Shown here: positions 1 through 48,000 of the stretch, one piece after another
Position numbering within the stretch: the first letter of the stretch is position 1
Layout of the letters: every line of letters starts with the position of its first letter
Notes under the pieces: generated by a model
Told to the model about the DNA's origin: nothing
What the model saw: the letters and a program-made list of their open reading frames with translations, nothing else
Database searches by the model: none
Program-made: the position numbers and the translations under genes
Assembly (NCBI RefSeq): GCF_048077055.1
Contig: NZ_CP182236.1
Span: forward strand, 7,450,594 to 7,498,593
Direction: 5' to 3'
DNA from: Egbenema sp. FJBBOT/2019
GTDB taxonomy: Bacteria; Cyanobacteriota; Cyanobacteriia; Elainellales; Elainellaceae
Length of the DNA: 48,000 bases

Positions 1-83
1 TTCCAATCTGCGGTTGACGATCGCCGTGTTCCTAAAATACTCCTGACTGTTTCCTAAGATATTCCTTGTGCTTTGTATTACAG

Positions 84-278
84 CTAACGTGCATAGGAAG
101 TACCCATGAAATTCAGCTTCATTCGCAGGAATGTTTGTTGCGGACGACGGAAGGAGTGAATGGGGAATCGCAAGCCTCGATAGGTGCCGATCGCCTCAAT
201 GTAGTTAGATTCACCATAGGTGGATTGGGCATAAGCTGGATCGACGTGGTAGGTTGCTCCGCGATATCTGAGTTGCAT
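84..278 (-). CDS. DUF4278-like small protein
   Basis: 64-aa ORF MQLRYRGATYHV...GTYRGLRF with repeated xYRG motifs typical of the cyanobacterial DUF4278 family. AGGAG lies 9 nt upstream of the ATG. Confidence 0.5.
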   Translation of the reverse strand: MQLRYRGATYHVDPAYAQSTYGESNYIEAIGTYRGLRFPIHSFRRPQQTFLRMKLNFMGTSYAR

Positions 279-584
279 AGTAGAAATCTCCTAAGTGAGA
301 TGAAGGGTTTTAGAGGATTATTGATGGAGGTTAAAAATTAAATTGGGTCATTGCGATCGGTCGAGCGTTCTCTGGCAAGAAAGATGCCTGCGCTACGGAT
401 TACCCGGTTATTTGCTGAACTTCCATACAGGGGTTAAAGGGCTTCTCTATAGAGGAATTCTGAACAAACTCTAAATCCAGGAAATTAATTTGTGTAGAGT
501 AGACGATCGCCCCATTGATTGAGGCGATCGACTTGTTTAATAGAACCTGCTTGAGCCTGGTTACATCATCCTAATTGCAGTTGG

Positions 585-1889
585 TTATGCACCAGGAACA
601 AATTGGAAGTCTTGCGTCAAGGTGACAGTTGTGTTGTCTGCTACGACTCCAACCAACATATTGGTTGGTTTGTGGAAGATAGCTATATCATTCAGCGAAC
701 CTCTCACACCTGCCGTATCAGCTAACCTCAGTAGATAGTCACTCGCTTGTCCTTGAACGGAAATCTTATCGCCTTGGGCGCGGCTAAAGTCTTCAATGAC
801 GGCGTATCCCTGATTATTTCGGTAGAAATCCTTGAGGTAGAAGGTGTCTGCCCCTGCACCACCGACCATCGTATCGACTCCACCACCCAAGCCGATAAGA
901 TGATCATTGCCATCACCACCCACCATCCGGTCTGACCCGGTGCCACCGATTAGCGTGTCGTTATACTTTCCGCCCAGCAAGGTGTCATTACCTGCCGCTC
1001 CATCCAGGTAGCTACCTGAGGTGGCATAGCCGTTATTCGCTATAAGCGTATTGTCGAAGCGGTTACCTACAGCACCAGTCGTTCCACCATGAAGTTGTAC
1101 TCTTTCAACAAATTGCAGATCATCGGACATTCGATAAGACTCATTCAGAGGTTGCCCGTTCTCAATCAAAAAGACCATGAGCGTATCGGTTCCTTCATTG
1201 GCATATTCAATGATTACTGGTGTGTTGTTGCTATGAATGTGGTAAGTATCATTGCCTGTTCCACCATACAAAGTGGTTCCAGCACCGCCGCTTAGAGTAT
1301 CGTTGCCTTCACCACCGTAGAACGTAGAGCCACTATCACTACCATATAACCAATCATCACCAGCATCTCCATAAATGGTATCTTTACCACCCCCTCCAAC
1401 AATCGTGTCATTTCCGCCGCCGCCCCGGAGTTCGTTGTCCCATCTGTTTCCCTCAATTCTGTTGGCTTGATTATTCCCAATTCCAACAATCCCAACCCCT
1501 TTAGTTGCATCATTCATCAGGGTCAAGTTTTCAACAAAATTAGGTAAAACGTATCGTCGAGCATGGGATTGTACCCAGTCAGTCCCCTCGCCATCGCGCT
1601 CAATGATTTGATCTTGTTCACTATCGACAACATAAGTATCATTTCCTTTGCCGCCAATCATGCGGTCATTACCAGTTCCCCCATCCAGGGAATCATCTCC
1701 ATCTAGTCCTACCAATGTGTCGTTGCCAGAGCCGCCGAGTAAGGTGTCGTTTTTTCCTCCCCCCGTTAGGCTGTCATTTCCAGCACCGCCATCAATGTGC
1801 CAGCTATCCCACCATTTGATGGGCCAAATTCCTGATTGTTCTGCTGTGATTGTGTCGTTGCCAGAGCCGCCACTTCTTCTCGTAACCAT
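585..1889 (-). CDS. RTX (hemolysin-type calcium-binding repeat) protein, paralogue 1
   Basis: 434 aa with many GGxGxDxUx nonapeptides (GGAGNDSLTGGGKNDTLLGGSGNDTLVGLDGDDSLDGGTGNDRMIGGKGND). AAGGAGAAACTTCA precedes the ATG. Paralogue of 25597..26895. Confidence 0.85.
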   Translation of the reverse strand: MVTRRSGGSGNDTITAEQSGIWPIKWWDSWHIDGGAGNDSLTGGGKNDTLLGGSGNDTLVGLDGDDSLDGGTGNDRMIGGKGNDTYVVDSEQDQIIERDGEGTDWVQSHARRYVLPNFVENLTLMNDATKGVGIVGIGNNQANRIEGNRWDNELRGGGGNDTIVGGGGKDTIYGDAGDDWLYGSDSGSTFYGGEGNDTLSGGAGTTLYGGTGNDTYHIHSNNTPVIIEYANEGTDTLMVFLIENGQPLNESYRMSDDLQFVERVQLHGGTTGAVGNRFDNTLIANNGYATSGSYLDGAAGNDTLLGGKYNDTLIGGTGSDRMVGGDGNDHLIGLGGGVDTMVGGAGADTFYLKDFYRNNQGYAVIEDFSRAQGDKISVQGQASDYLLRLADTAGVRGSLNDIAIFHKPTNMLVGVVADNTTVTLTQDFQFVPGA

Positions 1890-2188
1890 TGAAGTTTCTC
1901 CTTTAATTTCTTGTTTGAGTTGGGTGCAGTATTTTTTGTACTTGCGTTAGCGTTGGTGTATGCAGAGAAGTTATAGAAGATTAACCGAGTGCCTCAATCA
2001 GTATCGATTGCCTTCAGTAAGTTCGCTTTACATCCGTAGATTGAGTGTAATGGCGGTTAACTTTATCGGTCTAATACATACTTAATTGAATCAACAGTCG
2101 ATTAGAAAACTCGTTCATCAACTGATTTCGTTTGTTTTCCGCTGATTGGTTGTCTTCCATGTTTATAAGATACAAAGTCTACTCAGGT

Positions 2189-2266
2189 TTGTCTTTACAG
2201 GAAAGTATGGAGTGGAGTATGCAGTGAAATATCAGAAAAGTATGGTGAGATTTACCTAAAGTATGG
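2189..2266 (+). promoter_or_regulatory. Phased AGTATGG-box cassette, copy A (upstream of RTX-1)
   Basis: TGTCTTTACAGGAAAGTATGGAGTGGAGTATGC... with boxes starting at 2204, 2216 (AGTATGC), 2239 and 2260, spacing 12/23/21. The GTTC array to its left is degenerate in this copy. Confidence 0.6.
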
Positions 2267-2468
2267 TGATTTAACTGGTAGCGCAGGCATCTTGCCTGCA
2301 ACGGAGACTGAATTGAAAGCAAAAAAAACACCTACAAGTGAATCTTTAATCTTACAGAAAAACGAATTCCACAGAAAAACGATCGCCCAACCCTGTAAGC
2401 GATCGTCTATGTGCTGTTTGTTTTATGGGTGCCTGGTGGTGGGGACTCGCTGGTGGTGGGCAATGCCC

Positions 2469-2894
2469 CTACAGGGCAGGAATTACGCCGAGCTGCTGGA
2501 GTAGTCCCAGGGCATCCTCTTCGGTTCGTCCTTCCACAATTTTGCCGTCGCTCAGACGGTACATTTCAACGCCTGTGTAGGAGATGGCTCGTCCGGTGGG
2601 GGGTAAGTTAAGCAGGTGAATAAGCCCCTGATGGGTTCCTTTTGCAGCCCAGCAGATTACGACTTTGTCTGCTTCCGCGATCATCTCTGTAATCGTTAGT
2701 TGTAAATCAGGGAAACCAGCGTGAACATCTGTAATGAATGATTTGAAGCCTTCTCGATCGAGGGGTTGAGGAAAAATCGTGTAATGGATTTTGAAATCAG
2801 GACTGGTCAATTCATCGACAATCGCCAGATTGCCCTTACTCCAGGTTTCCTCAAAAAATAGCCGTGCGATTTCCTTGTTTCCTAGCATTAACAT
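2469..2894 (-). CDS. SnoaL-like / ester cyclase family protein
   Basis: 141 aa: NKEIARLFFEETWSKGNL..., GREGFKSFITDVHAGFPDL, GTHQG, PPTGRAISYTG and a LGLLQQLG tail match the SnoaL-like ester-cyclase pattern. Confidence 0.65.
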   Translation of the reverse strand: MLMLGNKEIARLFFEETWSKGNLAIVDELTSPDFKIHYTIFPQPLDREGFKSFITDVHAGFPDLQLTITEMIAEADKVVICWAAKGTHQGLIHLLNLPPTGRAISYTGVEMYRLSDGKIVEGRTEEDALGLLQQLGVIPAL

Positions 2895-2916
2895 AAGAAG
2901 GTTGCCTGATGACTAA

Positions 2917-3009
2917 TTGGTGGACTGGGCGGGCAAGATGCCCACCCCACAAGAGTTGTTTGCTGGTTCTGCTTGGTGGACTGGGCGGGCAAGATGCCCA
3001 CCCCACAAG
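2917..3009. repeat. Two direct copies of a 37-bp hairpin repeat (TTGGTGGACTGGGCGGGCAAGATGCCCACCCCACAAG)
   Basis: Identical copies at 2917-2953 and 2973-3009 between the HlyD stop and the SnoaL start. Each has a GGGCGGGCA/TGCCCACCC stem. The same family occurs at 41743-41828 and 46001-46034. Confidence 0.8.
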
Positions 3010-3029
3010 ATGCCCAGCCTACAAGAAGG

Positions 3030-4403
3030 TTAGCGAACTGAGAAGGCTTCACTGAGTTGTTTGGCGATCGGTTCCAGGATGAAGGAAAGTACCGATCGTT
3101 GGCGAATTACGATTTCCCCTGTGGCGGTCATGCCAGGTAGCAGACGGGTTTCAGTTTGTCCTACTGTGCGAATCGTTTGTTGATTCAGCTTGACTTTAAC
3201 CGGGAATACCAAGCCGAGGGATTCATCCATGACGGCATCGGCACTGATGCTGACGACTTCACCATCTACAGTGCCAAACTCCTGGAATGGGAACGTGGCA
3301 ATTTTCACTTTAACGCGCATTCCAGGCTCCACAAAGCCAATATCTCGATTCAGAATTCTTGCTTCTAAAATCATCTCTTCTCCTTCGGGCAACAACGAGA
3401 GGAGTTCTTCCCCTGATTGAACGGGCCCTACGGAGGCTTGCAGGTTGTAGATAGTGCCGCTAATGGGAGCTTGCAGGACATCCAGAGTTAATTGCTGACG
3501 GGCTGCTGCAATTTGTCCTTCTAAGGAAGCTAAATCCTGATGACGTTGATTTAAAGAGGCTAATACTTCACTTTGTCGTTCAGATCCTAATCGTTCAGCC
3601 ATGTTTAGCGTAGCCTGATAGGACTGTTCAGACTGTTGAATAATTTGAGCCTGGGCTTCAATTTCCCGTTCTAGTGAATTGACATTATTTTGTGCGGTGG
3701 TTAATTCATCCTGTATGCTCAAATAGGCGAATTGTGAAATGGCTCCATTTTCAGAAGAGGCTAATTCCCGCATTCTCGATTCTCGCTCGATCGCATTCCT
3801 GTGGATTAAACGCGCACTTACTAAGTTATCCTGTAAGCGGGCTAACTGAACTCTTGTTTCGTTGATCACAGCCCGTTGACGATTGGCTTCTGCGATCGCC
3901 CCTGCTTGCCGAGACTCAAAATCGCGTAGTCGAGCTGCCAAAAACTGATCTTGCAAAAAGACTCCGGTGCTATTGGTTCCAGTCCGTTCTGCTTCCAGTC
4001 GGGCAATATCTTCTCGAATCAGTTGAGCCGATTGTTCTAACCGATCGATTTCTGCCTGAGTAATGCTGGAATCTTTTTCCACCAGGACATCGCCTGCCTG
4101 TACCCGATCGCCATCTTTGACGTAAATTGACAGGATATTACCATTACCAATCGATCGAACCGGGCGCATTTGTTCCGATGGAGTCAATTTGCCGGAAGCC
4201 ACTGCCACCTCGTCAACTTTACTAAAGTAGGCCCAGGCTAAGGTTCCGACTAATAAAGTACTAATACCAATGCCCAGAATCCGGGTATAGAAGGGCGGCA
4301 ACTCTTTAACAGATTTACCTAACTCATAGGAAAGAAATTCTTGTTCTGTGACTAAATGCTGCCGAGTGTGACGAGCGTAGGGTGCGATGGGAGCTTGTTG
4401 CAT
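3030..4403 (-). CDS. HlyD-family type I secretion membrane fusion protein
   Basis: N-terminal TM helix (ILGIGISTLLVGTLAWAYF), long coiled-coil, then a C-terminal beta-barrel (GMRVKVKIATFP, LLPGMTATGEIV). I place the start at ATG 4403 (GAGG 8 nt upstream). The ORF-track extension to 4466 translates a heptamer repeat. Confidence 0.85.
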   Translation of the reverse strand: MQQAPIAPYARHTRQHLVTEQEFLSYELGKSVKELPPFYTRILGIGISTLLVGTLAWAYFSKVDEVAVASGKLTPSEQMRPVRSIGNGNILSIYVKDGDRVQAGDVLVEKDSSITQAEIDRLEQSAQLIREDIARLEAERTGTNSTGVFLQDQFLAARLRDFESRQAGAIAEANRQRAVINETRVQLARLQDNLVSARLIHRNAIERESRMRELASSENGAISQFAYLSIQDELTTAQNNVNSLEREIEAQAQIIQQSEQSYQATLNMAERLGSERQSEVLASLNQRHQDLASLEGQIAAARQQLTLDVLQAPISGTIYNLQASVGPVQSGEELLSLLPEGEEMILEARILNRDIGFVEPGMRVKVKIATFPFQEFGTVDGEVVSISADAVMDESLGLVFPVKVKLNQQTIRTVGQTETRLLPGMTATGEIVIRQRSVLSFILEPIAKQLSEAFSVR

Positions 4404-4420
4404 AGTAACCTCTGTGTTTG

Positions 4421-4448
4421 GGAGTGAGGAGTGAGGAGTGAGGAGTGA
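4421..4448. repeat. Heptamer tandem repeat (GGAGTGA)x4, STRR-like
   Basis: Four perfect tandem units, followed by the GGTGGGCA-A-TGCCCACC palindrome at 4458-4474, in the ABC/HlyD intergenic gap. The same heptamer array occurs at 45851-45885. Confidence 0.85.
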
Positions 4449-4486
4449 GAGAAGTAGGGTGGGCAATGCCCACCATTCACCAACCT

Positions 4487-7096
4487 TTAACCGATCGTTT
4501 GTTGCCGTTGGTAGAGTGACCAGTACAATCCTTGCTGTTCCATTAAAGTGGCATGATCGCCCTGTTCAACCAGTACGCCTTTATCTAAAACCAGGATCAA
4601 ATCGGCTCGTTTTAGCGGTTCAAAGCGGTGGGTAATCATGAAAACGGTGCGATCGGTTGCGGTGCGTTGGAGATTCGTTAATACGGTCTGCTCAGTTTCG
4701 CTATCTAATGCGCTGGTTGCTTCATCCAGAATCATGATCGGAGCCTGGGAGAGGAAGAATCGTGCTAACGCGATGCGCTGTCGTTGTCCGCCAGAGAGAG
4801 AGGTTCCCCGTTCTCCGACGTTGGTTTCGTAGCCTTGCGGCAGGTCAGTAATAAAGTTGTGGGCGGCAGCATTTTGGGCGGCGGTGATCACTGCTTCAGC
4901 CGTAATATCGGGATTGCCCAGGGTAATGTTTTCGAGTACTGAGCTGTTGAACAGAAAATCATCCTGCAACACCACTGAAATTTGTTGCCGCAGTGAACTT
5001 AAATCGGCTCCTTTCACCTCAAATCCATCGACTAAAATCCGTCCTGATTCCGGTTGATACAGTCCTTGCAGCAACTTAGACAGGGTGCTTTTACCCGAAC
5101 CACTGCGACCCACTACGCCCACCAGCATTCCCGGCTTGATGGTGAAGGAAACGCCGCGCAGGATGGGTTCCTGTGCTTCACGATAGCGGAAGAATACTTT
5201 CTCAAAACTGACTTCACCCTTGAGGGAGGGCAGGACTAAGCCCGTGCCGGGTTCTGCTTCCGGTGCGACGTTGAGAATATCACCGAGGCGATCGACCGAC
5301 AGCAGAACTTGCTGAAAACTTTGCCAGAGTTGCACCAGGCGTAGAATCGGACTGGTGACGCGGCTGGATAACATTTGGAACGCAACTAATTGACCGACGG
5401 TTAAATCACCCTTAATTGCCAGATGGGCACCGACTCCCAGAATTAGCAGGTAGGACAGACTGGTTAAAAAGTCGCCTAAGTGACTACTGATATTGGAGAT
5501 GGTTGAAGCGCGGAAGTCGGTGCGAACATAGCGGGCAAACAACCCTTCCCAGCGTTCACGGGTGGCGGGTTCCATCGTGTGGGCTTTGACGGCATGAATG
5601 CCTGTAATGGTTTCCACCAGAAATGATTGACTATCGGCATTCCGGTTAAAAGACTCATCCAGCCAGCGGCGCAAAACAGGTGTGGAGGTCAAAATCAATA
5701 GGGTGAACAGTGGAATCACGGCCAGAGCCACCCCCGTTAAGGTGACGTTGTAGTAGAGCATCAAAACCAGATACACCACCACAAAAATAGAGTCCAACAC
5801 GACGGTTAAGGCAGTCCCCGTCAGAAATTGCCGAATGTTTTCCATCTCCTGCACTCTGGCTACCGTATCCCCAACTCGACGCGCCTCAAAGTAGGCGAGG
5901 GGTAAGTGCATCAAATGGCGGAACACCTGGGCAGATAGGCTGAGATCGAGCCGTCGGGCGGTATGGGTGAAGGTGAACAGGCGCAGGATACCCAACAGAG
6001 CCTCAAAGACAGCAATGCTGAATAGGGCAATCAGCATTACATTCAGGGTGGAAACGCTGCCCTGTACCATCGCCTTATCAATAATCACCTGGGTTAATAC
6101 CGGAGTTCCTAATCCAAACAGTTGCAGGGTGAGGGAGGCGATCAGGACTTCGCCCAGCAATCGACGGTAGCGCAAAATGGCGGGGAGAAACCAGGAGAGG
6201 TTGAAGGTTTCCTGCTTCTGCATTGGCTCCACCTGCCAGAGCTGATGGTTCCAGGCGGCTTCAAAGTTGGCTTTGGGAATTCGCTGACAGGATTGCTGCG
6301 GGTCAAGGGGATGGGCAATGATCACCGTGTTTCCCTTGATGGCATACACCACGACCCAATGTTGTTCGTTCCAGTGCATCAAGGCTGGAAGATTGACCTG
6401 ATGCAGATCTGCCCAGGCGACGCGGATCGATCGCATCTGTAAGCCCAATTTTTCTGCGGCTTCTGTGACGTGCTTGGGGCGTTGCCCGCGTAACTGTCTC
6501 TGGACACGCTCCAGGTGAGTGGGCAGGTTCAGGTACTGCATCGCCATCGTCAGGCAAGCTGCCGCTGTATTCAAGCCTCCGACAAAGGGATAGTCTGAAA
6601 CCGCTTGAGTCACTGTGAGAGCCTGAGTTTGATAAGCCGATCGCACCTTCGTCCAAAACTGCTCCAGTTCCGTTGTCTGAAACGGTTCCCACAGTTCCCC
6701 GCTCCAGCAGGCGATGATGACTTCATTACTAGCGGCGATCGCCTTCACCTCGCCCAACAAGCCCAGCACCTCACCAAACCATTCACCTTTCGCCAGGGTT
6801 TTCAGAGAGGTTTGCGCTGCTGCTTCTCGTAAACGGACTTTCCCTTTCAAAACGTAGTAGAAGGCATTGGGCTGATTAGCATCCGTTGACCAAATTTTCT
6901 CGCCCATTTTGTATCGCACTACCTGCGCCTGATGATTCACAATCACCTGCTGTTGGGCAGTCAGTAGCGCAAAGGGCGGTTGTTCCCAATCAATGTCTTG
7001 GATAATCTCTGGAGTGGCGCGATCGAGGGTTGTTGTTGAACCAGTGGATGAGTCGGAGGGGGAAGCGGTTGGGTTGGGCATAATCTTGTGGCTCAT
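4487..7096 (-). CDS. Type I secretion ABC transporter with N-terminal cNMP-binding-like domain and degenerate C39-like peptidase domain
   Basis: 869 aa. CAP_ED-like beta-roll (GEKIW...YYVLKGKVRL...GEWFGE), C39-like block (NTAAACLTMAMQY ... HWVVV), six-TM ABC domain, Walker A GRSGSGKST, signature LSGGQRQR, Walker B ILDEATS. Confidence 0.9.
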   Translation of the reverse strand: MSHKIMPNPTASPSDSSTGSTTTLDRATPEIIQDIDWEQPPFALLTAQQQVIVNHQAQVVRYKMGEKIWSTDANQPNAFYYVLKGKVRLREAAAQTSLKTLAKGEWFGEVLGLLGEVKAIAASNEVIIACWSGELWEPFQTTELEQFWTKVRSAYQTQALTVTQAVSDYPFVGGLNTAAACLTMAMQYLNLPTHLERVQRQLRGQRPKHVTEAAEKLGLQMRSIRVAWADLHQVNLPALMHWNEQHWVVVYAIKGNTVIIAHPLDPQQSCQRIPKANFEAAWNHQLWQVEPMQKQETFNLSWFLPAILRYRRLLGEVLIASLTLQLFGLGTPVLTQVIIDKAMVQGSVSTLNVMLIALFSIAVFEALLGILRLFTFTHTARRLDLSLSAQVFRHLMHLPLAYFEARRVGDTVARVQEMENIRQFLTGTALTVVLDSIFVVVYLVLMLYYNVTLTGVALAVIPLFTLLILTSTPVLRRWLDESFNRNADSQSFLVETITGIHAVKAHTMEPATRERWEGLFARYVRTDFRASTISNISSHLGDFLTSLSYLLILGVGAHLAIKGDLTVGQLVAFQMLSSRVTSPILRLVQLWQSFQQVLLSVDRLGDILNVAPEAEPGTGLVLPSLKGEVSFEKVFFRYREAQEPILRGVSFTIKPGMLVGVVGRSGSGKSTLSKLLQGLYQPESGRILVDGFEVKGADLSSLRQQISVVLQDDFLFNSSVLENITLGNPDITAEAVITAAQNAAAHNFITDLPQGYETNVGERGTSLSGGQRQRIALARFFLSQAPIMILDEATSALDSETEQTVLTNLQRTATDRTVFMITHRFEPLKRADLILVLDKGVLVEQGDHATLMEQQGLYWSLYQRQQTIG

Positions 7097-7170
7097 GGTT
7101 GGGAGATAGGGTTTCGTATAGTCGTGTCTCAGATGGGGAGGTTATCCATGATTGAAGGTAGCGATCGAAG

Positions 7171-7345
7171 CGTTCTCAGAGCGTTCCGAAACCGTTCTGG
7201 GGTCGTTCGGTGATGGCTTGACCTCCACACTTCACACAATACAGAAGCTCTCCAGCCCTGTCTTTACAGGAAAGTATGGAGTGGAGTATGCAGCTCAATT
7301 GTGAGAAAAGTCAGAAAAGTATGGTGGGGATTGGCAAAAGTATGG
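7171..7345 (+). promoter_or_regulatory. Phased-repeat cassette, copy B (upstream of the ABC-HlyD operon)
   Basis: GTTC at 7172/7183/7194/7205 (exactly 11 bp apart). TGTCTTTACAGG, then AGTATGG boxes at 7273, 7285 (AGTATGC), 7318 and 7339, spacing 12/33/21. Confidence 0.65.
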
Positions 7346-7416
7346 AGAACGGCAACTGAGGTTGGAGCGATCGGTTGGAGCGGTTGGGGATATGCGGAAA
7401 AATAACGTACCCGGTG

Positions 7417-7438
7417 GGGGCGCACAACTGTGCGCCCC
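7417..7438 (-). terminator. GC-rich hairpin downstream of PPC-C2 gene A (candidate terminator)
   Basis: GGGGCGCACA/TGTGCGCCCC stem of 9-10 bp. On the minus strand a T5 run follows about 14 nt later (CGTTATTTTTCC), so it is not a textbook intrinsic terminator. Confidence 0.45.
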
Positions 7439-7491
7439 TATCCCCACGAACCTATTGGCAATTCAGCGGACGATGCACACTGCAAACGAGC

Positions 7492-8487
7492 TTAAACGTA
7501 TCGGGTAGAGATTTTGAAGGTAATCTCATTGCGATTGGAGTCGTTTCCTTCAGTCGTCTTGGATTCTCCCAGGTTGAATGCGGAGATCCGCAAATCATTA
7601 GAGGTAACACGACCGGATTGCAAGTCTACTCTGAAGTCCAAACCTCTTCCAGAACCGGAGTTAATATCTGCCTGGTCATCAAAGATCAAGTCCTTGTCCC
7701 AAACTTCAAGGGAGATATTGACTGGATTGCCGCCTGTGAGAGGAACGTCTCTAGTAAAACTCCAGTTTGGATTGTGAGAGAAAGCACCTATGGTTCCCAA
7801 ACCTCCCCACGCAGTTGGCCACTTAATTGGCTGAGTCTGGAATCGCGTTCCACCCATATTGACCTTGGCATACCAGTCAGGCCGCCCACCGTTGTCTAGT
7901 TCACCTGTGTCTTTAAGGTTCGTGACATCTAAAACAAGCTGTTTGCGAGACTCCCGTGCGGAAACACCTAAGCTGTAGTTAATTGTGTTGGTTGTGTTCG
8001 TGTTAGGACGAAAGACCGCAGCATAGTAGGTTCCGGCTTCCAGTCCGGCTCTTTGAAAATGAGTAGATGCCGTGCCCGGTAAAATGCTTGCTGCACCAAC
8101 CGATCGACCATCCGCACCCATTAGAGACACAATTACGGTTTCATTAGCTCGTGTATTTGTGTTGGTCAGCGACAAACTCACTGTATTCTTGCTATTGTTA
8201 ACAGTGAATGCGTACATATCCATCGCATCAAACGAGCTAACTGTACCGGTATAGGAGGCAGAGCCGTTATTGGTAAAGTCGCCAATGTGATTATTCCGTC
8301 GAGCTTCTTCAGCGGTGTTGTTGGCTTCCCGTTCTCGTCCGCTAAAGTTATAGGATGTGCTTGTACTTTGAGTGGAACGAATAGAAGTAGATGCTTCTAA
8401 AGCAGATCGATTGGCTGCTTGTAGCTGGTTAACATTGGTACTCAAGCGATTAACTGGATTGAGTCGGTTAACTTGAGAATTCGACAT
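7492..8487 (-). CDS. Secreted-type protein: conserved N-terminal leader-like segment, S/T-rich linker, PPC (pre-peptidase C-terminal) domain, C2-like C-terminal domain (paralogue A)
   Basis: 331 aa. PPC signature DMYAFTV...VSLSL...GTYYAAVFR...YSLGV. C-terminal PDWYAKVNMGGTRFQT...NPNWSF...ISLEVWDKDLIFDDQADIN resembles the C2 consensus. Close paralogue of 9953..10933. Confidence 0.75.
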   Translation of the reverse strand: MSNSQVNRLNPVNRLSTNVNQLQAANRSALEASTSIRSTQSTSTSYNFSGREREANNTAEEARRNNHIGDFTNNGSASYTGTVSSFDAMDMYAFTVNNSKNTVSLSLTNTNTRANETVIVSLMGADGRSVGAASILPGTASTHFQRAGLEAGTYYAAVFRPNTNTTNTINYSLGVSARESRKQLVLDVTNLKDTGELDNGGRPDWYAKVNMGGTRFQTQPIKWPTAWGGLGTIGAFSHNPNWSFTRDVPLTGGNPVNISLEVWDKDLIFDDQADINSGSGRGLDFRVDLQSGRVTSNDLRISAFNLGESKTTEGNDSNRNEITFKISTRYV

Positions 8488-8801
8488 TGAAGTTATCCTT
8501 TTTGAAGTTTAAGTATGGTTTATATTTGCTGAGTTTTGACGCAACCTGTCCCAGCCTTACTCCAGCGGTGACTGTCCAGAGAACTATGCAATTCAGTTTA
8601 GGAGAATGCTTTGGGATGATTGGTCACTAGTATCGATCGTCCACCTAGTCCTTCAGGGAAGATTCTGGCGGACAGTTCCCACCCTACTCAGAGTCTATCC
8701 GTAAACTTATGAGAGCTTTTGGCATCCAAGTTCCTGACGGAGTTCTCAGATAGGTGCTTAAAGCAGTTTCTTTGTAGGATAGGGAGTGTCCATCAGAATG
8801 A

Positions 8802-9563
8802 CTAGGCTACTCGAAGTTGAACCCGTTTGTCGTGCAGTTTTTGAGCAATCCACTGGTCAAAAATCGTATTGCATAACAGTTGTTGGACTTCCTCATTAGC
8901 GAGGGACGCAGGCAAAAACTGTTCTAGACGGAATAAACACCACTTCTGATCGATTTCAATGGGGCCAACAATATCTCCCACCTTTGCCAAATCGATCGCC
9001 ACTCGCAATGCATCCGGCAATTGACCTCGGCTAATGGTTCCCAGCATACCATTGACGACTCGATCGCCTGATATGGAATACTCTCGCACCAGTTGCTCAA
9101 AGCTGGCTGCTTCTTCTATGATCTGAGCTTTCAGTTCTTCAGCCAGTTCCCAGTTTTCTACGACTAAGCGGGATAGCACAACCTGGTCAAGATGGAGTTT
9201 TTGATCGATGAAGGTTTCCTGCAACTTGGGTTCCACGATCGTGGGTAGAAACTGGTTCATCTGGAATTGATGGGTGATATTTTGCTCAAAAGCTGTTCTC
9301 GTCAGACCTTGCTGTGCCAACCACTGCTGATAGTGTTGATCATCCAGAAGCTGATTTTCCTGACGAAAGTTAGTGATGATTTGCTGGATCTGTTCTGCGC
9401 TAACCTTTGCTTGAGGACAGTTTTGTAATTCTTGCTTTAAGACGTGCTGCTGTAAGACTGTGCTAATGAATGAACTGAGTTGACCAGAGGTTTGCAGATA
9501 ATCAATGATCTGTTCGATCGTGATGGGATGATCGTCAATATAGAGAAAGGTTGGGGTGTTCAT
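8802..9563 (-). CDS. Parvulin/SurA-like peptidyl-prolyl isomerase family protein (paralogue 1)
   Basis: 253 aa. The C-terminal block EYSISGDRVVNGMLGTISRGQLPDALRVAIDLAKVGDIVGPIEIDQKWCLFRLEQ fits the PpiC rotamase pattern (S..GG.LG...G.l...f..a...l..G..s.P). Paralogue of 12510..13274. Confidence 0.65.
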   Translation of the reverse strand: MNTPTFLYIDDHPITIEQIIDYLQTSGQLSSFISTVLQQHVLKQELQNCPQAKVSAEQIQQIITNFRQENQLLDDQHYQQWLAQQGLTRTAFEQNITHQFQMNQFLPTIVEPKLQETFIDQKLHLDQVVLSRLVVENWELAEELKAQIIEEAASFEQLVREYSISGDRVVNGMLGTISRGQLPDALRVAIDLAKVGDIVGPIEIDQKWCLFRLEQFLPASLANEEVQQLLCNTIFDQWIAQKLHDKRVQLRVA

Positions 9564-9614
9564 CGTATTTCCGAGTTAGGTTTACTACTGAATCAAACTA
9601 AGTTGGGATCGAAT

Positions 9615-9789
9615 TGTTCTCAAAGTGTTCCGAAACCGTTCTTCAACTCTTCCGATTTTTGTTCAAATTTCATACTCATACTATACAAAAGCTACCCGTG
9701 CTTGTCTTTACAGGAAAGTATGGAGTGCGGTATGCAGCTCAATTGCCAGAAAAGTCAGAAAAGTATGGTGGAGTTTCTCAAAAGTATGG
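9615..9789 (+). promoter_or_regulatory. Phased-repeat cassette, copy C (upstream of parvulin-like gene 1)
   Basis: GTTC at 9616/9627/9638, CTTC at 9649, GTTC at 9661. AGTATGG boxes at 9717, 9729 (GGTATGC), 9762 and 9783, spacing 12/33/21. Confidence 0.65.
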
Positions 9790-9851
9790 AGAATGGCAAT
9801 CAAGGTTGAGGCGATCGGTTGTAGCGGTTGGGGACATGCGGAAAAATAACG

Positions 9852-9892
9852 TAGGGGCGCACTGCTGTGTGCCCCTACTGCTGTGCGCCCCT
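9852..9892 (-). terminator. GC-rich hairpin with duplicated 3' arm downstream of PPC-C2 gene B (candidate terminator)
   Basis: GGGGCGCAC can pair with either GTGTGCCCC (9868-9876) or GTGCGCCCC (9883-9891). The unit ACTGCTGTGYGCCCCT is duplicated. A minus-strand T5 run follows (CGTTATTTTTCC). Confidence 0.45.
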
Positions 9893-9952
9893 ATTCCCAT
9901 GAACCTATTAGCAACTCAGCGGGCAATGCAGAGATGCAAACGGCAAATGAGC

Positions 9953-10933
9953 TTAAACGTATCGGGTAGAGATTTTGAAGGTGATTCGATTGCGATTAGA
10001 ATCATTGCCTTCAGTGGATTTTGTCTCTCCCAGGTTGAACGAGGAAATCCGCAAATCATTAGAGGTAACACGACCGGATTGCAGATCAACCCTAAATTCC
10101 AGGCTTCTTCCAGAACCAGAGTTGATATCTGCCTGGTCATCAAAGAACAAGTCCTCGTCCCAAACTTCAAGGGAGATATTGACTGGACTACCGCCTGTCA
10201 GGGGAATATCTCTGGTAAAACTCCAGTTTGGATTGTAGGAAAAGGGTAGATAAACCCCCGTAAACCAGCCCCAATCTGGAGGCCGAGTCTGAAATCGAGT
10301 TCCGCCCATGTTGACTTTGGCATACCACTCAGGCGGGGAACCAGAATCCAAACCCACTAGGTCGGTGAGGTTCGTGACATCCAGAACAAGCTGTTTTCGA
10401 GACTCTCGTGCGGAAACACCTAAGTTGTAGTTGATGGTGTTGACCGTATTAGAGGCAGCGCGGTAGACCCCAGCATAGTAGGTTCCAGCTTCCAATCCAC
10501 TAAGCTGAATGCTTTCCGCTTGGGTGCCTGGTTTAGCTGATGCACCGATTTCCTGCCCACGAGAATCATACAGAAATAGGTTTGCATTTGCGTTCATGCC
10601 AGACAGTGATAGATTCACTGTGTTTTTGCTGTTTCTAACGGTAAAGGCATACAGGTCTAACGAGTCACTGGAGCTAACTGTGCCGCTGTAGGAAGTAGAA
10701 GCATTGTGGGTATAGTCACCAATGTGGTTGTTCTGTAGTGCCTGGGTAAACGTATTGTTCGCTTCCCGCTCTCGACCCGTGTAGTTATAGGATGTACTGG
10801 TACTGGTACTGGTGGTTGTGCTGGAACGTGAAGCAGTTGATTGTTCTAGCGCAGATCGATTTGCTGCTTGCAAACTAACATTAGAACTCAGACGATCGAC
10901 TGGATTGAGGAGATTAGCAGGAGAGTTCGACAT
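9953..10933 (-). CDS. Secreted-type PPC + C2-like domain protein (paralogue B)
   Basis: 326 aa. Same architecture as 7492..8487: MSNSPANLLNPVDRLSSNV..., DLYAFTV...GTYYAGVYR, PEWYAKVNMGGTRFQT...NPNWSF...LEVWDEDLFFDDQADIN, and a conserved tail ITFKISTRYV. Confidence 0.75.
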   Translation of the reverse strand: MSNSPANLLNPVDRLSSNVSLQAANRSALEQSTASRSSTTTSTSTSTSYNYTGREREANNTFTQALQNNHIGDYTHNASTSYSGTVSSSDSLDLYAFTVRNSKNTVNLSLSGMNANANLFLYDSRGQEIGASAKPGTQAESIQLSGLEAGTYYAGVYRAASNTVNTINYNLGVSARESRKQLVLDVTNLTDLVGLDSGSPPEWYAKVNMGGTRFQTRPPDWGWFTGVYLPFSYNPNWSFTRDIPLTGGSPVNISLEVWDEDLFFDDQADINSGSGRSLEFRVDLQSGRVTSNDLRISSFNLGETKSTEGNDSNRNRITFKISTRYV

Positions 10934-11127
10934 AGAAGTAATCCTTCAAGACAAAATGATTGACAGGTTATTTGATTCACGATCCTTTGTTAGATTTTCA
11001 GGAAAGGTGGTAGGGAGAACCGTGCCAACCCTACCAACCTTGTATCGCTTTCAGTCCATCCGGCTTCACCAGCAGGCTTTAGCTATACTTTGGCAAGCCA
11101 TTTGGAACTGAAATTTATCTTGCCTAC

Positions 11128-12386
11128 TTATGCAGCGGAAGCCGGAGTAGGTTGGCTAGCATCTCTTACGGTTAGCTTATAACTGCTGCCCTGTGAGTGC
11201 GAGCCATTGAAGACCTTCACAAAGTAATCTCCAGGTGCCAACGTCTTTTGGAACTCCTTAACATCTGTGCCACTTTGCGTCAGTTCTTTCACCTTTCTGC
11301 CCTGAGAATCCATCAATTTCAGGTTCAGGTTTTGGTTCATCTCAGCCAATGAAAAGCTGACATTGGTTTGTTGATCAAGGGAAAAGGCATAGATATCTTT
11401 GATATCATCTCTAGCAGTTTCACCTTTCGCCGTAATCGCCTTTGCAGACAGGTTTCCTAAGTTATTATTTGCCCGTGCGTCTGCGATCGTATTATTACTT
11501 TCCTGCTCTAAAAAGTATGGATTGGGAGGCTGAGGTGCGCCTGCGGAAGGCTGCCCCACCGAAGGTCTCGGAGGAGTGGGTACGCCTGCAGGCTGGGGAG
11601 CATAACTAATAGGGGCAGGTGGTCGAGGAACGCGATGATCGACAATGCTCGGACCGGCTGGAGTTGGGCTAGCAGGACGATGATCGACAACGATCGGACG
11701 AGCTGGAGTCGGGTTTTGAATTGTAATCGTTGGAAGTTGAACGGTTACGTTTGGCAGACCTGCGGGTTTGGTCACTGCGCCGATTACGCTATTGATTGCA
11801 TTACTGGCTGCATTACTGACTGCATTGGCGGCAGTTGCTACGGGGCGAGCCACGGTGTTGACCACTGTATTAGCTGCGTTTACTGCCGTTGACACCGGAC
11901 GAGTCACCGTGTTTAGAACTGTGTTGGCTGCATTTGTTACTGCTGCCGTGACGGGTCGAGCGACGGTGTTAATCGCAGCATTGGCTACGTTTGCTGCCGT
12001 TGACACCGGACGAGCGACTGTGTTTAGAACTGTACCGGCTGCATTATTAACTGCATTTACGGCAGTTGATACGGGTCGTGTTACTGCACTGGCGACAGCC
12101 GATCCAACCGCAGCAATACTAGACAGGGTCGGTGGTTTAATTGTCACCTGTACACCTGTTGGGGAAGGATTAGAACTAACAGGTGTTTGCGGTCGGTGAT
12201 CGACAACGACTGCGGCCGGGGTGCGATCGCGGTCGAGGCAGTCGAGCTTGGCGCACGGCTAGGAAGCACATTGTTTGCGATCTGCGTTGCTGCACCGATC
12301 GGATTACTTGTGGTTGTAATCGCTGAAGATACAGCAGTTGCGGTCAAGTTACGATTTTGTTGGGTTGTGTTTGCAGTTGCCAACAT
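11128..12386 (-). pseudogene. Third PPC-domain protein with ~18-aa TVARPVSTAxNAxN repeats and a Pro-rich linker; reading frame broken by a 1-nt shift
   Basis: ATG 12386 has AGGAG 10 nt upstream and opens MLATANTTQQNRNL.... That frame stops at 12144. The 339-aa ORF (11128..12147) stays open in the -1 frame back to 12258 (AAVVVDHRPQTP, echoing the internal IVVDHRPASP). C-terminal PPC: DIYAFSL...GDYFVKVF...YKLTV. Confidence 0.6.
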
Positions 12387-12509
12387 TGAGATTAATCTCC
12401 TAAGTAATTTGTTGTTTAGATGCCCACTACGAGTTTCATCCTGTTCGTGGTGGGTAGAGCCTATCCTGGGGGTTGTCCACAGCATAGGCATTACCAACCA
12501 GAATCACGA

Positions 12510-13274
12510 TCACGAGGCAAGCTGTAATTCAACGTGTCTATCCCGCATCCTTTCAGCCATCCATTCCTCAAAAATTTGAGTTTGCAGTGAAGTTTGAATC
12601 GCTTCATCCGCCAGAGAAGCTGGAATAAACTGTTCAACTCGGTACAGAAACCATTGCTGCTCAAACTCTAAGGGACCAACAATGTCACCGGGTTGAGCCA
12701 CATCGATCATGGCGCGCAGTCCATCCGATAGCTGACCTCGGCTAAGGGCACCCATCATGCCATTGATCAGGCGATCGTCCGATACAGAATACTCTCGCAC
12801 CAGTTGCTCAAAGCTGGCTCCTTCTTCTGTAATTTGTGTTTTGAGTTCCTCTGCCAACTCCTGGCTATCCACTACTAACTGCGACAGCACGACCTGGTCA
12901 AGATAAAGCTTTTGATTGATAAAGGTTTCTTGCAACTTTGGCTCAACAATGGTTGGCACAAACTGTTCTAACCGCAGGCGATGCATAATATCTTGTTTAA
13001 GGGCGATTTCAGTTGTGCCTTCTTGGGCTAACCATTGCTGAAAGCACTGATCGTCTACAAGCTGTTTTTGTTGTCGAAACTCTGCAATCATTCGCTCAAC
13101 TTGTTCTAAGCTAATATGTGCTTCAGGACAGCTTTGTAACGCTTGCTCTAAAATATGCTGGTGCAAAACCGTACTGATAAATGATTCAAGCTGTCCAGAG
13201 GTATGAAGATAGCGAAGGATCTGGTCGATCGGAATCGGTTGACTATCAATATAGAGAAATGCTGGAGTGTTCAT
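12510..13274 (-). CDS. Parvulin/SurA-like peptidyl-prolyl isomerase family protein (paralogue 2)
   Basis: Start chosen at MNTPAFLYID to parallel MNTPTFLYID of paralogue 1; the ORF-track start at 13340 is also possible. C-terminal EYSVSDDRLINGMMGALSRGQLSDGLRAMIDVAQPGDIVGPLEFEQQWFLYRVEQ. Confidence 0.65.
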   Translation of the reverse strand: MNTPAFLYIDSQPIPIDQILRYLHTSGQLESFISTVLHQHILEQALQSCPEAHISLEQVERMIAEFRQQKQLVDDQCFQQWLAQEGTTEIALKQDIMHRLRLEQFVPTIVEPKLQETFINQKLYLDQVVLSQLVVDSQELAEELKTQITEEGASFEQLVREYSVSDDRLINGMMGALSRGQLSDGLRAMIDVAQPGDIVGPLEFEQQWFLYRVEQFIPASLADEAIQTSLQTQIFEEWMAERMRDRHVELQLAS

Positions 13275-13371
13275 TGGGTTATCAGGATAAGTGTGCTGAA
13301 TCGTTTTAAGGTTTTGGATTTGAGCTAGGAAAGTCATCAACTTGATGATGGCTGAAACAACTTTAAGTTAA

Positions 13372-13546
13372 TGTTCCATGCGTTCTCAAATCGTTCCTAA
13401 ACCGTTCTGAAGTTGTTCCGTCGGTGGTTTGTCTCCCACACTTCTTACGATACAGAAGTCATCCAGAGCTGTCTTTACAGGAAAGTATGGAGTGGAGTAT
13501 GCAACGCAATATCAGAAAAGTAAGGTGCGATCGGCTTAAAGTATGG
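13372..13546 (+). promoter_or_regulatory. Phased-repeat cassette, copy D (divergent region between parvulin-like gene 2 and STAND gene 1)
   Basis: GTTC at 13373/13382/13393/13404/13415 (spacing 9/11/11/11). AGTATGG boxes at 13484, 13496 (AGTATGC), 13519 (AGTAAGG) and 13540, spacing 12/23/21. Confidence 0.65.
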
Positions 13547-13707
13547 AATGGGGTAAAGAGGCACTAATGCTTCAGGAATCCGTCCCTTTGCTGTGTAGTG
13601 GTTTAGAGCCTGCCATACCATAGAAAAAGTGTGGGTTTTGCCTGAACCCCAGAAAAATAGGGTATAAATTTCTGAGAAGCATATATATTCCTCTATATTT
13701 CAGTCCT

Positions 13708-16700
13708 ATGCACCCTGCCTCAGCGATCGAAATTGAGTTTGATCAAGTAATTCCCATCGTGAACAATATCCTGCAAGGGAAATGCGATCGCCCCCTCAGT
13801 GATCTGGAGGTTGAACTATTGAGGGGAGCCTGGGATAATTTGACCTATGATGAAATCGCTGCTCGATCGGGCTATTCGCTGAACTATCTCCAGCGGGATA
13901 TGGGTCCAAAGTTTTGGAAGCTCCTGGGTCGTAGCGTGGGGCAAAAACTTAGCAAAGCGAACGCCAGAGTTATTTTGACTCAGATTGCACAATCCCAGCT
14001 ACAACCCCCAGAGCCTCCGCCTCCCCTGCCAGATGCCACCCCTCCAGAGACGCAAGCAAAACTCCTCACAGTTCAGACCGCCCGCCCCGATCCGCCGCCT
14101 CTCCCCTCGCCTCCCGCCATTCCCTCCACCTGCGACTGGGGCGAAGCGATCGATACGTCTATCTTTTATGGTCGAGAAACTGAGTTACAGACCTTGCATC
14201 AATGGATCATTGATGACCATTGTCGAATGATTGCGGTACTGGGCATAGGAGGTATCGGGAAAAGTTCCCTGGCCGCCAAAATCGCTACCATCCTGCAAGA
14301 TCAGTTTGAGTTCATCATCTGGCGATCGCTGCGGAACGCCCCACCGTTGGAAACCTTGCTCAGGGAGCTTGTCCCCTTTGTTTCCCGTCAGCAAGATACC
14401 CAAGCCCAACCCGATCGACTGCTGCACTGGCTGCGTACCCATCGCTGTCTGGTAATTCTCGATAACCTGGAAACCGTTATGCAGGTTGGCGATCGGGCCG
14501 GATACTATCAATCTGATTATGAGAACTATGGCGAATTGCTGCGAATCGTTGGAGAAACCACCCATCAAAGTTGCGTCTTGCTGACTAGCCGCGAAAAGCC
14601 ATCGGAAATTGCTGTGCTGGAAGGCCCAGATACCTGGGTGCGATCGCTGACCTTAGGCGGTTCTCCAGAAGCCTCGCTGGCTCTAATTGAGTCAAAAGGT
14701 TTATCCGGAGAAGCAGCAGAAAAACTACAACTTTGTGAGTCCTATAGTTATAATCCACTCGCTCTGAAGATTGTCGCGTCTTTCATTGACAGTCTGTTTG
14801 ATGGAGAAATTGCTACATTTCGGCAAGAAAACACCTTGCTGGTCAATGGTCTGCGGCGTTTGCTGGAACAACAGTTTGAGCGATTATCCTACCTGGAACA
14901 AACGATCATGTACTGGTTGGCGATCAACCGTGAATGGATCACGATCGCTGAACTGATGGAAGATATAGTTCCAACACCTTCTAGAGTTAACTTGCTAGAG
15001 ACATTGGAATCACTAACGTGGCGATCGTTGGTGGAAAAGCGAGCGGGTGCATATACTCAGCAACCCGTTGTCATGGAATATATTTTGGAATGCTTGATTG
15101 AGCGAATTGCAACCGAGTTAATCACAAACAAGCTTTCCCTGTTTCACCGCTACGCGCTCGTTAAAACATCTGTTCTGGAATATATTCGTGATAGTCAAAT
15201 TCGCTTAATTTTACAACCGATCGCCAATCGATTGCAGTCTACCTTGCCTGCTCGATCAGCAATAGAACAGCATCTCAGAACAGTCCTACAGCAACTACGG
15301 GCTACGACCCATCCAACTTCACGCTACGGTGTGGGCAATTTACTAAACCTGCTGATTCATTACCAAGTTGATTTGGCTGACTATGATCTGTCTCATCAAC
15401 AGATTTGGCATGCTCAGTTGGAGAAAACGACCCTCCAACGCACCAATTTTTCCTATGCTGAATTGCACCAAACAACCTTTATCCAACCCCTGAGCTATAT
15501 TCTGGAACTGGCCTTCAGTCCGGATGGTCAATTGCTGAGTACCGTTGATAGTACAGGACACATTTATCTGTGGCGGGTTCAGGATGGGCAACCGATCGTC
15601 AATCGTTTGGGACATGCCAGCCGGATTCATTCAGTTTGCTTTAGTCCGGATGGTGCGATCCTTGCTACAGGCAGTGCCGATCGTACCGTTAGACTCTGGG
15701 ATGTCAAAACAGGCACAATGCTGAAGCAACTTCATGGGCACACAAATGAAGTTCGATCTGTCGCCATTAGCCCCAACGGGCAATTCTTAGCGAGTGCCAG
15801 TGCCGACACCACCATTCAAATCTGGGATTTGGCGAGTGGGACATTGCAAAAAACGCTCACTGGGCATGAAGATGAGCTTTGGTCATTAGCATTTAGTCCC
15901 AATGGGCAATACCTGGCGAGCAGTGGGGCGAGACCAAACATCCGGATCTGGGATGGGGTAACGGGAACTCTGGTGCGGACGCTGGCAGGAGATGCGCCGA
16001 TTCATTGGTCGGTGTCCTTTAGTCCCGATGGACAAATCCTGGCGACGGGCAGTAACGATCACATGGTGCGCTTGTGGCAGGTGGCAACGGGGCAGCTTTT
16101 ACGAACCTTAGACGGCCATACGAGCCATGTCATTACAACTTGCTTTAGTCCGGATAGATTGTACCTGGCAAGTGGTAGCCTGGATTGTTCGATTCGGATC
16201 TGGGATGTCCGAACCGGTGCGCTGCTCAAAACGTTTCAGGGACATACCAATGGGATCTGGTCGATCGCTTTTAACCCAGACGGTTCCCTGCTGGCCAGTG
16301 GTGGGCAAGATTACTGTGTGAAATTGTGGGATATCAAGCTGGGGCAGACTCGTAAAACGCTGCGAGGTTACAGCAATAGTGTGCGATCGGTTCGTTTCAG
16401 TCCAGATGGGCAGACGATCGCAGCGGCTGGGTATGATCCTAAGATCAGAATTTGGGATGTCGCCCTTGAGCAAATCACTCAGTCCTTTTACCCGGAACCA
16501 GGCGGAGTCTTTTCAGTGGAATTCAGCCCAGATGATACCCTGTTGGCCAGCGGTGGCTCTGCTAACACCATCAGCCTTTGGAATTTAAAGACTGGGCAAC
16601 TGTTACGAAGATTAGTGGGACATCAAGGCTGGATTTGGTTATTGTCCTTTAGCCCCGATGGACACTACATTGCCAGCGGTAGCACAGACAGCACCCTGAA

Positions 16701-17394
16701 ATTATGGCAAGTGCAAAATGGTCAACTGGTACACACTCTGGAAGGTCACGATGGGTGGATTTGGTCGCTAGCCTTCAGCCCCGATGGCACACTATTAGCC
16801 AGTGGTGGATTGGATAGCACGATCCGGATCTGGGAGGTGAAGACGGGAGAACCGATCGCCGTTTATCGCGGGCATGAGGGTTGGGTAACGACCCTATCCT
16901 TTGTGAAAAATAGCTGCATCCTGGCCAGTGGGGGCAGTGATGGGTTGATTAAACTTTGGGATCTGCAAACTCCTGCATCGCCCACCTTGCAATCCTCCTG
17001 GCAGGCGCATCAAAGTACGGTGTGGTCGCTGGCTAGCTTTTCAGATCAAAAACGGATCGTCAGCGGCAGCGCGGACGGAACCATCAAACTTTGGGCAATC
17101 GAAACCCAAACCTTACAAATGACATTGGCAGAACATACCAATGAAGTATGGACAATTGCTCTCAGTTCAGACGAGACCTGCCTAGTCAGCGGTAGTGTTG
17201 ATGAACAGGTGAAATTATGGGATATCGAAACAGGAAAGTGTTTGAAAACCTTAACAGGCGATCGTCCTTACGAAGGGATGAATATTACAGGCGTAACGGG
17301 CATTACTGATGCGCAAAAAGTGACGCTCAAGGCTTTGGGCGCGATCATTCAAGATTCAGAGGATTTAAGCCTTGTTAATGTTGGTTTGCCTTAG
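13708..17394 (+). CDS. STAND protein 1: N-terminal LuxR/sigma-r4-like HTH, NB-ARC-type P-loop NTPase, pentapeptide-like segment, ~14 WD40 repeats
   Basis: 1228 aa. HTH-like [44 protein letters not shown], Walker [14 protein letters not shown], Walker [15 protein letters not shown] GxPLAL-like YNPLALKIV, then repeated GH..x..SVAFSPDG..LASGS.D.T(I/V)(K/R)(L/I)WD units. Tail [28 protein letters not shown]. Confidence 0.85.
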
Positions 17395-17533
17395 CCGCTC
17401 CAGCATCTGTTTTTTCACTTTTCTACTCTATATGGTTGAGCCGCCCTTGCTTGAGAAAAGTGTGGAATTCGGCTGAAAGACGATGAAATGGGTTATATAT
17501 TTCTGATAAACACGTAGCGCTTCCTGGTTCCCT

Positions 17534-20500
17534 ATGCACCCTGCCTCAGCGATCGAAATTGAATTTGATCAAGTGATTCCGATTGTGAACAATATCCTGC
17601 AAACGGAATGCGATCGCCCCCTCAGTGATCTGGAGGTGGAACTATTGAGGGGAGCCTGGGAGAACCTGACCTACGATGAAATTGCTGCTCGATCGGGCTA
17701 TTCGCTGAACTATCTCCAGCGGGACATGGGGCCAAAGTTCTGGAAGCTTTTAAGTAGCAGTTTGAAGCGCAAGATTAACAAAACCAATGCCAGAGCTATC
17801 CTGACCCAGTTGGTTCAATTCCAGCTTCAGTCCCAGCCTTCCCAATCCCAACCTAAATCCTTAGAGCCACTCCCCCTTGCGGCTTCAGCCACTGCTCCAC
17901 CCCAGCAATCAGCGGCTGCGATTCTCACCGCCCACTCTCCCCTGCTCGCGCCTCCGCCTCCCCCTCCCTGCCCTAACCCCTCTACCCTCGACTGGGGTGA
18001 AGCGATCGATGCATCTATCTTCTACGGTCGAGAAACGGAACTGAACACCCTCAAGCAGTGGATGATCGATGATCGCTGTCGCATGGTTGCCTTACTGGGG
18101 ATGGGGGGCATTGGTAAAAGTTCCCTGGCGGCTAAAATTGCCACCATGCTGCAAGATCAGTTTGAGTTCATCATCTGGCGATCGCTCCGCAATGCACCTC
18201 CCCTGGAAACCTTACTCAGTGATCTGGTTCCGTTTGTCTCGCGGCAGCAGGACACTCAAACTAAACCCGATCGACTGCTGCACTGGCTGCGTACCCACCG
18301 CTGTCTGGTGATTCTCGATAACCTGGAAACGATTATGCAGGCAGGCGATCGGGCAGGGTACTACCAGCCTGACTATGAGAACTATGGTGAATTGCTACGA
18401 GTGCTGGGAGAGTCTGCCCATCAAAGTTGTGTACTGTTGACCAGTCGTGAAAAACCTGCGGAAGTAGCCTTTATGGAGGAAACCGATGGCTGGGTGCGAT
18501 CTGAAACGCTCAGTGGTTCCCTGGAGGCGGCCCTGGCCATCCTGAACGTCAAACAGTTAGTTGGAAGCGATCAAGAGAAACGACAGCTCTGTGAATTTTA
18601 TGGTTGCAGTCCCCTCGCCTTAAAAGTAGTTGCCTCCTCCATTCACAGTTTATTCGATGGCAGTATTTCTGAATTTTTGCAGGAAGAAACCCTGATTTTC
18701 AATGGTATTCGTCGCCTGTTAGAGCAGCAGTTTGAGCGATTGTCCCATTTAGAAAAGAGCATTATGTACTGGCTGGCGATTAACCGTGAATGGGTATCGT
18801 TCGCTGAATTATACCAGGATATTACTCCGGCTGTGTCTCGATCGAGTTTGTTAGAAGCTTTAGAATCTCTAACCTGGCGTAGCTTGATTGAAAAACAATC
18901 AGGGCAGTACACGCAGCAACCTGCGGTCATGGAATATGTGACTGAACAACTGGTGCATCAAGTCGTGATTGAGCTAGTGGCTCAAAAACTGGCTTTGTTC
19001 GATCGGTACGCGCTGATCAAAACTACCGTCAGTGCCTATGTTCGAGCGGCCCAATTCCGGCTAATTCTACAGAAAATTGGCGATCGATTACGATTTGCCT
19101 TTGCCAGCCCTGAAGCCCTCCAACAGCATATCCAAGTTTTACTGCAACAGCTTCGTGCCAATTCCGATATTGCTTCTAACTATAGTGGCGGTAATTTATT
19201 GAACCTGTGCATTTACTTAAACCTGGATATCACGGATTACGACTTCTCTGAACTCACGATTCGCCATGCCTATTTGCAAAATACATCGCTGCATCGGGTT
19301 AACTTTGCCGAGGCTGAATTTGATCAACCCGCTTTTACCCAGACCTTCAGCAGTGTTTTAGCGGTAGCCTTCAGTCCTGATGGAACACTGTTAGCCACGT
19401 CTGATACGAATACAGAAGTGCGGCTCTGGCGATTGTCTGATATGCAGTTACTACATCAATTGCAGGGGCATGGAGATTGGGTTCGTGCCCTGGACTTTGC
19501 TCCCACCGGACGTTACCTGGCCAGCGGCAGTGATGAGTCCAGTATTCGGATCTGGGATGTCCAGACGGGGGATTGCCTGCAAGTTTTAACCGAACATAGT
19601 GGCCATGTTTGCGCCCTGGACTTTAGCCCCGATGGCCAGACCTTGGTCAGCAGCAGTGATGATGGCACCTTGAAAGTATGGCAGGTTACAAGCGGAAAAT
19701 GCTTACAAACCCTAGCGGGTCACAGCCAGCGCATCTGGTCTGTGGCGTTTCATCCCGACGGAACCCATCTGGTCAGCGGCAGCCAGGATCAGACTGTGAA
19801 ACTTTGGGATTTAACAACTCAGCAATGCATCAATACCCTGCACGGTCACACCGGATGGATTACTGCCGTTGCTTTTAGTCCAGAGGGCCGTTATGTAGCC
19901 AGCGGCAGCCATGACACGACGGTAAAACTCTGGGATGCTGTCACCGGAGATTGCCTGACTACGCTGTATGGGCATCAAAATTGGGTCTGGTCTGTAGCTT
20001 TTAGTCCTGAAGGGACTTTGCTCGCCAGTGCAGGGGAAGATCAAACGGTGCGGTTGTGGAATATCAAAACAGGACGGTGCCTCAAAATTTTGGAGGGACA
20101 TACCCATCGCATCTGGTCGGTGGCTTTTAGTCCGGTGAAACCCATGCTAGCCAGTGGCAGTGATGATCAGACGGTGCGGCTATGGGAAATTGGGATGCTT
20201 CAGAATTTTGGTTCACCCAGAGAGTCTGGAGCAGAATTGTTAGCCCTTTCTGGACACTGTACTAAAGTGCTGCAAGGACACACTCACCAGATCTGGTCGA
20301 TCGCCTTTAGCCCTGATGGTAGAACGATCGCCGGAAGTGGGGATGAACAGGTGATTCGATTATGGCAGGTGGATACGGGCAGATGCTACAACATATTGAC
20401 AGGACATACGCATCGAGTTAGCTCTGTCGCCTTTAGTTCCGACGGTTGCACGATCGCCAGTGGTGGAGAAGATCAAATGGTTTGCCTATGGAATGCGGGC

Positions 20501-21277
20501 ACGGGGCAATTGCTACGGAAATTGCGGGGGCATTCAAACCAGGTTTGGTGCGTTGTATTTAATCCGGTAGCTCCGATATTGGCCAGCTCCAGTGAAGATC
20601 AGACCATCAAACTATGGGATGTGAAAACGGGAAAATGTTTGAAAACGCTGTATGGGCATCATGACTGGATCTGGTTCCTTGCTTTTAGTCCCAATGGTCA
20701 AATTCTGGCTAGCAGTAGCTATGATCAAACAGTTAAGCTCTGGGATGTGCAGACCGGGGAATGTTTGAAAACGCTGGAAGGTCATTCCGGTTCAGTCATG
20801 TGTGTTGTGTTCAGCCCCGATGGACGATTTCTTGCCAGTTGTAGTTGCTACGATCAGGAAATTCGACTGTGGGAGGTTGCTACAGGACAGTGTTTGCAGG
20901 TGATACGGGCATCCGCTCCCATGTCTCTGGTACTTCTGCCCAATGCATCGTCTCAAACTGGACTAAGTTTGGTGAGTGGCAGTGGTCAATTGGAAACTGG
21001 CATTCAGTTCTGGGATTTGGATGATGGCGAATGCTACAAAACCTTGCAAGGACACGATCGCTGGATTATGGAAATTCAACTGAGTCCCAGTGGCGAAGTT
21101 TTGGCCAGTGGCAGCGGCGATGAAACGATTCGATTATGGGATGTGAAATCAGGGCAGTGCTTACGCATTCTCAGACCCAATCGTCCCTATGAAGGCATAA
21201 ATATCACTGGAGTCAGGGGATTAACGCAGGCACAAAAAGAAGCCCTGAAGGACTTAGGCGCGATCGAGCAGGCATGA
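17534..21277 (+). CDS. STAND protein 2: HTH + NB-ARC-type NTPase + ~14 WD40 repeats (tandem paralogue)
   Basis: 1247 aa. The first 23 aa are identical to protein 1. [31 protein letters not shown], a divergent WD40 array with two blade insertions, and tail NRPYEGINITGVRGLTQAQKEALKDLGA. Confidence 0.85.
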   Translation: MHPASAIEIEFDQVIPIVNNILQTECDRPLSDLEVELLRGAWENLTYDEIAARSGYSLNYLQRDMGPKFWKLLSSSLKRKINKTNARAILTQLVQFQLQSQPSQSQPKSLEPLPLAASATAPPQQSAAAILTAHSPLLAPPPPPPCPNPSTLDWGEAIDASIFYGRETELNTLKQWMIDDRCRMVALLGMGGIGKSSLAAKIATMLQDQFEFIIWRSLRNAPPLETLLSDLVPFVSRQQDTQTKPDRLLHWLRTHRCLVILDNLETIMQAGDRAGYYQPDYENYGELLRVLGESAHQSCVLLTSREKPAEVAFMEETDGWVRSETLSGSLEAALAILNVKQLVGSDQEKRQLCEFYGCSPLALKVVASSIHSLFDGSISEFLQEETLIFNGIRRLLEQQFERLSHLEKSIMYWLAINREWVSFAELYQDITPAVSRSSLLEALESLTWRSLIEKQSGQYTQQPAVMEYVTEQLVHQVVIELVAQKLALFDRYALIKTTVSAYVRAAQFRLILQKIGDRLRFAFASPEALQQHIQVLLQQLRANSDIASNYSGGNLLNLCIYLNLDITDYDFSELTIRHAYLQNTSLHRVNFAEAEFDQPAFTQTFSSVLAVAFSPDGTLLATSDTNTEVRLWRLSDMQLLHQLQGHGDWVRALDFAPTGRYLASGSDESSIRIWDVQTGDCLQVLTEHSGHVCALDFSPDGQTLVSSSDDGTLKVWQVTSGKCLQTLAGHSQRIWSVAFHPDGTHLVSGSQDQTVKLWDLTTQQCINTLHGHTGWITAVAFSPEGRYVASGSHDTTVKLWDAVTGDCLTTLYGHQNWVWSVAFSPEGTLLASAGEDQTVRLWNIKTGRCLKILEGHTHRIWSVAFSPVKPMLASGSDDQTVRLWEIGMLQNFGSPRESGAELLALSGHCTKVLQGHTHQIWSIAFSPDGRTIAGSGDEQVIRLWQVDTGRCYNILTGHTHRVSSVAFSSDGCTIASGGEDQMVCLWNAGTGQLLRKLRGHSNQVWCVVFNPVAPILASSSEDQTIKLWDVKTGKCLKTLYGHHDWIWFLAFSPNGQILASSSYDQTVKLWDVQTGECLKTLEGHSGSVMCVVFSPDGRFLASCSCYDQEIRLWEVATGQCLQVIRASAPMSLVLLPNASSQTGLSLVSGSGQLETGIQFWDLDDGECYKTLQGHDRWIMEIQLSPSGEVLASGSGDETIRLWDVKSGQCLRILRPNRPYEGINITGVRGLTQAQKEALKDLGAIEQA

Positions 21278-21339
21278 ACCATTCACACACCGTTTACAAC
21301 TACGGTATAACGTGTGTATCTTCGTAACATAGTTGATTG

Positions 21340-22314
21340 TTATTGGTACATATTGGACGCTGCCATCTTTTTTCTGCAAGCTGCCTCATATAAGACCTTT
21401 GCAATTTGAATATCTTGGATCGCAACACCTGTTAAATCTGCTACTGTAATTTGCTCATCCAATGTTCGCCCCGGTGCTTTGCCTGAAATGACATCCCCTA
21501 ATTCTGTGAGCGATTCTGGCATAATGAGTTTCTGTGCGATCGCATGGGCGATGTCTCCCCGTTCCATACATTGCGAAACGCTGTCTGCAACCACACAATC
21601 AGCTTTTGCAAAAATTATTGAATCTAATTCTTGTTTGTGCGGTGTATCGGCTCCAACCGCAGTGATGTGAGTACCAGGCTGAACGTAGTCGGCGTAAACT
21701 AGAGGCGTTGTAGAGGGCGTTGTTGTCACAATCAGATTGCACGTTGATGTTAGCTCTTGAATCGTTTGGGCAACAGCAATATTAAACTTTCCCGTGATCG
21801 TTTGTTGAAACTGCTTTGCCTTGTCAAGATTCCGTCCCCAGACGATCGCTTCACGACAATCAATTACTTTAGCCAGATATTGCAGTTGTAATCTGGCTTG
21901 AATTCCTGTTCCAACAATGCCAATCCGATGGATATGTTTAGGAGCCAGATATTTCGCTGCGATCGCCCCTGCTACGGCAGTGCGTACATCCGTTAGATAT
22001 CCTTCATCAAGCAGGGTTGCCAGTGGTGTTCCAGTCTTCTGATCAAAAAGAAGCATGAGACCATTGCTAGAGGGTAAATTTAGGGTTGGATTCTCATAAA
22101 ACCCTGATGCAATTTTGATGACATAGTAGCGATCGTTTAGCAAGTATCCGTACTTGATATGTACATCCCCAGGAGGGTTTTGAAAGAGCAGTTCTCCGAC
22201 GGGAGGGATAACAGCTTTGCCCGCAGAGTAACTGACAAAACCTGCTTCTATTGCAGAGAACAAATCTACTGAGGATAGTAATTCTTGAATTTGAGCGAGT
22301 TCAATGATTTTCAC
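21340..22314 (-). CDS. Ornithine cyclodeaminase / mu-crystallin family NAD-dependent enzyme
   Basis: 324 aa. Rossmann motif IGIVGTGIQARLQL and family-typical YLTDVRTAAAGAIAAKYLA and ITAVGADTPHKQELD. Confidence 0.75.
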   Translation of the reverse strand: MKIIELAQIQELLSSVDLFSAIEAGFVSYSAGKAVIPPVGELLFQNPPGDVHIKYGYLLNDRYYVIKIASGFYENPTLNLPSSNGLMLLFDQKTGTPLATLLDEGYLTDVRTAVAGAIAAKYLAPKHIHRIGIVGTGIQARLQLQYLAKVIDCREAIVWGRNLDKAKQFQQTITGKFNIAVAQTIQELTSTCNLIVTTTPSTTPLVYADYVQPGTHITAVGADTPHKQELDSIIFAKADCVVADSVSQCMERGDIAHAIAQKLIMPESLTELGDVISGKAPGRTLDEQITVADLTGVAIQDIQIAKVLYEAACRKKMAASNMYQ

Positions 22315-22325
22315 AGTAGTCCCTC

Positions 22326-23297
22326 CTATAAAACTTGCTTCAACGCTTCCAGGCTGATGTTGGCTCCACAGACCACAATCACCACCGTTTTGCCCTGTAG
22401 CTGTTCCTTCTGCTGTAGGAAAGCCGCGATCGCCACTCCGGCTGCCCCTTCCACCAGCAAATGATGGGTTTCGATCATCAATCGTATGGCGGACTGAATC
22501 TCAGCTTCTGTCACCAGCACAAAGTCATCTACCAGCGTGCGACAAAGATCAAAGGTGATGGCTTCGGGTTCAACTCCTCCGGCTGTCCCGTCTGATAGGG
22601 TTGGCAATGATTCCATCGTGAGAATTTGACCTGCTTTGATTGACTCAGCCATCACTGGAGAATTGACCGGAGAGCAGCCAATAATCTCAATGTCCGTGAA
22701 GATCGGCTTGAGATATCCCGCCACGCCACTGATTAACCCGCCACCCCCAACCGAGGCAAATACGGTGTCAATTTGGTCTAGCTGTTGTGCCATCTCGACC
22801 GCGATCGTCCCTTGCCCTGCAATCACTTTAGGGTCGTTGTAGGGGGAGATGTAGACGAGTCCATGTTCATTGGCATACTTCCGGGCATAGGCTTCTGTCA
22901 CACCGCAATCTGTGCCATAAAACTGTATCTCTGCGCCCCATTGTTGAATCAGGTTGACTTTGGCGGAAGATGCATTTTCAGGGACAAAAATGATTCCAGG
23001 TATATCCAGCGTCTTCAACCCAAAGGCAACTGCTGCACCATGATTGCCAGAGGAAGCTGCGATCACTCCCTGTTCCTGCTGTTCCGCTGTCAGAGAGAGG
23101 AGTTTGTTCATTGCTCCGCGAACTTTGAAGGAACCTGTATGTTGCAGGTTTTCTAATTTTAGAAATACACGACAATGACCCAGTTGGCTCAACAATGGTG
23201 AATAATCCAGGGGTGTTTCTCGGATGTAAGGGCGAATTTGCTGTTCTGCCTGTAATACCTCAGTGCGAATATTTAACCCAATTAAAGGTGAGATCAT
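22326..23297 (-). CDS. PLP-dependent threonine/serine dehydratase-like enzyme (fold type II)
   Basis: LENLQHTGSFKVRGA (PLP lysine motif), SSGNHGAAVAF, and glycine loop SVGGGGLISG. Start placed at ATG 23297 (AGGAG 8 nt upstream). It ends 11 nt before the OCD start, so the two likely form an operon. Confidence 0.75.
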   Translation of the reverse strand: MISPLIGLNIRTEVLQAEQQIRPYIRETPLDYSPLLSQLGHCRVFLKLENLQHTGSFKVRGAMNKLLSLTAEQQEQGVIAASSGNHGAAVAFGLKTLDIPGIIFVPENASSAKVNLIQQWGAEIQFYGTDCGVTEAYARKYANEHGLVYISPYNDPKVIAGQGTIAVEMAQQLDQIDTVFASVGGGGLISGVAGYLKPIFTDIEIIGCSPVNSPVMAESIKAGQILTMESLPTLSDGTAGGVEPEAITFDLCRTLVDDFVLVTEAEIQSAIRLMIETHHLLVEGAAGVAIAAFLQQKEQLQGKTVVIVVCGANISLEALKQVL

Positions 23298-23399
23298 GTC
23301 AGTTACTCCTGATTTGACATCAATGTGAATCTGATGTATCAATTCTCTTGTGTATCTTGTTTGATCGCTACCCGCAATCATTTTCCCTTGCTGATAGCG

Positions 23400-23507
23400 C
23401 TAGTAGACCTCGGCAGCAATACGCCCACCTTTCGTAGTGCAGGCTTCCAGCCTGCGCGGGCAAGATGCCCGCTCTACGGTTGCTCAATTCACGCTCGCTT
23501 CTACTAG
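23400..23507. repeat. 108-bp MITE-like element, copy 1 (TIR CTAGTAGA...TCTACTAG)
   Basis: By eye it differs at 3 positions from the reverse complement of 32080..32187. It has an internal GCGGGCAAGATGCCCGC hairpin. The terminal CTAG supplies the stop codon of the GNAT gene. Confidence 0.8.
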
Positions 23508-23643
23508 TGATGAGATAAGCGAGCCATGATTTGGATGTCGGCATACTGCCCAGCACGAAAGGCATAGTGTTGCATCACCCCTTCGGTAACGAAGCCAAAC
23601 TTGGTATACAGGGCGATCGCCGCTTCGTTATCGGCATAGACTA

Positions 23644-24862
23644 GTAGATTGTCAGCCTTGATTTGAAGGGTAAATGGATTGATAATTTGAGCTATCTCCA
23701 ATCAGTCAAACCATTATGGCGCGAAAAAAATACATCGTTTCTCTAACTGCTGAAGAACGAAAAGAGTTGGAGCAACTCACTACAACTGGCAAAGTTGCTG
23801 CTTACAAAATGAACCATGCACGGATTTTGCTCAAAGCCGACACCAACCAAGAAGATGGAGGATGGACGGATCAAGCAATTAGCCAAGCACTCGACATCAG
23901 TGTAGCGACGATTGAACGGGTGCGGCAACGCTTTGTTGAAACAGGTCTAGAGAGTGCCTTGAGTCGGCAAGTGCAGCAACAACGCAAACCGCGCCGCCTC
24001 GATGGATCCCAAGAAGCACATCTGATTGCGATGACCTGTAGTGAGCCTCCCGAAGGACAAGCCCGTTGGAGTCTGCGCTTGTTAGCTGAGCGAATGGTGG
24101 AATTAGAGGTGGTCGAAAGCATCTGCCATGAAACCGTTCGACAAACGCTGAAAAAAACGACCTCAAGCCCTGGTTGAAAGAATGCTGGGTGATTCCTCCC
24201 GAGTCCAATGCGACGTTTGTCTACTACATGGAAGATATCTTAAGTGTCTACACCCGCTCTTACGACTCACGCTATCCCGTAGTTTGTTTTGACGAAACCA
24301 GCAAACAGTTAGTCAAGGAAACCCAAGTCCCTTTACCGATTGAACCGGGTCAACCGCCGCGCTATGACTACGAGTATGAACGAAACGGGGTCAACAATCT
24401 GTTCATGTTCGTTGAGCCCTTAGCGGGTTGGAGACATGTCCAAGTCACAGACCGGCGCACCAAGCACGATTATGCCCAGCAAATGAAATACTTGGTCGAC
24501 GAGCGTTATCCGGATGCGGAGTGGGTCACGGTTGTCCAAGACCAACTCAACACTCATGACCCTTCGGCATTGTATGCCACCTTTGAACCCCAAGAAGCCA
24601 AGCGGATCCTCGATAAGTTGGAATTTCATTACACCCCGGTTCACGGCAGTTGGCTCAATATGGCTGAAACTGAACTCAGTGTTTTAGCCCGCCAATGTCT
24701 AGATCGCCGCATTCCAGATCAACCGTCATTGCAACAAGAAACACTAGCGTGGGAGCAGCGCAGGAATGCTCAACTGCGAACCATCGATTGGCAATTTACC
24801 ACGGAAGATGCACGGGTTAAACTCAAACGACTTTACCCTTCATTTCAACCTTGACAGACCAC
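23644..24862 (+). mobile_element. IS630/Tc1-mariner-family insertion sequence (~1.2 kb) with TA target duplication
   Basis: Imperfect TIRs GTAGATTGTCAGCCTTGATTTGAAGGG (left) and GTGGTCTGTCAAGGTTGAAATGAAGGG (right, reverse complement). Flanking TA at 23642-23643 and 24863-24864. Confidence 0.85.
23716..24854 (+). CDS. IS630-family DDE transposase, two ORFs joined by a probable -1 frameshift on A7
   Basis: ORF1 is the HTH part and ORF2 the DDE part (FDETS, VVQDQLNTH, SWLNMAETE). A -1 slip on AAAAAAA at 24151-24157 yields LKKNDLKPWLKECWVIPP, the typical IS630 junction sequence. Confidence 0.8.
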
Positions 24863-25394
24863 TAGTAACTCCAACCGATGAACATTTAGCCACTGCTCTG
24901 TCAAATCGATCGCTGCTTTGACTAGTGCGGAACCAATGCCTTTACCCTGATGATTTGCATGGACAACAACCGGACTAATGCGAGCCACATGATGCACACG
25001 AGGATGCGGATTAACAGAAAATCCCAACATTCCCACAATGTTCTGGTCGCTGGTTGCCACCAGGGTGTACTGTCCTTCTGCTGGCTGGATAAAGCGTTGA
25101 TCGATCTGGGCTACCGTTGCATAGGGCAACTCACTTGTCCAGTAGACTGTTTTGGAATGGGTTAATAGTTCATGCAGATAATGAATATCATCGGGTTCTA
25201 CATAGCGGATGGCGATCGGTGTTTCTTTGGGTGCAGTAACAGTATCGTAAGACGGTACGTGATGGATTGCAGAAGATGAGATTACTTGCTGTGAATTGGG
25301 TTTAGCATGCGTGATCATTACGGCTCCTATATTTGTGATGAGAAAACAAAATTAATCGATCGCAAATAGATAATTCATGTTCAAAAAGCGGGTA

Positions 25395-25490
25395 ATCGAT
25401 CCCCCTAAATCCCCCTTAAAAAAGGGGACTTTGAACGGCTCGGCTCCCTCCTTTTTAAGGAGGGTTGGGGAGGAGCAAAGGGGTTTTGAA
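25395..25490. repeat. Dispersed cyanobacterial hairpin repeat cluster (CCCCCTAAATCCCCC / CTCCCTCC...GGAGGG)
   Basis: Stems CCCCCTTAAAAAAGGGG and CTCCCTCCTTTTTAAGGAGGG. The 78-aa ORF over it (…KKEGAEPFKVPFFKGDLGGS) looks like the translation of this kind of repeat rather than a gene. Confidence 0.5.
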
Positions 25491-25596
25491 CACACTTTAG
25501 GGAGGATCGAAACATGGTTTACGATCGACTGAAAATAGATTGATCTCTTGGGAACGATCGCCCCGTTGATTGGAACGATCGCCCCCATTGGTTGAA

Positions 25597-26895
25597 TTAA
25601 CCAGGAACGAACTGGAAATCCGTTGAGAGACTCACGTTAGTTGTGTCTTGCACCACTCCAACGAGCGCGTTTGTGGGCTTGTAATAAATTCCTACGTCAG
25701 AAATTCCCACAGGCCCGACCATCTCCACTAGGGCTAACCGATAGTCGCTCGCTTGTCCTTGCAGGGAAATCTTATCGCCTTCGGAACGTTTGAAATCCCT
25801 GATGGTCGCAAAATGATTATCTCGGTAGAAGTCTTTAAGGTAGAAGATATCCGCTCCTGCCCCACCTTCCATGATGTCGAAGCCGCCACCAACACCAATG
25901 ATGTGGTCATCGCCGCCGCCGCCGCGCATCTGGTCGTTGCCAGCCCCTCCAAGTAGGGTGTCGTTGAATCCGTTACCAACCAGAACATCACGACCACCTC
26001 CTCCATCTAAGTAGCTTGCCCTGCTTGGATTTGCCACGATCAAGTTACCGAAACCGTTGCCTACGGCTCCCTTCGCTAAACCCATTAACTCAACTCTTTC
26101 AATATGTTCCAGGTTGCTGGGCATGTTATAGACCTCATCTGTAGGTAGCCCAGATACAAGCTCAAAAATCAGTTTGTCGCTCCCTTCATTGGCTTTTTCA
26201 ACAATGGTTGGGCCGTTGTTGCTGTAAACGTAGTACGTATCATCGCCGATTCCGCCATACAGCTTATCGCCTGCGCCACCGTGTAGGGAGTCACTTCCAC
26301 TGTCACCGTAAAGGCTAGACCCCGTTCCGCCTGTGATGCCACGAATCGTACCCAACAACACGTCGTCATTATCTCCGCCATAGACGTTATTTTTTCCGCC
26401 TGTATGTGCGTAGATTGTATCGTTCCCACCTAAACCGTAGAGGTCATTATCCCATTGGTTGCCCTTGATTGTGTTGCTAAGGTTATTCCCAATACCGACG
26501 CGACCTACCCCTTTCACGGCATCGTCCATCAGTTCCATCCTTTCAACAAAAGCAGGTAGAACATATCTTTGAGCGTGAGAGAAAACTGTATCGTTTCCTT
26601 CTCCATCTCGTTCGGTGATTCGATCGCGCTCATTGTCTACGAAATAGCTATCATCACCGCGTCCCCCGACCATGAGATCTTCACCTGTACCGCCATCCAT
26701 GCGATCATTACCGTCTAGACCGACCAAGGTATCATTACCAATTCCTCCAGTCAGCGTATCGCTTTTGGCTCCACCTGTCAGGCTGTCGTTGCCTTCCCTT
26801 CCGTCAATTTCCCAGCTTTCCCACCAGAGTCCCCATCCAGATTTGGTTGCGGTAATGGTATCGTTGCCGGTGGTTCCGGTTCTTCTTTCAGTCAT
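25597..26895 (-). CDS. RTX (hemolysin-type calcium-binding repeat) protein, paralogue 2
   Basis: 432 aa, colinear with 585..1889: MTERRTGTTGNDTITA..., GGxGxD nonapeptides, and a conserved tail DKISLQGQASDYRL...YYKPTNALVGVV...TDFQFVPG. It has the same AAGGAGAAACTTCA ATG initiation region. Confidence 0.85.
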   Translation of the reverse strand: MTERRTGTTGNDTITATKSGWGLWWESWEIDGREGNDSLTGGAKSDTLTGGIGNDTLVGLDGNDRMDGGTGEDLMVGGRGDDSYFVDNERDRITERDGEGNDTVFSHAQRYVLPAFVERMELMDDAVKGVGRVGIGNNLSNTIKGNQWDNDLYGLGGNDTIYAHTGGKNNVYGGDNDDVLLGTIRGITGGTGSSLYGDSGSDSLHGGAGDKLYGGIGDDTYYVYSNNGPTIVEKANEGSDKLIFELVSGLPTDEVYNMPSNLEHIERVELMGLAKGAVGNGFGNLIVANPSRASYLDGGGGRDVLVGNGFNDTLLGGAGNDQMRGGGGDDHIIGVGGGFDIMEGGAGADIFYLKDFYRDNHFATIRDFKRSEGDKISLQGQASDYRLALVEMVGPVGISDVGIYYKPTNALVGVVQDTTNVSLSTDFQFVPG

Positions 26896-26993
26896 TGAAG
26901 TTTCTCCTTATGAGTTGTTGAGTTCGTATAAAGCGCATTCAGATAAGTGACCACATCCATTTGTTTGGTGCAGTCTTTTTTGAGAGATGAACT

Positions 26994-27250
26994 TGTCCTT
27001 TTACAGTTCTCGCCTCTATTCCAATAGCAGATTAGAGTTGCACACTACTCAGGATTTCGGACAAAACAGCATATAATGCAGAGTCAGGCAGATACCTGAG
27101 GATGGAAGATGCTTTTCTGTCCTGCGTGGTGCCAGTCATCTCTATGTCTTCCAAGATAAGGGGATGTTTTGTAGTTGTCGTTACAGAAAATGTCCACTCT
27201 TCAATGGTTTAAAAGGTCCACTTTTGTCCGGTCTACCTCATTAACTGTCC
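26994..27250. promoter_or_regulatory. TGTCC-box array in the divergent RTX-2 / STAND-3 intergenic region
   Basis: TGTCC at 26994, 27118, 27191, 27225 and 27246; GGTCC at 27215; GGACA (reverse complement) at 27059. The four proximal boxes lie 40-100 nt upstream of the STAND-3 ATG. Confidence 0.45.
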
Positions 27251-27289
27251 ATTTCACTTCGCTACCCCCCTGGAGAACAGTCGCCACCT

Positions 27290-30200
27290 ATGGAGTTTGA
27301 ACAAGCCTTTGCGATCGTCAATGCTGCGATGTATCACTGCTTCGGGCGATACCTCAAAGATATTGAGGTGACGATCTTACGGGGCAGTTGGCATCACCTG
27401 ACCTATGAGCAAATTGCCGAGTCGAGCCAGTATTCCATCAGCTACATTCGGCGGCATGTAGGGGCGAAGTTTTGGAAGCTGCTGAGTCAGGCATTGGGTG
27501 AACCCGTTAGCAAAACAAACTTTCGCAGTGCTTTGGAGCGACGGTGGCAAGAGGAGCAGCAGACCCAGCGAGAGCAGCAAAACCAGCCAAAACCAGAAGA
27601 ACATACAGGACTTGAAGAAGGCAGTACTGCTCCTATCGCTGCCTTCACGCATCTCTCTACTGTGGATTGGGGTGAAGCGATCGATGTCACCATTTTCTAT
27701 GGTCGAGAAGCAGAACTGGATACCCTGCATCAGTGGGTGATAGACGATCGCTGCCGGATGATTGCATTGCTGGGCATGGGAGGCATTGGCAAGAGTTCTT
27801 TGGCTGCCAAAATTGCACACCTTTTGCAAGATCAGTTTGAGTTTGTCATCTGGCGATCGCTGCGGAATGCCCCACCCCTCGAAACTCTACTCAGAGATGT
27901 GGTTCCATTTCTTTCCAGACAGCAAGATGCCCAGGTAACGCCCCAACGGTTTTTGCACTGGTTGCGAACGCATCGTTGTTTGGTGATTCTGGATAATGCG
28001 GAAACAATGATGCAGGCGGGCGATCGAGCCGGGCATTACCAACCGGACTATGAAAATTATGGCGAATTGCTGCGTTTAATTGGGGAAGCTGCCCATCAAA
28101 GCTGTGTGATTTTAACCAGCCGCGAAAAGCCTGCTGAAGTTGCGGTGCTGGAAGAGGTGGAAGGATATGTGCGATCGCTTCAATTGGGCGGCTCGAAAGC
28201 AGCTTCCCTTGCCCTGCTAGAGGCAAAAGGCTTACAGGGCACAGAGGCAGAAAAATTGCGGCTGTGTGAACAGTACAGCTACAGCCCTCTCGCTTTAAAA
28301 ATTGTGGCTTCTTCCATTAACAACCTCTTTGATGGCGCGATTGCCGACTTCCTCGAACAAGATACGCTCATCTTTAATGGGTTGCGTCACCTGCTAGAAC
28401 AACAGTTTGAACGGTTATCCTACCTCGAACAAACGATTATGTACTGGTTGGCAATTAACCGTGAGTGGATTTCCGTTGATGAGTTGTTAGAAGACATCAT
28501 TCCTACAGTATCCCGTGCTAGCGTTTTAGAGTCTTTGGAATCCTTATCCTGGCGATCGTTGATTGAAAGAAAATCCGGAAAATATACTCAACAGCCCGTC
28601 ATAATGGAATATGTAACCGAACAATTAATTGAACAGATTATAATTGAACTGATCACAAAAAATCTAGATTTGTTTGCTAAATTATCACTCATTAAAACAA
28701 CCGTCAAAACCTATATTCAAGATGGCCAGAAACGGCTTATTCTAAGAGCGATCGCTGAGAAACTTTGTGCTACTATTCGATCGACAGACGGACTCGAGCA
28801 GCACCTTAGAACTATTATTCAATCCCTACGAAATAATCCTACTCCATTTCCTGATTATGCCAGCGGAAATCTCATCAACCTCTACCGCTGCTTGCGATTA
28901 GATCTAACAGGCTATAATTTTTCTCACCTCACCATTCAACACGCTTGCTTGCAGGGAATTGATTTTCATCACGTTAATTTGCAAAATTCCAGCGTCTTCA
29001 AATCAACCTTTTCTCAAGTAGTGGGTGCCTTATATTCTATTGCCTTCAGTCCAGATGGAACTTTGTTGTTGGCAGGGGATATGCATGGAGCAATTAACGT
29101 TTGGCAGATTGCGAATGACCAATTACTTTTAAACTGGCAGGCTCATGCAGGATGTGTAATGAGAGTAGTCTGGCATCCCAATGGGCAAATTTTTGCCAGC
29201 GGAGGGGGTGATCCTGTTATTCGGATTTGGGATAGCCAAACCAAGCAATGCCTTCAAATATTAACGGGACATCGAGAATTTGTATTTTCACTGGCGTGGA
29301 GTCCTGATGGGCAATGGTTTGCTAGCAGTAGCGCCGATCGCACCATTAAACTCTGGAATTCGCAAACGGGTGAATGCTTGAAAACACTCGAAGGACACAG
29401 CAGCACAGTTTACTTTGTCGCTTGGAATTTGGATGGTACTCAATTAATGAGTTCCAGCAGTGACGGTACCTCTAGGCTCTGGAGCTTAGAAAGTGGAGAA
29501 TGCCTTCGGGTGTTTCAGGTTGAGGGATGCGGGTCACGCGCGATCGCCTGGAGTCCAAGTGATCCGCGACTAGTGAGCATTAGTCATGGACAGCTTTTGC
29601 GAATTTGGAATATTCAAACCGGGGAATGTTTAATTACCTTTGAGGGACATGCAAGAGAGATTTTTTCAGTCGCCTGGAGTCCCGACGGAAAAACGTTAGC
29701 AAGCTGTGGCGATGATTACACCATTAAACTCTGGAACGTTAAAACGGGTCAATGTTTAAAGACACTGCTGGGACACCAAAATTCTGTTCTATCTGTCACT
29801 TGGAACGCTGACAGTACCCTCTTAGCATCAGGAAGTCATGATCAAACTGTGAAGCTTTGGGATGTGGAGAGTGGGCAGTGTTCTCGCACGTTGCAGGGCT
29901 ACAGTAATTGGATTCGCTCTATATCCTGGAGTCCTGATGGAAAATCTCTAGTTAGTGGTGGTGCCGATAAACTCGTCAGGATTTGGGATGCAGAAACTGG
30001 AAAATGCCTGAAAAGTCTATCAGGTCATGATTCCTGGATTCTCTCCGTGCAATGGAGTCCAGACGGAAAAACGATCGCTAGCAGCAGTGCGGATAACACA
30101 GCAAAACTTTGGCAGGTTGAAACGGGACAACACCTCCACACATTGCAGGGGCATCGTCACTGGGTCTATTCCATTGCCTGGAGTCCCGATGGGAAAACTC

Positions 30201-30895
30201 TTGCCACTGGCAGTAGCTCTAACGGTCGCTCTTTGAGGTTGTGGAATGCCCAAACAGGTGAGTGTCTGAACGTTCTATACGGGCACAACAGTTGGATCTG
30301 GTGGGTCGTCTGGAGTCCGGATGGCAAGCAGATCGCGACAGGTGGTAATGACCTATTGGTCAAAATTTGGGACAGAGAAACCGGAGAATGTCTGCAAACG
30401 CTCCATGATGCTCATCTTTCAGGTCGAGCGATCGCCTGGAGTCCCGATGGCTCAACCCTAGCCACCAGCAGCGATGAACGAACTATTTTGCTCTGGGATA
30501 TCCAGACAGGAAGGTGCTTGCAACAGTTGGCAGATCATGCAGGATTGGTCTGGGCACTCAGTTGGAGTCCGGATGGACAAGTCCTGGCCAGTGCCGATGA
30601 GCAGGGAACGATTAAACTCTGGAACTGCACAACAGGGAAATGCTTCAGAAATCTACTTGGACATGAACGTCTAGTTTGGTGTGTAGCTTGGAGTCCTGAT
30701 GGTCAAAGACTTGCGAGTAGTAGCAGAGATGGGACGATCAGAGTCTGGGATATTCAAGCTGAAGAGTGCCTGCATCTACTGAGAACCGATCGCCCCTACG
30801 AAGGCATGAACATTACTGGAGTGAAAGGGCTAACAGATGCTCAAAAGAATACGCTGAAAGCATTAGGGGCGATCGATCATTCAACTTTATACTGA
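27290..30895 (+). CDS. STAND protein 3: divergent HTH + NB-ARC-type NTPase + ~14 WD40 repeats
   Basis: 1201 aa. HTH-like [75 protein letters not shown], a WD40 array of type (V/I)AWSPDG, and tail [28 protein letters not shown]. Confidence 0.85.
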   Translation: MEFEQAFAIVNAAMYHCFGRYLKDIEVTILRGSWHHLTYEQIAESSQYSISYIRRHVGAKFWKLLSQALGEPVSKTNFRSALERRWQEEQQTQREQQNQPKPEEHTGLEEGSTAPIAAFTHLSTVDWGEAIDVTIFYGREAELDTLHQWVIDDRCRMIALLGMGGIGKSSLAAKIAHLLQDQFEFVIWRSLRNAPPLETLLRDVVPFLSRQQDAQVTPQRFLHWLRTHRCLVILDNAETMMQAGDRAGHYQPDYENYGELLRLIGEAAHQSCVILTSREKPAEVAVLEEVEGYVRSLQLGGSKAASLALLEAKGLQGTEAEKLRLCEQYSYSPLALKIVASSINNLFDGAIADFLEQDTLIFNGLRHLLEQQFERLSYLEQTIMYWLAINREWISVDELLEDIIPTVSRASVLESLESLSWRSLIERKSGKYTQQPVIMEYVTEQLIEQIIIELITKNLDLFAKLSLIKTTVKTYIQDGQKRLILRAIAEKLCATIRSTDGLEQHLRTIIQSLRNNPTPFPDYASGNLINLYRCLRLDLTGYNFSHLTIQHACLQGIDFHHVNLQNSSVFKSTFSQVVGALYSIAFSPDGTLLLAGDMHGAINVWQIANDQLLLNWQAHAGCVMRVVWHPNGQIFASGGGDPVIRIWDSQTKQCLQILTGHREFVFSLAWSPDGQWFASSSADRTIKLWNSQTGECLKTLEGHSSTVYFVAWNLDGTQLMSSSSDGTSRLWSLESGECLRVFQVEGCGSRAIAWSPSDPRLVSISHGQLLRIWNIQTGECLITFEGHAREIFSVAWSPDGKTLASCGDDYTIKLWNVKTGQCLKTLLGHQNSVLSVTWNADSTLLASGSHDQTVKLWDVESGQCSRTLQGYSNWIRSISWSPDGKSLVSGGADKLVRIWDAETGKCLKSLSGHDSWILSVQWSPDGKTIASSSADNTAKLWQVETGQHLHTLQGHRHWVYSIAWSPDGKTLATGSSSNGRSLRLWNAQTGECLNVLYGHNSWIWWVVWSPDGKQIATGGNDLLVKIWDRETGECLQTLHDAHLSGRAIAWSPDGSTLATSSDERTILLWDIQTGRCLQQLADHAGLVWALSWSPDGQVLASADEQGTIKLWNCTTGKCFRNLLGHERLVWCVAWSPDGQRLASSSRDGTIRVWDIQAEECLHLLRTDRPYEGMNITGVKGLTDAQKNTLKALGAIDHSTLY

Positions 30896-30954
30896 TTGAT
30901 GTTGAGGTCCTTAGCCGATCGCTTATACATATTTTTGGCATGATGAAACCACCA

Positions 30955-31899
30955 CTAAGACCAGCCTTTGGCTAACTCAATCACTTTGGCTTTACCGCTC
31001 GGACTGATTTCACCCAGCACCCGAATGAAGTTGGAATGGGTTAAACCCGAACAGAGGAACGTCCAACGGTAGGCTTGTTGCTGTACCTCTAAAATTTCCT
31101 GGCGTTCTGAGTCGGTGAAGCGGCGATCGACCGCCCGTTCCAAATTCACCAGATCAAGGTTGACCTGTTCCATCAGCGCATCGTGCAAGAGATGCACCAG
31201 TTTCAGGTAATCCTCGATCGCCAGTTCTACAACGTCCGTTCCCAACCGTGCTGCTAAGTCATACGCCAATAGGGTATCCAGCTTGGTATGTTGGGCTTCC
31301 TCTAACCAGTGACATCGCAGTAAATCACAGAAGCAGAGATCAAGATCCTCTTCATCATTATTGCGGACACTTTCCAGGTAGTGGCTTTGCGTCGTCCATT
31401 CAAACTGCAAGGTTAATAGCAATACGCTAAGGGGATGATGCTCCAGAATTTTGGCGGCCATTGCAGCGGTGGACTCCATGCGATCGCAGGGATAACCAAA
31501 TCCGGCTTCAAAAGCAGTCGCAAACTCCTGAAACAGGTGAATATGTTTGCCCTCTTCCTCGGCAAAGCCCAATAAAGCTTGCGTTGCAAAAATGTCATCA
31601 AATCCTAGCCGCTTCACCTGCTCCAACACCATTGGAATGATAAACTGCTCTACCAGGACAAACAGATGCAGATAGCTACAGCCCCGGATATGGTTAAGGG
31701 TCAACTGTTCCGATGGATTGAGACACTCAATGTCCTCTGTTCGTACCAGCGATTCCGGTAGAAACGGTTTTGTAAAATCTAAGCACCGGGTGGGATTAAT
31801 TAAGTCATGCACTTGCCAATTCACCTTTTGGGCATCCTGCCAAACTTTTTGATAAGGATGTACCTGAGCGGTGGTTTTCGATTGCCATACCCCAGTCAT
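30955..31899 (-). CDS. Ferritin-like diiron-carboxylate oxygenase (AurF-like N-oxygenase family candidate)
   Basis: 314 aa, helical, with two ExxH motifs (FAEEEGKHIHLF and HWLEEAQHTKLD) plus upstream single Glu residues (LVEQF, LQFEW). This gives the E / ExxH / E / ExxH diiron ligand pattern. Confidence 0.55.
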   Translation of the reverse strand: MTGVWQSKTTAQVHPYQKVWQDAQKVNWQVHDLINPTRCLDFTKPFLPESLVRTEDIECLNPSEQLTLNHIRGCSYLHLFVLVEQFIIPMVLEQVKRLGFDDIFATQALLGFAEEEGKHIHLFQEFATAFEAGFGYPCDRMESTAAMAAKILEHHPLSVLLLTLQFEWTTQSHYLESVRNNDEEDLDLCFCDLLRCHWLEEAQHTKLDTLLAYDLAARLGTDVVELAIEDYLKLVHLLHDALMEQVNLDLVNLERAVDRRFTDSERQEILEVQQQAYRWTFLCSGLTHSNFIRVLGEISPSGKAKVIELAKGWS

Positions 31900-31977
31900 T
31901 GCACTAACCCGCCTTCAGCTGAAGAAAAAATCTTTCTACTAGCCTACGCTCTCTAACCTGGCTTGTGGGGATTAAAA

Positions 31978-32006
31978 AGTATGGAATTTGGGTGAAAAAA
32001 GTATGG
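31978..32006 (+). promoter_or_regulatory. Mini AGTATGG-box pair upstream of the diiron oxygenase-like gene
   Basis: AAAAAGTATGG at 31978 and AAAAAGTATGG at 32000, 22 bp apart, same strand as the other cassettes, 80-107 nt upstream of the minus-strand ATG at 31899. Confidence 0.5.
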
Positions 32007-32079
32007 TTTTAGCAAGGGCATCTGGGTACGATCCGTCCAGATGGTTCAGCCATTCGACAACGGTTATGATGCGGATAAT

Positions 32080-32187
32080 CTAGTAGAAGCGAGCGTGAAT
32101 TGAGCAACCGTAGAGCGGGCATCTTGCCCGTGCAGGCTGGAACCCTGCACTACGAAAGGTGGGCGTATTGCTACCGAGGTCTACTAG
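32080..32187. repeat. 108-bp MITE-like element, copy 2 (inverted relative to copy 1)
   Basis: CTAGTAGAAGCGAGCG...CCGAGGTCTACTAG is near-identical to the reverse complement of 23400..23507. Confidence 0.8.
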
Positions 32188-32533
32188 TGTACATGGATTC
32201 ATCAACCAATGCGATCGCAGAAGCGTTCGGAAACAGAAAACCTATACCTGCGACAACACAAACTAACACACTCTAGTGTACGAAACCTGAAAAATTTTCC
32301 ATGATATAGCGTTCACAAATTGTTTGTGAACAAGGGGGTAGGGGCAACGCCCCCACCCAGGGTTTTACCCCTGCACCCCGTTCAAATCCCACGGAGGATA
32401 GCTATATGAAGCAATAGGAAAGAGCCAGACGACACAAAAAGGTCAAATCTGGCTCTGAAGCTAAACCGAAGAGCGGACTCGGCTTAGGTTAACCTCACTA
32501 CAGTCAGGTCTGAGGTCTATTCAAGGGAGTGAT

Positions 32534-34264
32534 TTACCACAGAGCTGGTACTCCTTCGACTGCGTCATCCGCACCGCCACCAATACCACCAGGGGCATCC
32601 TGTGGGCTATCCACGCCAGGAGCGGGGCTAATACGATCGACTCCATCTTGAGCCTCGTCTTCTGGTGCAGGCACGGCAGGGGCAGCAGGGGCAGCAGGGG
32701 CAGCAGGGGCAGCAGGGGCAGGAGCTGTTTCTGCTTCAATATCAGCCGGAAGTTGCTCCTGGAGTGGGCGACCGGGTTGAGTCTCTGGAGCGCGATCGAT
32801 TATGGCATCATCGTCTAATGCATCGCCCGGTGCATCGGGTGTCAGGCCTGGTGCATCATCTGGAGTCACGCCTGGAGTTACGCCTGGAGTCGGCTCTAAT
32901 GTCCCTTCCGTGATGTCGTCATCAACATCCGTTTCATCGGCATCCGTGACAGCACCATCATCGGGCGCACCGCGATCATCCCCTACGAAGCCAGAACCCT
33001 GCCCACTGCTTTCGGGCGTAAGTCCACCATCATCGCCAACCACTGCGTCATCTTCAGGTTCGGTTTCTCTAGCTTCATCCGTGTCCTGATCGTCGTCAAC
33101 CTCAGCAGCAGTATCTTGATCCTCAGTTCGATCGCCAGGTTGATCACCAACCTCAGTATCCTGATCACTGGGCTGATCGCCAACCTCAGTATCCTGATCA
33201 CTGGGCTGATCGCCAACCTCAGTATCCCGATCGCCAGGTTGGTCATCGGCTCGATCGTCTGTTTCAGAATCATGGTCATCAGCTCGATCGCCCGCATCGG
33301 CTTCGGCAGCATCGTCTCCTCGATCGCCACCCTCGGCAGCGTCACTGTCATGACCGCCATCATCACCACGGTCAGCAGCGTCACCGCTATCATCACCACC
33401 ATGACCACCCTCGGCAGCATCGCCACCCTCGTCACCACCGTGGTCACCCTCAGCAGCATCGCCACCCTCGTCACCACCGTGACCACCCTCAGCCGCATCG
33501 CCACCCTTGTCACCACCGTCATGACCACCCTCGGCCGCATCGCCGCCATCATCACCACCGTGACCACCCTCAGCAGCGTCACCGGTATCATCACCACCGT
33601 GACCACCCTCAGCAGCGTCACCGCTATCATCACCACCGTGACCACCCTCAGCAGCGTCACCGCTATCATCACCACCGTGACCACCCTCAGCAGCGTCACC
33701 GCTATCATCACCACCGTGACCACCCTCAGCAGCGTCACCGCTATCATCACCACCGTCATGACCACCCTCGGCCGCATCGCCGCCATCATCACCACCGTGA
33801 CCACCCTCAGCAGCGTCACCGGTATCATCACCACCGTGACCACCCTCGGCCGCATCGCCACCCTCGTCACCACCGTGGTCACCCTCAGCAGCGTCACCGG
33901 TATCATCACCACCGTGGTCACCCTCAGCAGCGTCACCGGTATCATCACCACCGTGACCACCCTCAGCCGCATCGCCACCCTTGTCACCACTGTCATGACC
34001 ACCCTCGGCCGCATCACCGCCATCATCACCGCCGTGACCGCCATCATCACCGCCGTGACCGCTATCATCACCGCCGTGACCGCTATCACCATCACTATCG
34101 CCGCCACCCTCTCCAGTTGCGACCAGATCTTCACTCATAGCGATTTGTTTAGACGCAGATTCTAAACTAGCGAAGGCAGGCAAGGCAAAAAACGCGCTGA
34201 CACTTGCAACACTTGCTATGACCGCTAATCTTTTAAACAAATTTATGTTGCGACGGGAAATCAT
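32534..34264 (-). CDS. Secreted, extremely acidic Gly/His/Asp-rich tandem-repeat protein
   Basis: 576 aa. Sec-type signal MISRRNINLFKRLAVIASVASVSAFFALPAFA|S, about 20 copies of the 13-aa unit GGHGGDD(S/T/G)GDAAE (39-bp DNA period, ~33300-34110), 3 copies of DQPSDQDTEVG, and a (PAA)n tract near the C-terminus. Confidence 0.75.
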   Translation of the reverse strand: MISRRNINLFKRLAVIASVASVSAFFALPAFASLESASKQIAMSEDLVATGEGGGDSDGDSGHGGDDSGHGGDDGGHGGDDGGDAAEGGHDSGDKGGDAAEGGHGGDDTGDAAEGDHGGDDTGDAAEGDHGGDEGGDAAEGGHGGDDTGDAAEGGHGGDDGGDAAEGGHDGGDDSGDAAEGGHGGDDSGDAAEGGHGGDDSGDAAEGGHGGDDSGDAAEGGHGGDDTGDAAEGGHGGDDGGDAAEGGHDGGDKGGDAAEGGHGGDEGGDAAEGDHGGDEGGDAAEGGHGGDDSGDAADRGDDGGHDSDAAEGGDRGDDAAEADAGDRADDHDSETDDRADDQPGDRDTEVGDQPSDQDTEVGDQPSDQDTEVGDQPGDRTEDQDTAAEVDDDQDTDEARETEPEDDAVVGDDGGLTPESSGQGSGFVGDDRGAPDDGAVTDADETDVDDDITEGTLEPTPGVTPGVTPDDAPGLTPDAPGDALDDDAIIDRAPETQPGRPLQEQLPADIEAETAPAPAAPAAPAAPAAPAVPAPEDEAQDGVDRISPAPGVDSPQDAPGGIGGGADDAVEGVPALW

Positions 34265-34654
34265 ATATAGCTCCTAATTTTTCTGAAAAGAGTGTTCAAT
34301 GAGCTTCTCACGCAGGATTCGGAAGGAGTAGATGCGGATGAGAAGTGGGAGTTGATAAAGTTCCCGAATTGGAAATACCGTCCTACAGAAAAATACTGAG
34401 TCGATATGTATCGCCACGAAATGAAAGCTCAGGAAATAACCTAGCCTGAGTCAAGAATGTAACACTTCTGTCTGTGGATGTAGTTTAGGCTAACCAAAAG
34501 GAAGGTTAGCCTCTATTGTAGATTTAGAGAGGGTTTGACGCGGTTGGTGATAATTGGAAAATCTAACTTGAGGCATTAATTCTATTTTCACAGAGTATTA
34601 TGCCAAATCAAGCAAAGTGTATTTTGTAAAATCAGCGATCGTGTAAGATTTAAC

Positions 34655-35275
34655 TTACTCCTCACTCGGCGGCTCTAACTTCGGCTTCAAAACCCCTGGG
34701 ATAGACTGCAAAATCCGATCGCAAATTTGTTCTGGCGTTTCCCTCACCCCTATCCGAACATGGAGATCAGCCTGAGCATAAAGCGACTGGCGTTGGTTAA
34801 GCAGTGTTTCCAGGGTGTGTTTTGGGTCGGCTTGCTGAAGTAAAGGGCGAGAAGAGTCTGTTTTGAGGCGATCGTACAAGGCATCTACCGGAACATCTAG
34901 CCAAACAATTAGTCCATGGCGGAGATAGCTCCAGTTCATTTGCTGAAGCACAATGCCCCCGCCCGTGGCAATCACCAGCCTGGTGTAAGATGCGAGTTCT
35001 GCCAGTACTTGAGATTCAATTTGCCTGAATGCAGCTTCTCCAGAGGTTGCAAAAATCTCAGTAATGGATTGCCCGGTGGACTGTTCAATGACCATATCCG
35101 AATCAAAAAAGCGATAGCCTAAACGAGTCGCTAATTCCTGCCCAACAGTTGTTTTTCCCGCTCCCATCATCCCAATCAGGTAGAGATTTAATCCTTCCAA
35201 CCGATCGCCTGGCATTTCGTTCGCCATCGCGTTTGAGGGTTGACTGGAGATTTCATTTGGTTTTCCGTTGGTCAT
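34655..35275 (-). CDS. aroK: Shikimate kinase
   Basis: LYLIGMMGAGKTTVGQELATRLGYRFFDSDMVIEQSTGQSITEIF..GEAAFRQIESQVL is the classic AroK P-loop and shikimate-binding pattern. The true start may be an internal Met. Confidence 0.85.
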   Translation of the reverse strand: MTNGKPNEISSQPSNAMANEMPGDRLEGLNLYLIGMMGAGKTTVGQELATRLGYRFFDSDMVIEQSTGQSITEIFATSGEAAFRQIESQVLAELASYTRLVIATGGGIVLQQMNWSYLRHGLIVWLDVPVDALYDRLKTDSSRPLLQQADPKHTLETLLNQRQSLYAQADLHVRIGVRETPEQICDRILQSIPGVLKPKLEPPSEE

Positions 35276-35332
35276 TTCCTTCCCCGATCGTTTGCTAGGA
35301 ACCTGTACTCATGGACTGGTCAAGAACTGGGC

Positions 35333-36496
35333 TTATTGTACAGGGTTCGTGTTAAGCGGGCATTCTAATTTGCGAGGTAAGGTGACTCGAAAAGTTGTGC
35401 CCTGGGCGATCGTACTTTCTACTTCAATCTGGCCACCCTGGAGCCGCACACATTGTTGAGCAATGGCCAAACCTAATCCAGTTCCAGGAATTTTCCCAAC
35501 ATTTTCCGCCCGATAAAACGGTTCAAAGAGTCTGGTTTGAGCCTCCCCTGGAATGCCAATTCCCTGATCCTCCACTTCCAAACAAACGGTTTGCTCATTC
35601 CAGGACAGCCGCAATTGCACATCTCCACCCTGCGGTGAGTATTTAATTGCATTCGATAGTAAGTTGTTTAACAGGTGCCACAGCAGCTTGGCATCCAGGA
35701 GCACCGAGCACTGATCGGCTTGGGAGGACAGATTGAGCGTATAGGCTTCCCCTATCCCTAATTGCAGCGTTTCCAGTTGTTCCTGGCAAAACTCAACCAT
35801 TTCAATCGGCATGGGAAAACATTCTAAATACTCTGAGCCAGTGCGTTCCAGCGTTAGCACATCCTCCAGAAGATAATTCAGGCTATCGGCAGCCATCTGA
35901 ATTTGTTCGAGAAAATAGCGGCGACGATCGGGGGAAAGCTCCTCCCCTTGCCGATGCAAAATTTCGGAGGCAAACCGAATCATTGCCAGGGGATTGCGGA
36001 GTTCGTGGGATACCATTGACAATAGCTCAGACTTCGACTGAATTTGCGCTTCTGCTTGTTGCTTGACGGTTTCAGTAGTGGTTAGCGCCTTGCGAATATT
36101 CGATTCAATCTGATGCCGGGACAAAGCCACTTCGATCGTCGTAGACAACATACTTTCGTTGAACGGCTTGACGATGTAGCCAAAAGGGTAGGTGTCCTTC
36201 ACGCGGGACAGGGTCGTGCGATCGGCATAGGCAGTCAGGTAGACGATCGGGACATCAAATTGCGTCTGAATCCGTTCAGCGGTCTGAATTCCATCTAACT
36301 CCCCTGCCAGGTGAATGTCCATCAAAATTAAATCCGGTAGCTGAAGCTCAACCTGCTGAATTGCTACTTCGCCTGAGGCAACCAGGTCCGTCACCGTATA
36401 TTCCAGAGATTCCAAAATCTCTCGCAGATCATCTGCAACCAGTTGTTCATCTTCGACGACCAGAATTCTAGCAGTAGGCATGGTTTCATGAAGCAC
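35333..36496 (-). CDS. Hybrid response regulator / histidine kinase (REC-HisKA-HATPase)
   Basis: REC ILVVEDEQLVADDL...DLILMDIHL, H-box LSMVSHELRNPLAMI, N-box LLNNLLSNAIKY, G-boxes DQGIGIP and GTGLGLAIA. Confidence 0.85.
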   Translation of the reverse strand: MLHETMPTARILVVEDEQLVADDLREILESLEYTVTDLVASGEVAIQQVELQLPDLILMDIHLAGELDGIQTAERIQTQFDVPIVYLTAYADRTTLSRVKDTYPFGYIVKPFNESMLSTTIEVALSRHQIESNIRKALTTTETVKQQAEAQIQSKSELLSMVSHELRNPLAMIRFASEILHRQGEELSPDRRRYFLEQIQMAADSLNYLLEDVLTLERTGSEYLECFPMPIEMVEFCQEQLETLQLGIGEAYTLNLSSQADQCSVLLDAKLLWHLLNNLLSNAIKYSPQGGDVQLRLSWNEQTVCLEVEDQGIGIPGEAQTRLFEPFYRAENVGKIPGTGLGLAIAQQCVRLQGGQIEVESTIAQGTTFRVTLPRKLECPLNTNPVQ

Positions 36497-38606
36497 TAGA
36501 TGAGCAACGAGATGGACAAGGGAAGGTAATACAAAAGGTCGTGCCGGTCTGATGTTGGATGGTTAGCTCACCACAAATTTGTTTGACTAAATTTCGAACA
36601 ATTCGTAAACCCAGCGAAGGAGAAGTTTGCCAGTTTAAATCGGGCGGAATTCCAATGCCATCATCTGCCACCGTTAGGATTCCTTGCTGAATTGCAGCAT
36701 GGTTTGGATCTGGAGCAATTTTGAGTTGCAAGGTAATGCTTCCGTGCTGATTGTCTGGAAAGGCATGTTTGAGGGCGTTCGTGACCAACTCATTGACAAT
36801 TAGTCCACAGGGAATAGCTGTATTGAGATTCAGAGGCATTTCATCTGCTTCGATCGCTAAAGTAATCCTCTCTGGACTGACACCATAACATTGAAATAAT
36901 TGATTAACTAAAACGCGAACATACCGGCCAAACTGAATATGCGATAAATCTGGTGATTGATAAAGCTGCTCATGAATTAACGCCATTGACTGCACTCGAT
37001 TTTGTGCTTCTTGAAATAAAGTAGCAGTTGATGAGTGTAGCGTTTGGCGCGCTTGCATCCTCAGTAGACTAGAAATAATTTGCAAATTATTTTTGACGCG
37101 ATGGTGAATTTCCTTGAGCAATACCTCCTTTTCATTCAACGCCGATCGAATTTGTTCTTCAGACTGTTTGCGATCGCTAATATCTAAATCTACCCCACTC
37201 ATCCGCAGCGGATTACCCGCTTGATCCAGAAAAACCCGACCCCTAGCGGCGATCCAGTGGATAGTTTGATTGGGATAAACCACCCGATATTCGGCGGTAA
37301 AGTCTCCCGTTTGCAACGCTTGAGTGGATTGGGCTGCAAGCTCTTCCTGATCATCTGGATGAACGCGGCTGAGAAAAGCCGTGCGCGTCCCATTAAAAGT
37401 TCCCGGTTCAAAACCAAATAATTGTTCCGACTGGGCAGACCAGGTTTGCTGTCCGGTTGCCAAATCCACTTCCCACACCCCCATATGGGCAGCCTCTAAA
37501 GCCAGTCGCAGCCGTTCTTCACTCTGCCGTAGAGCCGCTTCGGTGCATTCGTGTTCGGCAATCTTAGCCTGCAACTGTTGGTTCACCCTCTCCAGTTGGG
37601 CTGTGCGTTCCTCAACCCGCGATTCCAATTCCTGATTGAGTTGTCGTACGGCAATTTCTGCCTGTTTGCGATCGCTAATATCAATAATCACACCGACAAT
37701 TTGGTGGGCTTTTCCCGATGCATCATAAACACCACGTCCGCGGCTCATCATCCAGTGCAAACTGCCATCCGGATGAATCACACGATACTCCGCCGTGTAG
37801 TCTGTCCGAGTTTGTAAAGCATGGGATTGTAGTGCTTCAACCCGATCGATATCTTCAGGGTGCACCCGATCGCGCCACATCTGATAGTGCACCTCAGCCT
37901 CATCTGGGACATAGCCCAAGAGCCGAAAATGATTGCCGTTCCATTTCACTTCATCGGTTGCCAACTCCCAGACCCAACAGCCGATATGGGTTAGCTCCAG
38001 GGTGAGGCGATGCTGTTCTTCACTCCGCCGCAGGGCAATTTCCGTCGCCTTGCGATCGCTGATGTCCATGCCAATCCCAATCATGCGGAATGGCTGTCCG
38101 TCTGCGTTGTATATGCCTCTGCCTTTCCCCATCAGCCAGCGGATACTGCCATCAGGACAAATCACGCGATATTCCGCCTGGTACTCAGTGCCGGTTTCTA
38201 TTGCCTGCTGTGCACTCTGCTCCGTGCGTTCTCGATCGTCTGGATGCACCCGATCGCGCCATGCTTCATAGGCTTGGACAATTTCCCCCGGACGATATCC
38301 CAACAGGTAAAAATGACTGTCATTCCAGGTTACTGCTCCAGTTTGCAGATCCCAATCCCAGATGGCAAGCTGATTCAGATCCAGGGCAAAGCGAAACTTC
38401 TCTGCCTGAGTTCGCAGGTCAACTGCTGCTTGTTCGTAGTCTTTGATAACGGCGTTGGCGTGCTGTAGTTTTTCATGACAGGTGCGAAGCTGCTGCTCTA
38501 GCTCAAGGATACGGGCTTGCAGAGGCTCAGGTGGAGTGGGTTGAGTTGAAAGGGGCTGTACCTCAGGATGATAGGCTGCCAGGTTGGGGTCAGACATGAT
38601 CTGCAA
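36486..38606 (-). CDS. Multi-PAS sensor histidine kinase (HisKA_2/HWE-type)
   Basis: Three PAS/PAC modules (repeated W..RVHPDD...EYRV..PDGS..W), H-box EIHHRVKNNLQIISSLLRMQ, and an ATPase domain NELVTNALKHAF...DDGIGIP. It overlaps the downstream hybrid kinase by 11 nt. Confidence 0.85.
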   Translation of the reverse strand: MQIMSDPNLAAYHPEVQPLSTQPTPPEPLQARILELEQQLRTCHEKLQHANAVIKDYEQAAVDLRTQAEKFRFALDLNQLAIWDWDLQTGAVTWNDSHFYLLGYRPGEIVQAYEAWRDRVHPDDRERTEQSAQQAIETGTEYQAEYRVICPDGSIRWLMGKGRGIYNADGQPFRMIGIGMDISDRKATEIALRRSEEQHRLTLELTHIGCWVWELATDEVKWNGNHFRLLGYVPDEAEVHYQMWRDRVHPEDIDRVEALQSHALQTRTDYTAEYRVIHPDGSLHWMMSRGRGVYDASGKAHQIVGVIIDISDRKQAEIAVRQLNQELESRVEERTAQLERVNQQLQAKIAEHECTEAALRQSEERLRLALEAAHMGVWEVDLATGQQTWSAQSEQLFGFEPGTFNGTRTAFLSRVHPDDQEELAAQSTQALQTGDFTAEYRVVYPNQTIHWIAARGRVFLDQAGNPLRMSGVDLDISDRKQSEEQIRSALNEKEVLLKEIHHRVKNNLQIISSLLRMQARQTLHSSTATLFQEAQNRVQSMALIHEQLYQSPDLSHIQFGRYVRVLVNQLFQCYGVSPERITLAIEADEMPLNLNTAIPCGLIVNELVTNALKHAFPDNQHGSITLQLKIAPDPNHAAIQQGILTVADDGIGIPPDLNWQTSPSLGLRIVRNLVKQICGELTIQHQTGTTFCITFPCPSRCSSSAS

Positions 38607-38731
38607 AGGAGGGAGTGAGTGGGCTACATGGGATCAGTCGAACGGTAGATGGTTATTTCTAAACATTACTCAGTCCCCATCAGTTTGCAAGTAACGTTAT
38701 GTTTCTCCGGTTTGCACCAAATTAAAGCCCC

Positions 38732-40954
38732 TCAGGCAGTCGATCGCCACTTAGCACGCACCAGCCGAATCTCACCATAATCATACTGTTCCCCTAAATG
38801 ATCGCGGATTAACCGTAGGGATACGGCTCCTACAGTTTCAATCGCTTGTTCAATCGCAGTTTGGCGATCGGGGGCAACAATGGCATCCAGGTGAATGGCC
38901 TGTCCGGCTTCTAGCAGTAGGGAGAGATGCTCATAAACGGTAGACAGTTTCAGATCTCGCTTTTCCGCAATTTCCTCTGGCGTGAGACCATTTTGATACA
39001 GATCCAGGGTCAAAAAGTGAGTCCGAGACAGGACGGGGTGCGGTGGAGAGTCGATGGGCAGCTCGATCGGTGCCGGATCTTCCAGGCTGGAGTAGCGGGG
39101 AGTAATTCCCTGGGCTTCGCAAAAAGCCCGGATCTCCTCCACAAACCGGGAACCATACTGACTAAGTTTGTAGCTGCCCACCCCCGAAATTTTGGCAAAA
39201 GCTTCCAGGGTGCAGGGTTGTTGCTGGGCCATCAGCTTCAGGCTGGAGTCACCAAAGACTTGATAGGGCGGGAGGGATTGTTCATTGGCAATTTGCTTGC
39301 GTAAAGCCCGCAGGCGATCGAACAATAGTTCTGCTTCGGCCCGCAGTTTGGAAGTTGCCTGGGTATCCATCTGTCCGGCTCGATGGATTAACGCCACCTG
39401 CACCGATCGCTGCCCCCGCATCACTTCCCAACTCAGGGCATTCAGCCTGAGAATACCGTAGCCATCGTTGGTTTCATCCAGGAAGCCTTGCTGAAGCAGC
39501 GATCGGGACAAAACGCGCCAATCCTCCGTCGATCGGTCTTTGCCAATGCCGTAGGTGGAAAGCTGATCGTGCCGATTACTCAGAATCCGTTTATCCTTAG
39601 AACCCCGCAGCACGTCGATAATATAGTTCATGCCAAATCGCTCTTTGCACCGAGCCACGCAGGACAAAAACTTTTGGGCTTCGATCGTCCAATCTTCAAC
39701 GGGTTTAGGATAGAGACAATTATCACAATTGCCGCAATTTCCGGGAAAAGCTTCCCCAAAGTAGCTCAGTTGCACCGTGCGCCGACAAATCGCACTCTCG
39801 GCATAGCCGATGACCTGCCACAATTGCTGCCGTGCAATCCGCTGTTCCTGTTCCAACGGTTCCCCCGTCTGCGGAGCAACTTTCTGGTCAATGATCCATT
39901 CGATCGCCCTGATATCGCCTGAGCTGAAATAAAGAATGCACTGGGCCGGTTCTCCATCGCGCCCAGCCCTTCCCGATTCCTGATAATATCCCTCCAGGTT
40001 ACGGGGCAAGTCGTAATGCACCACAAACCGTACATCGGGCTTGTTAATCCCCATCCCAAAGGCGATCGTCGCCACCATCACCTGGACATCATCTCGAATG
40101 AAGCGAGTCTGGTTTTCTGATCGTTGGGTATCTGCCATCCCAGCGTGGTACGGTAAGGCCGCAATGCCATCTCGTTGCAGGCGATCGGTTAATTCATCGA
40201 CTCGTTTTCGACTGAGGCAATAAATAATCCCTGAGCCATTCGTTTTCCGAATCAGGGTCAGTAGTTCATTGTAGGAAGTTTTGCGTTTCTGCCGGACTTC
40301 ATAGTGAAGGTTCTGACGATTAAAACTGGCAATGTGAATGAAAGGCGATCGCAGCTCTAATTGTTCGATAATATCTTGCCGCACTCGATCGGTTGCAGTT
40401 GCTGTCAATGCCATGCAGGGCACATCTGGATAGCGCGATCGCACGTCTTTCAGTTGGCGATATTCTGGGCGAAAATCATGTCCCCATTCCGAAACGCAGT
40501 GGGCTTCATCAATGGCAAACCGGGCAATCCCCTGGCGATCGTGAATTTGATCTAGGAACGCCAGAAATTGTTCGCTCAACAATCGCTCTGGTGCAACGTA
40601 TAGTAGCCTGATTTCTCCCCGATGAATTTGTGCTGCTCGATCGCGGACATCGGTAGGGCGGAGGGTACTATTGAGAAACGTTGCCCCAATGCCATTATCC
40701 TGTAATGCCTCAACCTGATCCTGCATTAAGGCAATCAACGGAGACACGACGATCGTGATTCCGGTTGATAGCAGTGACGGCAGTTGAAAACACAGGGACT
40801 TCCCACCCCCCGTTGGCATAATCACCAAAACATCTTGACCGCTAATGGCAGCTTGAATAATTTGCGGCTGCCCCGGACGAAAGGCATCATAGCCGAAATA
40901 CTGCTTGAGCGTTGGCTGAACCAAATCCAACGTGGGTGTTTGATCGGAAGTCAT
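38732..40954 (-). CDS. recQ: ATP-dependent DNA helicase RecQ
   Basis: FGYDAFRPGQ, MPTGGGKSLCFQLP, DEAHCVSEWGHDFRPEY, ATIAFGMGINKPDVRFVVHYD, QESGRAGRDG, a Zn-binding CGNCDNC, and an HRDC-like C-terminal region. Confidence 0.9.
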   Translation of the reverse strand: MTSDQTPTLDLVQPTLKQYFGYDAFRPGQPQIIQAAISGQDVLVIMPTGGGKSLCFQLPSLLSTGITIVVSPLIALMQDQVEALQDNGIGATFLNSTLRPTDVRDRAAQIHRGEIRLLYVAPERLLSEQFLAFLDQIHDRQGIARFAIDEAHCVSEWGHDFRPEYRQLKDVRSRYPDVPCMALTATATDRVRQDIIEQLELRSPFIHIASFNRQNLHYEVRQKRKTSYNELLTLIRKTNGSGIIYCLSRKRVDELTDRLQRDGIAALPYHAGMADTQRSENQTRFIRDDVQVMVATIAFGMGINKPDVRFVVHYDLPRNLEGYYQESGRAGRDGEPAQCILYFSSGDIRAIEWIIDQKVAPQTGEPLEQEQRIARQQLWQVIGYAESAICRRTVQLSYFGEAFPGNCGNCDNCLYPKPVEDWTIEAQKFLSCVARCKERFGMNYIIDVLRGSKDKRILSNRHDQLSTYGIGKDRSTEDWRVLSRSLLQQGFLDETNDGYGILRLNALSWEVMRGQRSVQVALIHRAGQMDTQATSKLRAEAELLFDRLRALRKQIANEQSLPPYQVFGDSSLKLMAQQQPCTLEAFAKISGVGSYKLSQYGSRFVEEIRAFCEAQGITPRYSSLEDPAPIELPIDSPPHPVLSRTHFLTLDLYQNGLTPEEIAEKRDLKLSTVYEHLSLLLEAGQAIHLDAIVAPDRQTAIEQAIETVGAVSLRLIRDHLGEQYDYGEIRLVRAKWRSTA

Positions 40955-41164
40955 AACCGGAGGGATGCAATGTCACGTCTCTATCGTGCCCGAATTGACG
41001 GGGGCATTCTCGGTTATATCGTGAAATGGCGAGATCAGGGATGTAAAGATCGACGCACTTAATTTTTCTACCGACTAAAATCTCCAAAAGTACAAATCTC
41101 AAGCTGACCGCTCTGCAATTTGCTGGACGATCGCCCCATCCACCTGAAGCCGCTCAAAATCTGA

Positions 41165-41614
41165 TCAAAAAACTGAAACAGCTCCATTTGGAGCAATACT
41201 CACCGAAGTTCGCCCTGGTGTATCACTCAACTGCTCCCCAACAATGATGGTAACGGTATTTCCTGAAGTAAACACATCCATACTCAGTCCAATATTGCGC
41301 CCCTCTGGATGGGCAACCAGATAAACGGGTGGTGGCAGAAATTGAGTGTTGATACTGCCAAAGGTAACGGTTCCCCCTGGAGGCACCAGGCGATCGGCTG
41401 ATGCCGGTTGAGTCAGACGAAAAATCACCGCCGCTCCACCCCCATTAACCACTTCAATCCGAATCGGCTGATCTGGATTCACGCTGGCTACGACCTGCCC
41501 TGCCTGGGCGAGCTGGACAGATGACTGGACGGAGGAATTAGCAGGGGCGATCGATGGCAGGATCACCCAACCCATTGCGATCAGGGAAAGAGCCAGAGAA
41601 ACGTTAGCTTTCAT
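41165..41614 (-). CDS. Small secreted hypothetical protein
   Basis: 149 aa with an N-terminal signal-like segment MKANVSLALSLIAMGWVILPSIAPANS. I recognise no family. Confidence 0.5.
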   Translation of the reverse strand: MKANVSLALSLIAMGWVILPSIAPANSSVQSSVQLAQAGQVVASVNPDQPIRIEVVNGGGAAVIFRLTQPASADRLVPPGGTVTFGSINTQFLPPPVYLVAHPEGRNIGLSMDVFTSGNTVTIIVGEQLSDTPGRTSVSIAPNGAVSVF

Positions 41615-41742
41615 AAATTTTCCTCACGGTTAGGGGTATGAATTGAAACACTGGGACAGTCGTAGCACTAGGAAATGGGGATAGACAGCTTGTGGAGTCC
41701 TTAGGATTTTGGATTAAATAACCTGTAAAGCATTTTACTTTG

Positions 41743-41828
41743 TTGACTGGGCGGGCAAGACTTCGGCTTGAGCCCTTCGGCTTGAGCTCAGGTCGAAAGC
41801 TCAGTCGAAACGCTGCCCACCCCACAAG
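41743..41828. repeat. GGGCGGGCAAGA...TGCCCACCCCACAAG hairpin repeat carrying a ~53-bp nested insertion
   Basis: The two arms match the 2917/2973 repeat. They are split by CTTCGGCTTGAGC x2 and TCAG(G)TCGAAA(G/C)GC x2 sub-repeats at 41761-41813. Confidence 0.6.
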
Positions 41829-42065
41829 AGTTCAGTCTATTGAATTCGCTTTCCTTTGTCTCGTTTCCTGAATAGATAAAATATCTGTCTCACAAGAGTT
41901 CTCAGGGTGCTGAATCGCTTTCCCCACAAAAATCAGCCAGGCGAATGCCTACCTTACAAGGGCTGGATCAAGGTGGGTGTTTGGCATTTTCTACCTTTAG
42001 AATATTAGCTTAATCGAGGGAAAAATTCCTCTGTCACCCTTTAGTCAACCCGTTTTCGAGAGTTT

Positions 42066-44273
42066 TTAATCATTTCCCTGTTTGCTATTTAGCGATCGTT
42101 GTATGGTTTGCAGAACTATCTTTTCTTCTGAAGTAATGACTCCATCCAATTCGACTAATTTCTGGCATTGAGCCATAAGCGGAATGGCAAAGTCACGATT
42201 CACTTTTTTAAGTAACGCTGCCAGAGAAGGCGGAGATTGAATGTTTGACTCGATCACCTTCAAAGAAACAGGGCTGAGATTAAGCGTGTGGAGTTCGGGG
42301 AGAATTTCTGTCCCGGTTTTGCCTGGGTTTCCTGCCGAAATGACGTGAACCAGAATTTGATCCATGAGGATCTGTTGCGCGATCGCTTCCTGCAAATACT
42401 GTTCACTTTCAGCTTGAGAAGCGGCAACGGTTTCACTAGAAGTTGGCCCATTCAGCTTGGACTCATAAAATTGACAGGCCGCATAGCCCAGTGCATACAG
42501 CGTCACTGCATTACTACTTGCGCCAATGACTGCTCCTGCAACAGGGACATTTCGTAGAAAACCTAAACCTGCCTTCAAAGCTAGATTGCCACCCAACGCC
42601 AACCCAAAGATGGCTAAGACTTCACCCTTGCGATCGGGATGTAGCAAATCCAGTCCATAGGCTGCCGCAATCTGGTAAACCATTTCAGCCTGCATGGCTG
42701 TGGTCGTTGCCAAATCTACCGCAAACATTCCAGCCGCTGCCCCAGGTAAGAGACTACTGGCAAAGCCTGAACCACCGACATAAACTGCTTTCTCGGTCAT
42801 AATCCGATGGGCAATTTCAGCGGGTTTGTCCTTGGGATGTTTTCGCTTCAAGTGATGGACGCGAGCTTCAGCGGCAACAATATCTACCCGGTTGACGATT
42901 TTAACCAACCAATCCATCTGCAAGGTTTTCGTCAGTACCTGGAGCTGAGGGCTATTGTTAACCACTTCCAACACATACCCAAATCCGGTTGGAACCTGCA
43001 TTGCCGTATTGACTGCGGTTTCTCCAGCACCGATCGCAGCACTCACCACCGCCTGCCCTGTATGGGTTGCCATTCCACCGATCGCCTCTGCGGCTCCTCC
43101 TACCGTGCTAGCAGTCGTTCCGACAACAGCTTGCCCCGCATAGGAAACCGCTCCACCGATCGCTTCTCCGGTATCGGATACCATCTTGGTGAGCGATCCC
43201 CACAGTGAGGCATTTTCCTGATTGTTCAAATCAATGGTTTGGCTCCATGCCTGGAAGAATGCGCCCTTACGCCATCCAGAAATCTGCAACCGATGTAAAG
43301 CAGGTAACTGAAGTTGATCAACAAATTTCCGAACATAGGAGACGCACTGCTCTTGCTCTGGACTTTTCTCTGCTTGCAAAACAACTTGCAAGTATCCATT
43401 CTGAAATTTTGCTTTTGCTGTAATCCCCTGCGATCGTAGGATGTAACTTAATGCCTTGCTAATGGCTTCGCTGTCCCCCTGTTTTGCCTGCTCTAAACAG
43501 CTTGCTTGTGGTTCTGAAGGGGATGCCTGAACTGCTTGAGGTGGGGAAGGCGCAAAGGGATCTAAAGGAAAGGTAAATGGTTCAGGAAGTGTAGCAGGTG
43601 GCTCTGGCAAGTTTGCGAAAAATTGGGCGATCGGATCGATCGGATCTAAAGGATGTTTGGACTGTCCAAAATTAGCTTGTCCAAGCTCAACCTGAATCTG
43701 CCACTCTGGGAACTCATCTCCTGTTTCTCGTCCGTATAGCTTCACCCATTGGCAGTCCTGAACGGTTAAGGATCGGAACGGTTCTTCAAGACGGGACAGG
43801 ATTTCTGCCTGGCTGGGAGCAGGGATCGCTTCCAGGATGAGATGTAGAGTGTTTTGCTTAAGAGAAACTTTCACCACGATCTCTGGAGCCATAAGCCATT
43901 GATTGACTAAAGAGGCGATCGCTTCCAAATCCCCTCCCTGAGCTAATTCGGTAAGATCTGGTTCTGGCTGGGGGATAAACTCAAACTCTTCACTCCAGGA
44001 AGGAAACTCATCCCCCGCTTCCCGCCCATAGATTTTGATGGTTTGGGCGGATAGAAATTGTAGCCGGGTAACAATAGCTTGCACTCTGGCAACGGCATCC
44101 TGCTGATTAGGAGCCTCTACTGCTTCCAGCATAATGTGTAGACATCCGGACTTCAGCCCCACTCTGGCAGTCATCGTCGGCTGAACGTAGCGATTGATTA
44201 GATGTTCGATCGCCCTGGGGTGACCCTGCCGGGCAAGCTGTTCGGTTTCCAATGGAGAAGGAGAAATAGTCAT
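42066..44273 (-). CDS. Large hypothetical protein: three tandem ~110-aa N-terminal domains, Gly/Ala-zipper segment, conserved C-terminal region
   Basis: 735 aa. The module A..G(D/H)..AI..L.N..L......V....N.L...LEA...P.Q......V......L........K.YGRE.GDEFP.W occurs three times. It is followed by GEAIGGAVSYAGQAVVGT...GGAAEAIGGMA. Confidence 0.6.
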   Translation of the reverse strand: MTISPSPLETEQLARQGHPRAIEHLINRYVQPTMTARVGLKSGCLHIMLEAVEAPNQQDAVARVQAIVTRLQFLSAQTIKIYGREAGDEFPSWSEEFEFIPQPEPDLTELAQGGDLEAIASLVNQWLMAPEIVVKVSLKQNTLHLILEAIPAPSQAEILSRLEEPFRSLTVQDCQWVKLYGRETGDEFPEWQIQVELGQANFGQSKHPLDPIDPIAQFFANLPEPPATLPEPFTFPLDPFAPSPPQAVQASPSEPQASCLEQAKQGDSEAISKALSYILRSQGITAKAKFQNGYLQVVLQAEKSPEQEQCVSYVRKFVDQLQLPALHRLQISGWRKGAFFQAWSQTIDLNNQENASLWGSLTKMVSDTGEAIGGAVSYAGQAVVGTTASTVGGAAEAIGGMATHTGQAVVSAAIGAGETAVNTAMQVPTGFGYVLEVVNNSPQLQVLTKTLQMDWLVKIVNRVDIVAAEARVHHLKRKHPKDKPAEIAHRIMTEKAVYVGGSGFASSLLPGAAAGMFAVDLATTTAMQAEMVYQIAAAYGLDLLHPDRKGEVLAIFGLALGGNLALKAGLGFLRNVPVAGAVIGASSNAVTLYALGYAACQFYESKLNGPTSSETVAASQAESEQYLQEAIAQQILMDQILVHVISAGNPGKTGTEILPELHTLNLSPVSLKVIESNIQSPPSLAALLKKVNRDFAIPLMAQCQKLVELDGVITSEEKIVLQTIQRSLNSKQGND

Positions 44274-44551
44274 TGGTAGGTCTGAAGGGAAGATGAGCGT
44301 TTTCCTGGAATGTTCGCTTCACGCTCTGAGCGTTTCTAGAATTCCCATAAGGAAGCTTGTCCTACCGTTGTGTTGAATTTAACCCTGTACCGACTCAGTA
44401 AAATCCAGGTTTCTTGACCTCAATGGATTAAGAGCCGATGCCAAATAGGATAATAAGAGGTTGGGGCGATCGTTTCTCGATCACCAATGCAGTGCTTATC
44501 GCTGTGACCCCATGACAAATATGGGTTAGATGCTCATAAGAGGAGAGAAAT

Positions 44552-45849
44552 TTGGTTACTACATCGCTTAACACGACAAAATCAGAAGAAATCTTTGCGG
44601 CAGCGCAGAAGCTCATGCCGGGTGGAGTCAGTTCCCCCGTACGAGCCTTCAAATCTGTGGGTGGACAGCCGATCGTATTCGATCGGGTTAAAGGTGCCTA
44701 CATTTGGGACGTAGACGGCAACCAGTACATCGACTACGTGGGAACCTGGGCCCTGCCATCTGCGGCCATGCCCATCCCGATGTCCTTGCAGCCCTGAAGG
44801 ATTGTCTGGAAAAGGGGACAAGCTTTGGTGCGCCCTGCTACCTGGAAAATGTGCTGGCGGAAATGGTGATTGATGCCGTGCCCAGCATTGAAATGGTGCG
44901 CTTTGTCAACTCTGGAACGGAAGCCTGTATGGCTGTACTGCGCCTGATGCGGGCCTTCACCGGACGGGACAAGGTGATCAAGTTTGAGGGCTGCTACCAC
45001 GGTCACGCGGATATGTTTTTGGTGAAGGCCGGATCAGGGGTGGCCACCCTGGGTTTACCGGATTCTCCTGGAGTCCCCAAATCGACGACCGCCAACACCC
45101 TCACCGCACCCTACAACGATCTGGAAGCCGTGAAGCAACTCTTCGCCGAAAATCCAGATCAAATTTCGGGCGTAATTCTGGAACCTGTGGTGGGTAACTC
45201 CGGCTTTATTCCTCCGGACGGGGGATTCCTGGAAGGGCTGCGGCTGTTAACCCAGGAGCACGGAGCCTTACTGGTGTTTGATGAAGTGATGACTGGCTTC
45301 CGCATTGCCTATGGCGGGGCGCAGGAAAAATTTGGCATCACCCCTGACCTGACAACTTTAGGCAAAATCATTGGTGGTGGCTTACCCGTCGGAGCCTATG
45401 GTGGACGCAAAGACATTATGGAAATGGTGGCTCCAGCGGGCCCAATGTACCAGGCGGGCACTCTGTCTGGTAATCCTTTAGCCATGACCGCAGGGATTAA
45501 AACCCTGGAATTGCTCAAGCGTCCAGGCACCTATGACCAACTCGATCGCATCACCCAAAAACTGGCGGAGGGAATGCTACAAGTTGCCAAAGAAACCGGA
45601 CACGCAGCCTGTGGCGGACAAATTAGTGCCATGTTCGGATTCTTCTTTGCTGAAGGGCCGGTGCATAACTACGAAGATGCGAAAAAGTCGGATTTAGCCA
45701 AATTCGGCCGTTTTCACCGAGGGATGTTGGAGCAGGGAGTTTATCTCGCCCCCTCTCAATTTGAAGCTGGCTTTACCTCGCTGGCCCATACCGATGAAGA
45801 TATCGATCGCACGTTGGCAGCGGCAAGAGCGGTGATGGAGAGTTTGTAG
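44552..45849 (+). CDS. hemL: Glutamate-1-semialdehyde 2,1-aminomutase, reading frame interrupted by a 1-nt deletion in a G run
   Basis: ORF 44552..44797 (…[52 protein letters not shown]) continues in ORF 44704..45849 ([13 protein letters not shown]…). Adding one G at 44748-44750 restores [15 protein letters not shown] and gives 432 aa. Confidence 0.85.
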
Positions 45850-45850
45850 A

Positions 45851-45885
45851 GGAGTGAGGAGTGAGGAGTGAGGAGTGAGGAGTGG
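45851..45885. repeat. Heptamer tandem repeat (GGAGTGA)x4-5
   Basis: GGAGTGA x4 plus GGAGTGG immediately after the hemL stop. Same unit as 4421..4448. Confidence 0.85.
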
Positions 45886-46000
45886 AGGGGGGAAGGAGGA
45901 GGGTTCGCGCGTGGGCGTTTGTTTAACGTTGCCACAGGCAGTCAGCCCGTAGGAGTGAGACAGGAAATGCTTAGGAACGCAAATTGAATAATCTGAAATT

Positions 46001-46034
46001 CTTGTGGGGTGGGCATCTTGCCCGCCCAGTCAAC
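46001..46034. repeat. Inverted copy of the GGGCAAGATGCCCACCCCACAAG hairpin repeat
   Basis: CTTGTGGGGTGGGCATCTTGCCCGCCCAGTCAAC is the reverse complement of the unit at 2917-2953. Confidence 0.75.
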
Positions 46035-46205
46035 AGGCAGAATGATTACAGGTTATTTGATCCACAATCCTTAGAGGTGTGAAGGCACAAAGCATCAAGT
46101 CCAGATAGAAGACCGACAAGGAACTTCTCATCTACTGGGCTTGACTTCTGACTCCTCCCTCCTCCCTTCTAACTTCCCTCTCCTCTCTCCTCCCTCCTCC
46201 CTTCC

Positions 46206-46367
46206 CTAACACTCACATCCGCTGTGGCCGCAGTTTTCTCCGTTGGGGTGTCCGTTGGCGCAGGCTTCACTGCAATAGTGCTTGCCATCTTTGTGAATTG
46301 CCTGTTCGAGCGAAACGATACACAGGCAGGCTTCACAGGCGCATTTCATTTGAGTCACGGTAGTCAT
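46206..46367 (-). CDS. smtA: Bacterial metallothionein (SmtA family)
   Basis: MTTVTQMKCACEACLCIVSLEQAIHKDGKHYCSEACANGHPNGENCGHSGCEC has the Cys/His pattern and length of cyanobacterial SmtA. Start taken at the internal Met, with GAGG upstream. Confidence 0.85.
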   Translation of the reverse strand: MTTVTQMKCACEACLCIVSLEQAIHKDGKHYCSEACANGHPNGENCGHSGCEC

Positions 46368-46406
46368 GGGAAATACCTCATCTCTATATTCCATGATTAC
46401 TATAAC

Positions 46407-46426
46407 ATCTGAACAGATATTCAGAT
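46407..46426. promoter_or_regulatory. Candidate ArsR/SmtB-type operator upstream of smtA
   Basis: ATCTGAA-cagata-TTCAGAT is a perfect 7-bp inverted repeat 40-60 nt upstream of the smtA ATG. It sits next to a minus-strand TATAGT -10 candidate, and a further CTGAATAT half-site lies at 46431. Confidence 0.55.
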
Positions 46427-46524
46427 ATACCTGAATATAAATTAGTTTTTGAGATGGAAGTCTTGCAATTGGACTTCCTCAGTCGCAAGGGGATGGTTGA
46501 AGGATCTGAGCTACAACCAGCAAG

Positions 46525-46632
46525 CTAGTACACTGCGGCTTGAATATGCCTACCATCTGTAGGGCAGGCTTCTAGCCTGCGCGGGCATCCTGCCCGCGCT
46601 ACGGTAGCTAAACTCACGCCAAGGTCTACTAG
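46525..46632. repeat. 108-bp MITE-like element, divergent copy 3
   Basis: CTAGTACACTGCGG...GGCAGGCTTCTAGCCTGCGCGGGCATCCTGCCCGCGCTACGG...GGTCTACTAG has the same length and termini as copies 1 and 2. Its terminal CTAG supplies the stop codon of the Uma2 gene. Confidence 0.65.
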
Positions 46633-47531
46633 AGCGTTTCTGGATCAATTCCAGCCGATCGCAGCCGTTCCCGTAGATTGGCTAATTCTGCTTCTGCCTG
46701 TTCAGCCCGCAGTCGTTCTTGTTCTGCTCGTTGGCGTTCTTGTTCTGCTCGTTGTTGCTCTAATTCGGTGTCCGTTGGCACCCAGTTGCCCAGATCGTCG
46801 TACCAGCGTAGCCACAGGCGATCGATTCCTTCAAACTCTCCCTGCCATAGCCCAACACCCAGATTCAGTTCAGCAATCCAGAAGCGGGGTTGGGTAGGGT
46901 TGAGTTCCTGTTCTTGATAGTGACCGCCCACTAGCTTGAAGACCCGGAGGCGATCGGTGCGACGGTTGAACACGAAATAATAAGGAATTCGCAGAATTTG
47001 CTCATAAACCGTCCATTTGCGCGGCGGTGCTTTTTTAATGCTTTGACCGTTGCCCTGAGGGTCAGAAGCAGCTTCAGATAAGCGTTCCTCACCCTCTGCG
47101 ATCGACTCAATCTCTGCCCATTCGCCCAGGTCTTCCTTCTCTGTCCCTGGAGACAGTAGTTCCACCACGACAAAAGGATTCGTGCCCTCCTGCCACACCA
47201 CGTAGCTCGATCGCAGATCAACCTCATCATACAAACGGGGAATCCCTACGACCAGGAACCAATCGGGTCGCTTATACCACTGGGAGTAGCGGACATCATA
47301 GTACAGGTTAATGTCACTGCCGATAAAAATTTGATTGGGCGGGTAACGATGACAGCGAAAGGAGCGTGTCAACAGTTGAGGTTGGAGTCCATGAAATTCA
47401 TCAGGCAAGCCAGGCTCATCCGGGTTTTCACTGGGCAAATCGTACATCGTGGGCAGGGTTTCCCGTGGCGATCGCGGTGGATCGGTTTGGGGCACGGGAT
47501 AGGGCGGATGGTAGGGCGGATAAACCATCAC
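46629..47531 (-). CDS. Uma2-family (DUF820) restriction-endonuclease-like protein
   Basis: [56 protein letters not shown], and a coiled C-terminal tail [21 protein letters not shown], all typical of cyanobacterial Uma2 proteins. Confidence 0.8.
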
Positions 47532-48000
47532 AACACCCCTTTAGAACTGGGAATCAGATGGGCCCGCCGTGGATCAATTTCGATCGCCATCCGCAGGGCG
47601 CGGGCAAAGGCTTTGAAGGTTGCCTCAATGATGTGATGGGAGTTAACGCCATCGAGCTGGCGAATGTGGAGGGTCATCTGGGAGTGGTTGACGACGGCCA
47701 CAAAAAACTCTCGGACTAGCTGGGTATCATAGCTGCCGACCCGATCGGTGGGGATTTGCAGCCCGTAGCTGAGGTGAGGTCGCCCGGAAAAGTCGAGGGT
47801 GACTTGCACCAGAGCCTCATCCAAGGGCGCGAAGAAATGCCCAAAGCGCACAATACCCTTGCGATCGCCCAATGCCTTTGACAAAGCCTGTCCCAGGGTG
47901 ATGCCGACATCCTCATTGGTGTGATGATCGTCAATTTCCAGATCGCCCGTCGCCTGAATGTCTAAATCAATTAACCCGTGGGACGAAATCTGGTGCAGCA
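47528..48000 (-). CDS. hisB: Imidazoleglycerol-phosphate dehydratase (5' end beyond the window)
   Basis: The frame is open to the window edge: ...[36 protein letters not shown]...SGRPHL...[12 protein letters not shown]....MTLHI....[19 protein letters not shown]. The stop overlaps the Uma2 start (ATGA). Confidence 0.85.

What the first reader, a model, noticed from the sequence alone, without database searches (positions are those of the whole stretch)
585..13340. Type I secretion island with multiple non-classical candidate cargo genes and duplicated parvulin-like partners
One strand carries, in order, parvulin-like 2, PPC-repeat protein, PPC-C2 protein B, parvulin-like 1, PPC-C2 protein A, a cNMP/C39-like ABC exporter, HlyD, a SnoaL-like protein and RTX-1. 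The unit [parvulin-like + PPC protein + terminator + cassette] is duplicated. The three PPC proteins have no Sec signal and no double-glycine motif that I can find. Proteins A and B share a strongly conserved ~30-aa N-terminus (MSNS..N.LNPV.RLS.NV.LQAANRSALE) and a conserved C-terminal tail (ITFKISTRYV), and either could be a secretion signal. C39-ABC + HlyD + SurA-like clusters are, as far as I recall, known from cyanobacterial bacteriocin-type loci. Here the adjacent substrates appear to be ~330-420-aa multidomain proteins rather than short peptides. No outer-membrane TolC-like component is in the window.
Basis: partly seen in the sequence, partly recalled or inferred. Interest (0 to 1): 0.7.

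Follow-up and report, generated by a model that had tools for sequence, protein, structure and literature searches.

The report
Cyanobacterial type I secretion island, non-RTX cargo
This stretch of a filamentous cyanobacterium's genome holds a one-step protein export pump, a classical calcium-binding cargo, and two copies of a [quoted passage not shown] gene pair that recurs beside the same pump in other cyanobacteria, which makes these proteins testable new candidate cargo.

Summary

- **Transporter.** The ABC protein is HlyB-type. Its C39-like domain has Thr in place of the catalytic Cys, and 78 cyanobacterial homologues have Thr or Ser there and never Cys. It is therefore not a double-glycine peptidase.
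- **Parvulin-like proteins.** They have no signal peptide, resemble SurA/PrsA and lack both catalytic histidines. In 78 of 80 cyanobacterial species this gene sits directly before the ABC gene. That core was published as "bacteriocin cluster groups I/II/VI".
- **PPC-C2 proteins.** Their C-terminal domain is a genuine C2 domain. Relatives elsewhere carry Sec signals, so the domain family works outside the cytoplasm.
- **Conserved linkage.** Signal-less PPC or C2 proteins directly follow a parvulin gene of one exclusive sub-clade in eight other loci. Counting this window, five loci with C2-bearing proteins also have the cNMP-CLD ABC and HlyD genes alongside.
- **Shared control element.** A 33-nt core (chance expectation 0) precedes parvulin 2, parvulin 1, the ABC gene and RTX-1, which points to one regulon.
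- **Regulator candidate.** A divergent HTH-NB-ARC-WD40 protein is a conserved neighbour.

Secretion itself is untested. I rate this a new variant of a known kind, interest about 0.6.

The parts
585..1889 (-). RTX-1, the classical candidate cargo. It has GGxGxD nonapeptide repeats, no signal peptide, and ends ...DFQFVPGA.
   Evidence: HemolysinCabind at 131.6 bits. 59% identical to RTX-2 at 25597-26895. A homologue ending ...DFKFV follows the PPC-C2 gene in L001, and an RTX protein lies near the ABC/HlyD genes in L089.
2170..2270 (-). Copy of the shared cis cassette upstream of RTX-1. It holds three CCATACTTT boxes and the 33-nt core at 2190-2222.
2469..2894 (-). SnoaL-like small protein lying between HlyD and the RTX-1 cassette. 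Whether it belongs to the system is uncertain.
   Evidence: SnoaL at 109.8 bits. A SnoaL gene lies about 9 kb from the module in L003.
3030..4466 (-). HlyD-family type I secretion membrane-fusion protein.
   Evidence: TIGR01843 at 274.5 bits, above the 208.65 cutoff. Orthologues follow the ABC gene in L006, L089, L090 and L091.
4487..7096 (-). ABC exporter with cNMP-binding, C39-like (CLD), transmembrane and ATPase domains. HlyB subfamily.
   Evidence: TIGR01846 at 769 bits, above the 725.55 cutoff. Best solved relative is HlyB, E 7.7e-176. The catalytic Cys is Thr by alignment to LahT150, 6mpz. That column is Thr or Ser in 71 of 78 homologues and never Cys.
7152..7346 (-). Cis cassette copy upstream of the ABC gene (33-nt core at 7259-7291).
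7414..7440 (-). GC-rich hairpin after PPC-C2 A. Terminator-like.
   Evidence: Inverted repeat I1 and the alignment. Not called by the generic terminator scan.
7492..8487 (-). PPC-C2 protein A: N-terminal polar peptide, Ser/Thr linker, PPC domain, C-terminal C2 domain. No signal peptide.
   Evidence: C2 is supported by profile matches to solved C2 domains, an AF2 model of pLDDT 91 and Foldseek, where ranks 1-49 are all C2 domains.
8802..9563 (-). Parvulin-like 1. SurA-N plus parvulin architecture, no signal peptide, both catalytic His lost.
   Evidence: Rotamase at 42.7 bits. Aligns to SurA residues 50-252 and to PrsA. First His is Arg in 83 of 85 family members, second His column is Gly, Ala, Leu or Cys.
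9596..9790 (-). Cis cassette copy upstream of parvulin 1 (33-nt core at 9703-9735, 2 mismatches).
9852..9893 (-). GC-rich hairpin after PPC-C2 B. Terminator-like.
   Evidence: Inverted repeat I4.
9953..10933 (-). PPC-C2 protein B, paralogue of A.
   Evidence: 69% identical to A. PPC at 40.6 bits, above cutoff.
11128..12147 (-). PPC-repeat protein, main ORF: roughly 18-aa NTVARPV-type repeats, a Pro-rich linker and a PPC domain, with no C2 domain.
   Evidence: A 111-nt tandem repeat lies at 11840-12045.
12144..12386 (-). Probable original N-terminus of the PPC-repeat gene, in another reading frame (MLATANTTQQNRNLTATAVSS...). This implies a frameshift, a pseudogene or a sequencing error.
   Evidence: Three-frame translation. 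The N-termini of the homologues P0053 and P0074 match it, and the L090 432-aa homologue is intact.
12510..13274 (-). Parvulin-like 2. The ORF is open to a TTG at 13340, but the likely start is the ATG at 13274.
   Evidence: 63% identical to parvulin 1. Start supported by the alignment and by the 254-aa NCBI product P0155.
13362..13547 (-). Cis cassette copy upstream of parvulin 2 (33-nt core at 13470-13502), in the divergent intergenic region shared with the STAND gene.
13708..17394 (+). Divergent HTH-like N-domain + NB-ARC/NACHT + WD40 protein. Conserved neighbour of the cargo-linked parvulin sub-clade and candidate regulator.
   Evidence: Pfam NB-ARC, NACHT and WD40. A conserved roughly 90-aa N-domain. 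The same divergent gene is present in L001, L003, L006 and L091.
17534..21277 (+). Second tandem HTH-NB-ARC-WD40 paralogue. Its N-domain is 77% identical to that of the first.
   Evidence: A second such gene also lies near the first in L006, with an SBP gene between them.

Best explanation
**What it is.** The island is a cyanobacterial HlyB/HlyD-type type I secretion (T1SS) locus. It belongs to the widespread family in which a parvulin-like gene accompanies a cNMP-CLD ABC gene.

**Steps shown by the data.**
- The exporter has a non-catalytic C39-like domain, so it does not cleave double-glycine leaders.
- Its conserved partner is a signal-less SurA/PrsA-like protein whose parvulin domain has lost both catalytic histidines.
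- Four transcription units carry the same cis cassette: parvulin 2 to B, parvulin 1 to A, ABC-HlyD(-SnoaL), and RTX-1.
- A and B are signal-less proteins ending in a C2 domain. Relatives of that domain in other organisms carry Sec signals.

**Steps inferred.**
1. RTX-1 and the PPC-C2 proteins A and B are made in the cytoplasm.
2. The parvulin-like proteins hold them export-competent or target them. They may act through the N-terminal [LMI][ND]xxx[RK]L peptide of the gene that follows each parvulin gene.
3. The cargo is handed to the CLD of the ABC protein.
4. It is expelled in one step through ABC-HlyD and a TolC-type channel encoded elsewhere in the genome.
5. It folds outside the cell on binding Ca2+, through the RTX repeats or the Asp-rich loops of the C2 domain.
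6. The cNMP domain gates the pump with an unknown nucleotide ligand.
7. The divergent HTH-NB-ARC-WD40 protein controls the cassette-bearing promoters.
For: **Transporter identity.**
- TIGR01846 and TIGR01843 score above their cutoffs, and HlyB is the best solved relative.
- The catalytic Cys is Thr here. That column is Thr or Ser in 71 of 78 homologues and never Cys, and the His and Asp columns are also degenerate.

**Parvulin partnership.**
- In 78 of 80 species loci the parvulin gene directly precedes the cNMP-CLD ABC gene.
- The protein aligns to the SurA N-domain plus P1 and to PrsA. Both catalytic His residues are lost across the family.

**Cargo linkage.**
- Window parvulins 1 and 2 form an exclusive clade of five among 85 sequences, together with those of L001, L003 and L006. 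Each of the five is followed by a PPC or C2 protein.
- L006, L089, L090 and L091 carry a C2-bearing signal-less protein, an ABC gene and a HlyD gene together.
- L092 and L093 carry a parvulin gene followed by a PPC-PPC protein.
- In 20 of the 80 canonical loci a signal-less PPC protein lies within 2.5 kb of the pair. The six checked in Pfam carry S8 subtilase, calpain-type C2 peptidase or cadherin-like domains, or PPC alone, beside their PPC domains.

**Extracytoplasmic nature of the cargo.**
- C2 is confirmed by profile (4rj9, E 3.5e-7), by model (pLDDT 91) and by fold search.
- Relatives of this C2 family carry Sec signal peptides: the L088 ORF, P0135 and P0070.

**Co-regulation.**
- The 33-nt core occurs at four sites, 0 expected.
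- CCATACTTTY occurs 13 times, 0.13 expected.

**Other support.**
- The N-terminal motif is present in 8 of 8 N-extended proteins that follow a parvulin gene, against about 1% background.
- Published group I and VI clusters averaged only about 0.35 double-glycine precursors each (PMC3140520).
Against: - There is no experimental evidence of secretion for any PPC-C2 protein.
- In L001, L003 and L092 the parvulin-cargo pair has no ABC gene within 10 kb. L005 has a PPC-C2 homologue with neither a parvulin nor an ABC gene nearby.
- The CLD of HlyB is known to bind RTX substrates (established knowledge). A and B have no RTX repeats.
- The N-terminal motif is weak. A profile built from A and B finds the P0059 N-terminus only at E 0.34. 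The motif was defined after seeing the sequences. It is absent from L089_270 and L091_398.
- The C-terminal tail is a folded strand, not an obviously free signal.
- HlyD lies within 10 kb in only 7 of the 80 canonical loci.
- The link between the WD40 protein and the cassette rests on position alone, and the cassette sequence is not found in other species.
Confidence: 0.6

Rival explanations
1. The ABC/HlyD pair exports only RTX proteins (RTX-1, and perhaps RTX-2). The parvulin + PPC-C2 pairs are a separate two-gene module. Their products either stay in the cell or leave it by another route, and they lie here only through local synteny and duplication.
For: - CLD-type HlyB transporters classically take RTX substrates, and RTX-1 has the repeats and a hydrophobic C-terminus.
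- Parvulin-cargo pairs occur without a nearby ABC gene in L001, L003 and L092.
- The Elainellaceae genome that gave L001 holds a second, canonical-type parvulin elsewhere (P0197).
Against: - The same parvulin family is tied to this ABC gene in 78 of 80 species.
- C2-bearing signal-less proteins sit between or beside the parvulin, ABC and HlyD genes in five independent loci, counting the window.
- The same cis cassette heads the cargo units, the pump unit and RTX-1.
- The domains are of extracytoplasmic type but carry no Sec signal.
Confidence: 0.25
2. The locus is centred on the STAND proteins as a conflict or defence system. The HTH-NB-ARC-WD40 proteins sense a signal, and the PPC-C2 proteins are membrane-targeting effectors kept in check by the parvulin-like protein. 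The T1SS either serves only to release them or is incidental.
For: - A divergent STAND-WD40 gene accompanies the cargo-linked parvulin clade in the window, L001, L003, L006 and L091.
- Such a gene is nearly absent from the 80 canonical loci. Only L063 has an NTPase match.
- C2 domains bind membranes, as in perforin.
- NTPase-repeat proteins of this type are described in conflict systems of multicellular bacteria (PMC7159879).
Against: - PADLOC gives no hit to the parvulin, to A or to RTX-1. The STAND proteins match it only through their WD40 repeats.
- The N-domain of the STAND proteins looks like a DNA-binding HTH, which fits a regulator.
- No enzymatic effector domain is present.
- L089, L090 and L092 lack the STAND gene.
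Confidence: 0.1
3. The locus is a bacteriocin-type (PCAT) cluster, as the published classification implies. The C39 domain would cleave double-glycine leader peptides from small precursors and export them, and the rotamase would be a modification enzyme.
For: The gene set matches groups I and VI of Wang et al. 2011: a long-type CAP_ED-C39 ABC gene, a SurA-like gene and HlyD (PMC3140520).
Against: - The catalytic Cys is Thr here and is never Cys in 78 homologues.
- No small ORF with a double-glycine leader lies in the intergenic regions.
- The ABC protein passes the HlyB model and fails the bacteriocin ABC models.
- The parvulin domain lacks its catalytic histidines.
- Groups I and VI had almost no precursors in the original survey.
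Confidence: 0.03

Closest known systems
E. coli HlyB-HlyD-TolC haemolysin T1SS (the group with a C39-like domain)
   Same: - ABC protein with an N-terminal non-catalytic C39-like domain.
- HlyD-family adaptor.
- RTX cargo encoded nearby, without a signal peptide.
- TolC encoded elsewhere (established knowledge for hly).
   Different: - An extra cNMP-binding domain lies in front of the CLD.
- A dedicated parvulin-like partner gene is present.
- Additional candidate cargo lacks RTX repeats (PPC-C2).
- No acyltransferase gene is present.
Cyanobacterial "bacteriocin gene clusters" of groups I, II and VI (Wang et al. 2011, PMC3140520)
   Same: Same core gene set: long-type CAP_ED-C39 ABC, SurA-like rotamase and HlyD. 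Group VI also has S8-peptidase proteins. I see PPC-PPC-S8 neighbours too.
   Different: - The family's C39 domain is degenerate and its rotamase lacks catalytic histidines, so "bacteriocin maturation" is unlikely.
- Here 326-331-aa PPC-C2 proteins sit between the parvulin and ABC genes, and the parvulin-cargo pair is duplicated.
- A shared cis cassette and a STAND-WD40 neighbour are present.
HetC of Nostoc PCC 7120 (cNMP + C39 + ABC; PMC10986499)
   Same: Same three-part N-terminal architecture. The cNMP domain of HetC is essential and binds ppGpp in vitro, which gives a precedent for nucleotide gating.
   Different: - HetC keeps the catalytic Cys and His and is an active peptidase.
- No membrane-fusion gene lies next to hetC.
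- No parvulin partner is reported for it.
SurA / PrsA parvulin-type chaperones
   Same: N-terminal chaperone domain plus parvulin domain. SurA's first parvulin domain is also catalytically inactive (established knowledge).
   Different: - SurA and PrsA are exported and act outside the cytoplasm. The proteins here have no signal peptide or lipobox, so they should be cytoplasmic.
- Both catalytic histidines are replaced across the whole family.
HasA haemophore T1SS with the SecB chaperone (from my own knowledge, not checked here)
   Same: A non-RTX cargo that needs a cytoplasmic chaperone to remain export-competent for a T1SS.
   Different: SecB is a general chaperone and is not encoded with the system. 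Here the putative chaperone is dedicated, linked to the pump and duplicated together with its cargo.
Synechocystis Sll1180/Sll1181/Slr1270 S-layer T1SS (from my own knowledge; only touched)
   Same: A cyanobacterial HlyB/HlyD pair exporting a Ca2+-binding, signal-less protein, with an unlinked TolC.
   Different: The cargo there is a large RTX-type S-layer protein. No PPC-C2 cargo or role for a parvulin has been described, to my knowledge.

Membership tests
Type I secretion system, HlyB/CLD group | ABC exporter of the HlyB subfamily | tested here: met
   TIGR01846 at 769.3 bits, above the 725.55 cutoff. HlyB is the best PDB match, E 7.7e-176.
Type I secretion system, HlyB/CLD group | N-terminal C39-like domain that lacks the catalytic Cys | tested here: met
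   Thr aligns with the catalytic Cys of LahT150, 6mpz. The column is Thr in 59 and Ser in 12 of 78 homologues, and never Cys.
Type I secretion system, HlyB/CLD group | HlyD-family membrane-fusion protein encoded next to the ABC gene | tested here: met
   TIGR01843 at 274.5 bits, above the 208.65 cutoff. The gene lies 21 nt downstream of the ABC gene.
Type I secretion system, HlyB/CLD group | TolC-type outer-membrane channel | not testable with these tools
   None is encoded in the 48-kb window. TolC is often unlinked, as with HgdD in Anabaena (PMC4390845). The rest of the genome is not available here.
Type I secretion system, HlyB/CLD group | Signal-less RTX substrate encoded nearby | tested here: met
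   RTX-1 scores 131.6 bits on HemolysinCabind and ends ...DFQFVPGA. It shares the cis cassette with the pump.
Type I secretion system, HlyB/CLD group | Demonstrated ABC/HlyD-dependent export of the proposed cargo | not testable with these tools
   Needs exoproteomics of knockouts.
PCAT / bacteriocin cluster (Wang et al. groups I and VI) | Gene set: CAP_ED-C39 ABC + SurA-like rotamase + HlyD | tested here: met
   with the published definition.
PCAT / bacteriocin cluster (Wang et al. groups I and VI) | Catalytically competent C39 peptidase (Cys and His) | tested here: not met
   Cys is replaced by Thr. Across the family His is kept in 26 of 78 and Asp in 7 of 78.
PCAT / bacteriocin cluster (Wang et al. 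groups I and VI) | Small precursor peptides with double-glycine leaders nearby | tested here: not met
   No such ORF of 25 aa or more lies in the intergenic regions of 7097-13700.
C2 domain (C-terminal domain of A and B) | Sequence and fold of a C2 beta-sandwich | tested here: met
   - Pfam C2 scores just below its cutoff for A alone (19.3 against 22) but matches 9 of 18 family members.
- The family profile hits solved C2 domains (4rj9 at E 3.5e-7, and perforin C2).
- The AF2 model has pLDDT 91.
- Foldseek ranks 1-49 are all C2 domains.
C2 domain (C-terminal domain of A and B) | Ca2+-binding aspartates in the loops; Ca2+-dependent lipid binding | tested here: inconclusive
   Asp at alignment positions 84 and 92 is invariant, and at positions 22 and 88 is at least 90% conserved, in 18 sequences. 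They align with loop aspartates of a plant C2 domain. Binding itself was not tested.
PPC (pre-peptidase C-terminal) domain | Pfam PF04151 above the gathering score | tested here: met
   B scores 40.6 bits against a 25.9 cutoff. A is 69% identical to B across the region. The repeat protein matches B's PPC region at E 6e-14.
Parvulin-type PPIase | Rotamase domain | tested here: met
   PF00639 scores 42.7 and 34.2 bits against a 21.7 cutoff.
Parvulin-type PPIase | Conserved catalytic histidine pair | tested here: not met
   The first His is Arg in 83 of 85 sequences. The second His column is Gly, Ala, Leu or Cys. The protein is probably not an active isomerase.
TIGR04500 PpiC-related peptide maturation protein | Score above the curated cutoff | tested here: not met
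   67.1 and 53.2 bits against a cutoff of 180.
STAND NTPase regulator (divergent neighbour) | NB-ARC/NACHT NTPase plus a repeat sensor domain | tested here: met
   NB-ARC at 36.8 bits and NACHT at 33.2 bits, both above cutoff, with 12 WD40 repeats.
STAND NTPase regulator (divergent neighbour) | DNA-binding HTH that recognises the cassette | tested here: inconclusive
   A conserved roughly 90-aa N-domain is present. It is labelled HTH_VMAP-M9 in the precomputed Pfam hits of homologues. DNA binding was not tested.

The most novel reading that the evidence does not exclude
Filamentous cyanobacteria have a T1SS branch that exports signal-less, non-RTX beta-sandwich proteins. These include PPC-C2 proteins and, more widely, PPC-S8 and PPC-calpain proteases.

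- A dedicated cytoplasmic, catalytically dead SurA/PrsA-like parvulin acts as the secretion chaperone or adaptor. It would read an N-terminal [LMI][ND]xxx[RK]L peptide.
- The C-terminal C2 domain replaces RTX repeats as the Ca2+-driven folding and secretion module.
- The whole regulon is switched by an HTH-NB-ARC-WD40 STAND regulator acting on CCATACTTT boxes.
Probability: 0.3. Interest if true: 0.75.

Novelty: new variant of a known kind. Interest (0 to 1): 0.6.

Why it matters
T1SS substrates are hard to predict unless they carry RTX repeats. The cargo of the most widespread cyanobacterial "long-type C39 ABC + SurA + HlyD" clusters has been unknown since 2011, and those clusters are still labelled bacteriocin loci.

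This locus supplies concrete material for testing:
- candidate cargo proteins of 326-331 aa;
- a candidate dedicated cytoplasmic chaperone, which is rare for a T1SS;
- a shared promoter cassette;
- a candidate regulator.

All of these can be tested by knockouts and exoproteomics. If confirmed, three things would follow. A large family of cyanobacterial clusters would be re-annotated. It would become clearer how signal-less PPC proteases leave the cell. Engineers would gain a secretion tag and chaperone pair for cyanobacteria.

Tried and rejected
- **Word-indexed homologue search with A** found only A and B themselves. The exhaustive HMMER search was needed to find relatives.
- **Exact look-up of A's contig** found nothing on record.
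- **Full-length AF2 model of A** from a two-sequence alignment was poor (pLDDT 48). I replaced it with a domain model from 18 sequences.
- **Generic promoter and terminator scans** showed no enrichment: 16 found against 16.9 expected, and 7 against 13.3.
- **Rfam** found no RNA family in the window, so the cassette is not a known RNA element.
- **PADLOC** gave no defence-system match for the parvulin, A, RTX-1 or SnoaL.
- **N-terminal profile searches** recovered only their seed sequences at E < 0.01. From A and B alone, P0059 came up only at E 0.34. The motif therefore rests on a regular expression defined after the fact.
With a narrower alignment it gave one locus, L088, which turned out to hold a Sec-signal C2 protein.
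- **The cassette motif** is not conserved in loci of other species.
- **Double-glycine leader reading** is rejected: no GG/GA/GS site is conserved among the N-termini and the CLD is inactive.
- **T9SS sorting-domain hits** (Por_Secre_tail) are rejected as sub-threshold matches that fall on the PPC sandwich.

Full report
**Source and gene content**

A and B match proteins annotated from Egbenema bharatensis, a filamentous cyanobacterium, on a 7.5-Mb contig.

Pfam and NCBIfam confirm each call:
- RTX-1 (585-1889);
- a SnoaL-like protein (2469-2894);
- a HlyD-family adaptor (3030-4466), with TIGR01843 above its cutoff;
- an 869-aa ABC protein (4487-7096) with cNMP-binding, Peptidase_C39, transmembrane and ATPase domains, which passes the HlyB model TIGR01846 and fails the bacteriocin and NHLP ABC models;
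- PPC-C2 A (7492-8487);
- parvulin-like 1 (8802-9563);
- PPC-C2 B (9953-10933);
- a PPC-repeat protein (11128-12147);
- parvulin-like 2 (12510-13340).

No TolC-like product is encoded anywhere in the window.

**The duplication**

- A and B are 69% identical.
- The two parvulins are 63% identical.
- DNA copies are 72-87% identical.
- The non-coding DNA after A and after B shows 85% mean column identity and includes a GC-rich hairpin.

**The exporter is not a peptidase**

Aligned to the solved double-glycine protease LahT150, the catalytic Cys position is Thr. I collected 80 loci from one genome per species, using an alignment of parvulin-like proteins as the query. In the 78 ABC homologues found there, that column is Thr (59) or Ser (12) and never Cys. 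The catalytic His and Asp columns are also mostly lost.

The domain is therefore a C39-like domain of the kind found in HlyB, whose substrates are whole proteins. I also found no small ORF with such a leader.

**The parvulin-like protein is a conserved partner of this ABC subtype**

- In 78 of the 80 loci the parvulin gene is directly followed by the cNMP-CLD ABC gene. One exception is a contig end.
- The protein aligns with the N-terminal chaperone domain plus first parvulin domain of SurA, and with PrsA.
- It has no signal peptide.
- Both catalytic histidines are replaced across the family: the first is Arg in 83 of 85 sequences, and the second is Gly, Ala, Leu or Cys.

I read it as a cytoplasmic chaperone or adaptor rather than an isomerase.

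This core was described in 2011 as "bacteriocin gene cluster groups I, II and VI": a long-type CAP_ED-C39 ABC gene, a SurA-like gene and HlyD. Group VI is defined by S8-peptidase proteins. Groups I and VI had only about 0.35 identifiable precursors per cluster (PMC3140520). The degenerate active sites explain that shortage.

**What A and B are**

An exhaustive HMMER search found few full-length relatives. An alignment of 18 C-terminal domains gave these results:
- It matches solved C2 domains (4rj9 at E 3.5e-7, perforin, Munc13).
- Nine of the 18 members hit Pfam C2.
- The AF2 model has pLDDT 91.
- Foldseek ranks 1-49 are all C2 domains.
- Conserved aspartates lie in the loop positions.

The tail ITFKISTRYV is the final strand of this fold.

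Relatives of this C2 family in other organisms carry classical signal peptides: the L088 186-aa ORF, P0135 and P0070. PPC domains are typical of secreted peptidases. A and B are thus built from extracytoplasmic-type, Ca2+-related domains but have no Sec or Tat signal. That is the profile of a T1SS cargo.

**Conserved linkage**

| Locus | Gene arrangement |
|---|---|
| L006 | STAND-WD40, divergent from parvulin, then PPC-C2, then cNMP-CLD ABC, then HlyD |
| L091 | STAND-WD40, divergent from parvulin, then PPC-C2, then PPC-PPC-C2, then ABC, then HlyD |
| L089 | parvulin, then CARDB-C2, then ABC, then HlyD, with an RTX protein nearby |
| L090 | PPC-C2, then ABC, then HlyD, then parvulin |
| L001 | STAND-WD40, divergent from parvulin, then PPC-C2, then RTX; no ABC gene within 10 kb |
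| L003 | STAND, divergent from parvulin, then a protein with two C2 domains; no ABC gene nearby |
| L092, L093 | parvulin, then PPC-PPC |

- The genome that gave L001 holds a second, canonical-type parvulin elsewhere.
- In a neighbour-joining tree, the window's two parvulins and those of L001, L003 and L006 form an exclusive clade of five among 85.
- The window's ABC core is 71-82% identical to all the others and is closest to that of L006. It is therefore the ordinary ABC of this family.
- In 20 of the 80 canonical loci a signal-less protein whose PPC domains lie at or near the N-terminus sits within 2.5 kb of the parvulin-ABC pair. That is 20 of the 21 PPC proteins found anywhere in the 10-kb flanks.
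- The six of these checked in Pfam combine PPC with S8 subtilase, calpain-type C2 peptidase or cadherin-like domains, or carry PPC alone.

**Possible signals**

Eight N-extended proteins that directly follow a parvulin gene share [LMI][ND]xxx[RK]L within their first roughly 20 residues.
- The background rate is about 1% of ORFs.
- Among the 151 proteins held from the exhaustive search, the only five with the motif are A, B, P0013, P0050 and P0059.
- The motif was defined after seeing the sequences. Profile searches do not reach significance. It is absent from L089_270 and L091_398.

All the signal-less C2-bearing neighbours end with the C2 domain, whereas the Sec-dependent relatives P0135 and P0070 have it near the N-terminus. 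Either end could therefore carry the signal, and I cannot decide between them.

**A shared cis cassette**

A roughly 100-190-nt element precedes parvulin 2, parvulin 1, the ABC gene and RTX-1.
- Its 33-nt core, GCATACTCCACTCCATACTTTCCTGTAAAGACA, occurs at 13470-13502, 9703-9735, 7259-7291 and 2190-2222. Three copies are perfect and one has two mismatches, against 0 expected.
- CCATACTTTY boxes occur 13 times, against 0.13 expected.
- It matches no Rfam family and is not conserved in other species.

This is direct sequence evidence that the cargo-chaperone units, the pump and RTX-1 form one regulon.

The divergent gene at 13708-17394 encodes a conserved roughly 90-aa HTH-like N-domain, an NB-ARC/NACHT NTPase and WD40 repeats. 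The same kind of gene lies divergent from the parvulin gene in L001, L003, L006 and L091, and is nearly absent from the 80 canonical loci. I propose it as the regulator. That is an inference from position only.

**Mechanism and confidence**

Shown:
- the identity of the pump;
- the inactive CLD and the inactive parvulin;
- conserved linkage of signal-less PPC or C2 proteins with the parvulin and, often, with the pump;
- the shared cassette.

Inferred:
- A, B and RTX-1 are exported in one step through ABC-HlyD and an unlinked TolC;
- the parvulin-like proteins keep the cargo competent or deliver it;
- Ca2+ drives folding outside the cell;
- the cNMP domain gates export, with HetC binding ppGpp as the precedent (PMC10986499);
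- the STAND protein switches transcription.

| Explanation | Confidence |
|---|---|
| T1SS island exporting RTX-1 and the PPC-C2 proteins | about 0.6 |
| Only RTX proteins are cargo | 0.25 |
| STAND-centred conflict system | 0.1 |
| Genuine bacteriocin cluster | 0.03 |

**Novelty**

The core gene set is known but appears to be misnamed. New here are:
- the non-RTX PPC-C2 candidate cargo;
- their pairing with a dedicated sub-clade of dead parvulins;
- the duplicated chaperone-cargo unit;
- the regulon cassette;
- the STAND neighbour.

I rate it a new variant of a known kind, with interest about 0.6.

Noticed in passing
window 25597-30895: A second RTX paralogue, RTX-2 (25597-26895, minus strand), is 59% identical to RTX-1. 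It lies divergent from a third HTH-NB-ARC-WD40 gene (27290-30895). Its upstream region has a diverged version of the cassette, with two GTGGACnTTTT boxes and TTTTCTGTAACGACA. This suggests a parallel regulator-operator pair.
   Followed up: partly
window 31975-32006 (upstream of 30955-31899, minus strand): Two further CCATACTTTT boxes lie in front of a weakly AurF-like gene (27.3 bits, below its cutoff). The 33-nt core is absent. The gene may be another member of the regulon.
   Followed up: no
window 12144-12386 and 11128-12147: The PPC-repeat gene appears to be split by a frameshift. The upstream frame encodes MLATANTTQQNRNLTATAVSS..., which matches the N-termini of the intact homologues P0053 and P0074. 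The two ORFs overlap in a GTGA. This could be a pseudogene, a sequencing error or translational coupling.
   Followed up: partly
loci L010-L087 (for example L010 6102-8237, L019 13660-15543, L031 4829-7393): Signal-less proteins with PPC domains at or near the N-terminus, followed by an S8 subtilase, a calpain-type C2 peptidase or a cadherin-like domain. They lie within 2.5 kb of the parvulin-ABC pair in 20 of 80 cyanobacterial species. Published work treated the S8 proteins as maturation enzymes, but they may be cargo.
   Followed up: partly
78 ABC homologues in L006-L087: The whole "long-type C39" ABC family linked to parvulin genes has Thr or Ser in place of the catalytic Cys. Their parvulin partners lack both catalytic histidines. 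The published "bacteriocin cluster group I/VI" label therefore looks wrong for this family.
   Followed up: yes
window 32534-34264 (minus strand): A 576-aa protein with a clear Sec signal, followed by about 19 copies of a 13-residue acidic, His-rich unit (GGHGGDDxGDAAE; 39-nt period). The DNA here is 61% GC with strong negative GC skew. A homologue lies about 8 kb from the parvulin-C2 pair in L003 (12224-13771). It may be a metal- or Ca2+-binding envelope protein.
   Followed up: no
window 23716-24854: An insertion-sequence-like pair of overlapping ORFs (HTH_32 and DDE_3 transposase). It sits between the STAND genes and the RTX-2 block.
   Followed up: no
window 11840-12045: A 111-nt tandem repeat (1.9 copies, 83% matches) inside the PPC-repeat gene. 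It encodes the NTVARPVSTA-type peptide repeats.
   Followed up: no
L033 10001-10762: The only complete locus of the 80 in which the parvulin-like gene is not followed by the ABC gene. It comes from an Oculatellaceae MAG. The next large ORF on the same strand begins about 760 nt downstream and was not characterised.
   Followed up: no
L001, L003 and the window: SnoaL-like, alpha-amylase (CBM_48) and acidic-repeat genes recur within 10-20 kb of the parvulin-cargo module in different genomes. This points to broader synteny that could inflate apparent functional linkage for SnoaL.
   Followed up: no

Follow-up and report, generated by a model that had tools for sequence, protein, structure and literature searches.

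Four gene units in the DNA analysed here (the window, 48,000 nucleotides of Egbenema sp. FJBBOT/2019) are headed by paralogous cassettes, A to D, each with three to four AAAGTATGG boxes, all on the plus strand. What do these repeats do, and which protein reads them? A preliminary description had suggested that they form a common operator with several sites for an oligomerising DNA-binding protein, with the HTH domains of nearby STAND proteins as candidate binders. Our comparisons favour both proposals. With a probability of roughly 0.68, the cassettes would be multi-site operators through which the adjacent STAND-1 and STAND-2 control RTX, exporter, PPC/parvulin and diiron genes.

Anatomy of the cassettes

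The cassettes are best read as cis-regulatory DNA, rather than RNA, small ORFs or mobile repeats. Each is predicted to contain a sigma-70-like minus-strand promoter, AAGACA-N17-TAnnnT, and the four co-directional units that they head constitute the predicted regulon (585-13340, minus strand). Cassette A (2167-2266, minus), the putative promoter and operator for RTX-1 (585-1889, minus), has its predicted -10 (TATCTT) at 2167-2172 and its -35 (AAGACA) at 2190-2195, and carries plus-strand boxes at 2204-2210, 2216-2222 (AGTATGC), 2239-2245 and 2260-2266. Cassette B (7172-7345, minus) would serve cNMP-C39-ABC (4487-7096), HlyD (3030-4466) and SnoaL (2469-2894), all on the minus strand. Its -10 (TATTGT, 7236-7241) and -35 (AAGACA, 7259-7264) are likewise predicted on the minus strand, with plus-strand boxes at 7273-7279, 7285-7291, 7318-7324 and 7339-7345. 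The box positions and spacings given in the preliminary description were reproduced (12, then 23 bp in A or 33 bp in B, then 21 bp), and the 10-bp difference indeed corresponds to a local duplication, GAGAAAAGTCAGAAAAGTA, in B and C.

Cassette C (9616-9789, minus) is the putative promoter and operator for parvulin-1 (8802-9563, minus) and PPC-A (7492-8487, minus), with a predicted minus-strand -10 (TATAGT, 9680-9685) and -35 (AAGACA, 9703-9708) and plus-strand boxes at 9717-9723, 9729-9735 (GGTATGC), 9762-9768 and 9783-9789. Cassette D (13382-13546, minus) would direct parvulin-2 (12510-13340), a 117-aa ORF, a 339-aa protein (11128-12147) and PPC-B (9953-10933), the located genes being on the minus strand. 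Its predicted minus-strand promoter consists of TATCGT (13447-13452) and AAGACA (13470-13475), and its plus-strand boxes lie at 13484-13490, 13496-13502, 13519-13525 (AGTAAGG) and 13540-13546. Cassette D is divergent from STAND-1.

The GTTC ladders noted earlier in B, C and D were located at 7172/7183/7194/7205 (span 7172-7208), at 9616/9627/9638 (span 9616-9641) with a further motif at 9661, and at 13382/13393/13404/13415 (span 13382-13418) with a further motif at 13373. Triple GTTC-N7 arrays were found nowhere else in the window. The ladders, with their 11-bp period, fall within the predicted 5' leaders. Inverted boxes are present in B (AAGTGTGGAGG, 7221-7231) and D (13435-13446).

A 35-nt core, TGTCTTTACAGGAAAGTATGGAGTGGAGTATGCAG, is invariant in all four cassettes, whereas the flanks share about 66% identity; A and D have the cassette alone in common with B and C, and not the flanks. 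The box consensus within the operator, (A)AAGTATGG(A/T)G, is asymmetric and arranged as a direct repeat. The boxes are situated about 44-50, 56-62, 79-95 and 100-116 nt upstream of the predicted minus-strand start. Their spacings cluster at 9-15, 20-23, 33-34 and 43-45 bp, near one, two, three and four helical turns, in agreement with the helical phasing suggested earlier. When a position weight matrix was trained solely on loci outside the window, 14 window sites reached 17 bits or more; every one is a plus-strand site, and 13 of them belong to the cassettes and to a pair of boxes near a diiron gene.

AGTATGG itself occurs 19 times in the window (17 plus, 2 minus), against 4.7±2.0 expected from dinucleotide shuffles; no shuffle out of 100 reached 19. 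The earlier statement that the copies are all intergenic and on the same strand holds for the 14 cassette and diiron boxes and for a lone box at 8512, but not for three perfect plus-strand copies inside ORFs (11514, 17145 and 19675) or for the two minus-strand copies. The enrichment does not represent 14 independent events, because 12 of the boxes belong to the four paralogous cassettes, two of which (B and C) are part of a 2.4-kb tandem duplication. The real signal is threefold, consisting of the invariant core, the repetition within each copy, and the conservation in other genera.

Further elements and the proposed regulators

The pair of boxes near the diiron gene, reported previously at 31978/32000, is present as a candidate two-box mini-operator (31978-32006, plus) consisting of AAAAGTATGGAA and AAAAGTATGGTT, 22 bp apart. 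It precedes the AurF-like diiron gene (30955-31899, minus) by 77-107 nt, and TAGGCT is found on the minus strand 29 nt from its proximal box. A lone variant box, AAAGTGTGG (13626-13634, plus), precedes STAND-1, 28 nt upstream of TATAAA; a paralogous copy (17457-17465) precedes STAND-2, and the same feature occurs in CCP2.

The proposed regulator STAND-1 (13708-17394, plus) consists of an N-terminal HTH_VMAP-M9 domain (13708-13995) with the recognition helix SLNYLQRD, followed by NB-ARC/NACHT and WD40 regions. Its paralogue STAND-2 (17534-21277, plus) has an 84% identical HTH with the same NYLQRD helix. The domain corresponds to Pfam PF26355, HTH_VMAP-M9, and gave no match in local Pfam and NCBIfam copies. 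Its AlphaFold model (pLDDT 87.6) contains four to five helices, and the nearest solved folds are the DNA-binding domains of LuxR, GerE, NarL and DosR (probability up to 0.97, TM about 0.63 and rmsd 2.5-2.9 Å, with weak E-values of 0.2-2). The HTH residues that vary among clades fall in the predicted recognition helix.

A further control region, between RTX-2 (25597-26895, minus) and STAND-3 (27290-30895, plus; recognition helix SISYIRRH), spans 27153-27251 with no strand assigned. It retains the cassette scaffold (AAGATA at 27153-27158, TGTCGT at 27176-27181, and TTACAGAAAA) and carries private boxes of the form GTCCAyT: AAATGTCCA at 27188, AAAGGTCCA at 27212 and AACTGTCCA at 27243. Such private boxes, the minus-strand promoter of each cassette, and a role in bidirectional control are three aspects that had escaped the preliminary description.

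Conservation of the element and its relation to the recognition helix

Across filamentous cyanobacteria, the cassette scaffold, TGTCnTTnCAGrAAA followed by direct repeats, is found upstream of genes for HTH_VMAP-M9/NACHT-NB-ARC/WD40 proteins. Homologous HTH-STAND genes in Planktothrix, Microcoleus, Leptolyngbyaceae, Aliinostoc and Tolypothrix are immediately preceded by the same prefix and box array, which supports the operator proposal and the link to STAND proteins. In a motif-anchored scan of 185,579 genomes, five of six cyanobacterial matches contained the full array. Three of these arrays directly precede an HTH-NB-ARC/NACHT gene; the other two, in CCP2 and FACHB-8, precede an RTX gene, and the CCP2 cassette is followed by an HTH gene as well. 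The 19-mer matched once per related genome, always next to an RTX or HTH-STAND gene. When the DNA upstream of RTX in the window was compared with its orthologous counterpart in CCP2, the cassette emerged as the main conserved stretch; about 60 nt at the RTX start are also conserved, and the sequence in between shows little conservation and large indels. Homologues of RTX, parvulin, diiron, GNAT and C39-ABC genes recur at independent loci on the side divergent from the HTH-STAND gene, and diiron homologues adjoin cassettes in L010 and L026. About 100 related loci stand behind the proposal that the STAND HTH targets these repeats.

In a protein-anchored, motif-blind metagenomic set, 70 of 80 loci had enough distinct upstream sequence. 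AGTATG arrays were present at 8 of 8 loci with the NYLQRD helix and at 0 of 62 others (Fisher p = 1e-10, a value that overstates independence because L026/L032, L030/L031 and L090/L092 are near-duplicates). This association points to the neighbouring STAND HTH domains as probable binders, although the correlation between clade and box is confounded by common descent, as gene and upstream region are inherited together. The 639 kb of background yielded only 4 stray AGTATG pairs. Of four PF26355-bearing homologues, three had the array. L020, which bears PF26355 with a helix other than NYLQRD, had no clear array, L029, with the NYLQRD helix, had none within 152 nt of upstream sequence, and none was found in two controls with other HTH types.

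The scaffold is common to all clades and the 7-mer that follows it is clade-specific. This 7-mer recurs downstream 2.3 times, against 0.26 for foreign boxes, an excess seen in 37 of 39 elements (p = 4e-8). Between L065 and L068, parallel changes have occurred in all three boxes. A distance of exactly 17 nt separates TAnnnT from an (A/C/G)GAC(A/G) hexamer in 36 of 39 elements; any other offset is seen in 0-3. The element is read as the conserved bidirectional control region of the family.

Alternative explanations

Some other transcription factor might occupy the boxes, for example one that regulates the secretion cluster separately, leaving the STAND HTH uninvolved. We regard this as a minority possibility to be taken seriously: co-inheritance of gene and promoter could leave clade-specific boxes as phylogenetic inertia, and the window also encodes other regulators, hybrid histidine kinases (35333-38606). 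A common outside factor, however, would keep the boxes constant across clades, whereas all repeats of an array shift together on a constant scaffold, as in L065 and L068. The paralogous RTX-1 and RTX-2 regions also differ in their boxes, each beside a STAND with a different helix, and no consistent neighbouring DNA-binding gene other than the STAND was found at the loci examined. It is unlikely, in turn, that A to C act on the plus strand as vestigial or active STAND-type promoters (TATGGT in box 3 or the last box), from which a short RNA, divergent or antisense, would be made against the PPC genes upstream, with an indirect effect on the minus-strand genes. The same array does drive a plus-strand HTH-STAND gene in relatives, every copy has TATGGT or TAAGGT at box 3, a fit to TAnnnT, and B and C are 86% identical for 60 nt past the last box. 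Yet no plus-strand gene or conserved ORF follows A to C, the sequence beyond the last box lacks the TTTAAT/TAnnnT of relatives, the predicted RNAs have no stable structure, and the 36 elements that keep the minus-strand promoter geometry include A to D.

It is very improbable that segmental duplication simply left the cassettes behind as non-functional relics when the parvulin/PPC unit was copied. B and C do lie inside the tandem duplication and, at 86% identity, resemble the flanking coding DNA, but A and D share only the cassette with them, the core is invariant, and other genera keep the element with conserved geometry. We give just as little weight to a structured RNA (sRNA, riboswitch or leader) or a small peptide. 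The repeated AGUAUGG/GGA-like motifs could recall protein-sponge RNAs and the ladder lies in a predicted leader; however, there was no Rfam family match, folding z-scores ranged from -0.95 to +1.26 on both strands, and no small ORF is conserved among the copies, the frame being shifted by the 10-bp indel and stopped early in copy A. Conservation takes the form of short blocks separated by variable spacers of about whole helical turns, and the element serves genes in either orientation. Slighter still is the chance of a dispersed MITE-like mobile repeat unrelated to regulation: several copies occur within 13 kb, but without terminal inverted repeats or target-site duplications, related genomes hold a single 19-mer match at characteristic genes, and across 639 kb of related loci every array precedes a NYLQRD-type gene.

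Proposed mechanism and related systems

Taking the STAND operator reading as the basis, the sigma-70-type minus-strand promoters would drive the downstream RTX, exporter and PPC/parvulin genes, and the AGTATGG boxes would be recognition sites of the NYLQRD-clade HTH_VMAP-M9 domain of STAND-1 and STAND-2. We infer that the WD40 part may sense a signal, after which the NACHT/NB-ARC module would oligomerise, several HTH domains would fill the phased boxes cooperatively, and the bound STANDs would switch the four operons and the diiron gene together. As in MalT or SARP/AfsR, activation from upstream sites is the most likely effect on the targets. The minus promoter is a fair sigma-70 match, so an activator may be unneeded. 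In B and D, the inverted box coincides with the predicted start and could instead point to repression or looping. In the presumed ancestral layout, the array would lie between the regulator gene and a divergent target gene. This layout is seen in copy D, CCP2 and most relatives. There, the array also overlaps the core promoter of the regulator, which makes autoregulation probable; of the two signs, repression is slightly favoured over activation. Three alternative -10 assignments are possible for the regulator's own promoter.

Transcription activators built on a STAND NTPase are known from MalT and the LAL family (large ATP-binding regulators of the LuxR family), which bind several asymmetric direct-repeat 'MalT boxes' upstream of mal promoters. 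The proposed system resembles them in its STAND NTPase fused to a LuxR/GerE-like HTH, in its asymmetric, helix-phased boxes in several direct-repeat copies, in sites upstream of and overlapping the -35 region, and in one regulator for several operons. It differs in that the HTH (PF26355) is N-terminal whereas the GerE domain of MalT/LAL is C-terminal, in its NACHT/NB-ARC NTPase and a WD40 rather than SUPR/TPR sensor, in an unrelated box sequence, and in its filamentous cyanobacterial host and secretion/exoprotein targets. In Streptomyces, SARP/AfsR regulators combine an OmpR-type wHTH with BTAD, followed in AfsR by NB-ARC and TPR, and bind heptamer direct repeats with 11-bp spacing next to the -10. 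Shared with these are the order of N-terminal DNA-binding domain, STAND NTPase and repeat sensor, short direct repeats that recur about every 11 bp, and a proximal repeat very near the -10 in the regulators' own promoters. Here, however, the fold resembles LuxR/GerE and differs from the OmpR winged helix, the gap between the last box and the -10 is 0-1 nt where theirs is 8 bp, and neither BTAD nor Trans_reg_C was detected.

LysR-type regulators form divergent regulator/target pairs. As in those, regulator gene and target operon diverge from one intergenic region, and a single set of sites overlaps the regulator promoter and is upstream of the target promoter. The two differ in that the proteins belong to unrelated families, direct repeats take the place of dyads, and the window holds extra operator copies at operons not adjoining the regulator. 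CIITA and NLRC5 are animal NACHT proteins that regulate transcription without binding DNA directly. With the proposed STANDs they share, by analogy only, a NACHT-family NTPase with transcription as output, and they differ in the lack of direct DNA binding. HTH effector domains of 'NTP-dependent conflict systems' have been described (Kaur, Burroughs, Iyer and Aravind, eLife 2020, PMC7159879), with the same domain, the same kind of STAND architecture and an enrichment in multicellular bacteria; that study proposes no DNA target, promoter architecture or regulon. The literature searched contained no description of the motif and no mention of VMAP-M9. If the STAND HTH does target these repeats, a large uncharacterised NLR-like family would be predicted to consist of transcription factors.

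Four paralogous, probable control regions with phased boxes

Every gene between 585 and 13340 of the window lies on the minus strand, and the block encodes RTX-1, a SnoaL protein, HlyD and a cNMP-binding C39-peptidase ABC exporter, two PPC-domain proteins, two parvulins and a repetitive 339-aa protein. Downstream of it lie STAND-1 and STAND-2, two paralogous plus-strand proteins of 1,230 aa, and a third plus-strand protein of the same architecture, STAND-3, starts at 27290. All three consist of an unannotated N-terminal stretch of 90 aa, then NB-ARC/NACHT and then WD40, with NB-ARC, NACHT and nSTAND1 matches at residues ~150-320. An IS630-like ORF pair (HTH_32 and DDE_3) at 23716-24854 is inserted between PLP-enzyme/ornithine cyclodeaminase genes and a GNAT gene.

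Four intergenic regions with AGTATGG boxes on the plus strand, cassettes A to D, head minus-strand units. On re-examination of the window sequence, the four copies, their box coordinates, the 12/23 (or 33)/21 spacing and the 10-bp internal duplication of copies B and C were all confirmed, and the 11-bp ladder of GTTC motifs proved to be real. AGTATGG occurs 19 times in the window (4.7±2.0 in shuffles) and AAAGTATGG with one mismatch or fewer 31 times (10.2 expected), counts that do not represent independent events because the cassettes are paralogous and B and C lie inside a 2.4-kb tandem duplication. The preliminary description had placed all boxes on one strand and in intergenic DNA; this has to be amended for three perfect plus-strand copies within ORFs and two copies on the minus strand. 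A 35-nt block, TGTCTTTACAGGAAAGTATGGAGTGGAGTATGCAG, is invariant in all four cassettes, with flanks averaging 66% identity, and cannot be attributed to the duplication.

Each cassette has three to four asymmetric boxes in a single orientation, and the spacings cluster at ~1-4 helical turns. A weight matrix trained on boxes from outside the window only detected 14 window sites scoring 17 bits or more, none of them on the minus strand. Cassettes A, B and C each contribute three of these sites and cassette D two; the others are the 31978/32000 pair upstream of the diiron gene and an isolated box of 18.0 bits at 11514-11520 inside ORF 11128-12147. This ORF encodes the 339-aa protein and contains tandem 45-nt and 111-nt repeats (11617-11706 and 11840-12054), which encode an NTV(A/T)RPVSTA(A/V)N-type segment. 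Another isolated box, at 8512-8518 (14.4 bits), lies 23 nt before the start codon of the PPC-A gene. A 21-nt palindrome, GTTCACAAATTGTTTGTGAAC, was noted at about 32303-32325, within the 635 nt of non-coding DNA that separate the diiron gene from a 576-aa ORF; hairpins of the GCAGGCATCTTGCCTGC type that resemble it are present at 2285 and 32119, on the right-hand side of box arrays.

Box arrays accompany one family of STAND genes

When one genome per species was scanned for TTTACAGGAAAGTATGGAG, 14 matches were obtained, six of them cyanobacterial. In Planktothrix, Microcoleus and, twice, a Leptolyngbyaceae strain, TTTACAGGAAAGTATGGAG is followed by two further AGTATGG boxes, and these arrays lie 50-80 nt upstream of an ORF starting MEFEQALE…, whose product has the same N-terminal domain as the window STAND proteins, followed by NB-ARC/NACHT. 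In the filamentous cyanobacterium CCP2 and in Leptolyngbya FACHB-8, as in copy A, the cassette precedes an RTX gene on the minus strand; in CCP2 it is followed by an HTH gene whose product is 76% identical to the HTH of STAND-1, as in copy D. When the orthologous sequences upstream of RTX in the window and CCP2 are aligned, two stretches stand out as conserved, the cassette itself and some 60 nt adjoining the RTX start; the ~300 nt that separate them show little conservation and large indels.

We also collected loci through protein identity, blind to the motif. Among four such loci bearing PF26355, three had an array directly upstream (Aliinostoc, Tolypothrix twice and a Leptolyngbya); in Leptolyngbya sp. 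7M, three AAAATACAGG repeats take the place of the AGTATGG array. Nothing comparable was found upstream of two control loci with XRE-like N-termini. A metagenome scan with the domain alignment gave 80 loci, 70 of which had at least 300 nt of distinct upstream sequence. Among these 70, the AGTATG array was present at all eight loci with the helix NYLQRD and at none of the 62 others (Fisher p=1e-10, which gives the evidence its maximum possible strength, since the set includes near-duplicate loci and common descent links all of them).

In independent comparison loci (L numbers), the genes divergent from HTH-STAND genes include homologues of RTX (L039, L044, L055, L080), parvulin (L036, L062), the diiron enzyme (L010, L026), GNAT (L019, L025) and the C39-ABC exporter (L071). 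The set of genes seen in the window is thus a recurrent one. A Bacillus_HBL-like protein is encoded among the divergent neighbours of a related STAND gene (L016, 207-2583), and those of a non-VMAP-M9 control (L023, 1-2700) include a subtilase and a long coiled-coil protein. In L011 the HTH-STAND promoter and first 44 codons are duplicated (484-730 and 1537-1871), with a pair of small genes inserted between, so the control region moves together with the 5' end of the gene.

A constant scaffold with boxes specific to each clade

The sequence (T/C)GTCnTTnCAG(G/A)AA(A) is common to 39 distinct elements, and the 7-mer that follows it is clade-specific. Proteins with the helix NYLQRD, which STAND-1 and STAND-2 share, go with AGTATGG, those with SY(I/V)KRD with AGTTCTGG, those with SYL(R/S)RD with A(T/A)(G/C)TCAGG, and other recognition helices with further variants. 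A rule based on one residue (N or S before Y in the helix) fails across clades and was rejected. With one mismatch or fewer, the element's own 7-mer recurs 2.3 times in the next 230 nt as against 0.26 times for the boxes of other clades, own boxes exceeding foreign ones in 37 of the 39 elements (Wilcoxon p=4e-8). L065 (682) and L068 (2918) have near-identical scaffolds, and all three boxes have changed in parallel, GTTATGG in one and GTTCTGG in the other. L043 has the intermediate boxes GTATGG, GTTATGG and GGTAAGG.

The window holds a further example. The stretch 27153-27251, between RTX-2 (25597-26895) and STAND-3 (27290-30895), aligns with the cassettes via the scaffold. Its private boxes are AAATGTCCA, AAAGGTCCA and AACTGTCCA, and the recognition helix of STAND-3 is SISYIRRH. 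From its sequence, this is a second control region on the same scaffold, predicted to be orthogonal to the AGTATGG cassettes. A concerted change of all repeats on a fixed background, matching the adjacent HTH, is as predicted for a cognate protein-operator pair. The boxes might instead be bound by an outside factor rather than by the HTH of the adjacent STAND protein, but this is hard to reconcile with every repeat changing together on a fixed scaffold in a manner matched to the neighbouring HTH.

Predicted minus-strand promoters and the GTTC ladder

On the strand opposite to the boxes, TAnnnT lies exactly 17 nt from a hexamer A(A/C/G)GAC(A/G) in 36 of the 39 elements (0-3 at other offsets). 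In the window the -10 hexamers on the minus strand are TATCTT (2167-2172) in cassette A, TATTGT (7236-7241) in B, TATAGT (9680-9685) in C and TATCGT (13447-13452) in D, each paired with AAGACA; a scan with a consensus promoter independently picked the -35/-10 pair of C. Transcription would start near 2160, 7229, 9673 and 13440 in A, B, C and D, giving predicted leaders of about 270, 133, 110 and 100 nt, respectively. Relative to these starts, the two proximal boxes lie at about -44/-50 and -56/-62, the third at about -79/-85 (A and D) or -89/-95 (B and C), and the distal box at about -100/-106 or -110/-116.

Strong G+C-rich hairpins (GGGGCGCACA/TGTGCGCCCC) at 7417-7438 and 9851-9893, duplicated in C, lie between the preceding PPC genes and cassettes B and C and are likely to be terminators separating transcription units. 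Their position agrees with four separately promoted units. For annotation, a 13-kb 'super-operon' is resolved into four units, each with its own predicted promoter.

An inverted box, AAGTGTGGAG, coincides with the predicted start of B and D, and likewise of CCP2 and L019; in the window it reads AAGTGTGG(A/G)G on the minus strand, directly after the -10 hexamer (7221-7231 and 13435-13446). Such a box might serve for looping or repression. The one in D makes up an 11/12 inverted repeat together with AAAAAGTGTGGG (13624-13635), which lies 177 nt away, upstream of STAND-1.

The GTTC-N7 ladder (7172-7208 in B, 9616-9641 in C and 13382-13418 in D) falls downstream of the promoters and within the predicted 5' leaders, where it spans roughly positions +22 to +58 of the expected transcripts. 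It is confined to B, C and D, together with a similar triple in the CCP2 RTX leader (L013, around 3355). The period of 11 bp is suggestive of a DNA site on a single face of the helix. The ladder units (A.CGTTCy) resemble, without matching, the GTTC(T/A)GG boxes of another clade.

Other readings of the cassettes

We considered whether the cassettes are structured RNAs, and rejected this, as no Rfam covariance model matched them and folding of both strands was not better than for shuffled sequences (z from -0.95 to +1.26). A small conserved ORF, such as a precursor peptide for the C39 exporter, was rejected because frames differ among the copies and that of copy A stops after six codons. A leader peptide in the ladder region (…NGFGTL*) was dismissed, since there is no conserved start and the frame is lost in D. 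A plus-strand promoter, TTTACA-N17/18-TATGCA, was also rejected, as the spacer ranges from 18 to 21 in relatives. A MITE or dispersed repeat would show TIRs, a target-site duplication and many unlinked copies; flanking TIRs are absent, each related genome gave a single 19-mer match, and this candidate was rejected. Within 639 kb of related loci, arrays occur only at HTH-STAND upstream regions, the background outside the upstream windows amounting to four stray pairs, none of which has the A-rich prefix.

Turning to known regulators, regex scans of all cassettes found neither the NtcA site GTAN8TAC nor a Pho box, as the preliminary description had maintained, and the RpaB HLR1, LexA box and HetR site consensuses were likewise absent from every cassette.

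The HTH domain and its likeness to known regulators

The precomputed Pfam annotation of homologues, 45-87% identical in the domain, assigns their N-terminal domain to PF26355 (HTH_VMAP-M9). Our scans with Pfam-A and NCBIfam gave no match for the domain, including Pfam-A on the N-termini of the window proteins themselves, and a protein search with the 86-aa domain alone gave seven short matches only. A domain profile search found 2,597 clusters (50% identity), in nearly all of which the domain occupies residues 1-83; HTH_VMAP-M9 STAND proteins occur almost only in filamentous cyanobacteria.

A structure predicted from 27 sequences (pLDDT 87.6) has helices at 11-25, 32-42, 47-54, 58-77 and 86-95. 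The best matches among solved structures are LuxR/GerE-type DNA-binding domains (EL222, DosR, FixJ, NarL, GerE and RcsB) and also sigma-E region 4, with probabilities of up to 0.97, TM ~0.63 on the target, rmsd of 2.5-2.9 Å and weak E-values (0.2-2). The clade-defining residues (…SGYSxNYLQRD…) map to the beginning of the long third helix of the HTH. No significant match came from a profile search against PDB sequences; among the insignificant ones was a local resemblance to the HTH of SoxS (SGYSKWYLQRM); the SoxS-aligned position of these residues is, we presume, where AraC-family proteins contact bases.

Like MalT and the LAL regulators, these proteins combine a P-loop STAND NTPase and an HTH in one polypeptide, and their candidate target promoters have several asymmetric direct-repeat boxes. 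The HTH of MalT/LAL is, however, a C-terminal GerE domain (PF00196), whereas here it is N-terminal and is LuxR/GerE/NarL-like in fold only, without a Pfam GerE match. SARP/AfsR proteins have an OmpR-type winged HTH and a BTAD; here Pfam shows neither Trans_reg_C nor BTAD, and the top fold matches are LuxR/GerE-type tetrahelical HTHs. SARP/AfsR sites are heptamer direct repeats with an 11-bp period, the proximal repeat being 8 bp from the -10 element. The repeats described here have a period of about 9-13 or 20-23 bp, and the proximal box abuts the -10 hexamer in regulator promoters and lies upstream of -35 in the cassettes.

A possible mode of regulation

The best-supported reading of the sequences is that STAND-1 and STAND-2 would use their HTH domains to bind the phased boxes and would in this way co-regulate the four operons, probably together with the diiron gene. 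DNA binding and activation by MalT/LAL-like regulators require oligomerisation that depends on ATP and ligand. By analogy with MalT, LAL and SARP/AfsR regulators, signal- and nucleotide-dependent oligomerisation of the STAND proteins could lead to cooperative occupancy of the boxes, and their effect on the minus-strand promoters would be activation from upstream. Repression or looping is possible instead, because the minus-strand promoter is a reasonable sigma-70 match unaided and an inverted box overlies the predicted start in B and D as well as in CCP2 and L019. In the genes that encode the regulators themselves, the array and the core promoter overlap, and since the last box abuts a clear TAnnnT in most clades, this points to autorepression of the HTH-STAND genes in those clades. 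For the AGTATGG clade, the -10 hexamer of the regulators' own promoter fits any of three registers, and autoregulation there could have either sign.

Implications for NLR-like proteins

Within the collection of papers that was searched, we found none mentioning VMAP-M9, or the motif in an operator sense. HTH domains are listed in a 2020 survey only as possible DNA-binding effector domains (eLife, PMC7159879).

The broader proposal is that STAND proteins with HTH_VMAP-M9 are a large, unrecognised class of NLR-like sensors with a transcriptional output, private operators and a regulon of secreted RTX and PPC proteins, to which we give slightly less than an even chance. Bacterial NACHT/NB-ARC-WD40 proteins are abundant in multicellular cyanobacteria and are usually discussed as sensors in immunity or cell death; to our knowledge, an output is known for almost none of them. 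One large subfamily now gains three testable predictions, namely its DNA word (AAAGTATGG, replaced by different words in other clades), the architecture of the promoter and a regulon that would comprise RTX, PPC and parvulin proteins together with a C39-ABC/HlyD exporter and a diiron enzyme. The finding also accounts for the conservation of the same 35-nt sequence across cyanobacterial orders, and the natural series of matched HTH/operator variants on a constant scaffold should be useful for deriving a recognition code and for orthogonal regulators. If the proposal is true, transcription, rather than a toxic effector domain, would be the output of these NLR-like sensors, and every paralogue would recognise an operator 'word' of its own through a few residues of the recognition helix. 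A genome would then hold several orthogonal channels from sensor to regulon, two of them in this window (AGTATGG and GTCCAyT). Secreted RTX and PPC proteins, along with their exporters, would be the conserved targets, and the system would amount to an extracellular response that a multicellular bacterium induces through a bacterial NLR.

Follow-up and report, generated by a model that had tools for sequence, protein, structure and literature searches.

A direct-repeat cassette upstream of cyanobacterial HTH/NB-ARC/WD40 genes and its probable weak promoter-proximal copies: candidate sites of STAND autoregulation

The DNA analysed here, a 48,000-nt stretch of the Egbenema sp. FJBBOT/2019 genome (the window), carries two large adjacent STAND genes whose promoters each contain a short box, AAGTGTGG, reminiscent of a motif repeated in cassettes elsewhere in the window. 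The locus raises the question of whether this resemblance reflects a single regulon, comprising secretion genes and the STAND genes themselves, with the helix-turn-helix (HTH) domains of the STAND proteins as the box-binding factor, which was the original prediction. The genes and promoter elements concerned are as follows.

13708-17394, + strand: STAND-1, 1228 aa, with an HTH at aa 1-100 (13708-14007), an NB-ARC/NACHT NTPase and WD40 repeats
17534-21277, + strand: STAND-2, 1247 aa, tandem paralog of STAND-1
27290-30895: STAND-3, third paralog
13627-13634, + strand: proximal box AAGTGTGG of the STAND-1 promoter, extended form GAAAAAGTGTGG from 13623, rank 19 of ~96,000 with a position weight matrix (PWM)
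17458-17465, + strand: proximal box AAGTGTGG of the STAND-2 promoter, extended form AGAAAAGTGTGG, PWM rank 11 of ~96,000
13642-13670, + strand: candidate sigma-70-type core promoter of STAND-1, CTGAAC (13642-13647), 17 nt, TAAATT (13665-13670), placed by homology to the STAND-2 site
17473-17501, + strand: candidate core promoter of STAND-2, CTGAAA, 17 nt, TATATT, from a consensus scan (1 found against 0.3 expected in shuffles)

Both boxes lie where they had been predicted, exact to the base, each separated by a 28-nt gap from its TATAAT-like element, TATAAAT (13663-13669) for STAND-1 and TATATAT (17494-17500) for STAND-2, and the shared flanks GA(A/G)AAAGTGTGG and TTTCTGA(G/T)AA were likewise found as described. 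The proposed kinship with the cassette motif also held, in that AAGTGTGG has one mismatch to the cassette box AAGTATGG and ranked high with a matrix made from foreign boxes. That PWM was trained on 37 boxes, all from other genomes, and when it was scored over ~96,000 window positions, ranks 1-10 went to the window's cassette and site-E boxes, rank 11 (16.5 bits) to the proximal box of STAND-2 and rank 19 (10.9 bits) to that of STAND-1; such a rank within one 150-nt upstream region has a P of roughly 0.02-0.03, with both sites taken as a single event. The joint pattern AAGTRTGG occurs 21 times in the window against 3.2 expected, a count reached in 0/100 shuffles. By itself AAGTGTGG is not significantly enriched (4 copies against 1.7 expected, with 4 reached in 8/100 shuffles), and all 4 of its copies fall within cassette or STAND upstream DNA. 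The extended STAND-2 form, AGAAAAGTGTGG, matches the consensus of cassette box 2, AGAAAAGTATGG, at 11/12 positions. Position 5 is A in 37/37 foreign boxes and G in AAGTGTGG, a substitution that may abolish binding. The G-variant recurs in inverted form (CCACACTT) ~40 nt before box 1, in cassettes B and D as well as at three loci of other genomes (L004, L007, L044), and more loosely, as CTCACATTT, at two others (L047, L065), and it is presumably bound. The AAGTGTGG boxes are probably weak promoter-proximal copies of a motif that fronts one cyanobacterial HTH/NB-ARC/WD40 gene family, and the case for them as functional sites at a "fixed distance" is suggestive. The emphasis shifts accordingly from the AAGTGTGG box, which is weak evidence, to cassette D and the matching cassettes of other genomes, which are strong evidence. 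Readings of the proximal box as a CRP (TGTGA-N6-TCACA), NtcA (GTA-N8-TAC) or HLR1/RpaB site were rejected, the resemblance, judged by eye, being confined to half-sites.

The likeness of the two promoters has a simple source, as STAND-1 and STAND-2 are, judged from their sequences, tandem paralogs. At four-fold-degenerate sites the identity is 78% over codons 1-100 (82% over codons 1-50) and 32-47% beyond codon 100, and because of that high identity over the first 100 codons the 5' ends appear to have been recently duplicated or homogenised as a gene-conversion tract. Further upstream, the ungapped block 13616-13684 is identical to 17447-17515 at 45/69 positions. Since the promoters are paralogous, their common box and spacing were inherited and represent one evolutionary event; sequences that are 65-78% identical will fairly often contain a run of 10 identical nt, which is uninformative on function. 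The "fixed distance" between box and TATAAT-like element therefore lost its force, as it follows from paralogy alone, and CCP2, the closest relative, has 10 nt more between the two.

The comparison with CCP2 cuts both ways. Its syntenic DNA is ~92-95% identical to the window and its STAND 5' end and promoter are 73-77% identical, and in the alignment of the STAND-1, STAND-2 and CCP2 promoters, otherwise ~65% identical, AAAAGTGTG is the longest invariant run. The CCP2 proximal box itself reads AAGTGTGA, with a second mismatch, and is situated 40 nt, versus 30 nt in the window, before the aligned -10-like hexamer (TAAACT in CCP2, TAAATT and TATATT in the window); a 10-nt tandem duplication (CTAAATCCCC twice) accounts for the longer spacing, with helical phase kept and distance changed. 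The proximal box is absent from the next closest homologs, L008 and L045, and no separate proximal box was found in more distant ones.

The STAND-1 hexamer TAAATT overlaps TATAAAT (13663-13669) and is the one aligned with TAAACT in CCP2. Given the placement of CTGAA(C/A) as the putative -35, there are 7 nt between the end of the proximal box and a weak -35-like element, and if transcription starts ~7 nt past the hexamer, the centre of the box would fall near -46, which would suit activation; both the start site and the sign of regulation are presumed here.

Stronger evidence comes from the cassettes, four of which, together with a simpler site E, are present in the window.

2166-2266, + strand: cassette A, boxes at 2203, 2238 and 2259, upstream of the RTX gene 585-1889 (- strand)
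7225-7345, + strand: cassette B, inverted G-box 7225-7232, boxes at 7272, 7317 and 7338, upstream of the C39-ABC/HlyD operon (- strand)
9676-9789, + strand: cassette C, boxes at 9716, 9761 and 9782, upstream of the PPIase gene 8802-9563 (- strand)
13436-13546, + strand: cassette D, inverted G-variant CCACACTT (13436-13443) and TTTACA/TTACAG scaffold (13474-13480)
13483-13546, + strand, boxes of cassette D: box 1 AAGTATGG 13483-13490, half-box AGTATG 13496-13501, degenerate box 2 AAGTAAGG 13518-13525, box 3 AAGTATGG 13539-13546
31977-32006, + strand: site E, two AAGTATGG boxes 22 nt apart, PWM ranks 6 and 10

Cassettes A-D are homologous, with a core of TGTCTTTACAGGAAAGTATGGAGTGGAGTATGCAG, 10 or 20 nt, AGAAAAGTATGGTG, a further spacer and AAAGTATGG, and the general plan is GTCTTTACAG, AAAGTATGG, AGTATG and then one or two more copies of AAAGTATGG ~two helical turns apart. 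Exact AAAGTATGG 9-mers fall in non-coding DNA, which makes up 16% of the window, in 13/15 cases. Cassette D lies, as claimed, in the same intergenic region as the STAND-1 box, with boxes at 13483 and 13539. Site E is without the TTACAG scaffold and is 78-100 nt upstream of an AurF-like gene, 30955-31899 (- strand).

A homolog search with the first 560 residues of STAND-1 against representative genomes yielded 43 loci, and in many cyanobacterial genera the cassette core was found on the same strand as a homologous STAND gene, 50-250 nt upstream of it overall and 50-130 nt upstream at the loci named next. On the Nostocales side the cassette-bearing loci belong to Calothrix (L002, L016), Goleter (L003), Nostoc (L005, L009), Trichormus (L006) and Aliinostoc (L013), and further ones to Microcoleus (L015), two Leptolyngbyaceae MAGs (L004, L007) and another cyanobacterial MAG (L008); the cassette sequence at these loci is tgtctTTACAGaaAAGTATGGagtt.aAGTATGtaAAGTATGGtttgat. 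Protein look-ups led to additional cassettes on the CCP2 contig PVWD01000031 (L044) and on the Logan contigs L045 and L068. The architecture of cassette D is repeated upstream of STAND homologs at L004, L007, L044, L045, L047 and L065, and the Nostocales cassettes have two boxes 22 nt apart. In the latter, and in L004, the last AAGTATGG box is ~11-13 nt before a -10-like hexamer (TATACT, CATACT or TAAATC, read by eye) and so overlaps the -35 position. An unbiased scan of metagenome contigs with the pattern TTACAGRAAAGTATG-N8-38-AAGTATGG returned 21 loci, among which 7/7 independent cyanobacterial cassettes precede, by 75-175 nt, an ORF that starts with MEFEQ and contains NYLQRD, the remainder being chance matches within unrelated coding sequence; that scan found no cassette at a non-STAND gene outside the window. 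No other regulator gene was found conserved beside the cassette across the loci. By its distribution, the cassette is ancestrally part of the upstream region of one STAND clade.

When 15 cassettes are aligned, TT(A/G)CAG-AAAGTATG and the GTATG half-box stand out as invariant, and the spacers are variable with indels. RNAalifold found 0 consensus pairs in these 15 cassettes, Rfam gave no match at gathering or E-value thresholds, and the single-sequence fold of the STAND-1 leader was not unusually stable (z = -1.5). With no RNA structure and with conservation in short boxes, the cassette is best taken as a DNA-level cis-element.

How far the regulon extends beyond the STAND genes is a separate matter. 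The minus-strand gene to the left of cassette A encodes an RTX protein, those left of cassette B a C39-peptidase/cNMP ABC exporter followed by HlyD, those left of cassettes C and D two PPIase paralogs, and that left of site E the AurF-like protein; the boxes of cassettes A-C and of site E point away from these, their only plausible target genes. Cassettes A-C are not relics of lost STAND genes, because tblastn detected no STAND N-terminal remnants downstream of them, in contrast to the truncated STAND copies at L002, L005 and L009. The boxes of cassettes A-C have stayed perfect while the spacers diverged, which suggests that these cassettes are maintained for the cargo genes. In CCP2 the order is RTX, cassette, STAND, with an RTX gene orthologous to window 585-1889 (81%) and a cassette that best matches cassette A (85%); compared with CCP2, the window accordingly has an extra secretion block of 11 kb (~2.3-13.4 kb), flanked by A and D as direct-repeat cassettes. 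An RTX gene is divergent from a cassette-STAND pair also at L004, L007 and L044, and other nearby genes encode PPC proteins (L007, L067) and a SnoaL protein and an S-methyltransferase (L045). The claim of a single regulon thus stands for the STAND genes, which carry the cassette across genera, and is confined to the window for the cargo link, because every bona fide cassette elsewhere fronts a STAND gene and not cargo. A regulon that includes the cargo genes of the window is plausible.

If the cassette belongs to a STAND clade, it is natural to look to the proteins. STAND-1 and STAND-2 have a ~100-aa N-terminal domain followed by an NTPase and 12-13 WD40 repeats, and assignment of the NTPase to the STAND class is supported by NB-ARC matches at E = 3e-9 to 1e-11 together with NACHT and nSTAND1. 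The predicted N-terminal HTH was upheld by two kinds of evidence: Pfam HTH_VMAP-M9 on homologs and the LuxR/GerE-like fold of a model. In precomputed Pfam assignments, PF26355 HTH_VMAP-M9 is present on homologs P0001-P0005, of which P0001 is 74% identical to STAND-1; searches with a local Pfam copy did not report this domain for the window proteins themselves, gave no match to GerE or Sigma70_r4 in residues 1-150 at E <= 0.1, and none to Trans_reg_C or BTAD. A profile of the HTH searched against PDB sequences retrieved designed repeat proteins only and was uninformative. In the single-sequence AlphaFold model of the domain (mean pLDDT 86.8), helices 47-54 and 58-77 form a predicted helix-turn-helix, and the top Foldseek matches in the PDB were EL222, DosR, FixJ, SdiA, GerE, NarL-DNA and sigma-E region 4, with weak E-values of 0.3-2 and target-normalised TM scores of ~0.6 at 2.6-3.2 Å. 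Weak as these E-values are, the top ranks hold only domains of the LuxR/GerE/NarL/DosR/FixJ type and sigma region 4.

The HTH domain and the box type change together. In an alignment of 26 N-termini, every locus with AGTATG boxes has the sequence SGYS[ILV]NYLQRD[IVM]GPKFW, and L068, added later, combines a STNYLQRD helix with a cassette; the cassette is confined to homologs with an S[ILV/T]NYLQRD helix and occurs at 0/11 loci with other helices (YSISYIRRH, YSESYVRRD, YSISYLTRD, SSYLTR etc.). The exception is L019, with SENYLQRD and no cassette. Two other HTH clades retain the GTCnTTACAG scaffold with different repeats. STAND-3 and its CCP2 ortholog have GTCCAC-type repeats, ATGTCCAC, AGGTCCAC and TTGTCCGG (window 27177-27231), and the Nostoc/Aulosira loci L012, L014 and L018 have GTCTGG/AGTCAG-type repeats, TTGTCTGGAA twice and AAAAGTCAG twice, which are conserved in all three species despite differing spacers. 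Residues 59, 62 and 64, at the start of the predicted recognition helix (58-77), vary between the clades. Such clade-specific pairing of helix and box, a co-variation across three clades, would follow if the boxes in front of each gene are read by that gene's HTH, and could also arise where promoter and gene are inherited together; we infer that the HTH domain is the box-binding factor. A search for more homologs of the STAND-3 type returned one unrelated clade and one more member of clade 1.

There are instructive precedents for STAND proteins that act on DNA. MalT and the LAL proteins (large ATP-binding LuxR-type regulators) are reportedly STAND-class transcription activators. MalT has a C-terminal LuxR HTH and, on binding ATP and inducer, binds direct-repeat boxes upstream of its target promoters. 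The window proteins are like these in their STAND NTPase, repeat sensor domain and modelled LuxR/GerE-like HTH, in the short asymmetric direct-repeat boxes just upstream of weak -35 promoters, and, by analogy, in a proposed signal- and ATP-driven oligomerisation that would lead to cooperative binding. They differ in the position of the HTH, which is C-terminal in MalT and N-terminal in the window proteins, in a sensor made of WD40 repeats instead of SUPR/TPR, in an NTPase scored as NB-ARC/NACHT, in boxes of unrelated sequence, and in their putative targets, which are the own gene, secreted proteins and an exporter. STAND-1 and STAND-2 are an analogue of the MalT/LAL family, not members of it. 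AfsR and the large SARPs of Streptomyces have an OmpR-type winged helix and BTAD, and use heptamer repeats at 11-nt spacing. With these the window proteins share the order of an N-terminal DNA-binding domain, NB-ARC and repeat sensor, and, just as the last direct repeat of SARPs abuts or overlaps the -35, the last Nostocales box is ~13 nt from a -10-like hexamer; however, the fold predicted here is LuxR/GerE-like with no Trans_reg_C/BTAD match, which places the proteins outside that family, and the repeats are 8-9-mers at ~21-22 nt.

Two further comparisons concern cyanobacteria and multicellular bacteria more directly. HTH domains have been discussed as possible effector modules in STAND conflict systems of multicellular bacteria (Kaur et al. 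2020, PMC7159879), and the HTH_VMAP-M9 domain on the homologs and the STAND-plus-repeat architecture typical of filamentous cyanobacteria recall such VMAP systems. The ternary VMAP systems differ in their vWA and MoxR partners, genes for which were absent from the scanned window ORFs and from the listed neighbours at the other loci, and PADLOC made no defence-system assignment, with no significant match to known anti-phage STAND systems such as Avs and with IetA on the P-loop (E = 3e-4) as its sole match. Neither PMC7159879 nor the literature found on the motif and architecture describes a cis-element or autoregulation for the HTH_VMAP-M9 family. A survey of cyanobacterial sigma-like proteins lists, as architectures only, sigma-70 domain fusions with NB-ARC and WD40 (PMC11119718); these are the same kind of fusion, and sigma region 4 is among the fold-search matches (weak E), but the window proteins have no Sigma70_r4 Pfam match.

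These comparisons suggest that the HTH/NB-ARC/WD40 proteins are self-regulating transcription factors, and from sequence comparison it is well supported that the STAND genes share the motif with the cassettes and probably autoregulate. In the most likely mechanism, modelled on MalT/LAL and AfsR/SARP, the WD40 repeats would sense a signal, and the NB-ARC module would oligomerise and so gather several N-terminal LuxR/GerE-like HTH domains, which would bind the direct repeats cooperatively and control their own gene; in this genome, the same domains would also control the divergent or neighbouring genes for secreted proteins and the exporter that have cassettes A-E. We put at even chances the full form of this proposal, in which the AAGTGTGG boxes are one-mismatch copies of a putative AAGTATGG operator and the STAND proteins both autoregulate and drive the genes of cassettes A-E. 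A broader generalisation, which we hold more tentatively, is that the 'apoptosis-like' HTH/NB-ARC/WD40 STANDs of cyanobacteria are MalT-like signal-activated transcription factors and not death or defence effectors, with clade-specific direct-repeat operators on a GTCnTTACAG scaffold forming insulated autoregulatory circuits, one of which would have been expanded here to a secretion module (C39-ABC/HlyD exporter with RTX, PPC and PPIase). Filamentous cyanobacteria have many large HTH/NB-ARC/WD40 proteins without a known role, and a clade-varying putative operator would be a first concrete, testable handle on them, the cassette predicting a DNA target, base-contacting residues (N59, Q62 and D64) and candidate target genes. 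If true, the principle of MalT and AfsR, a STAND oligomerisation switch joined to a DNA-binding domain, would extend to a new architecture and phylum.

The most serious competitor, though we consider it rather unlikely, is that paralogy explains everything about the proximal boxes: AAGTGTGG would be a chance near-match kept by recent duplication or homogenisation of the 5' ends and the upstream 100-140 nt, with STAND-1 controlled by cassette D alone and STAND-2 constitutive or read through from STAND-1. A common 10-mer and spacing are indeed unremarkable at 78-82% four-fold identity (codons 1-100) and 65% upstream, and the insignificant count of AAGTGTGG by itself, the different distance of AAGTGTGA in CCP2, the lack of a proximal box in L008 and L045 and the invariant A at position 5 of foreign boxes all fit. 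Chance retention would not, however, readily account for PWM ranks of 11 and 19 among ~96,000 positions, for the 11/12 match of AGAAAAGTGTGG to cassette box 2, for the coincidence of the box with the longest three-way invariant run in promoters otherwise ~65% identical, or for the conservation of the inverted G-variant within the cassettes of several genomes.

The cassettes, for their part, might be genuine operators read in trans by something other than the STAND proteins, be it another transcription factor or an alternative sigma factor for AGTATG-type elements, which would make the STAND genes targets and not regulators. The 22-nt distance between Nostocales boxes is near a -35/-10 spacing, the TTACAG scaffold common to three clades implies some common factor, and L019 has the NYLQRD helix with no cassette; against this, the box type shifts with the HTH clade while the scaffold is constant, the unbiased scan finds the cassette beside this HTH clade only, and no other regulator gene is conserved beside it, so that we regard such a factor as distinctly improbable. 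Least credible by far is that the cassette or its boxes act as RNA (a 5' leader, small RNA or antisense RNA) or are a small mobile repeat. Cassettes A-C do point at the 3' ends of minus-strand genes, which makes antisense transcripts conceivable, and four copies in one window would suit a mobile repeat, yet there were 0 RNAalifold pairs in 15 cassettes, no Rfam match and a z of only -1.5, terminal repeats and target duplications are absent, conservation is in short boxes with variable spacers, and in other genomes the place and orientation upstream of one gene family are fixed.

Two smaller points about the region remain. A possible promoter within the cassette itself, with TTTACA as -35 and TATGnA 18-19 nt on as -10, is doubtful, the final conserved T being missing and the spacing long. 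The divergent region between the PPIase gene and STAND-1 also has a left module of its own:

13381-13407, - strand: three copies of GAACG (read as CGTTC on the + strand) spaced at 11 nt and oriented towards the PPIase gene

GAACG repeats are found again at 7171-7208, in four copies, and a similar block is present in CCP2 (L044).

STAND-1 and STAND-2, the tandem HTH/NB-ARC/WD40 paralogs, are not evenly similar along their lengths: identity at four-fold sites is 78-82% in the 100 HTH-coding codons (13708-14007 vs 17534-17833) and 32-47% elsewhere. Such a pattern is the signature of gene conversion or of a partial duplication limited to the 5' end and the promoter. Compared with CCP2, the closest relative, STAND-1 carries an insertion of ~17 nt, AGCCTGCCATACCATAG (window 13597-13622), directly before the proximal box, the one-mismatch box copy nearest the gene. 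The insertion includes CCATAC (13613-13618), the inverse of the box core, so that STAND-1, unlike STAND-2, has an imperfect inverted repeat, CCATAC-N10-GTGTGG.

In the Nostocales the STAND gene has a second cassette copy 0.4-1.2 kb upstream of it (L002 5484-5670; L005 4730; L009 5237), with the truncated remnant of an HTH-coding sequence after this copy, e.g., a 73-aa ORF, MEFEQALAIANHAFNN..., and then a stop. These second copies are relics of a tandem duplication of cassette plus gene. In the CCP2 contig PVWD01000031 (L044) the gene order is RTX, cassette, STAND, and in the 2166-13546 region of the window it is RTX, cassette A, an 11-kb block, cassette D and STAND-1/2, the block containing SnoaL, HlyD, C39-ABC, PPC proteins, PPIases and cassettes B and C. 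Because A and D flank the block as direct repeats, recombination between cassettes could have led to its gain or loss.

Beside the cassettes there are GAACG repeats, between the AAGTATGG cassette and a cargo gene running leftward:

7171-7208, minus strand: four GAACG copies at exactly 11-nt spacing, with cassette B
13381-13407, minus strand: three GAACG copies at exactly 11-nt spacing, with cassette D

A weaker block is present at about 9620-9650, and a similar one occurs in CCP2 (L044, about 9540-9570), ~190 nt upstream of the RTX gene and apart from the cassette. The GAACG block has the appearance of a further operator, independent of the first, and resembles the site of a response regulator. 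Near the cassette D block, the listed start of the PPIase ORF 12510-13340 is the TTG at 13340; its true start is probably the ATG at 13274 (MNTPAFLYID...), which aligns with the start of the PPIase paralog at 9563, and the divergent intergenic region would then be about 433 nt.

Box-like elements beyond cassettes A to D, and the gene next to one of them, were as follows:

11513-11520: box TAAAAAGTATGGATTG, rank 8 with the weight matrix built from boxes of other genomes, within the coding region of a 339-aa minus-strand ORF (codons PNPYFL)
27177-27231: variant cassette GTCGTTACAGAAAATGTCCAC...AGGTCCACTTTTGTCCGG, upstream of STAND-3 (27290-30895), divergent from the RTX gene 25597-26895
30955-31899, minus strand: AurF-like di-iron oxygenase gene, 78-100 nt downstream of the AAAAAGTATGG pair
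31977-32006: two perfect AAAAAGTATGG boxes, 22 nt apart, without the TTACAG scaffold

The variant cassette of STAND-3, the third paralog, is built on the scaffold of the AAGTATGG cassette with different repeats, shares with it the divergent RTX/STAND layout, and has a near-identical counterpart in CCP2 (L001). The 22-nt gap of the AAAAAGTATGG pair is the box spacing of the Nostocales, and the AurF-like gene is a possible extra member of the regulon. The TAAAAAGTATGGATTG box probably matches by chance or because of the coding sequence.

The window also holds other repeats and a mobile element:

4421-4462: heptamer GGAGTGA in runs, at the 5' end of the HlyD ORF
23399-23507 and 46524-46632: 109-nt repeat, 77% identical, at two distant intergenic sites, separate from the IS630-like element
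23716-24854: IS630-like element, HTH_32 and DDE_3 ORFs in overlapping frames
33216-34145: 39-nt unit repeated in tandem, ~24 copies, in ORF 32534-34264, minus strand
45837-45906: GGAGTGA runs, 3' end of the aminotransferase ORF, far from those at 4421-4462

The 39-nt unit codes for a Gly/Asp/His-rich 13-aa repeat (GGDDSGH...), and the 576-aa product of ORF 32534-34264, for which there was no Pfam match, has a signal-like N-terminus. The IS630-like element has the amino-acid metabolism genes on one side and a GNAT gene on the other, and the synteny alignment with CCP2 breaks at its position.

Follow-up and report, generated by a model that had tools for sequence, protein, structure and literature searches.

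Three HTH-STAND-WD40 paralogues of Egbenema bharatensis as probable ligand-gated transcription factors with class-specific promoter repeats

Results

Gene architecture

The window, a stretch of 48,000 nucleotides of Egbenema bharatensis, contains three large paralogous genes, A, B and C, all on the + strand and with exactly the boundaries originally predicted. Gene A (13708-17394, 1228 aa; NCBI WP_416671202.1, 'WD40 domain-containing protein') comprises an N-terminal HTH_VMAP-M9 domain (13732-14001, aa 9-98; helices 11-26, 32-42, 47-54, 58-77, the recognition helix, and 86-98), a linker, an NB-ARC NTPase with a helical/winged-helix region (14125-15387, aa 140-560; Walker A at 179, LVILDN at 248, TSR at 290 and PLAL at 348), 14 WD40 repeats (15493-17220, aa 596-1171) and a conserved C-terminal tail (17260-17346). 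Gene B (17534-21277, 1247 aa; HTH aa 9-98, NB-ARC aa 150-570, WD40 aa 606-1202, tail aa 1216-1244) is a tandem paralogue of A with identical architecture. Gene C (27290-30895, 1201 aa; HTH aa 1-90, NB-ARC aa 123-542, WD40 aa 579-1153, tail aa 1167-1195) is the third paralogue and carries a recognition helix of a different type, YSISYIRRHVGAKFWKLL.

The architecture proposed from the sequence was recovered in the three proteins: a helical N-terminal domain of ~90 aa, a low-complexity linker rich in P and Q, NB-ARC, WD40 and tail. The NTPase was identified by PF00931 at 37.6-45.4 bits (cut-off 23.5), with the nSTAND1 and NACHT models also above cut-off, and contains the expected GxGGIGKS, LVILDN (the hhhhDN Walker B) and YNPLAL, CSPLAL or YSPLAL motifs as well as V[LI]LTSR. 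The predicted ~14 WD40 repeats were found in A and C, B having 13 and one degenerate blade. In the AlphaFold model of the C-terminal half (pLDDT 76, about 56 strands) these repeats are consistent with two 7-bladed propellers, as had been suggested: the best PDB match of the model is 2ymu, a cyanobacterial 14-repeat double propeller (41% identity), with Aip1 ('two seven-bladed propellers') and Apaf-1 ranking next. The assignment of A, B and C as NB-ARC-clade STAND NTPases with a double WD40 propeller is thus supported. The tail, [DN]RPYEG[MI]NITGV..., is shared by A, B, C and about 38 homologues of other genera, and among the DNA searched it is confined to family genes. A short pentapeptide-like stretch had also been proposed and is weakly supported: no match to Pentapeptide (E = 0.03-0.18) or to Pentapeptide_4 (E = 0.0016-0.2) reached the Pfam cut-offs.

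Amino-acid identity among A, B and C is 68-70% in the NTPase, 37-42% in the WD40 region and 69-81% in the tail, in agreement with a highly conserved NTPase and less conserved propellers. Of the diversifying pattern read into the WD40 blades, the weaker constraint stands; diversifying selection is not demonstrable, since saturation at synonymous sites (pS about 0.7-0.8) makes dN/dS not computable for this region.

The N-terminal domain

The LuxR/GerE/sigma-70-like pattern first noticed at the N-terminus was reproduced by alignment of A, B and C, in which L30, D32, E34, V35, L38, R39, G40, W42, L45, T46, Y47, I50, A51, Y56, S57, Y60, R63, G66 and K68-L73 are invariant. Three lines of evidence identify the domain as an HTH: Pfam PF26355 (HTH_VMAP-M9), carried by homologues and by the 90%-identity cluster representative of C; structural matches of LuxR type; and the register of a profile alignment. 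The AlphaFold model of the domain (pLDDT 89.9, pTM 0.79) gave top PDB matches that are almost all LuxR/GerE/NarL/FixJ DNA-binding domains, among them DosR-DNA 1zlk (probability 0.96, TM 0.60, rmsd 2.9), GerE and NarL-DNA 1je8, with Foldseek E-values of 0.2-1 that alone are not significant. Profile-profile comparison by hhalign with a set of LuxR-type HTHs reached 74% probability (E = 2.9e-5) in the expected register, placing N59, Q62 and R63 onto NarL S185, K188 and V189; the ungapped register, one residue further, places G66 onto NarL K192. The base contacts of NarL are K188, V189 and K192 (PMC10853779). The Pfam GerE and Sigma70_r4 models did not match the domain (best E = 0.23) and a PDB sequence search with it found nothing. 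Its recognition half is basic, with a charge that averages +2.4 over the family and comes to about +7 in A when counted by hand from the translation; its N-terminal half is acidic, and the overall net charge is near zero. At the level of these models, each N-terminal domain is computationally shown to be a four-to-five-helix HTH of LuxR/GerE/sigma-region-4 fold.

The HTH_VMAP-M9 family comprises 2652 cluster representatives. The domain nearly always stands at the N-terminus and precedes a Walker A motif by about 60-100 aa.

Control regions in the window

A bidirectional control region (13362-13550, this and the following regions given on the + strand) separates gene A from a PPIase gene (12510-13340, - strand). 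It contains an inverted box at 13436-13455, CCCACACTT... with reverse complement AAGTGTGGG, together with GTCTTTACAG, and direct AAAGTATGG boxes at 13483-13490 and 13539-13546 with GAGTATG and AAAGTAAGG in between. The module ahead of A corresponds to 13471-13550. In the proximal promoter of A (13627-13707), the variant box AAGTGTGG occupies 13627-13634, and the promoter-like site CTGAGA-16-TATATT lies at 13672-13699; in that of B (17456-17533), the same variant box, AAGTGTGG, occupies 17458-17465, and the promoter-like site CTGAAA-17-TATATT lies at 17473-17501. Both regions are homologous (84% identical), and B therefore probably has its own promoter. Upstream of C (27177-27222), within the intergenic stretch common to a divergent RTX gene (25597-26895), only a degenerate module was identified, GTCGTTACAGAAAATGTCCAC...ATGGTTTAAAAGGTCCAC, with two GTCCAC boxes 25 bp apart; the single orthologue of C available for comparison is so close to it that it adds no information.

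Extra copies of the control region were identified at 7152-7346 (76% identical to the copy of A), 56 bp from the start codon of a cNMP-binding/C39-peptidase ABC exporter gene (4487-7096, - strand); at 9616-9790, 53 bp from the start codon of a second PPIase gene (8802-9563, - strand); and at 2137-2270, about 250 bp upstream of an RTX-repeat gene (585-1889, - strand). A control region of 130-200 bp is thus common to the upstreams of the exporter, both PPIases and this RTX gene. A short two-box copy (31977-32006), formed by AAGTATGG, 14 nt, AAGTATGG and then TTTTAG, lies 78 bp upstream of an AurF-like gene (30955-31899, - strand). In the whole window AAGTATGG occurs 17 times, with 1.2 occurrences expected. 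Elsewhere, the same control region with its inverted box separates RTX genes from family genes in loci L001, L025 and L026, and RTX genes accompany 13 of 80 loci, a raw count without a background rate. The recurrence of the box-bearing control region in the window, upstream of the exporter, both PPIases and an RTX gene, suggests a local secretion regulon, and A and B may act as cluster-situated regulators for a type-I-secretion/RTX module. The extra copies could also be read as inert duplications; the part of the window that holds them contains paralogous gene pairs.

Upstream repeats and recognition-helix classes

In many genera the family genes are preceded by arrays of at least three direct repeats, oriented as the gene, the outer ones about 21-22 bp apart. 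In most genomes a -10-like element, TTTAAT or TTTGAT, directly adjoins the last box of the array, about 35-45 bp ahead of the start codon. The compact module has the consensus GTCTTTACAGGAAAGTATGGAGTTGAGTATGGAAAGTATGGTTTAAT, and all 38 compact modules are oriented as their family gene. AAAGTATG was identified upstream of 30/89 family genes and 16/220 control genes (p = 2e-8).

The repeat motif follows the recognition helix. Genes with NYLQRD helices have AAAGTATGG boxes (AGTATGG in 26/34 vs 3/275 background, p = 1e-27); two or more AGTATGG copies precede 25 of these 34 genes, 0/55 other family genes and 0/218 controls, the nine remaining NYLQRD genes lacking such a pair. SYLTRD helices, a class spanning AAA_35, NB-ARC and NB-ARC-WD40 architectures, are accompanied by TCAGGTA-type boxes (AATCTCAG in 8/21 vs 3/288), and NYLMRD helices by GGTTATG boxes (GGTTATGSTG in 10/11 vs 0/78). 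The EYIKHD/AAA_35 class had no clear upstream motif. Three helix classes correspond therefore to three repeat motifs, whichever NTPase follows.

The association also holds when read from the DNA. A metagenome scan seeded by the DNA module alone returned four complete modules, each with a gene of the NYLQRD class 47-50 bp downstream. When genes were sorted only by DNA motif, residue 62 scored highest among about 89 domain columns (normalised MI 0.93), although many other columns were also fairly high and the helix classes are clades too. This residue varies in an otherwise invariant helix and aligns with the base-contacting Lys188 of NarL. The co-variation of repeat and helix supports DNA binding by the HTH; the link could also reflect a co-inherited cassette of promoter plus 5-prime gene segment, its boxes being read by another factor.

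Discussion

We consider A, B and C to be ligand-gated STAND transcription factors, with a probability of about 0.6, most likely autoregulated and of MalT/AfsR-like type. The coupling of sensing to transcription, put forward in the original prediction, is indirectly supported because the promoter repeats are class-specific, a metagenome search with DNA only returned the family, and residue 62 corresponds to NarL Lys188. The HTH would bind the promoter boxes, AAGTRTGG in the case of A and B, C probably reading another box. A ligand on the WD40 propellers would relieve autoinhibition and allow nucleotide-dependent oligomerisation, and the oligomer would gather several HTHs for cooperative binding of the repeat array. 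The outcome would be control of the own gene and of the divergent neighbour.

A role as NLR-like immune or conflict sensors, in which the WD40 region recognises an invader or non-self protein and the HTH effector drives defence transcription or binds invader DNA, appears unlikely; it differs from a housekeeping or cluster regulator more in biological role than in mechanism. The three paralogues here and the tandem pairs elsewhere (L038, L051, L074 and L008/L032) fit such sensors, as do the far less conserved WD40 region, the concentration of the family in filamentous or colonial cyanobacteria, the fusions of HTH_VMAP-M9 to TRADD-N plus DUF1822, NACHT and alpha/beta-hydrolase, and the first delineation of the domain in vWA-MoxR conflict systems; ECF-like HTHs were also placed as effectors in counter-invader systems by Kaur et al. 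2021 (PMC8195603). However, PADLOC identified no Avs, bNACHT or other defence model, its only matches being WD40-driven HEAT-ARM in A, B and C and one weak IetA in B, the window has no toxin-type effector, vWA, MoxR or VMAP-C gene, no relative was found on viral contigs, and the boxes stand in the host's own promoters beside secretion genes. The propellers, as stated above, do not allow diversifying selection to be demonstrated by dN/dS.

More doubtful still is that the HTH fold serves as a protein-protein adaptor or sensing module that does not bind DNA, the boxes being read by another regulator and travelling with the 5-prime end of the gene. Kaur et al. 2020 read VMAP-M regions as variable sensing modules, not outputs, and the near-zero net charge and sub-threshold sequence-profile matches to DNA-binding HTH families agree with this. 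Proteins formed by nothing but tandem HTH_VMAP-M9 (P0015 with 6 copies, P0025 with 4) have a layout common in adaptors, but a tandem HTH array would equally fit tandem boxes, and no partner combining HTH_VMAP-M9 with an effector domain was identified among 61 scanned members. Against an adaptor are also the best prediction of the motif by a canonical base-reading position in a helix otherwise invariant, and the independence of the three helix-motif pairs from the NTPase. Very improbable, finally, is that the AAGTATGG module has nothing to do with the HTH and is a MITE-like dispersed repeat or a promoter read by a dedicated alternative sigma factor, its copies marking the spread of an element and not regulation. 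The window does hold four near-identical copies of 130-200 bp and the short one, three of them without a downstream family gene or relic, and the adjoining -10-like element would suit a sigma factor; yet of 31 double-box matches in other genomes, 27 immediately precede a family gene and share its orientation, and most of the remainder precede family-gene relics, as second modules in other genomes do. The module is kept across genera whose HTH coding sequences are at about 50% identity, the motif differs between paralogue classes within a single genome (CCP2: L001 vs L038 and L051), and the module showed neither terminal inverted repeats nor target-site duplications nor an Rfam match.

The reading as ligand-gated transcription factors has precedents in architecture. 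The HTH was correctly called, but its union with STAND and WD40 modules is less unusual than first thought: besides the Pfam domain itself, ECF-sigma-like HTHs in effector position, with 'a transcriptional response' predicted, were described by Kaur et al. 2021, and cyanobacterial fusions of NB-ARC, WD40 and AAA_35 to sigma-r4-type domains appear in a sigma-factor survey of 2024 (PMC11119718). The HTH-STAND architecture is already catalogued and the promoter-repeat evidence is new. HTH_VMAP-M9 is also found as REC-HTH-AAA_35, a layout that resembles a NarL-type response regulator, and preceding OmpR-type wHTH-BTAD-AAA_16, in proteins that are SARP/AfsR-like. The cooperative array binding proposed for A, B and C would be much like that of MalT, which binds arrays of MalT boxes.

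Architecture of the three paralogues

The three paralogous genes, here named A (13708-17394, 1228 aa), B (17534-21277, 1247 aa) and C (27290-30895, 1201 aa), are open reading frames at the coordinates originally given, and all three are on the plus strand. An exact-sequence look-up placed their products in Egbenema bharatensis, a filamentous cyanobacterium with a 7.5-Mb genome, under the NCBI name of merely 'WD40 domain-containing protein'. A three-way alignment bore out the N-terminal pattern, NTPase motifs and C-terminal tail that had been described, and showed a linker rich in P and Q. The motifs GxGGIGKS, LVILDN, V[LI]LTSR and [YC][NS]PLAL are found at equivalent positions, and a Glu two residues past Walker B (LDNxE) is conserved in the three proteins. 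The order is that of STAND proteins: Walker A, Walker B, a TTR/TSR sensor and GxP (GLPLAL-type). An NB-ARC-like NTPase had been proposed, and the Pfam NB-ARC model scored 37.6, 45.4 and 41.3 bits in A, B and C against a gathering score of 23.5; the nSTAND1 and NACHT models were also above threshold. Walker B is of the hhhhDN form in A (aa 248-253), B (aa 258-263) and C (aa 231-236), the usual form being hhhhDD/DE; this substitution may mean slow hydrolysis or catalysis by another residue.

[quoted passage not shown] When the C-terminal half of C was modelled with AlphaFold (pLDDT 76), the top PDB match was 2ymu, a cyanobacterial 14-repeat double propeller with 41% identity; Aip1 ('two seven-bladed propellers') and Apaf-1 came next, in that order. 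The same model was uninformative on the pentapeptide-like stretch and the tail (pLDDT <50). The former had been described from the sequence, and the match is present but falls below the Pfam cut-off. The tail, [DN]RPYEG[MI]NITGVxG[LI]TxAQKxxLKxLGA, is encoded at 17260-17346 in A, 21179-21265 in B and 30788-30874 in C, all on the plus strand. It was also identified in about 38 other loci and, in the 880 kb of DNA examined, is confined to genes that share the N-terminal domain of A, B and C.

The contrast between a conserved NTPase and less conserved propellers holds: identity among the three is 68-70% in the NTPase region and 37-42% in WD40, while the tail (69-81%) also exceeds the blades. Synonymous sites are saturated (pS about 0.7-0.8), so dN/dS was abandoned as a test of diversifying selection on WD40 and the conservation of the NTPase is attributed to purifying selection, not gene conversion. 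Recent gene conversion as its cause was ruled out by this saturation, save for the first ~95 codons of A vs B, with pS of 0.38 compared to about 0.7 in the remainder of the genes. The similar 5-prime ends comprise 13708-13992 and 17534-17818 within the genes, and 13625-13707 and 17456-17533 upstream, the latter 84% identical. This likeness suggests either partial gene conversion or a common constraint on a promoter-plus-HTH cassette; the codons concerned may also simply be younger.

Identity and fold of the N-terminal domain

The proposal that the N-terminal domain is a helix-turn-helix (HTH) agrees with the family assignment of its homologues, with AlphaFold and Foldseek, and with profile-profile alignment. 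The Pfam family PF26355 was precomputed on 14/14 homologues of the domain. It is also carried by P0164, which represents the 90%-identity cluster of protein C, and the membership of A and B rests on homologues. The family is named HTH_VMAP-M9, and the domain was therefore already classed as an HTH. Nothing significant was obtained from a Pfam copy lacking the PF26355 model, from NCBIfam or from a PDB profile search. GerE, Sigma70_r4 and related Pfam models stayed below threshold in the three proteins and had no match in A; the best Sigma70_r4 match was in C only (E = 0.23, 11.5 bits vs a cut-off of 24.1), and B presented an unrelated weak FAST_1 match (E = 0.086).

The AlphaFold model of the domain comprises five helices with a pLDDT of 89.9 (16-sequence alignment). 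Its top Foldseek PDB matches are nearly all LuxR/GerE/NarL/FixJ domains (DosR-DNA, GerE, NarL-DNA, SdiA, EL222 and FixJ), with probability of up to 0.96, target TM of 0.60-0.67, rmsd of 2.5-3.0 A over about 64 residues and E-values of 0.2-1, which alone are not significant. Alignment by hhalign to a LuxR-type set of seven sequences, of which NarL was checked against 1je8, gave 74% probability and E = 2.9e-5 in the expected register. HTH residues 29-65 correspond to NarL 155-191, and therefore N59 to S185, Q62 to K188 and R63 to V189; a one-residue extension of the ungapped register places G66 on K192. The base-specific contacts of NarL are K188, V189 and K192 (PMC10853779).

Upstream repeats and the recognition helix

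Short direct repeats, here called boxes, precede many genes of the family defined by this domain. The word AAAGTATG was identified upstream of 30/89 family genes and 16/220 control genes (p = 2e-8). It is part of a conserved module, TGTCTTTACAG-rAAAGTATGGAG-ttgAGTATGk-AAAGTATGGTTTrAT, formed by three direct repeats of which the outer two are 21-22 bp apart. The module without exception points the same way as the gene, and in most genera about 35-45 bp separate its end from the ATG. It is kept across Nostoc, Calothrix, Planktothrix, Microcoleus, Leptolyngbya and Chamaesiphon, where the HTH domains are only about 50% identical. No Rfam match was found in the window, the sequence 3' of the boxes is not conserved, and a literature search with the box sequence returned primers only. 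The idea that the boxes imitate a -35 element for a sigma-r4-like domain was rejected, as the gap to the -10-like element of the consensus, counted by hand, is about 9 and about 21 nt vs the usual 17 nt.

The upstream motif tracks the recognition helix and not the downstream architecture. Genes with the helix NYLQRD, A and B included, have AGTATGG upstream in 26/34 cases vs 3/275 in the background (p = 1e-27), and at least two copies in 25 of the 34 vs 0/55 other family genes and 0/218 controls. The SYLTRD genes, which encode AAA_35, short NB-ARC and NB-ARC-WD40 proteins, present TAATCTCAG[G/A]TA[G/A]AAT-type repeats with about 10-bp spacing; a hand-written motif for this class was weak (3/21) and was replaced by unbiased k-mer enrichment, by which AATCTCAG was identified upstream of 8/21 genes vs 3/288. 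The NYLMRD genes have GGTTATGSTG upstream in 10/11 cases vs 0/78. Single genomes hold several helix classes, each with its own motif. A metagenome scan made from the DNA module alone gave nine matches, and the complete modules, 4/4, precede a NYLQRD-class gene by 47-50 bp.

When genes were grouped by upstream DNA motif alone, the best of about 89 domain columns was residue 62, the one aligned with NarL K188, with a normalised mutual information of 0.93. It is Q in 25/25 members of one motif group, T or K in 18/20 of another and M in 10/10 of a third. In this reverse test the recognition helix was otherwise invariant. Sequence-specific DNA binding by the recognition helix gains indirect support from this result and from the co-variation of helix class and upstream repeats.

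Neighbourhood and control regions in the window

Positions 585-13340 form a neighbourhood of secretion type in which some genes are duplicated. Present are an RTX gene (585-1889), SnoaL, HlyD (3030-4466) and an ABC exporter (4487-7096) with N-terminal cNMP-binding and C39 peptidase domains. Paralogue pairs were identified at 7492-8487 and 9953-10933 (70% identical, PPC domain), at 8802-9563 and 12510-13340 (PPIases, 63%) and at 585-1889 and 25597-26895 (RTX, 59%). Directly downstream of B, on the minus strand, adjacent ornithine cyclodeaminase-like and PALP (PLP-dependent) genes occupy 21340-23381; we take this pair to resemble the SbnB/SbnA type of diaminopropionate synthesis, which would fit a secondary-metabolite context. 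Between B and C there is a split IS630-type transposase on the plus strand (HTH_32 at 23716-24177 and DDE_3 at 24174-24854).

Beyond C, a minus-strand gene at 32534-34264 lies in a GC-rich stretch (0.58). Its protein combines a signal-peptide-like N-terminus, extreme acidity and about 19 GGHGGDDxGDAAE repeats of 13 aa (39-bp DNA period); it has no Pfam match and is possibly a secreted cation-binding protein. The overlapping open reading frames on both strands of this stretch are artefacts of the repeat. The unrelated flanking genes at 35333-40954 and 46629-47531 are a hybrid response-regulator/histidine kinase, a multi-PAS HWE-type histidine kinase, a RecQ helicase, a shikimate kinase and a Uma2-family endonuclease.

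The box AAGTATGG occurs 17 times in the window, with 1.2 expected. The box-bearing control regions are four near-identical copies of 130-200 bp and a short one, all in plus orientation and each upstream of a minus-strand gene. The distal control region of A (13362-13550) comprises an inverted box, GTCTTTACAG and direct boxes, 22 bp from the second PPIase. The other copies are at 7152-7346, 56 bp from the start codon of the cNMP-binding/C39 ABC exporter; at 9616-9790, 53 bp from the start codon of a PPIase; and at 2137-2270, about 250 bp from an RTX gene. The short one (31977-32006) is 78 bp from an AurF-like gene. In other genomes the extra modules stand before relics of family genes, whereas tblastn gave no signal of such relics 3' of the extra copies in the window.

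The proximal promoter of A contains the variant box AAGTGTGG at 13627, with a counterpart in B at 17458. Because B shares this box and homologous promoter-like sites, it probably has a promoter of its own. In C the helix differs (SYIRRH) and the module upstream is no more than a degenerate one, containing two GTCCAC boxes on whose conservation the sole orthologous locus, L090, is too similar to inform. L090 is without the IS630 transposase and keeps the order of the PALP, acetyltransferase and RTX genes. An RTX gene is transcribed divergently from C, and likewise from its orthologue. The bidirectional control region seen upstream of A, inverted box GGTTAACCTCCACACTT included, is found between RTX and family genes in three other loci (L001, L025 and L026). 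RTX homologues near family genes amount to 13 of the best 80 loci as a raw count, which is suggestive of an association.

Family distribution and domain partners

An exhaustive profile search gave 2652 cluster representatives of the family. The HTH is nearly always N-terminal, with Walker A usually 60-100 residues further on. The partner domains among 61 mid-length members are NB-ARC (45), DUF1822 (13) and AAA_35 (9), and HTH-NACHT was found as an individual architecture. Unusual fusions (P0067, P0077, P0058, P0145 and loci L059, L062 and L075) comprise REC-HTH-AAA_35, the AfsR-like HTH-wHTH-BTAD-AAA_16 of P0077, HTH-alpha/beta-hydrolase, HTH-TRADD-N-DUF1822 in P0145 and L075, and HTH-NB-ARC-DUF1822 in Prochloron. 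Three proteins are tandems of HTH_VMAP-M9, namely P0015 (541 aa, 6 copies), P0025 (391 aa, 4 copies) and P0082 (264 aa, 3 copies), and a Pfam scan of the first two identified no other domain. Such a covalent array of HTHs could bind the same tandem boxes as an oligomerised STAND protein.

The best 80 of 297 confirmed genomic loci are all cyanobacterial, and about 38 of these 80 have the full HTH-NB-ARC-WD40-tail architecture; tandem pairs are recurrent. Short homologues of 66-165 aa were considered as stand-alone HTH proteins and rejected, as several (P0006 and P0009 among them) continue into the NTPase, their gene calls being truncated or fragmentary. Other cyanobacterial genomes commonly hold split, truncated or relic family genes that keep the box module upstream; examples are L077 (5992-7032 and 7075-9606), L085, L007 (10330-10807), L027 (from 5478) and L029 (4869-5115). 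These relic copies point to frequent birth and death of paralogues.

Proposed mechanism and alternatives

The reading that we prefer, with a probability of about 0.6, is that A, B and C are ligand-gated STAND transcription factors. The fold, the architecture, the repeats and the co-variation of helix and repeat are observations; DNA binding, oligomerisation, the sensing of a ligand and any direction of regulation are proposed by analogy with MalT, AfsR and Apaf-1. This reading agrees with the coupling to transcription suggested from the sequence. By that analogy, once the WD40 propellers sense a ligand, nucleotide exchange in the NB-ARC and oligomerisation would follow. Several HTHs could thereby bind the direct-repeat array cooperatively, and this binding would regulate the gene of the protein itself and its divergent neighbour.

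The same mechanism could serve an immune role, for which the expansion of paralogues and the links of the family to TRADD-N and conflict systems may be adduced. We consider this role unlikely: no PADLOC defence model is matched (PADLOC-DB of 2023), the only matches of A, B and C being HEAT-ARM_XIII, driven by WD40, and a weak IetA (E = 0.0024); no toxin effector or vWA/MoxR genes were found among the window ORFs scanned; and no family relatives were found on viral contigs. Another explanation makes the HTH an adaptor or sensor only, with the boxes read by another factor. Sigma70_r4 and GerE are indeed below threshold in the domain, and the residue that tracks the boxes occupies the position of a base-contacting lysine of NarL; we hold this explanation to be improbable. 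That the boxes are a dispersed repeat or the promoter of a special sigma factor seems scarcely credible to us; near-identical copies do recur in the window, and across genera the module keeps its orientation to the gene and changes with the helix class.

The transcription-factor reading may be extended, tentatively and with somewhat less than even odds, to a cyanobacteria-wide STAND family with a box code of residues 62 and 59, an oligomerisation switch and RTX/secretion targets. The family would then hold about 2,650 sequence clusters of NB-ARC-WD40, NACHT and AAA_35 types that share one dedicated HTH. Residue 62 with residue 59 would set the box, Q corresponding to AAGTATGG, T to TCAGGTA and M to GGTTATG. 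Apoptosome-style oligomerisation would take place on direct repeats spaced by helical turns, at bidirectional promoters, and in the Egbenema/Leptolyngbya lineage the targets would be RTX-protein and type-I-secretion genes. These would be the first proteins of Apaf-1 architecture with a predicted operator and regulon.

The question is now directly testable with a candidate operator of ~45 bp, a predicted specificity residue and candidate target genes, which are the ABC-C39 exporter, the two PPIases and the RTX proteins. The family of A, B and C is large, cyanobacterial and so far wholly uncharacterised, and their database annotation as 'WD40 domain-containing protein' is corrected here.

Comparison with known systems

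The basic HTH-STAND architecture is already catalogued, as judged from the accessible text of two papers (PMC8195603, PMC11119718). In the first, Kaur, Iyer, Burroughs and Aravind (2021) place an ECF-sigma-like HTH in the effector position of TRADD-N/DUF1822 proteins and infer 'a transcriptional response'. This is probably the same domain as the HTH of A, B and C, by likeness of the P0145 and L075 architecture, although the accessible part of the paper concerns TRADD-N proteins and mentions neither NB-ARC-WD40, a DNA target nor helix-to-box co-variation (PMC8195603). The domain was first defined in an earlier work on vWA-MoxR-associated proteins, among whose variable 'middle regions', 29 in number and alpha-helical, it is counted; VMAP-M was proposed as a sensor, the middle region being followed by VMAP-C in a vWA-MoxR ternary system (Kaur et al. 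2020, PMC7159879). The Pfam family, PF26355, is the same, but in A, B and C the domain is N-terminal on a STAND NTPase and without nearby vWA/MoxR genes; vWA, MoxR and VMAP-C were found neither among the window ORFs scanned nor in the three proteins.

In the accessible text of the second paper, a BMC Genomics survey of 2024, sigma-r4/r4_2-type domains of cyanobacteria are fused to NB-ARC (9%), WD40 (8%) and AAA_35 (2.8%), and SigR is r4_2-NB-ARC-TPR_MalT (PMC11119718). These partners are the same as in the HTH family. That text classes such proteins as sigma-factor variants from Pfam matches and proposes no operator or mechanism (PMC11119718), and A, B and C differ in falling short of the Sigma70_r4 threshold. 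The present results bear on the counting of r4-like fusions as sigma factors. No description of the operator-like repeat array, the residue-62 co-variation or the RTX/secretion link was found in the searchable literature.

By analogy, A, B and C probably work like MalT/LAL and AfsR/SARP proteins, of which they are not members because domain order, NTPase clade, sensor repeats and HTH family differ. MalT oligomerises in response to ligand and ATP, and can then bind cooperatively to target promoters, in which its short, asymmetric boxes form arrays. Shared with MalT/LAL are the STAND NTPase switch, a LuxR-type HTH (the fold match computed here) and a repeat-domain sensor. The HTH of MalT is C-terminal whereas that of A, B and C is N-terminal; their NTPase is of the NB-ARC/AP-ATPase type and not of the MalT clade; their sensor is a double WD40 propeller instead of SUPR/TPR-like repeats; and their HTH is the separate, apparently cyanobacterial PF26355, not matched by the Pfam GerE model. 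Neither TPR_MalT nor GerE was found in the three proteins.

The AfsR/SARP proteins (wHTH-BTAD-NB-ARC-TPR) regulate transcription as cluster-situated factors, binding to direct repeats close to promoters. They share with A, B and C the N-terminal DNA-binding domain, the NB-ARC NTPase and the C-terminal repeats. Where AfsR has BTAD and an OmpR-type winged helix, A, B and C have a LuxR/sigma-r4-like HTH; their repeats are of the WD40 and not the TPR kind, and their family is cyanobacterial vs actinobacterial. The Trans_reg_C winged helix and BTAD are absent from A, B and C and within the family appear only in the distant member P0077.

STAND/NLR proteins have mostly been studied as death or immunity switches, and to our knowledge every known transcription-factor STAND (MalT, AfsR and LAL) has a TPR-type sensor and a DNA-binding domain of another kind. 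The closeness to Apaf-1/Dark lies in the NB-ARC followed by a double WD40 propeller, and the PDB matches of the WD40 model include Apaf-1 itself. In place of the CARD death-fold adaptor and 7+8 blades of Apaf-1, A, B and C have an HTH and 14 repeats, and their tail and weak pentapeptide-like segment are without Apaf-1 counterpart. Their output, again by analogy, is probably promoter binding vs the caspase recruitment of Apaf-1; if so, these proteins would have the Apaf-1 layout wired to a promoter and not to a caspase.
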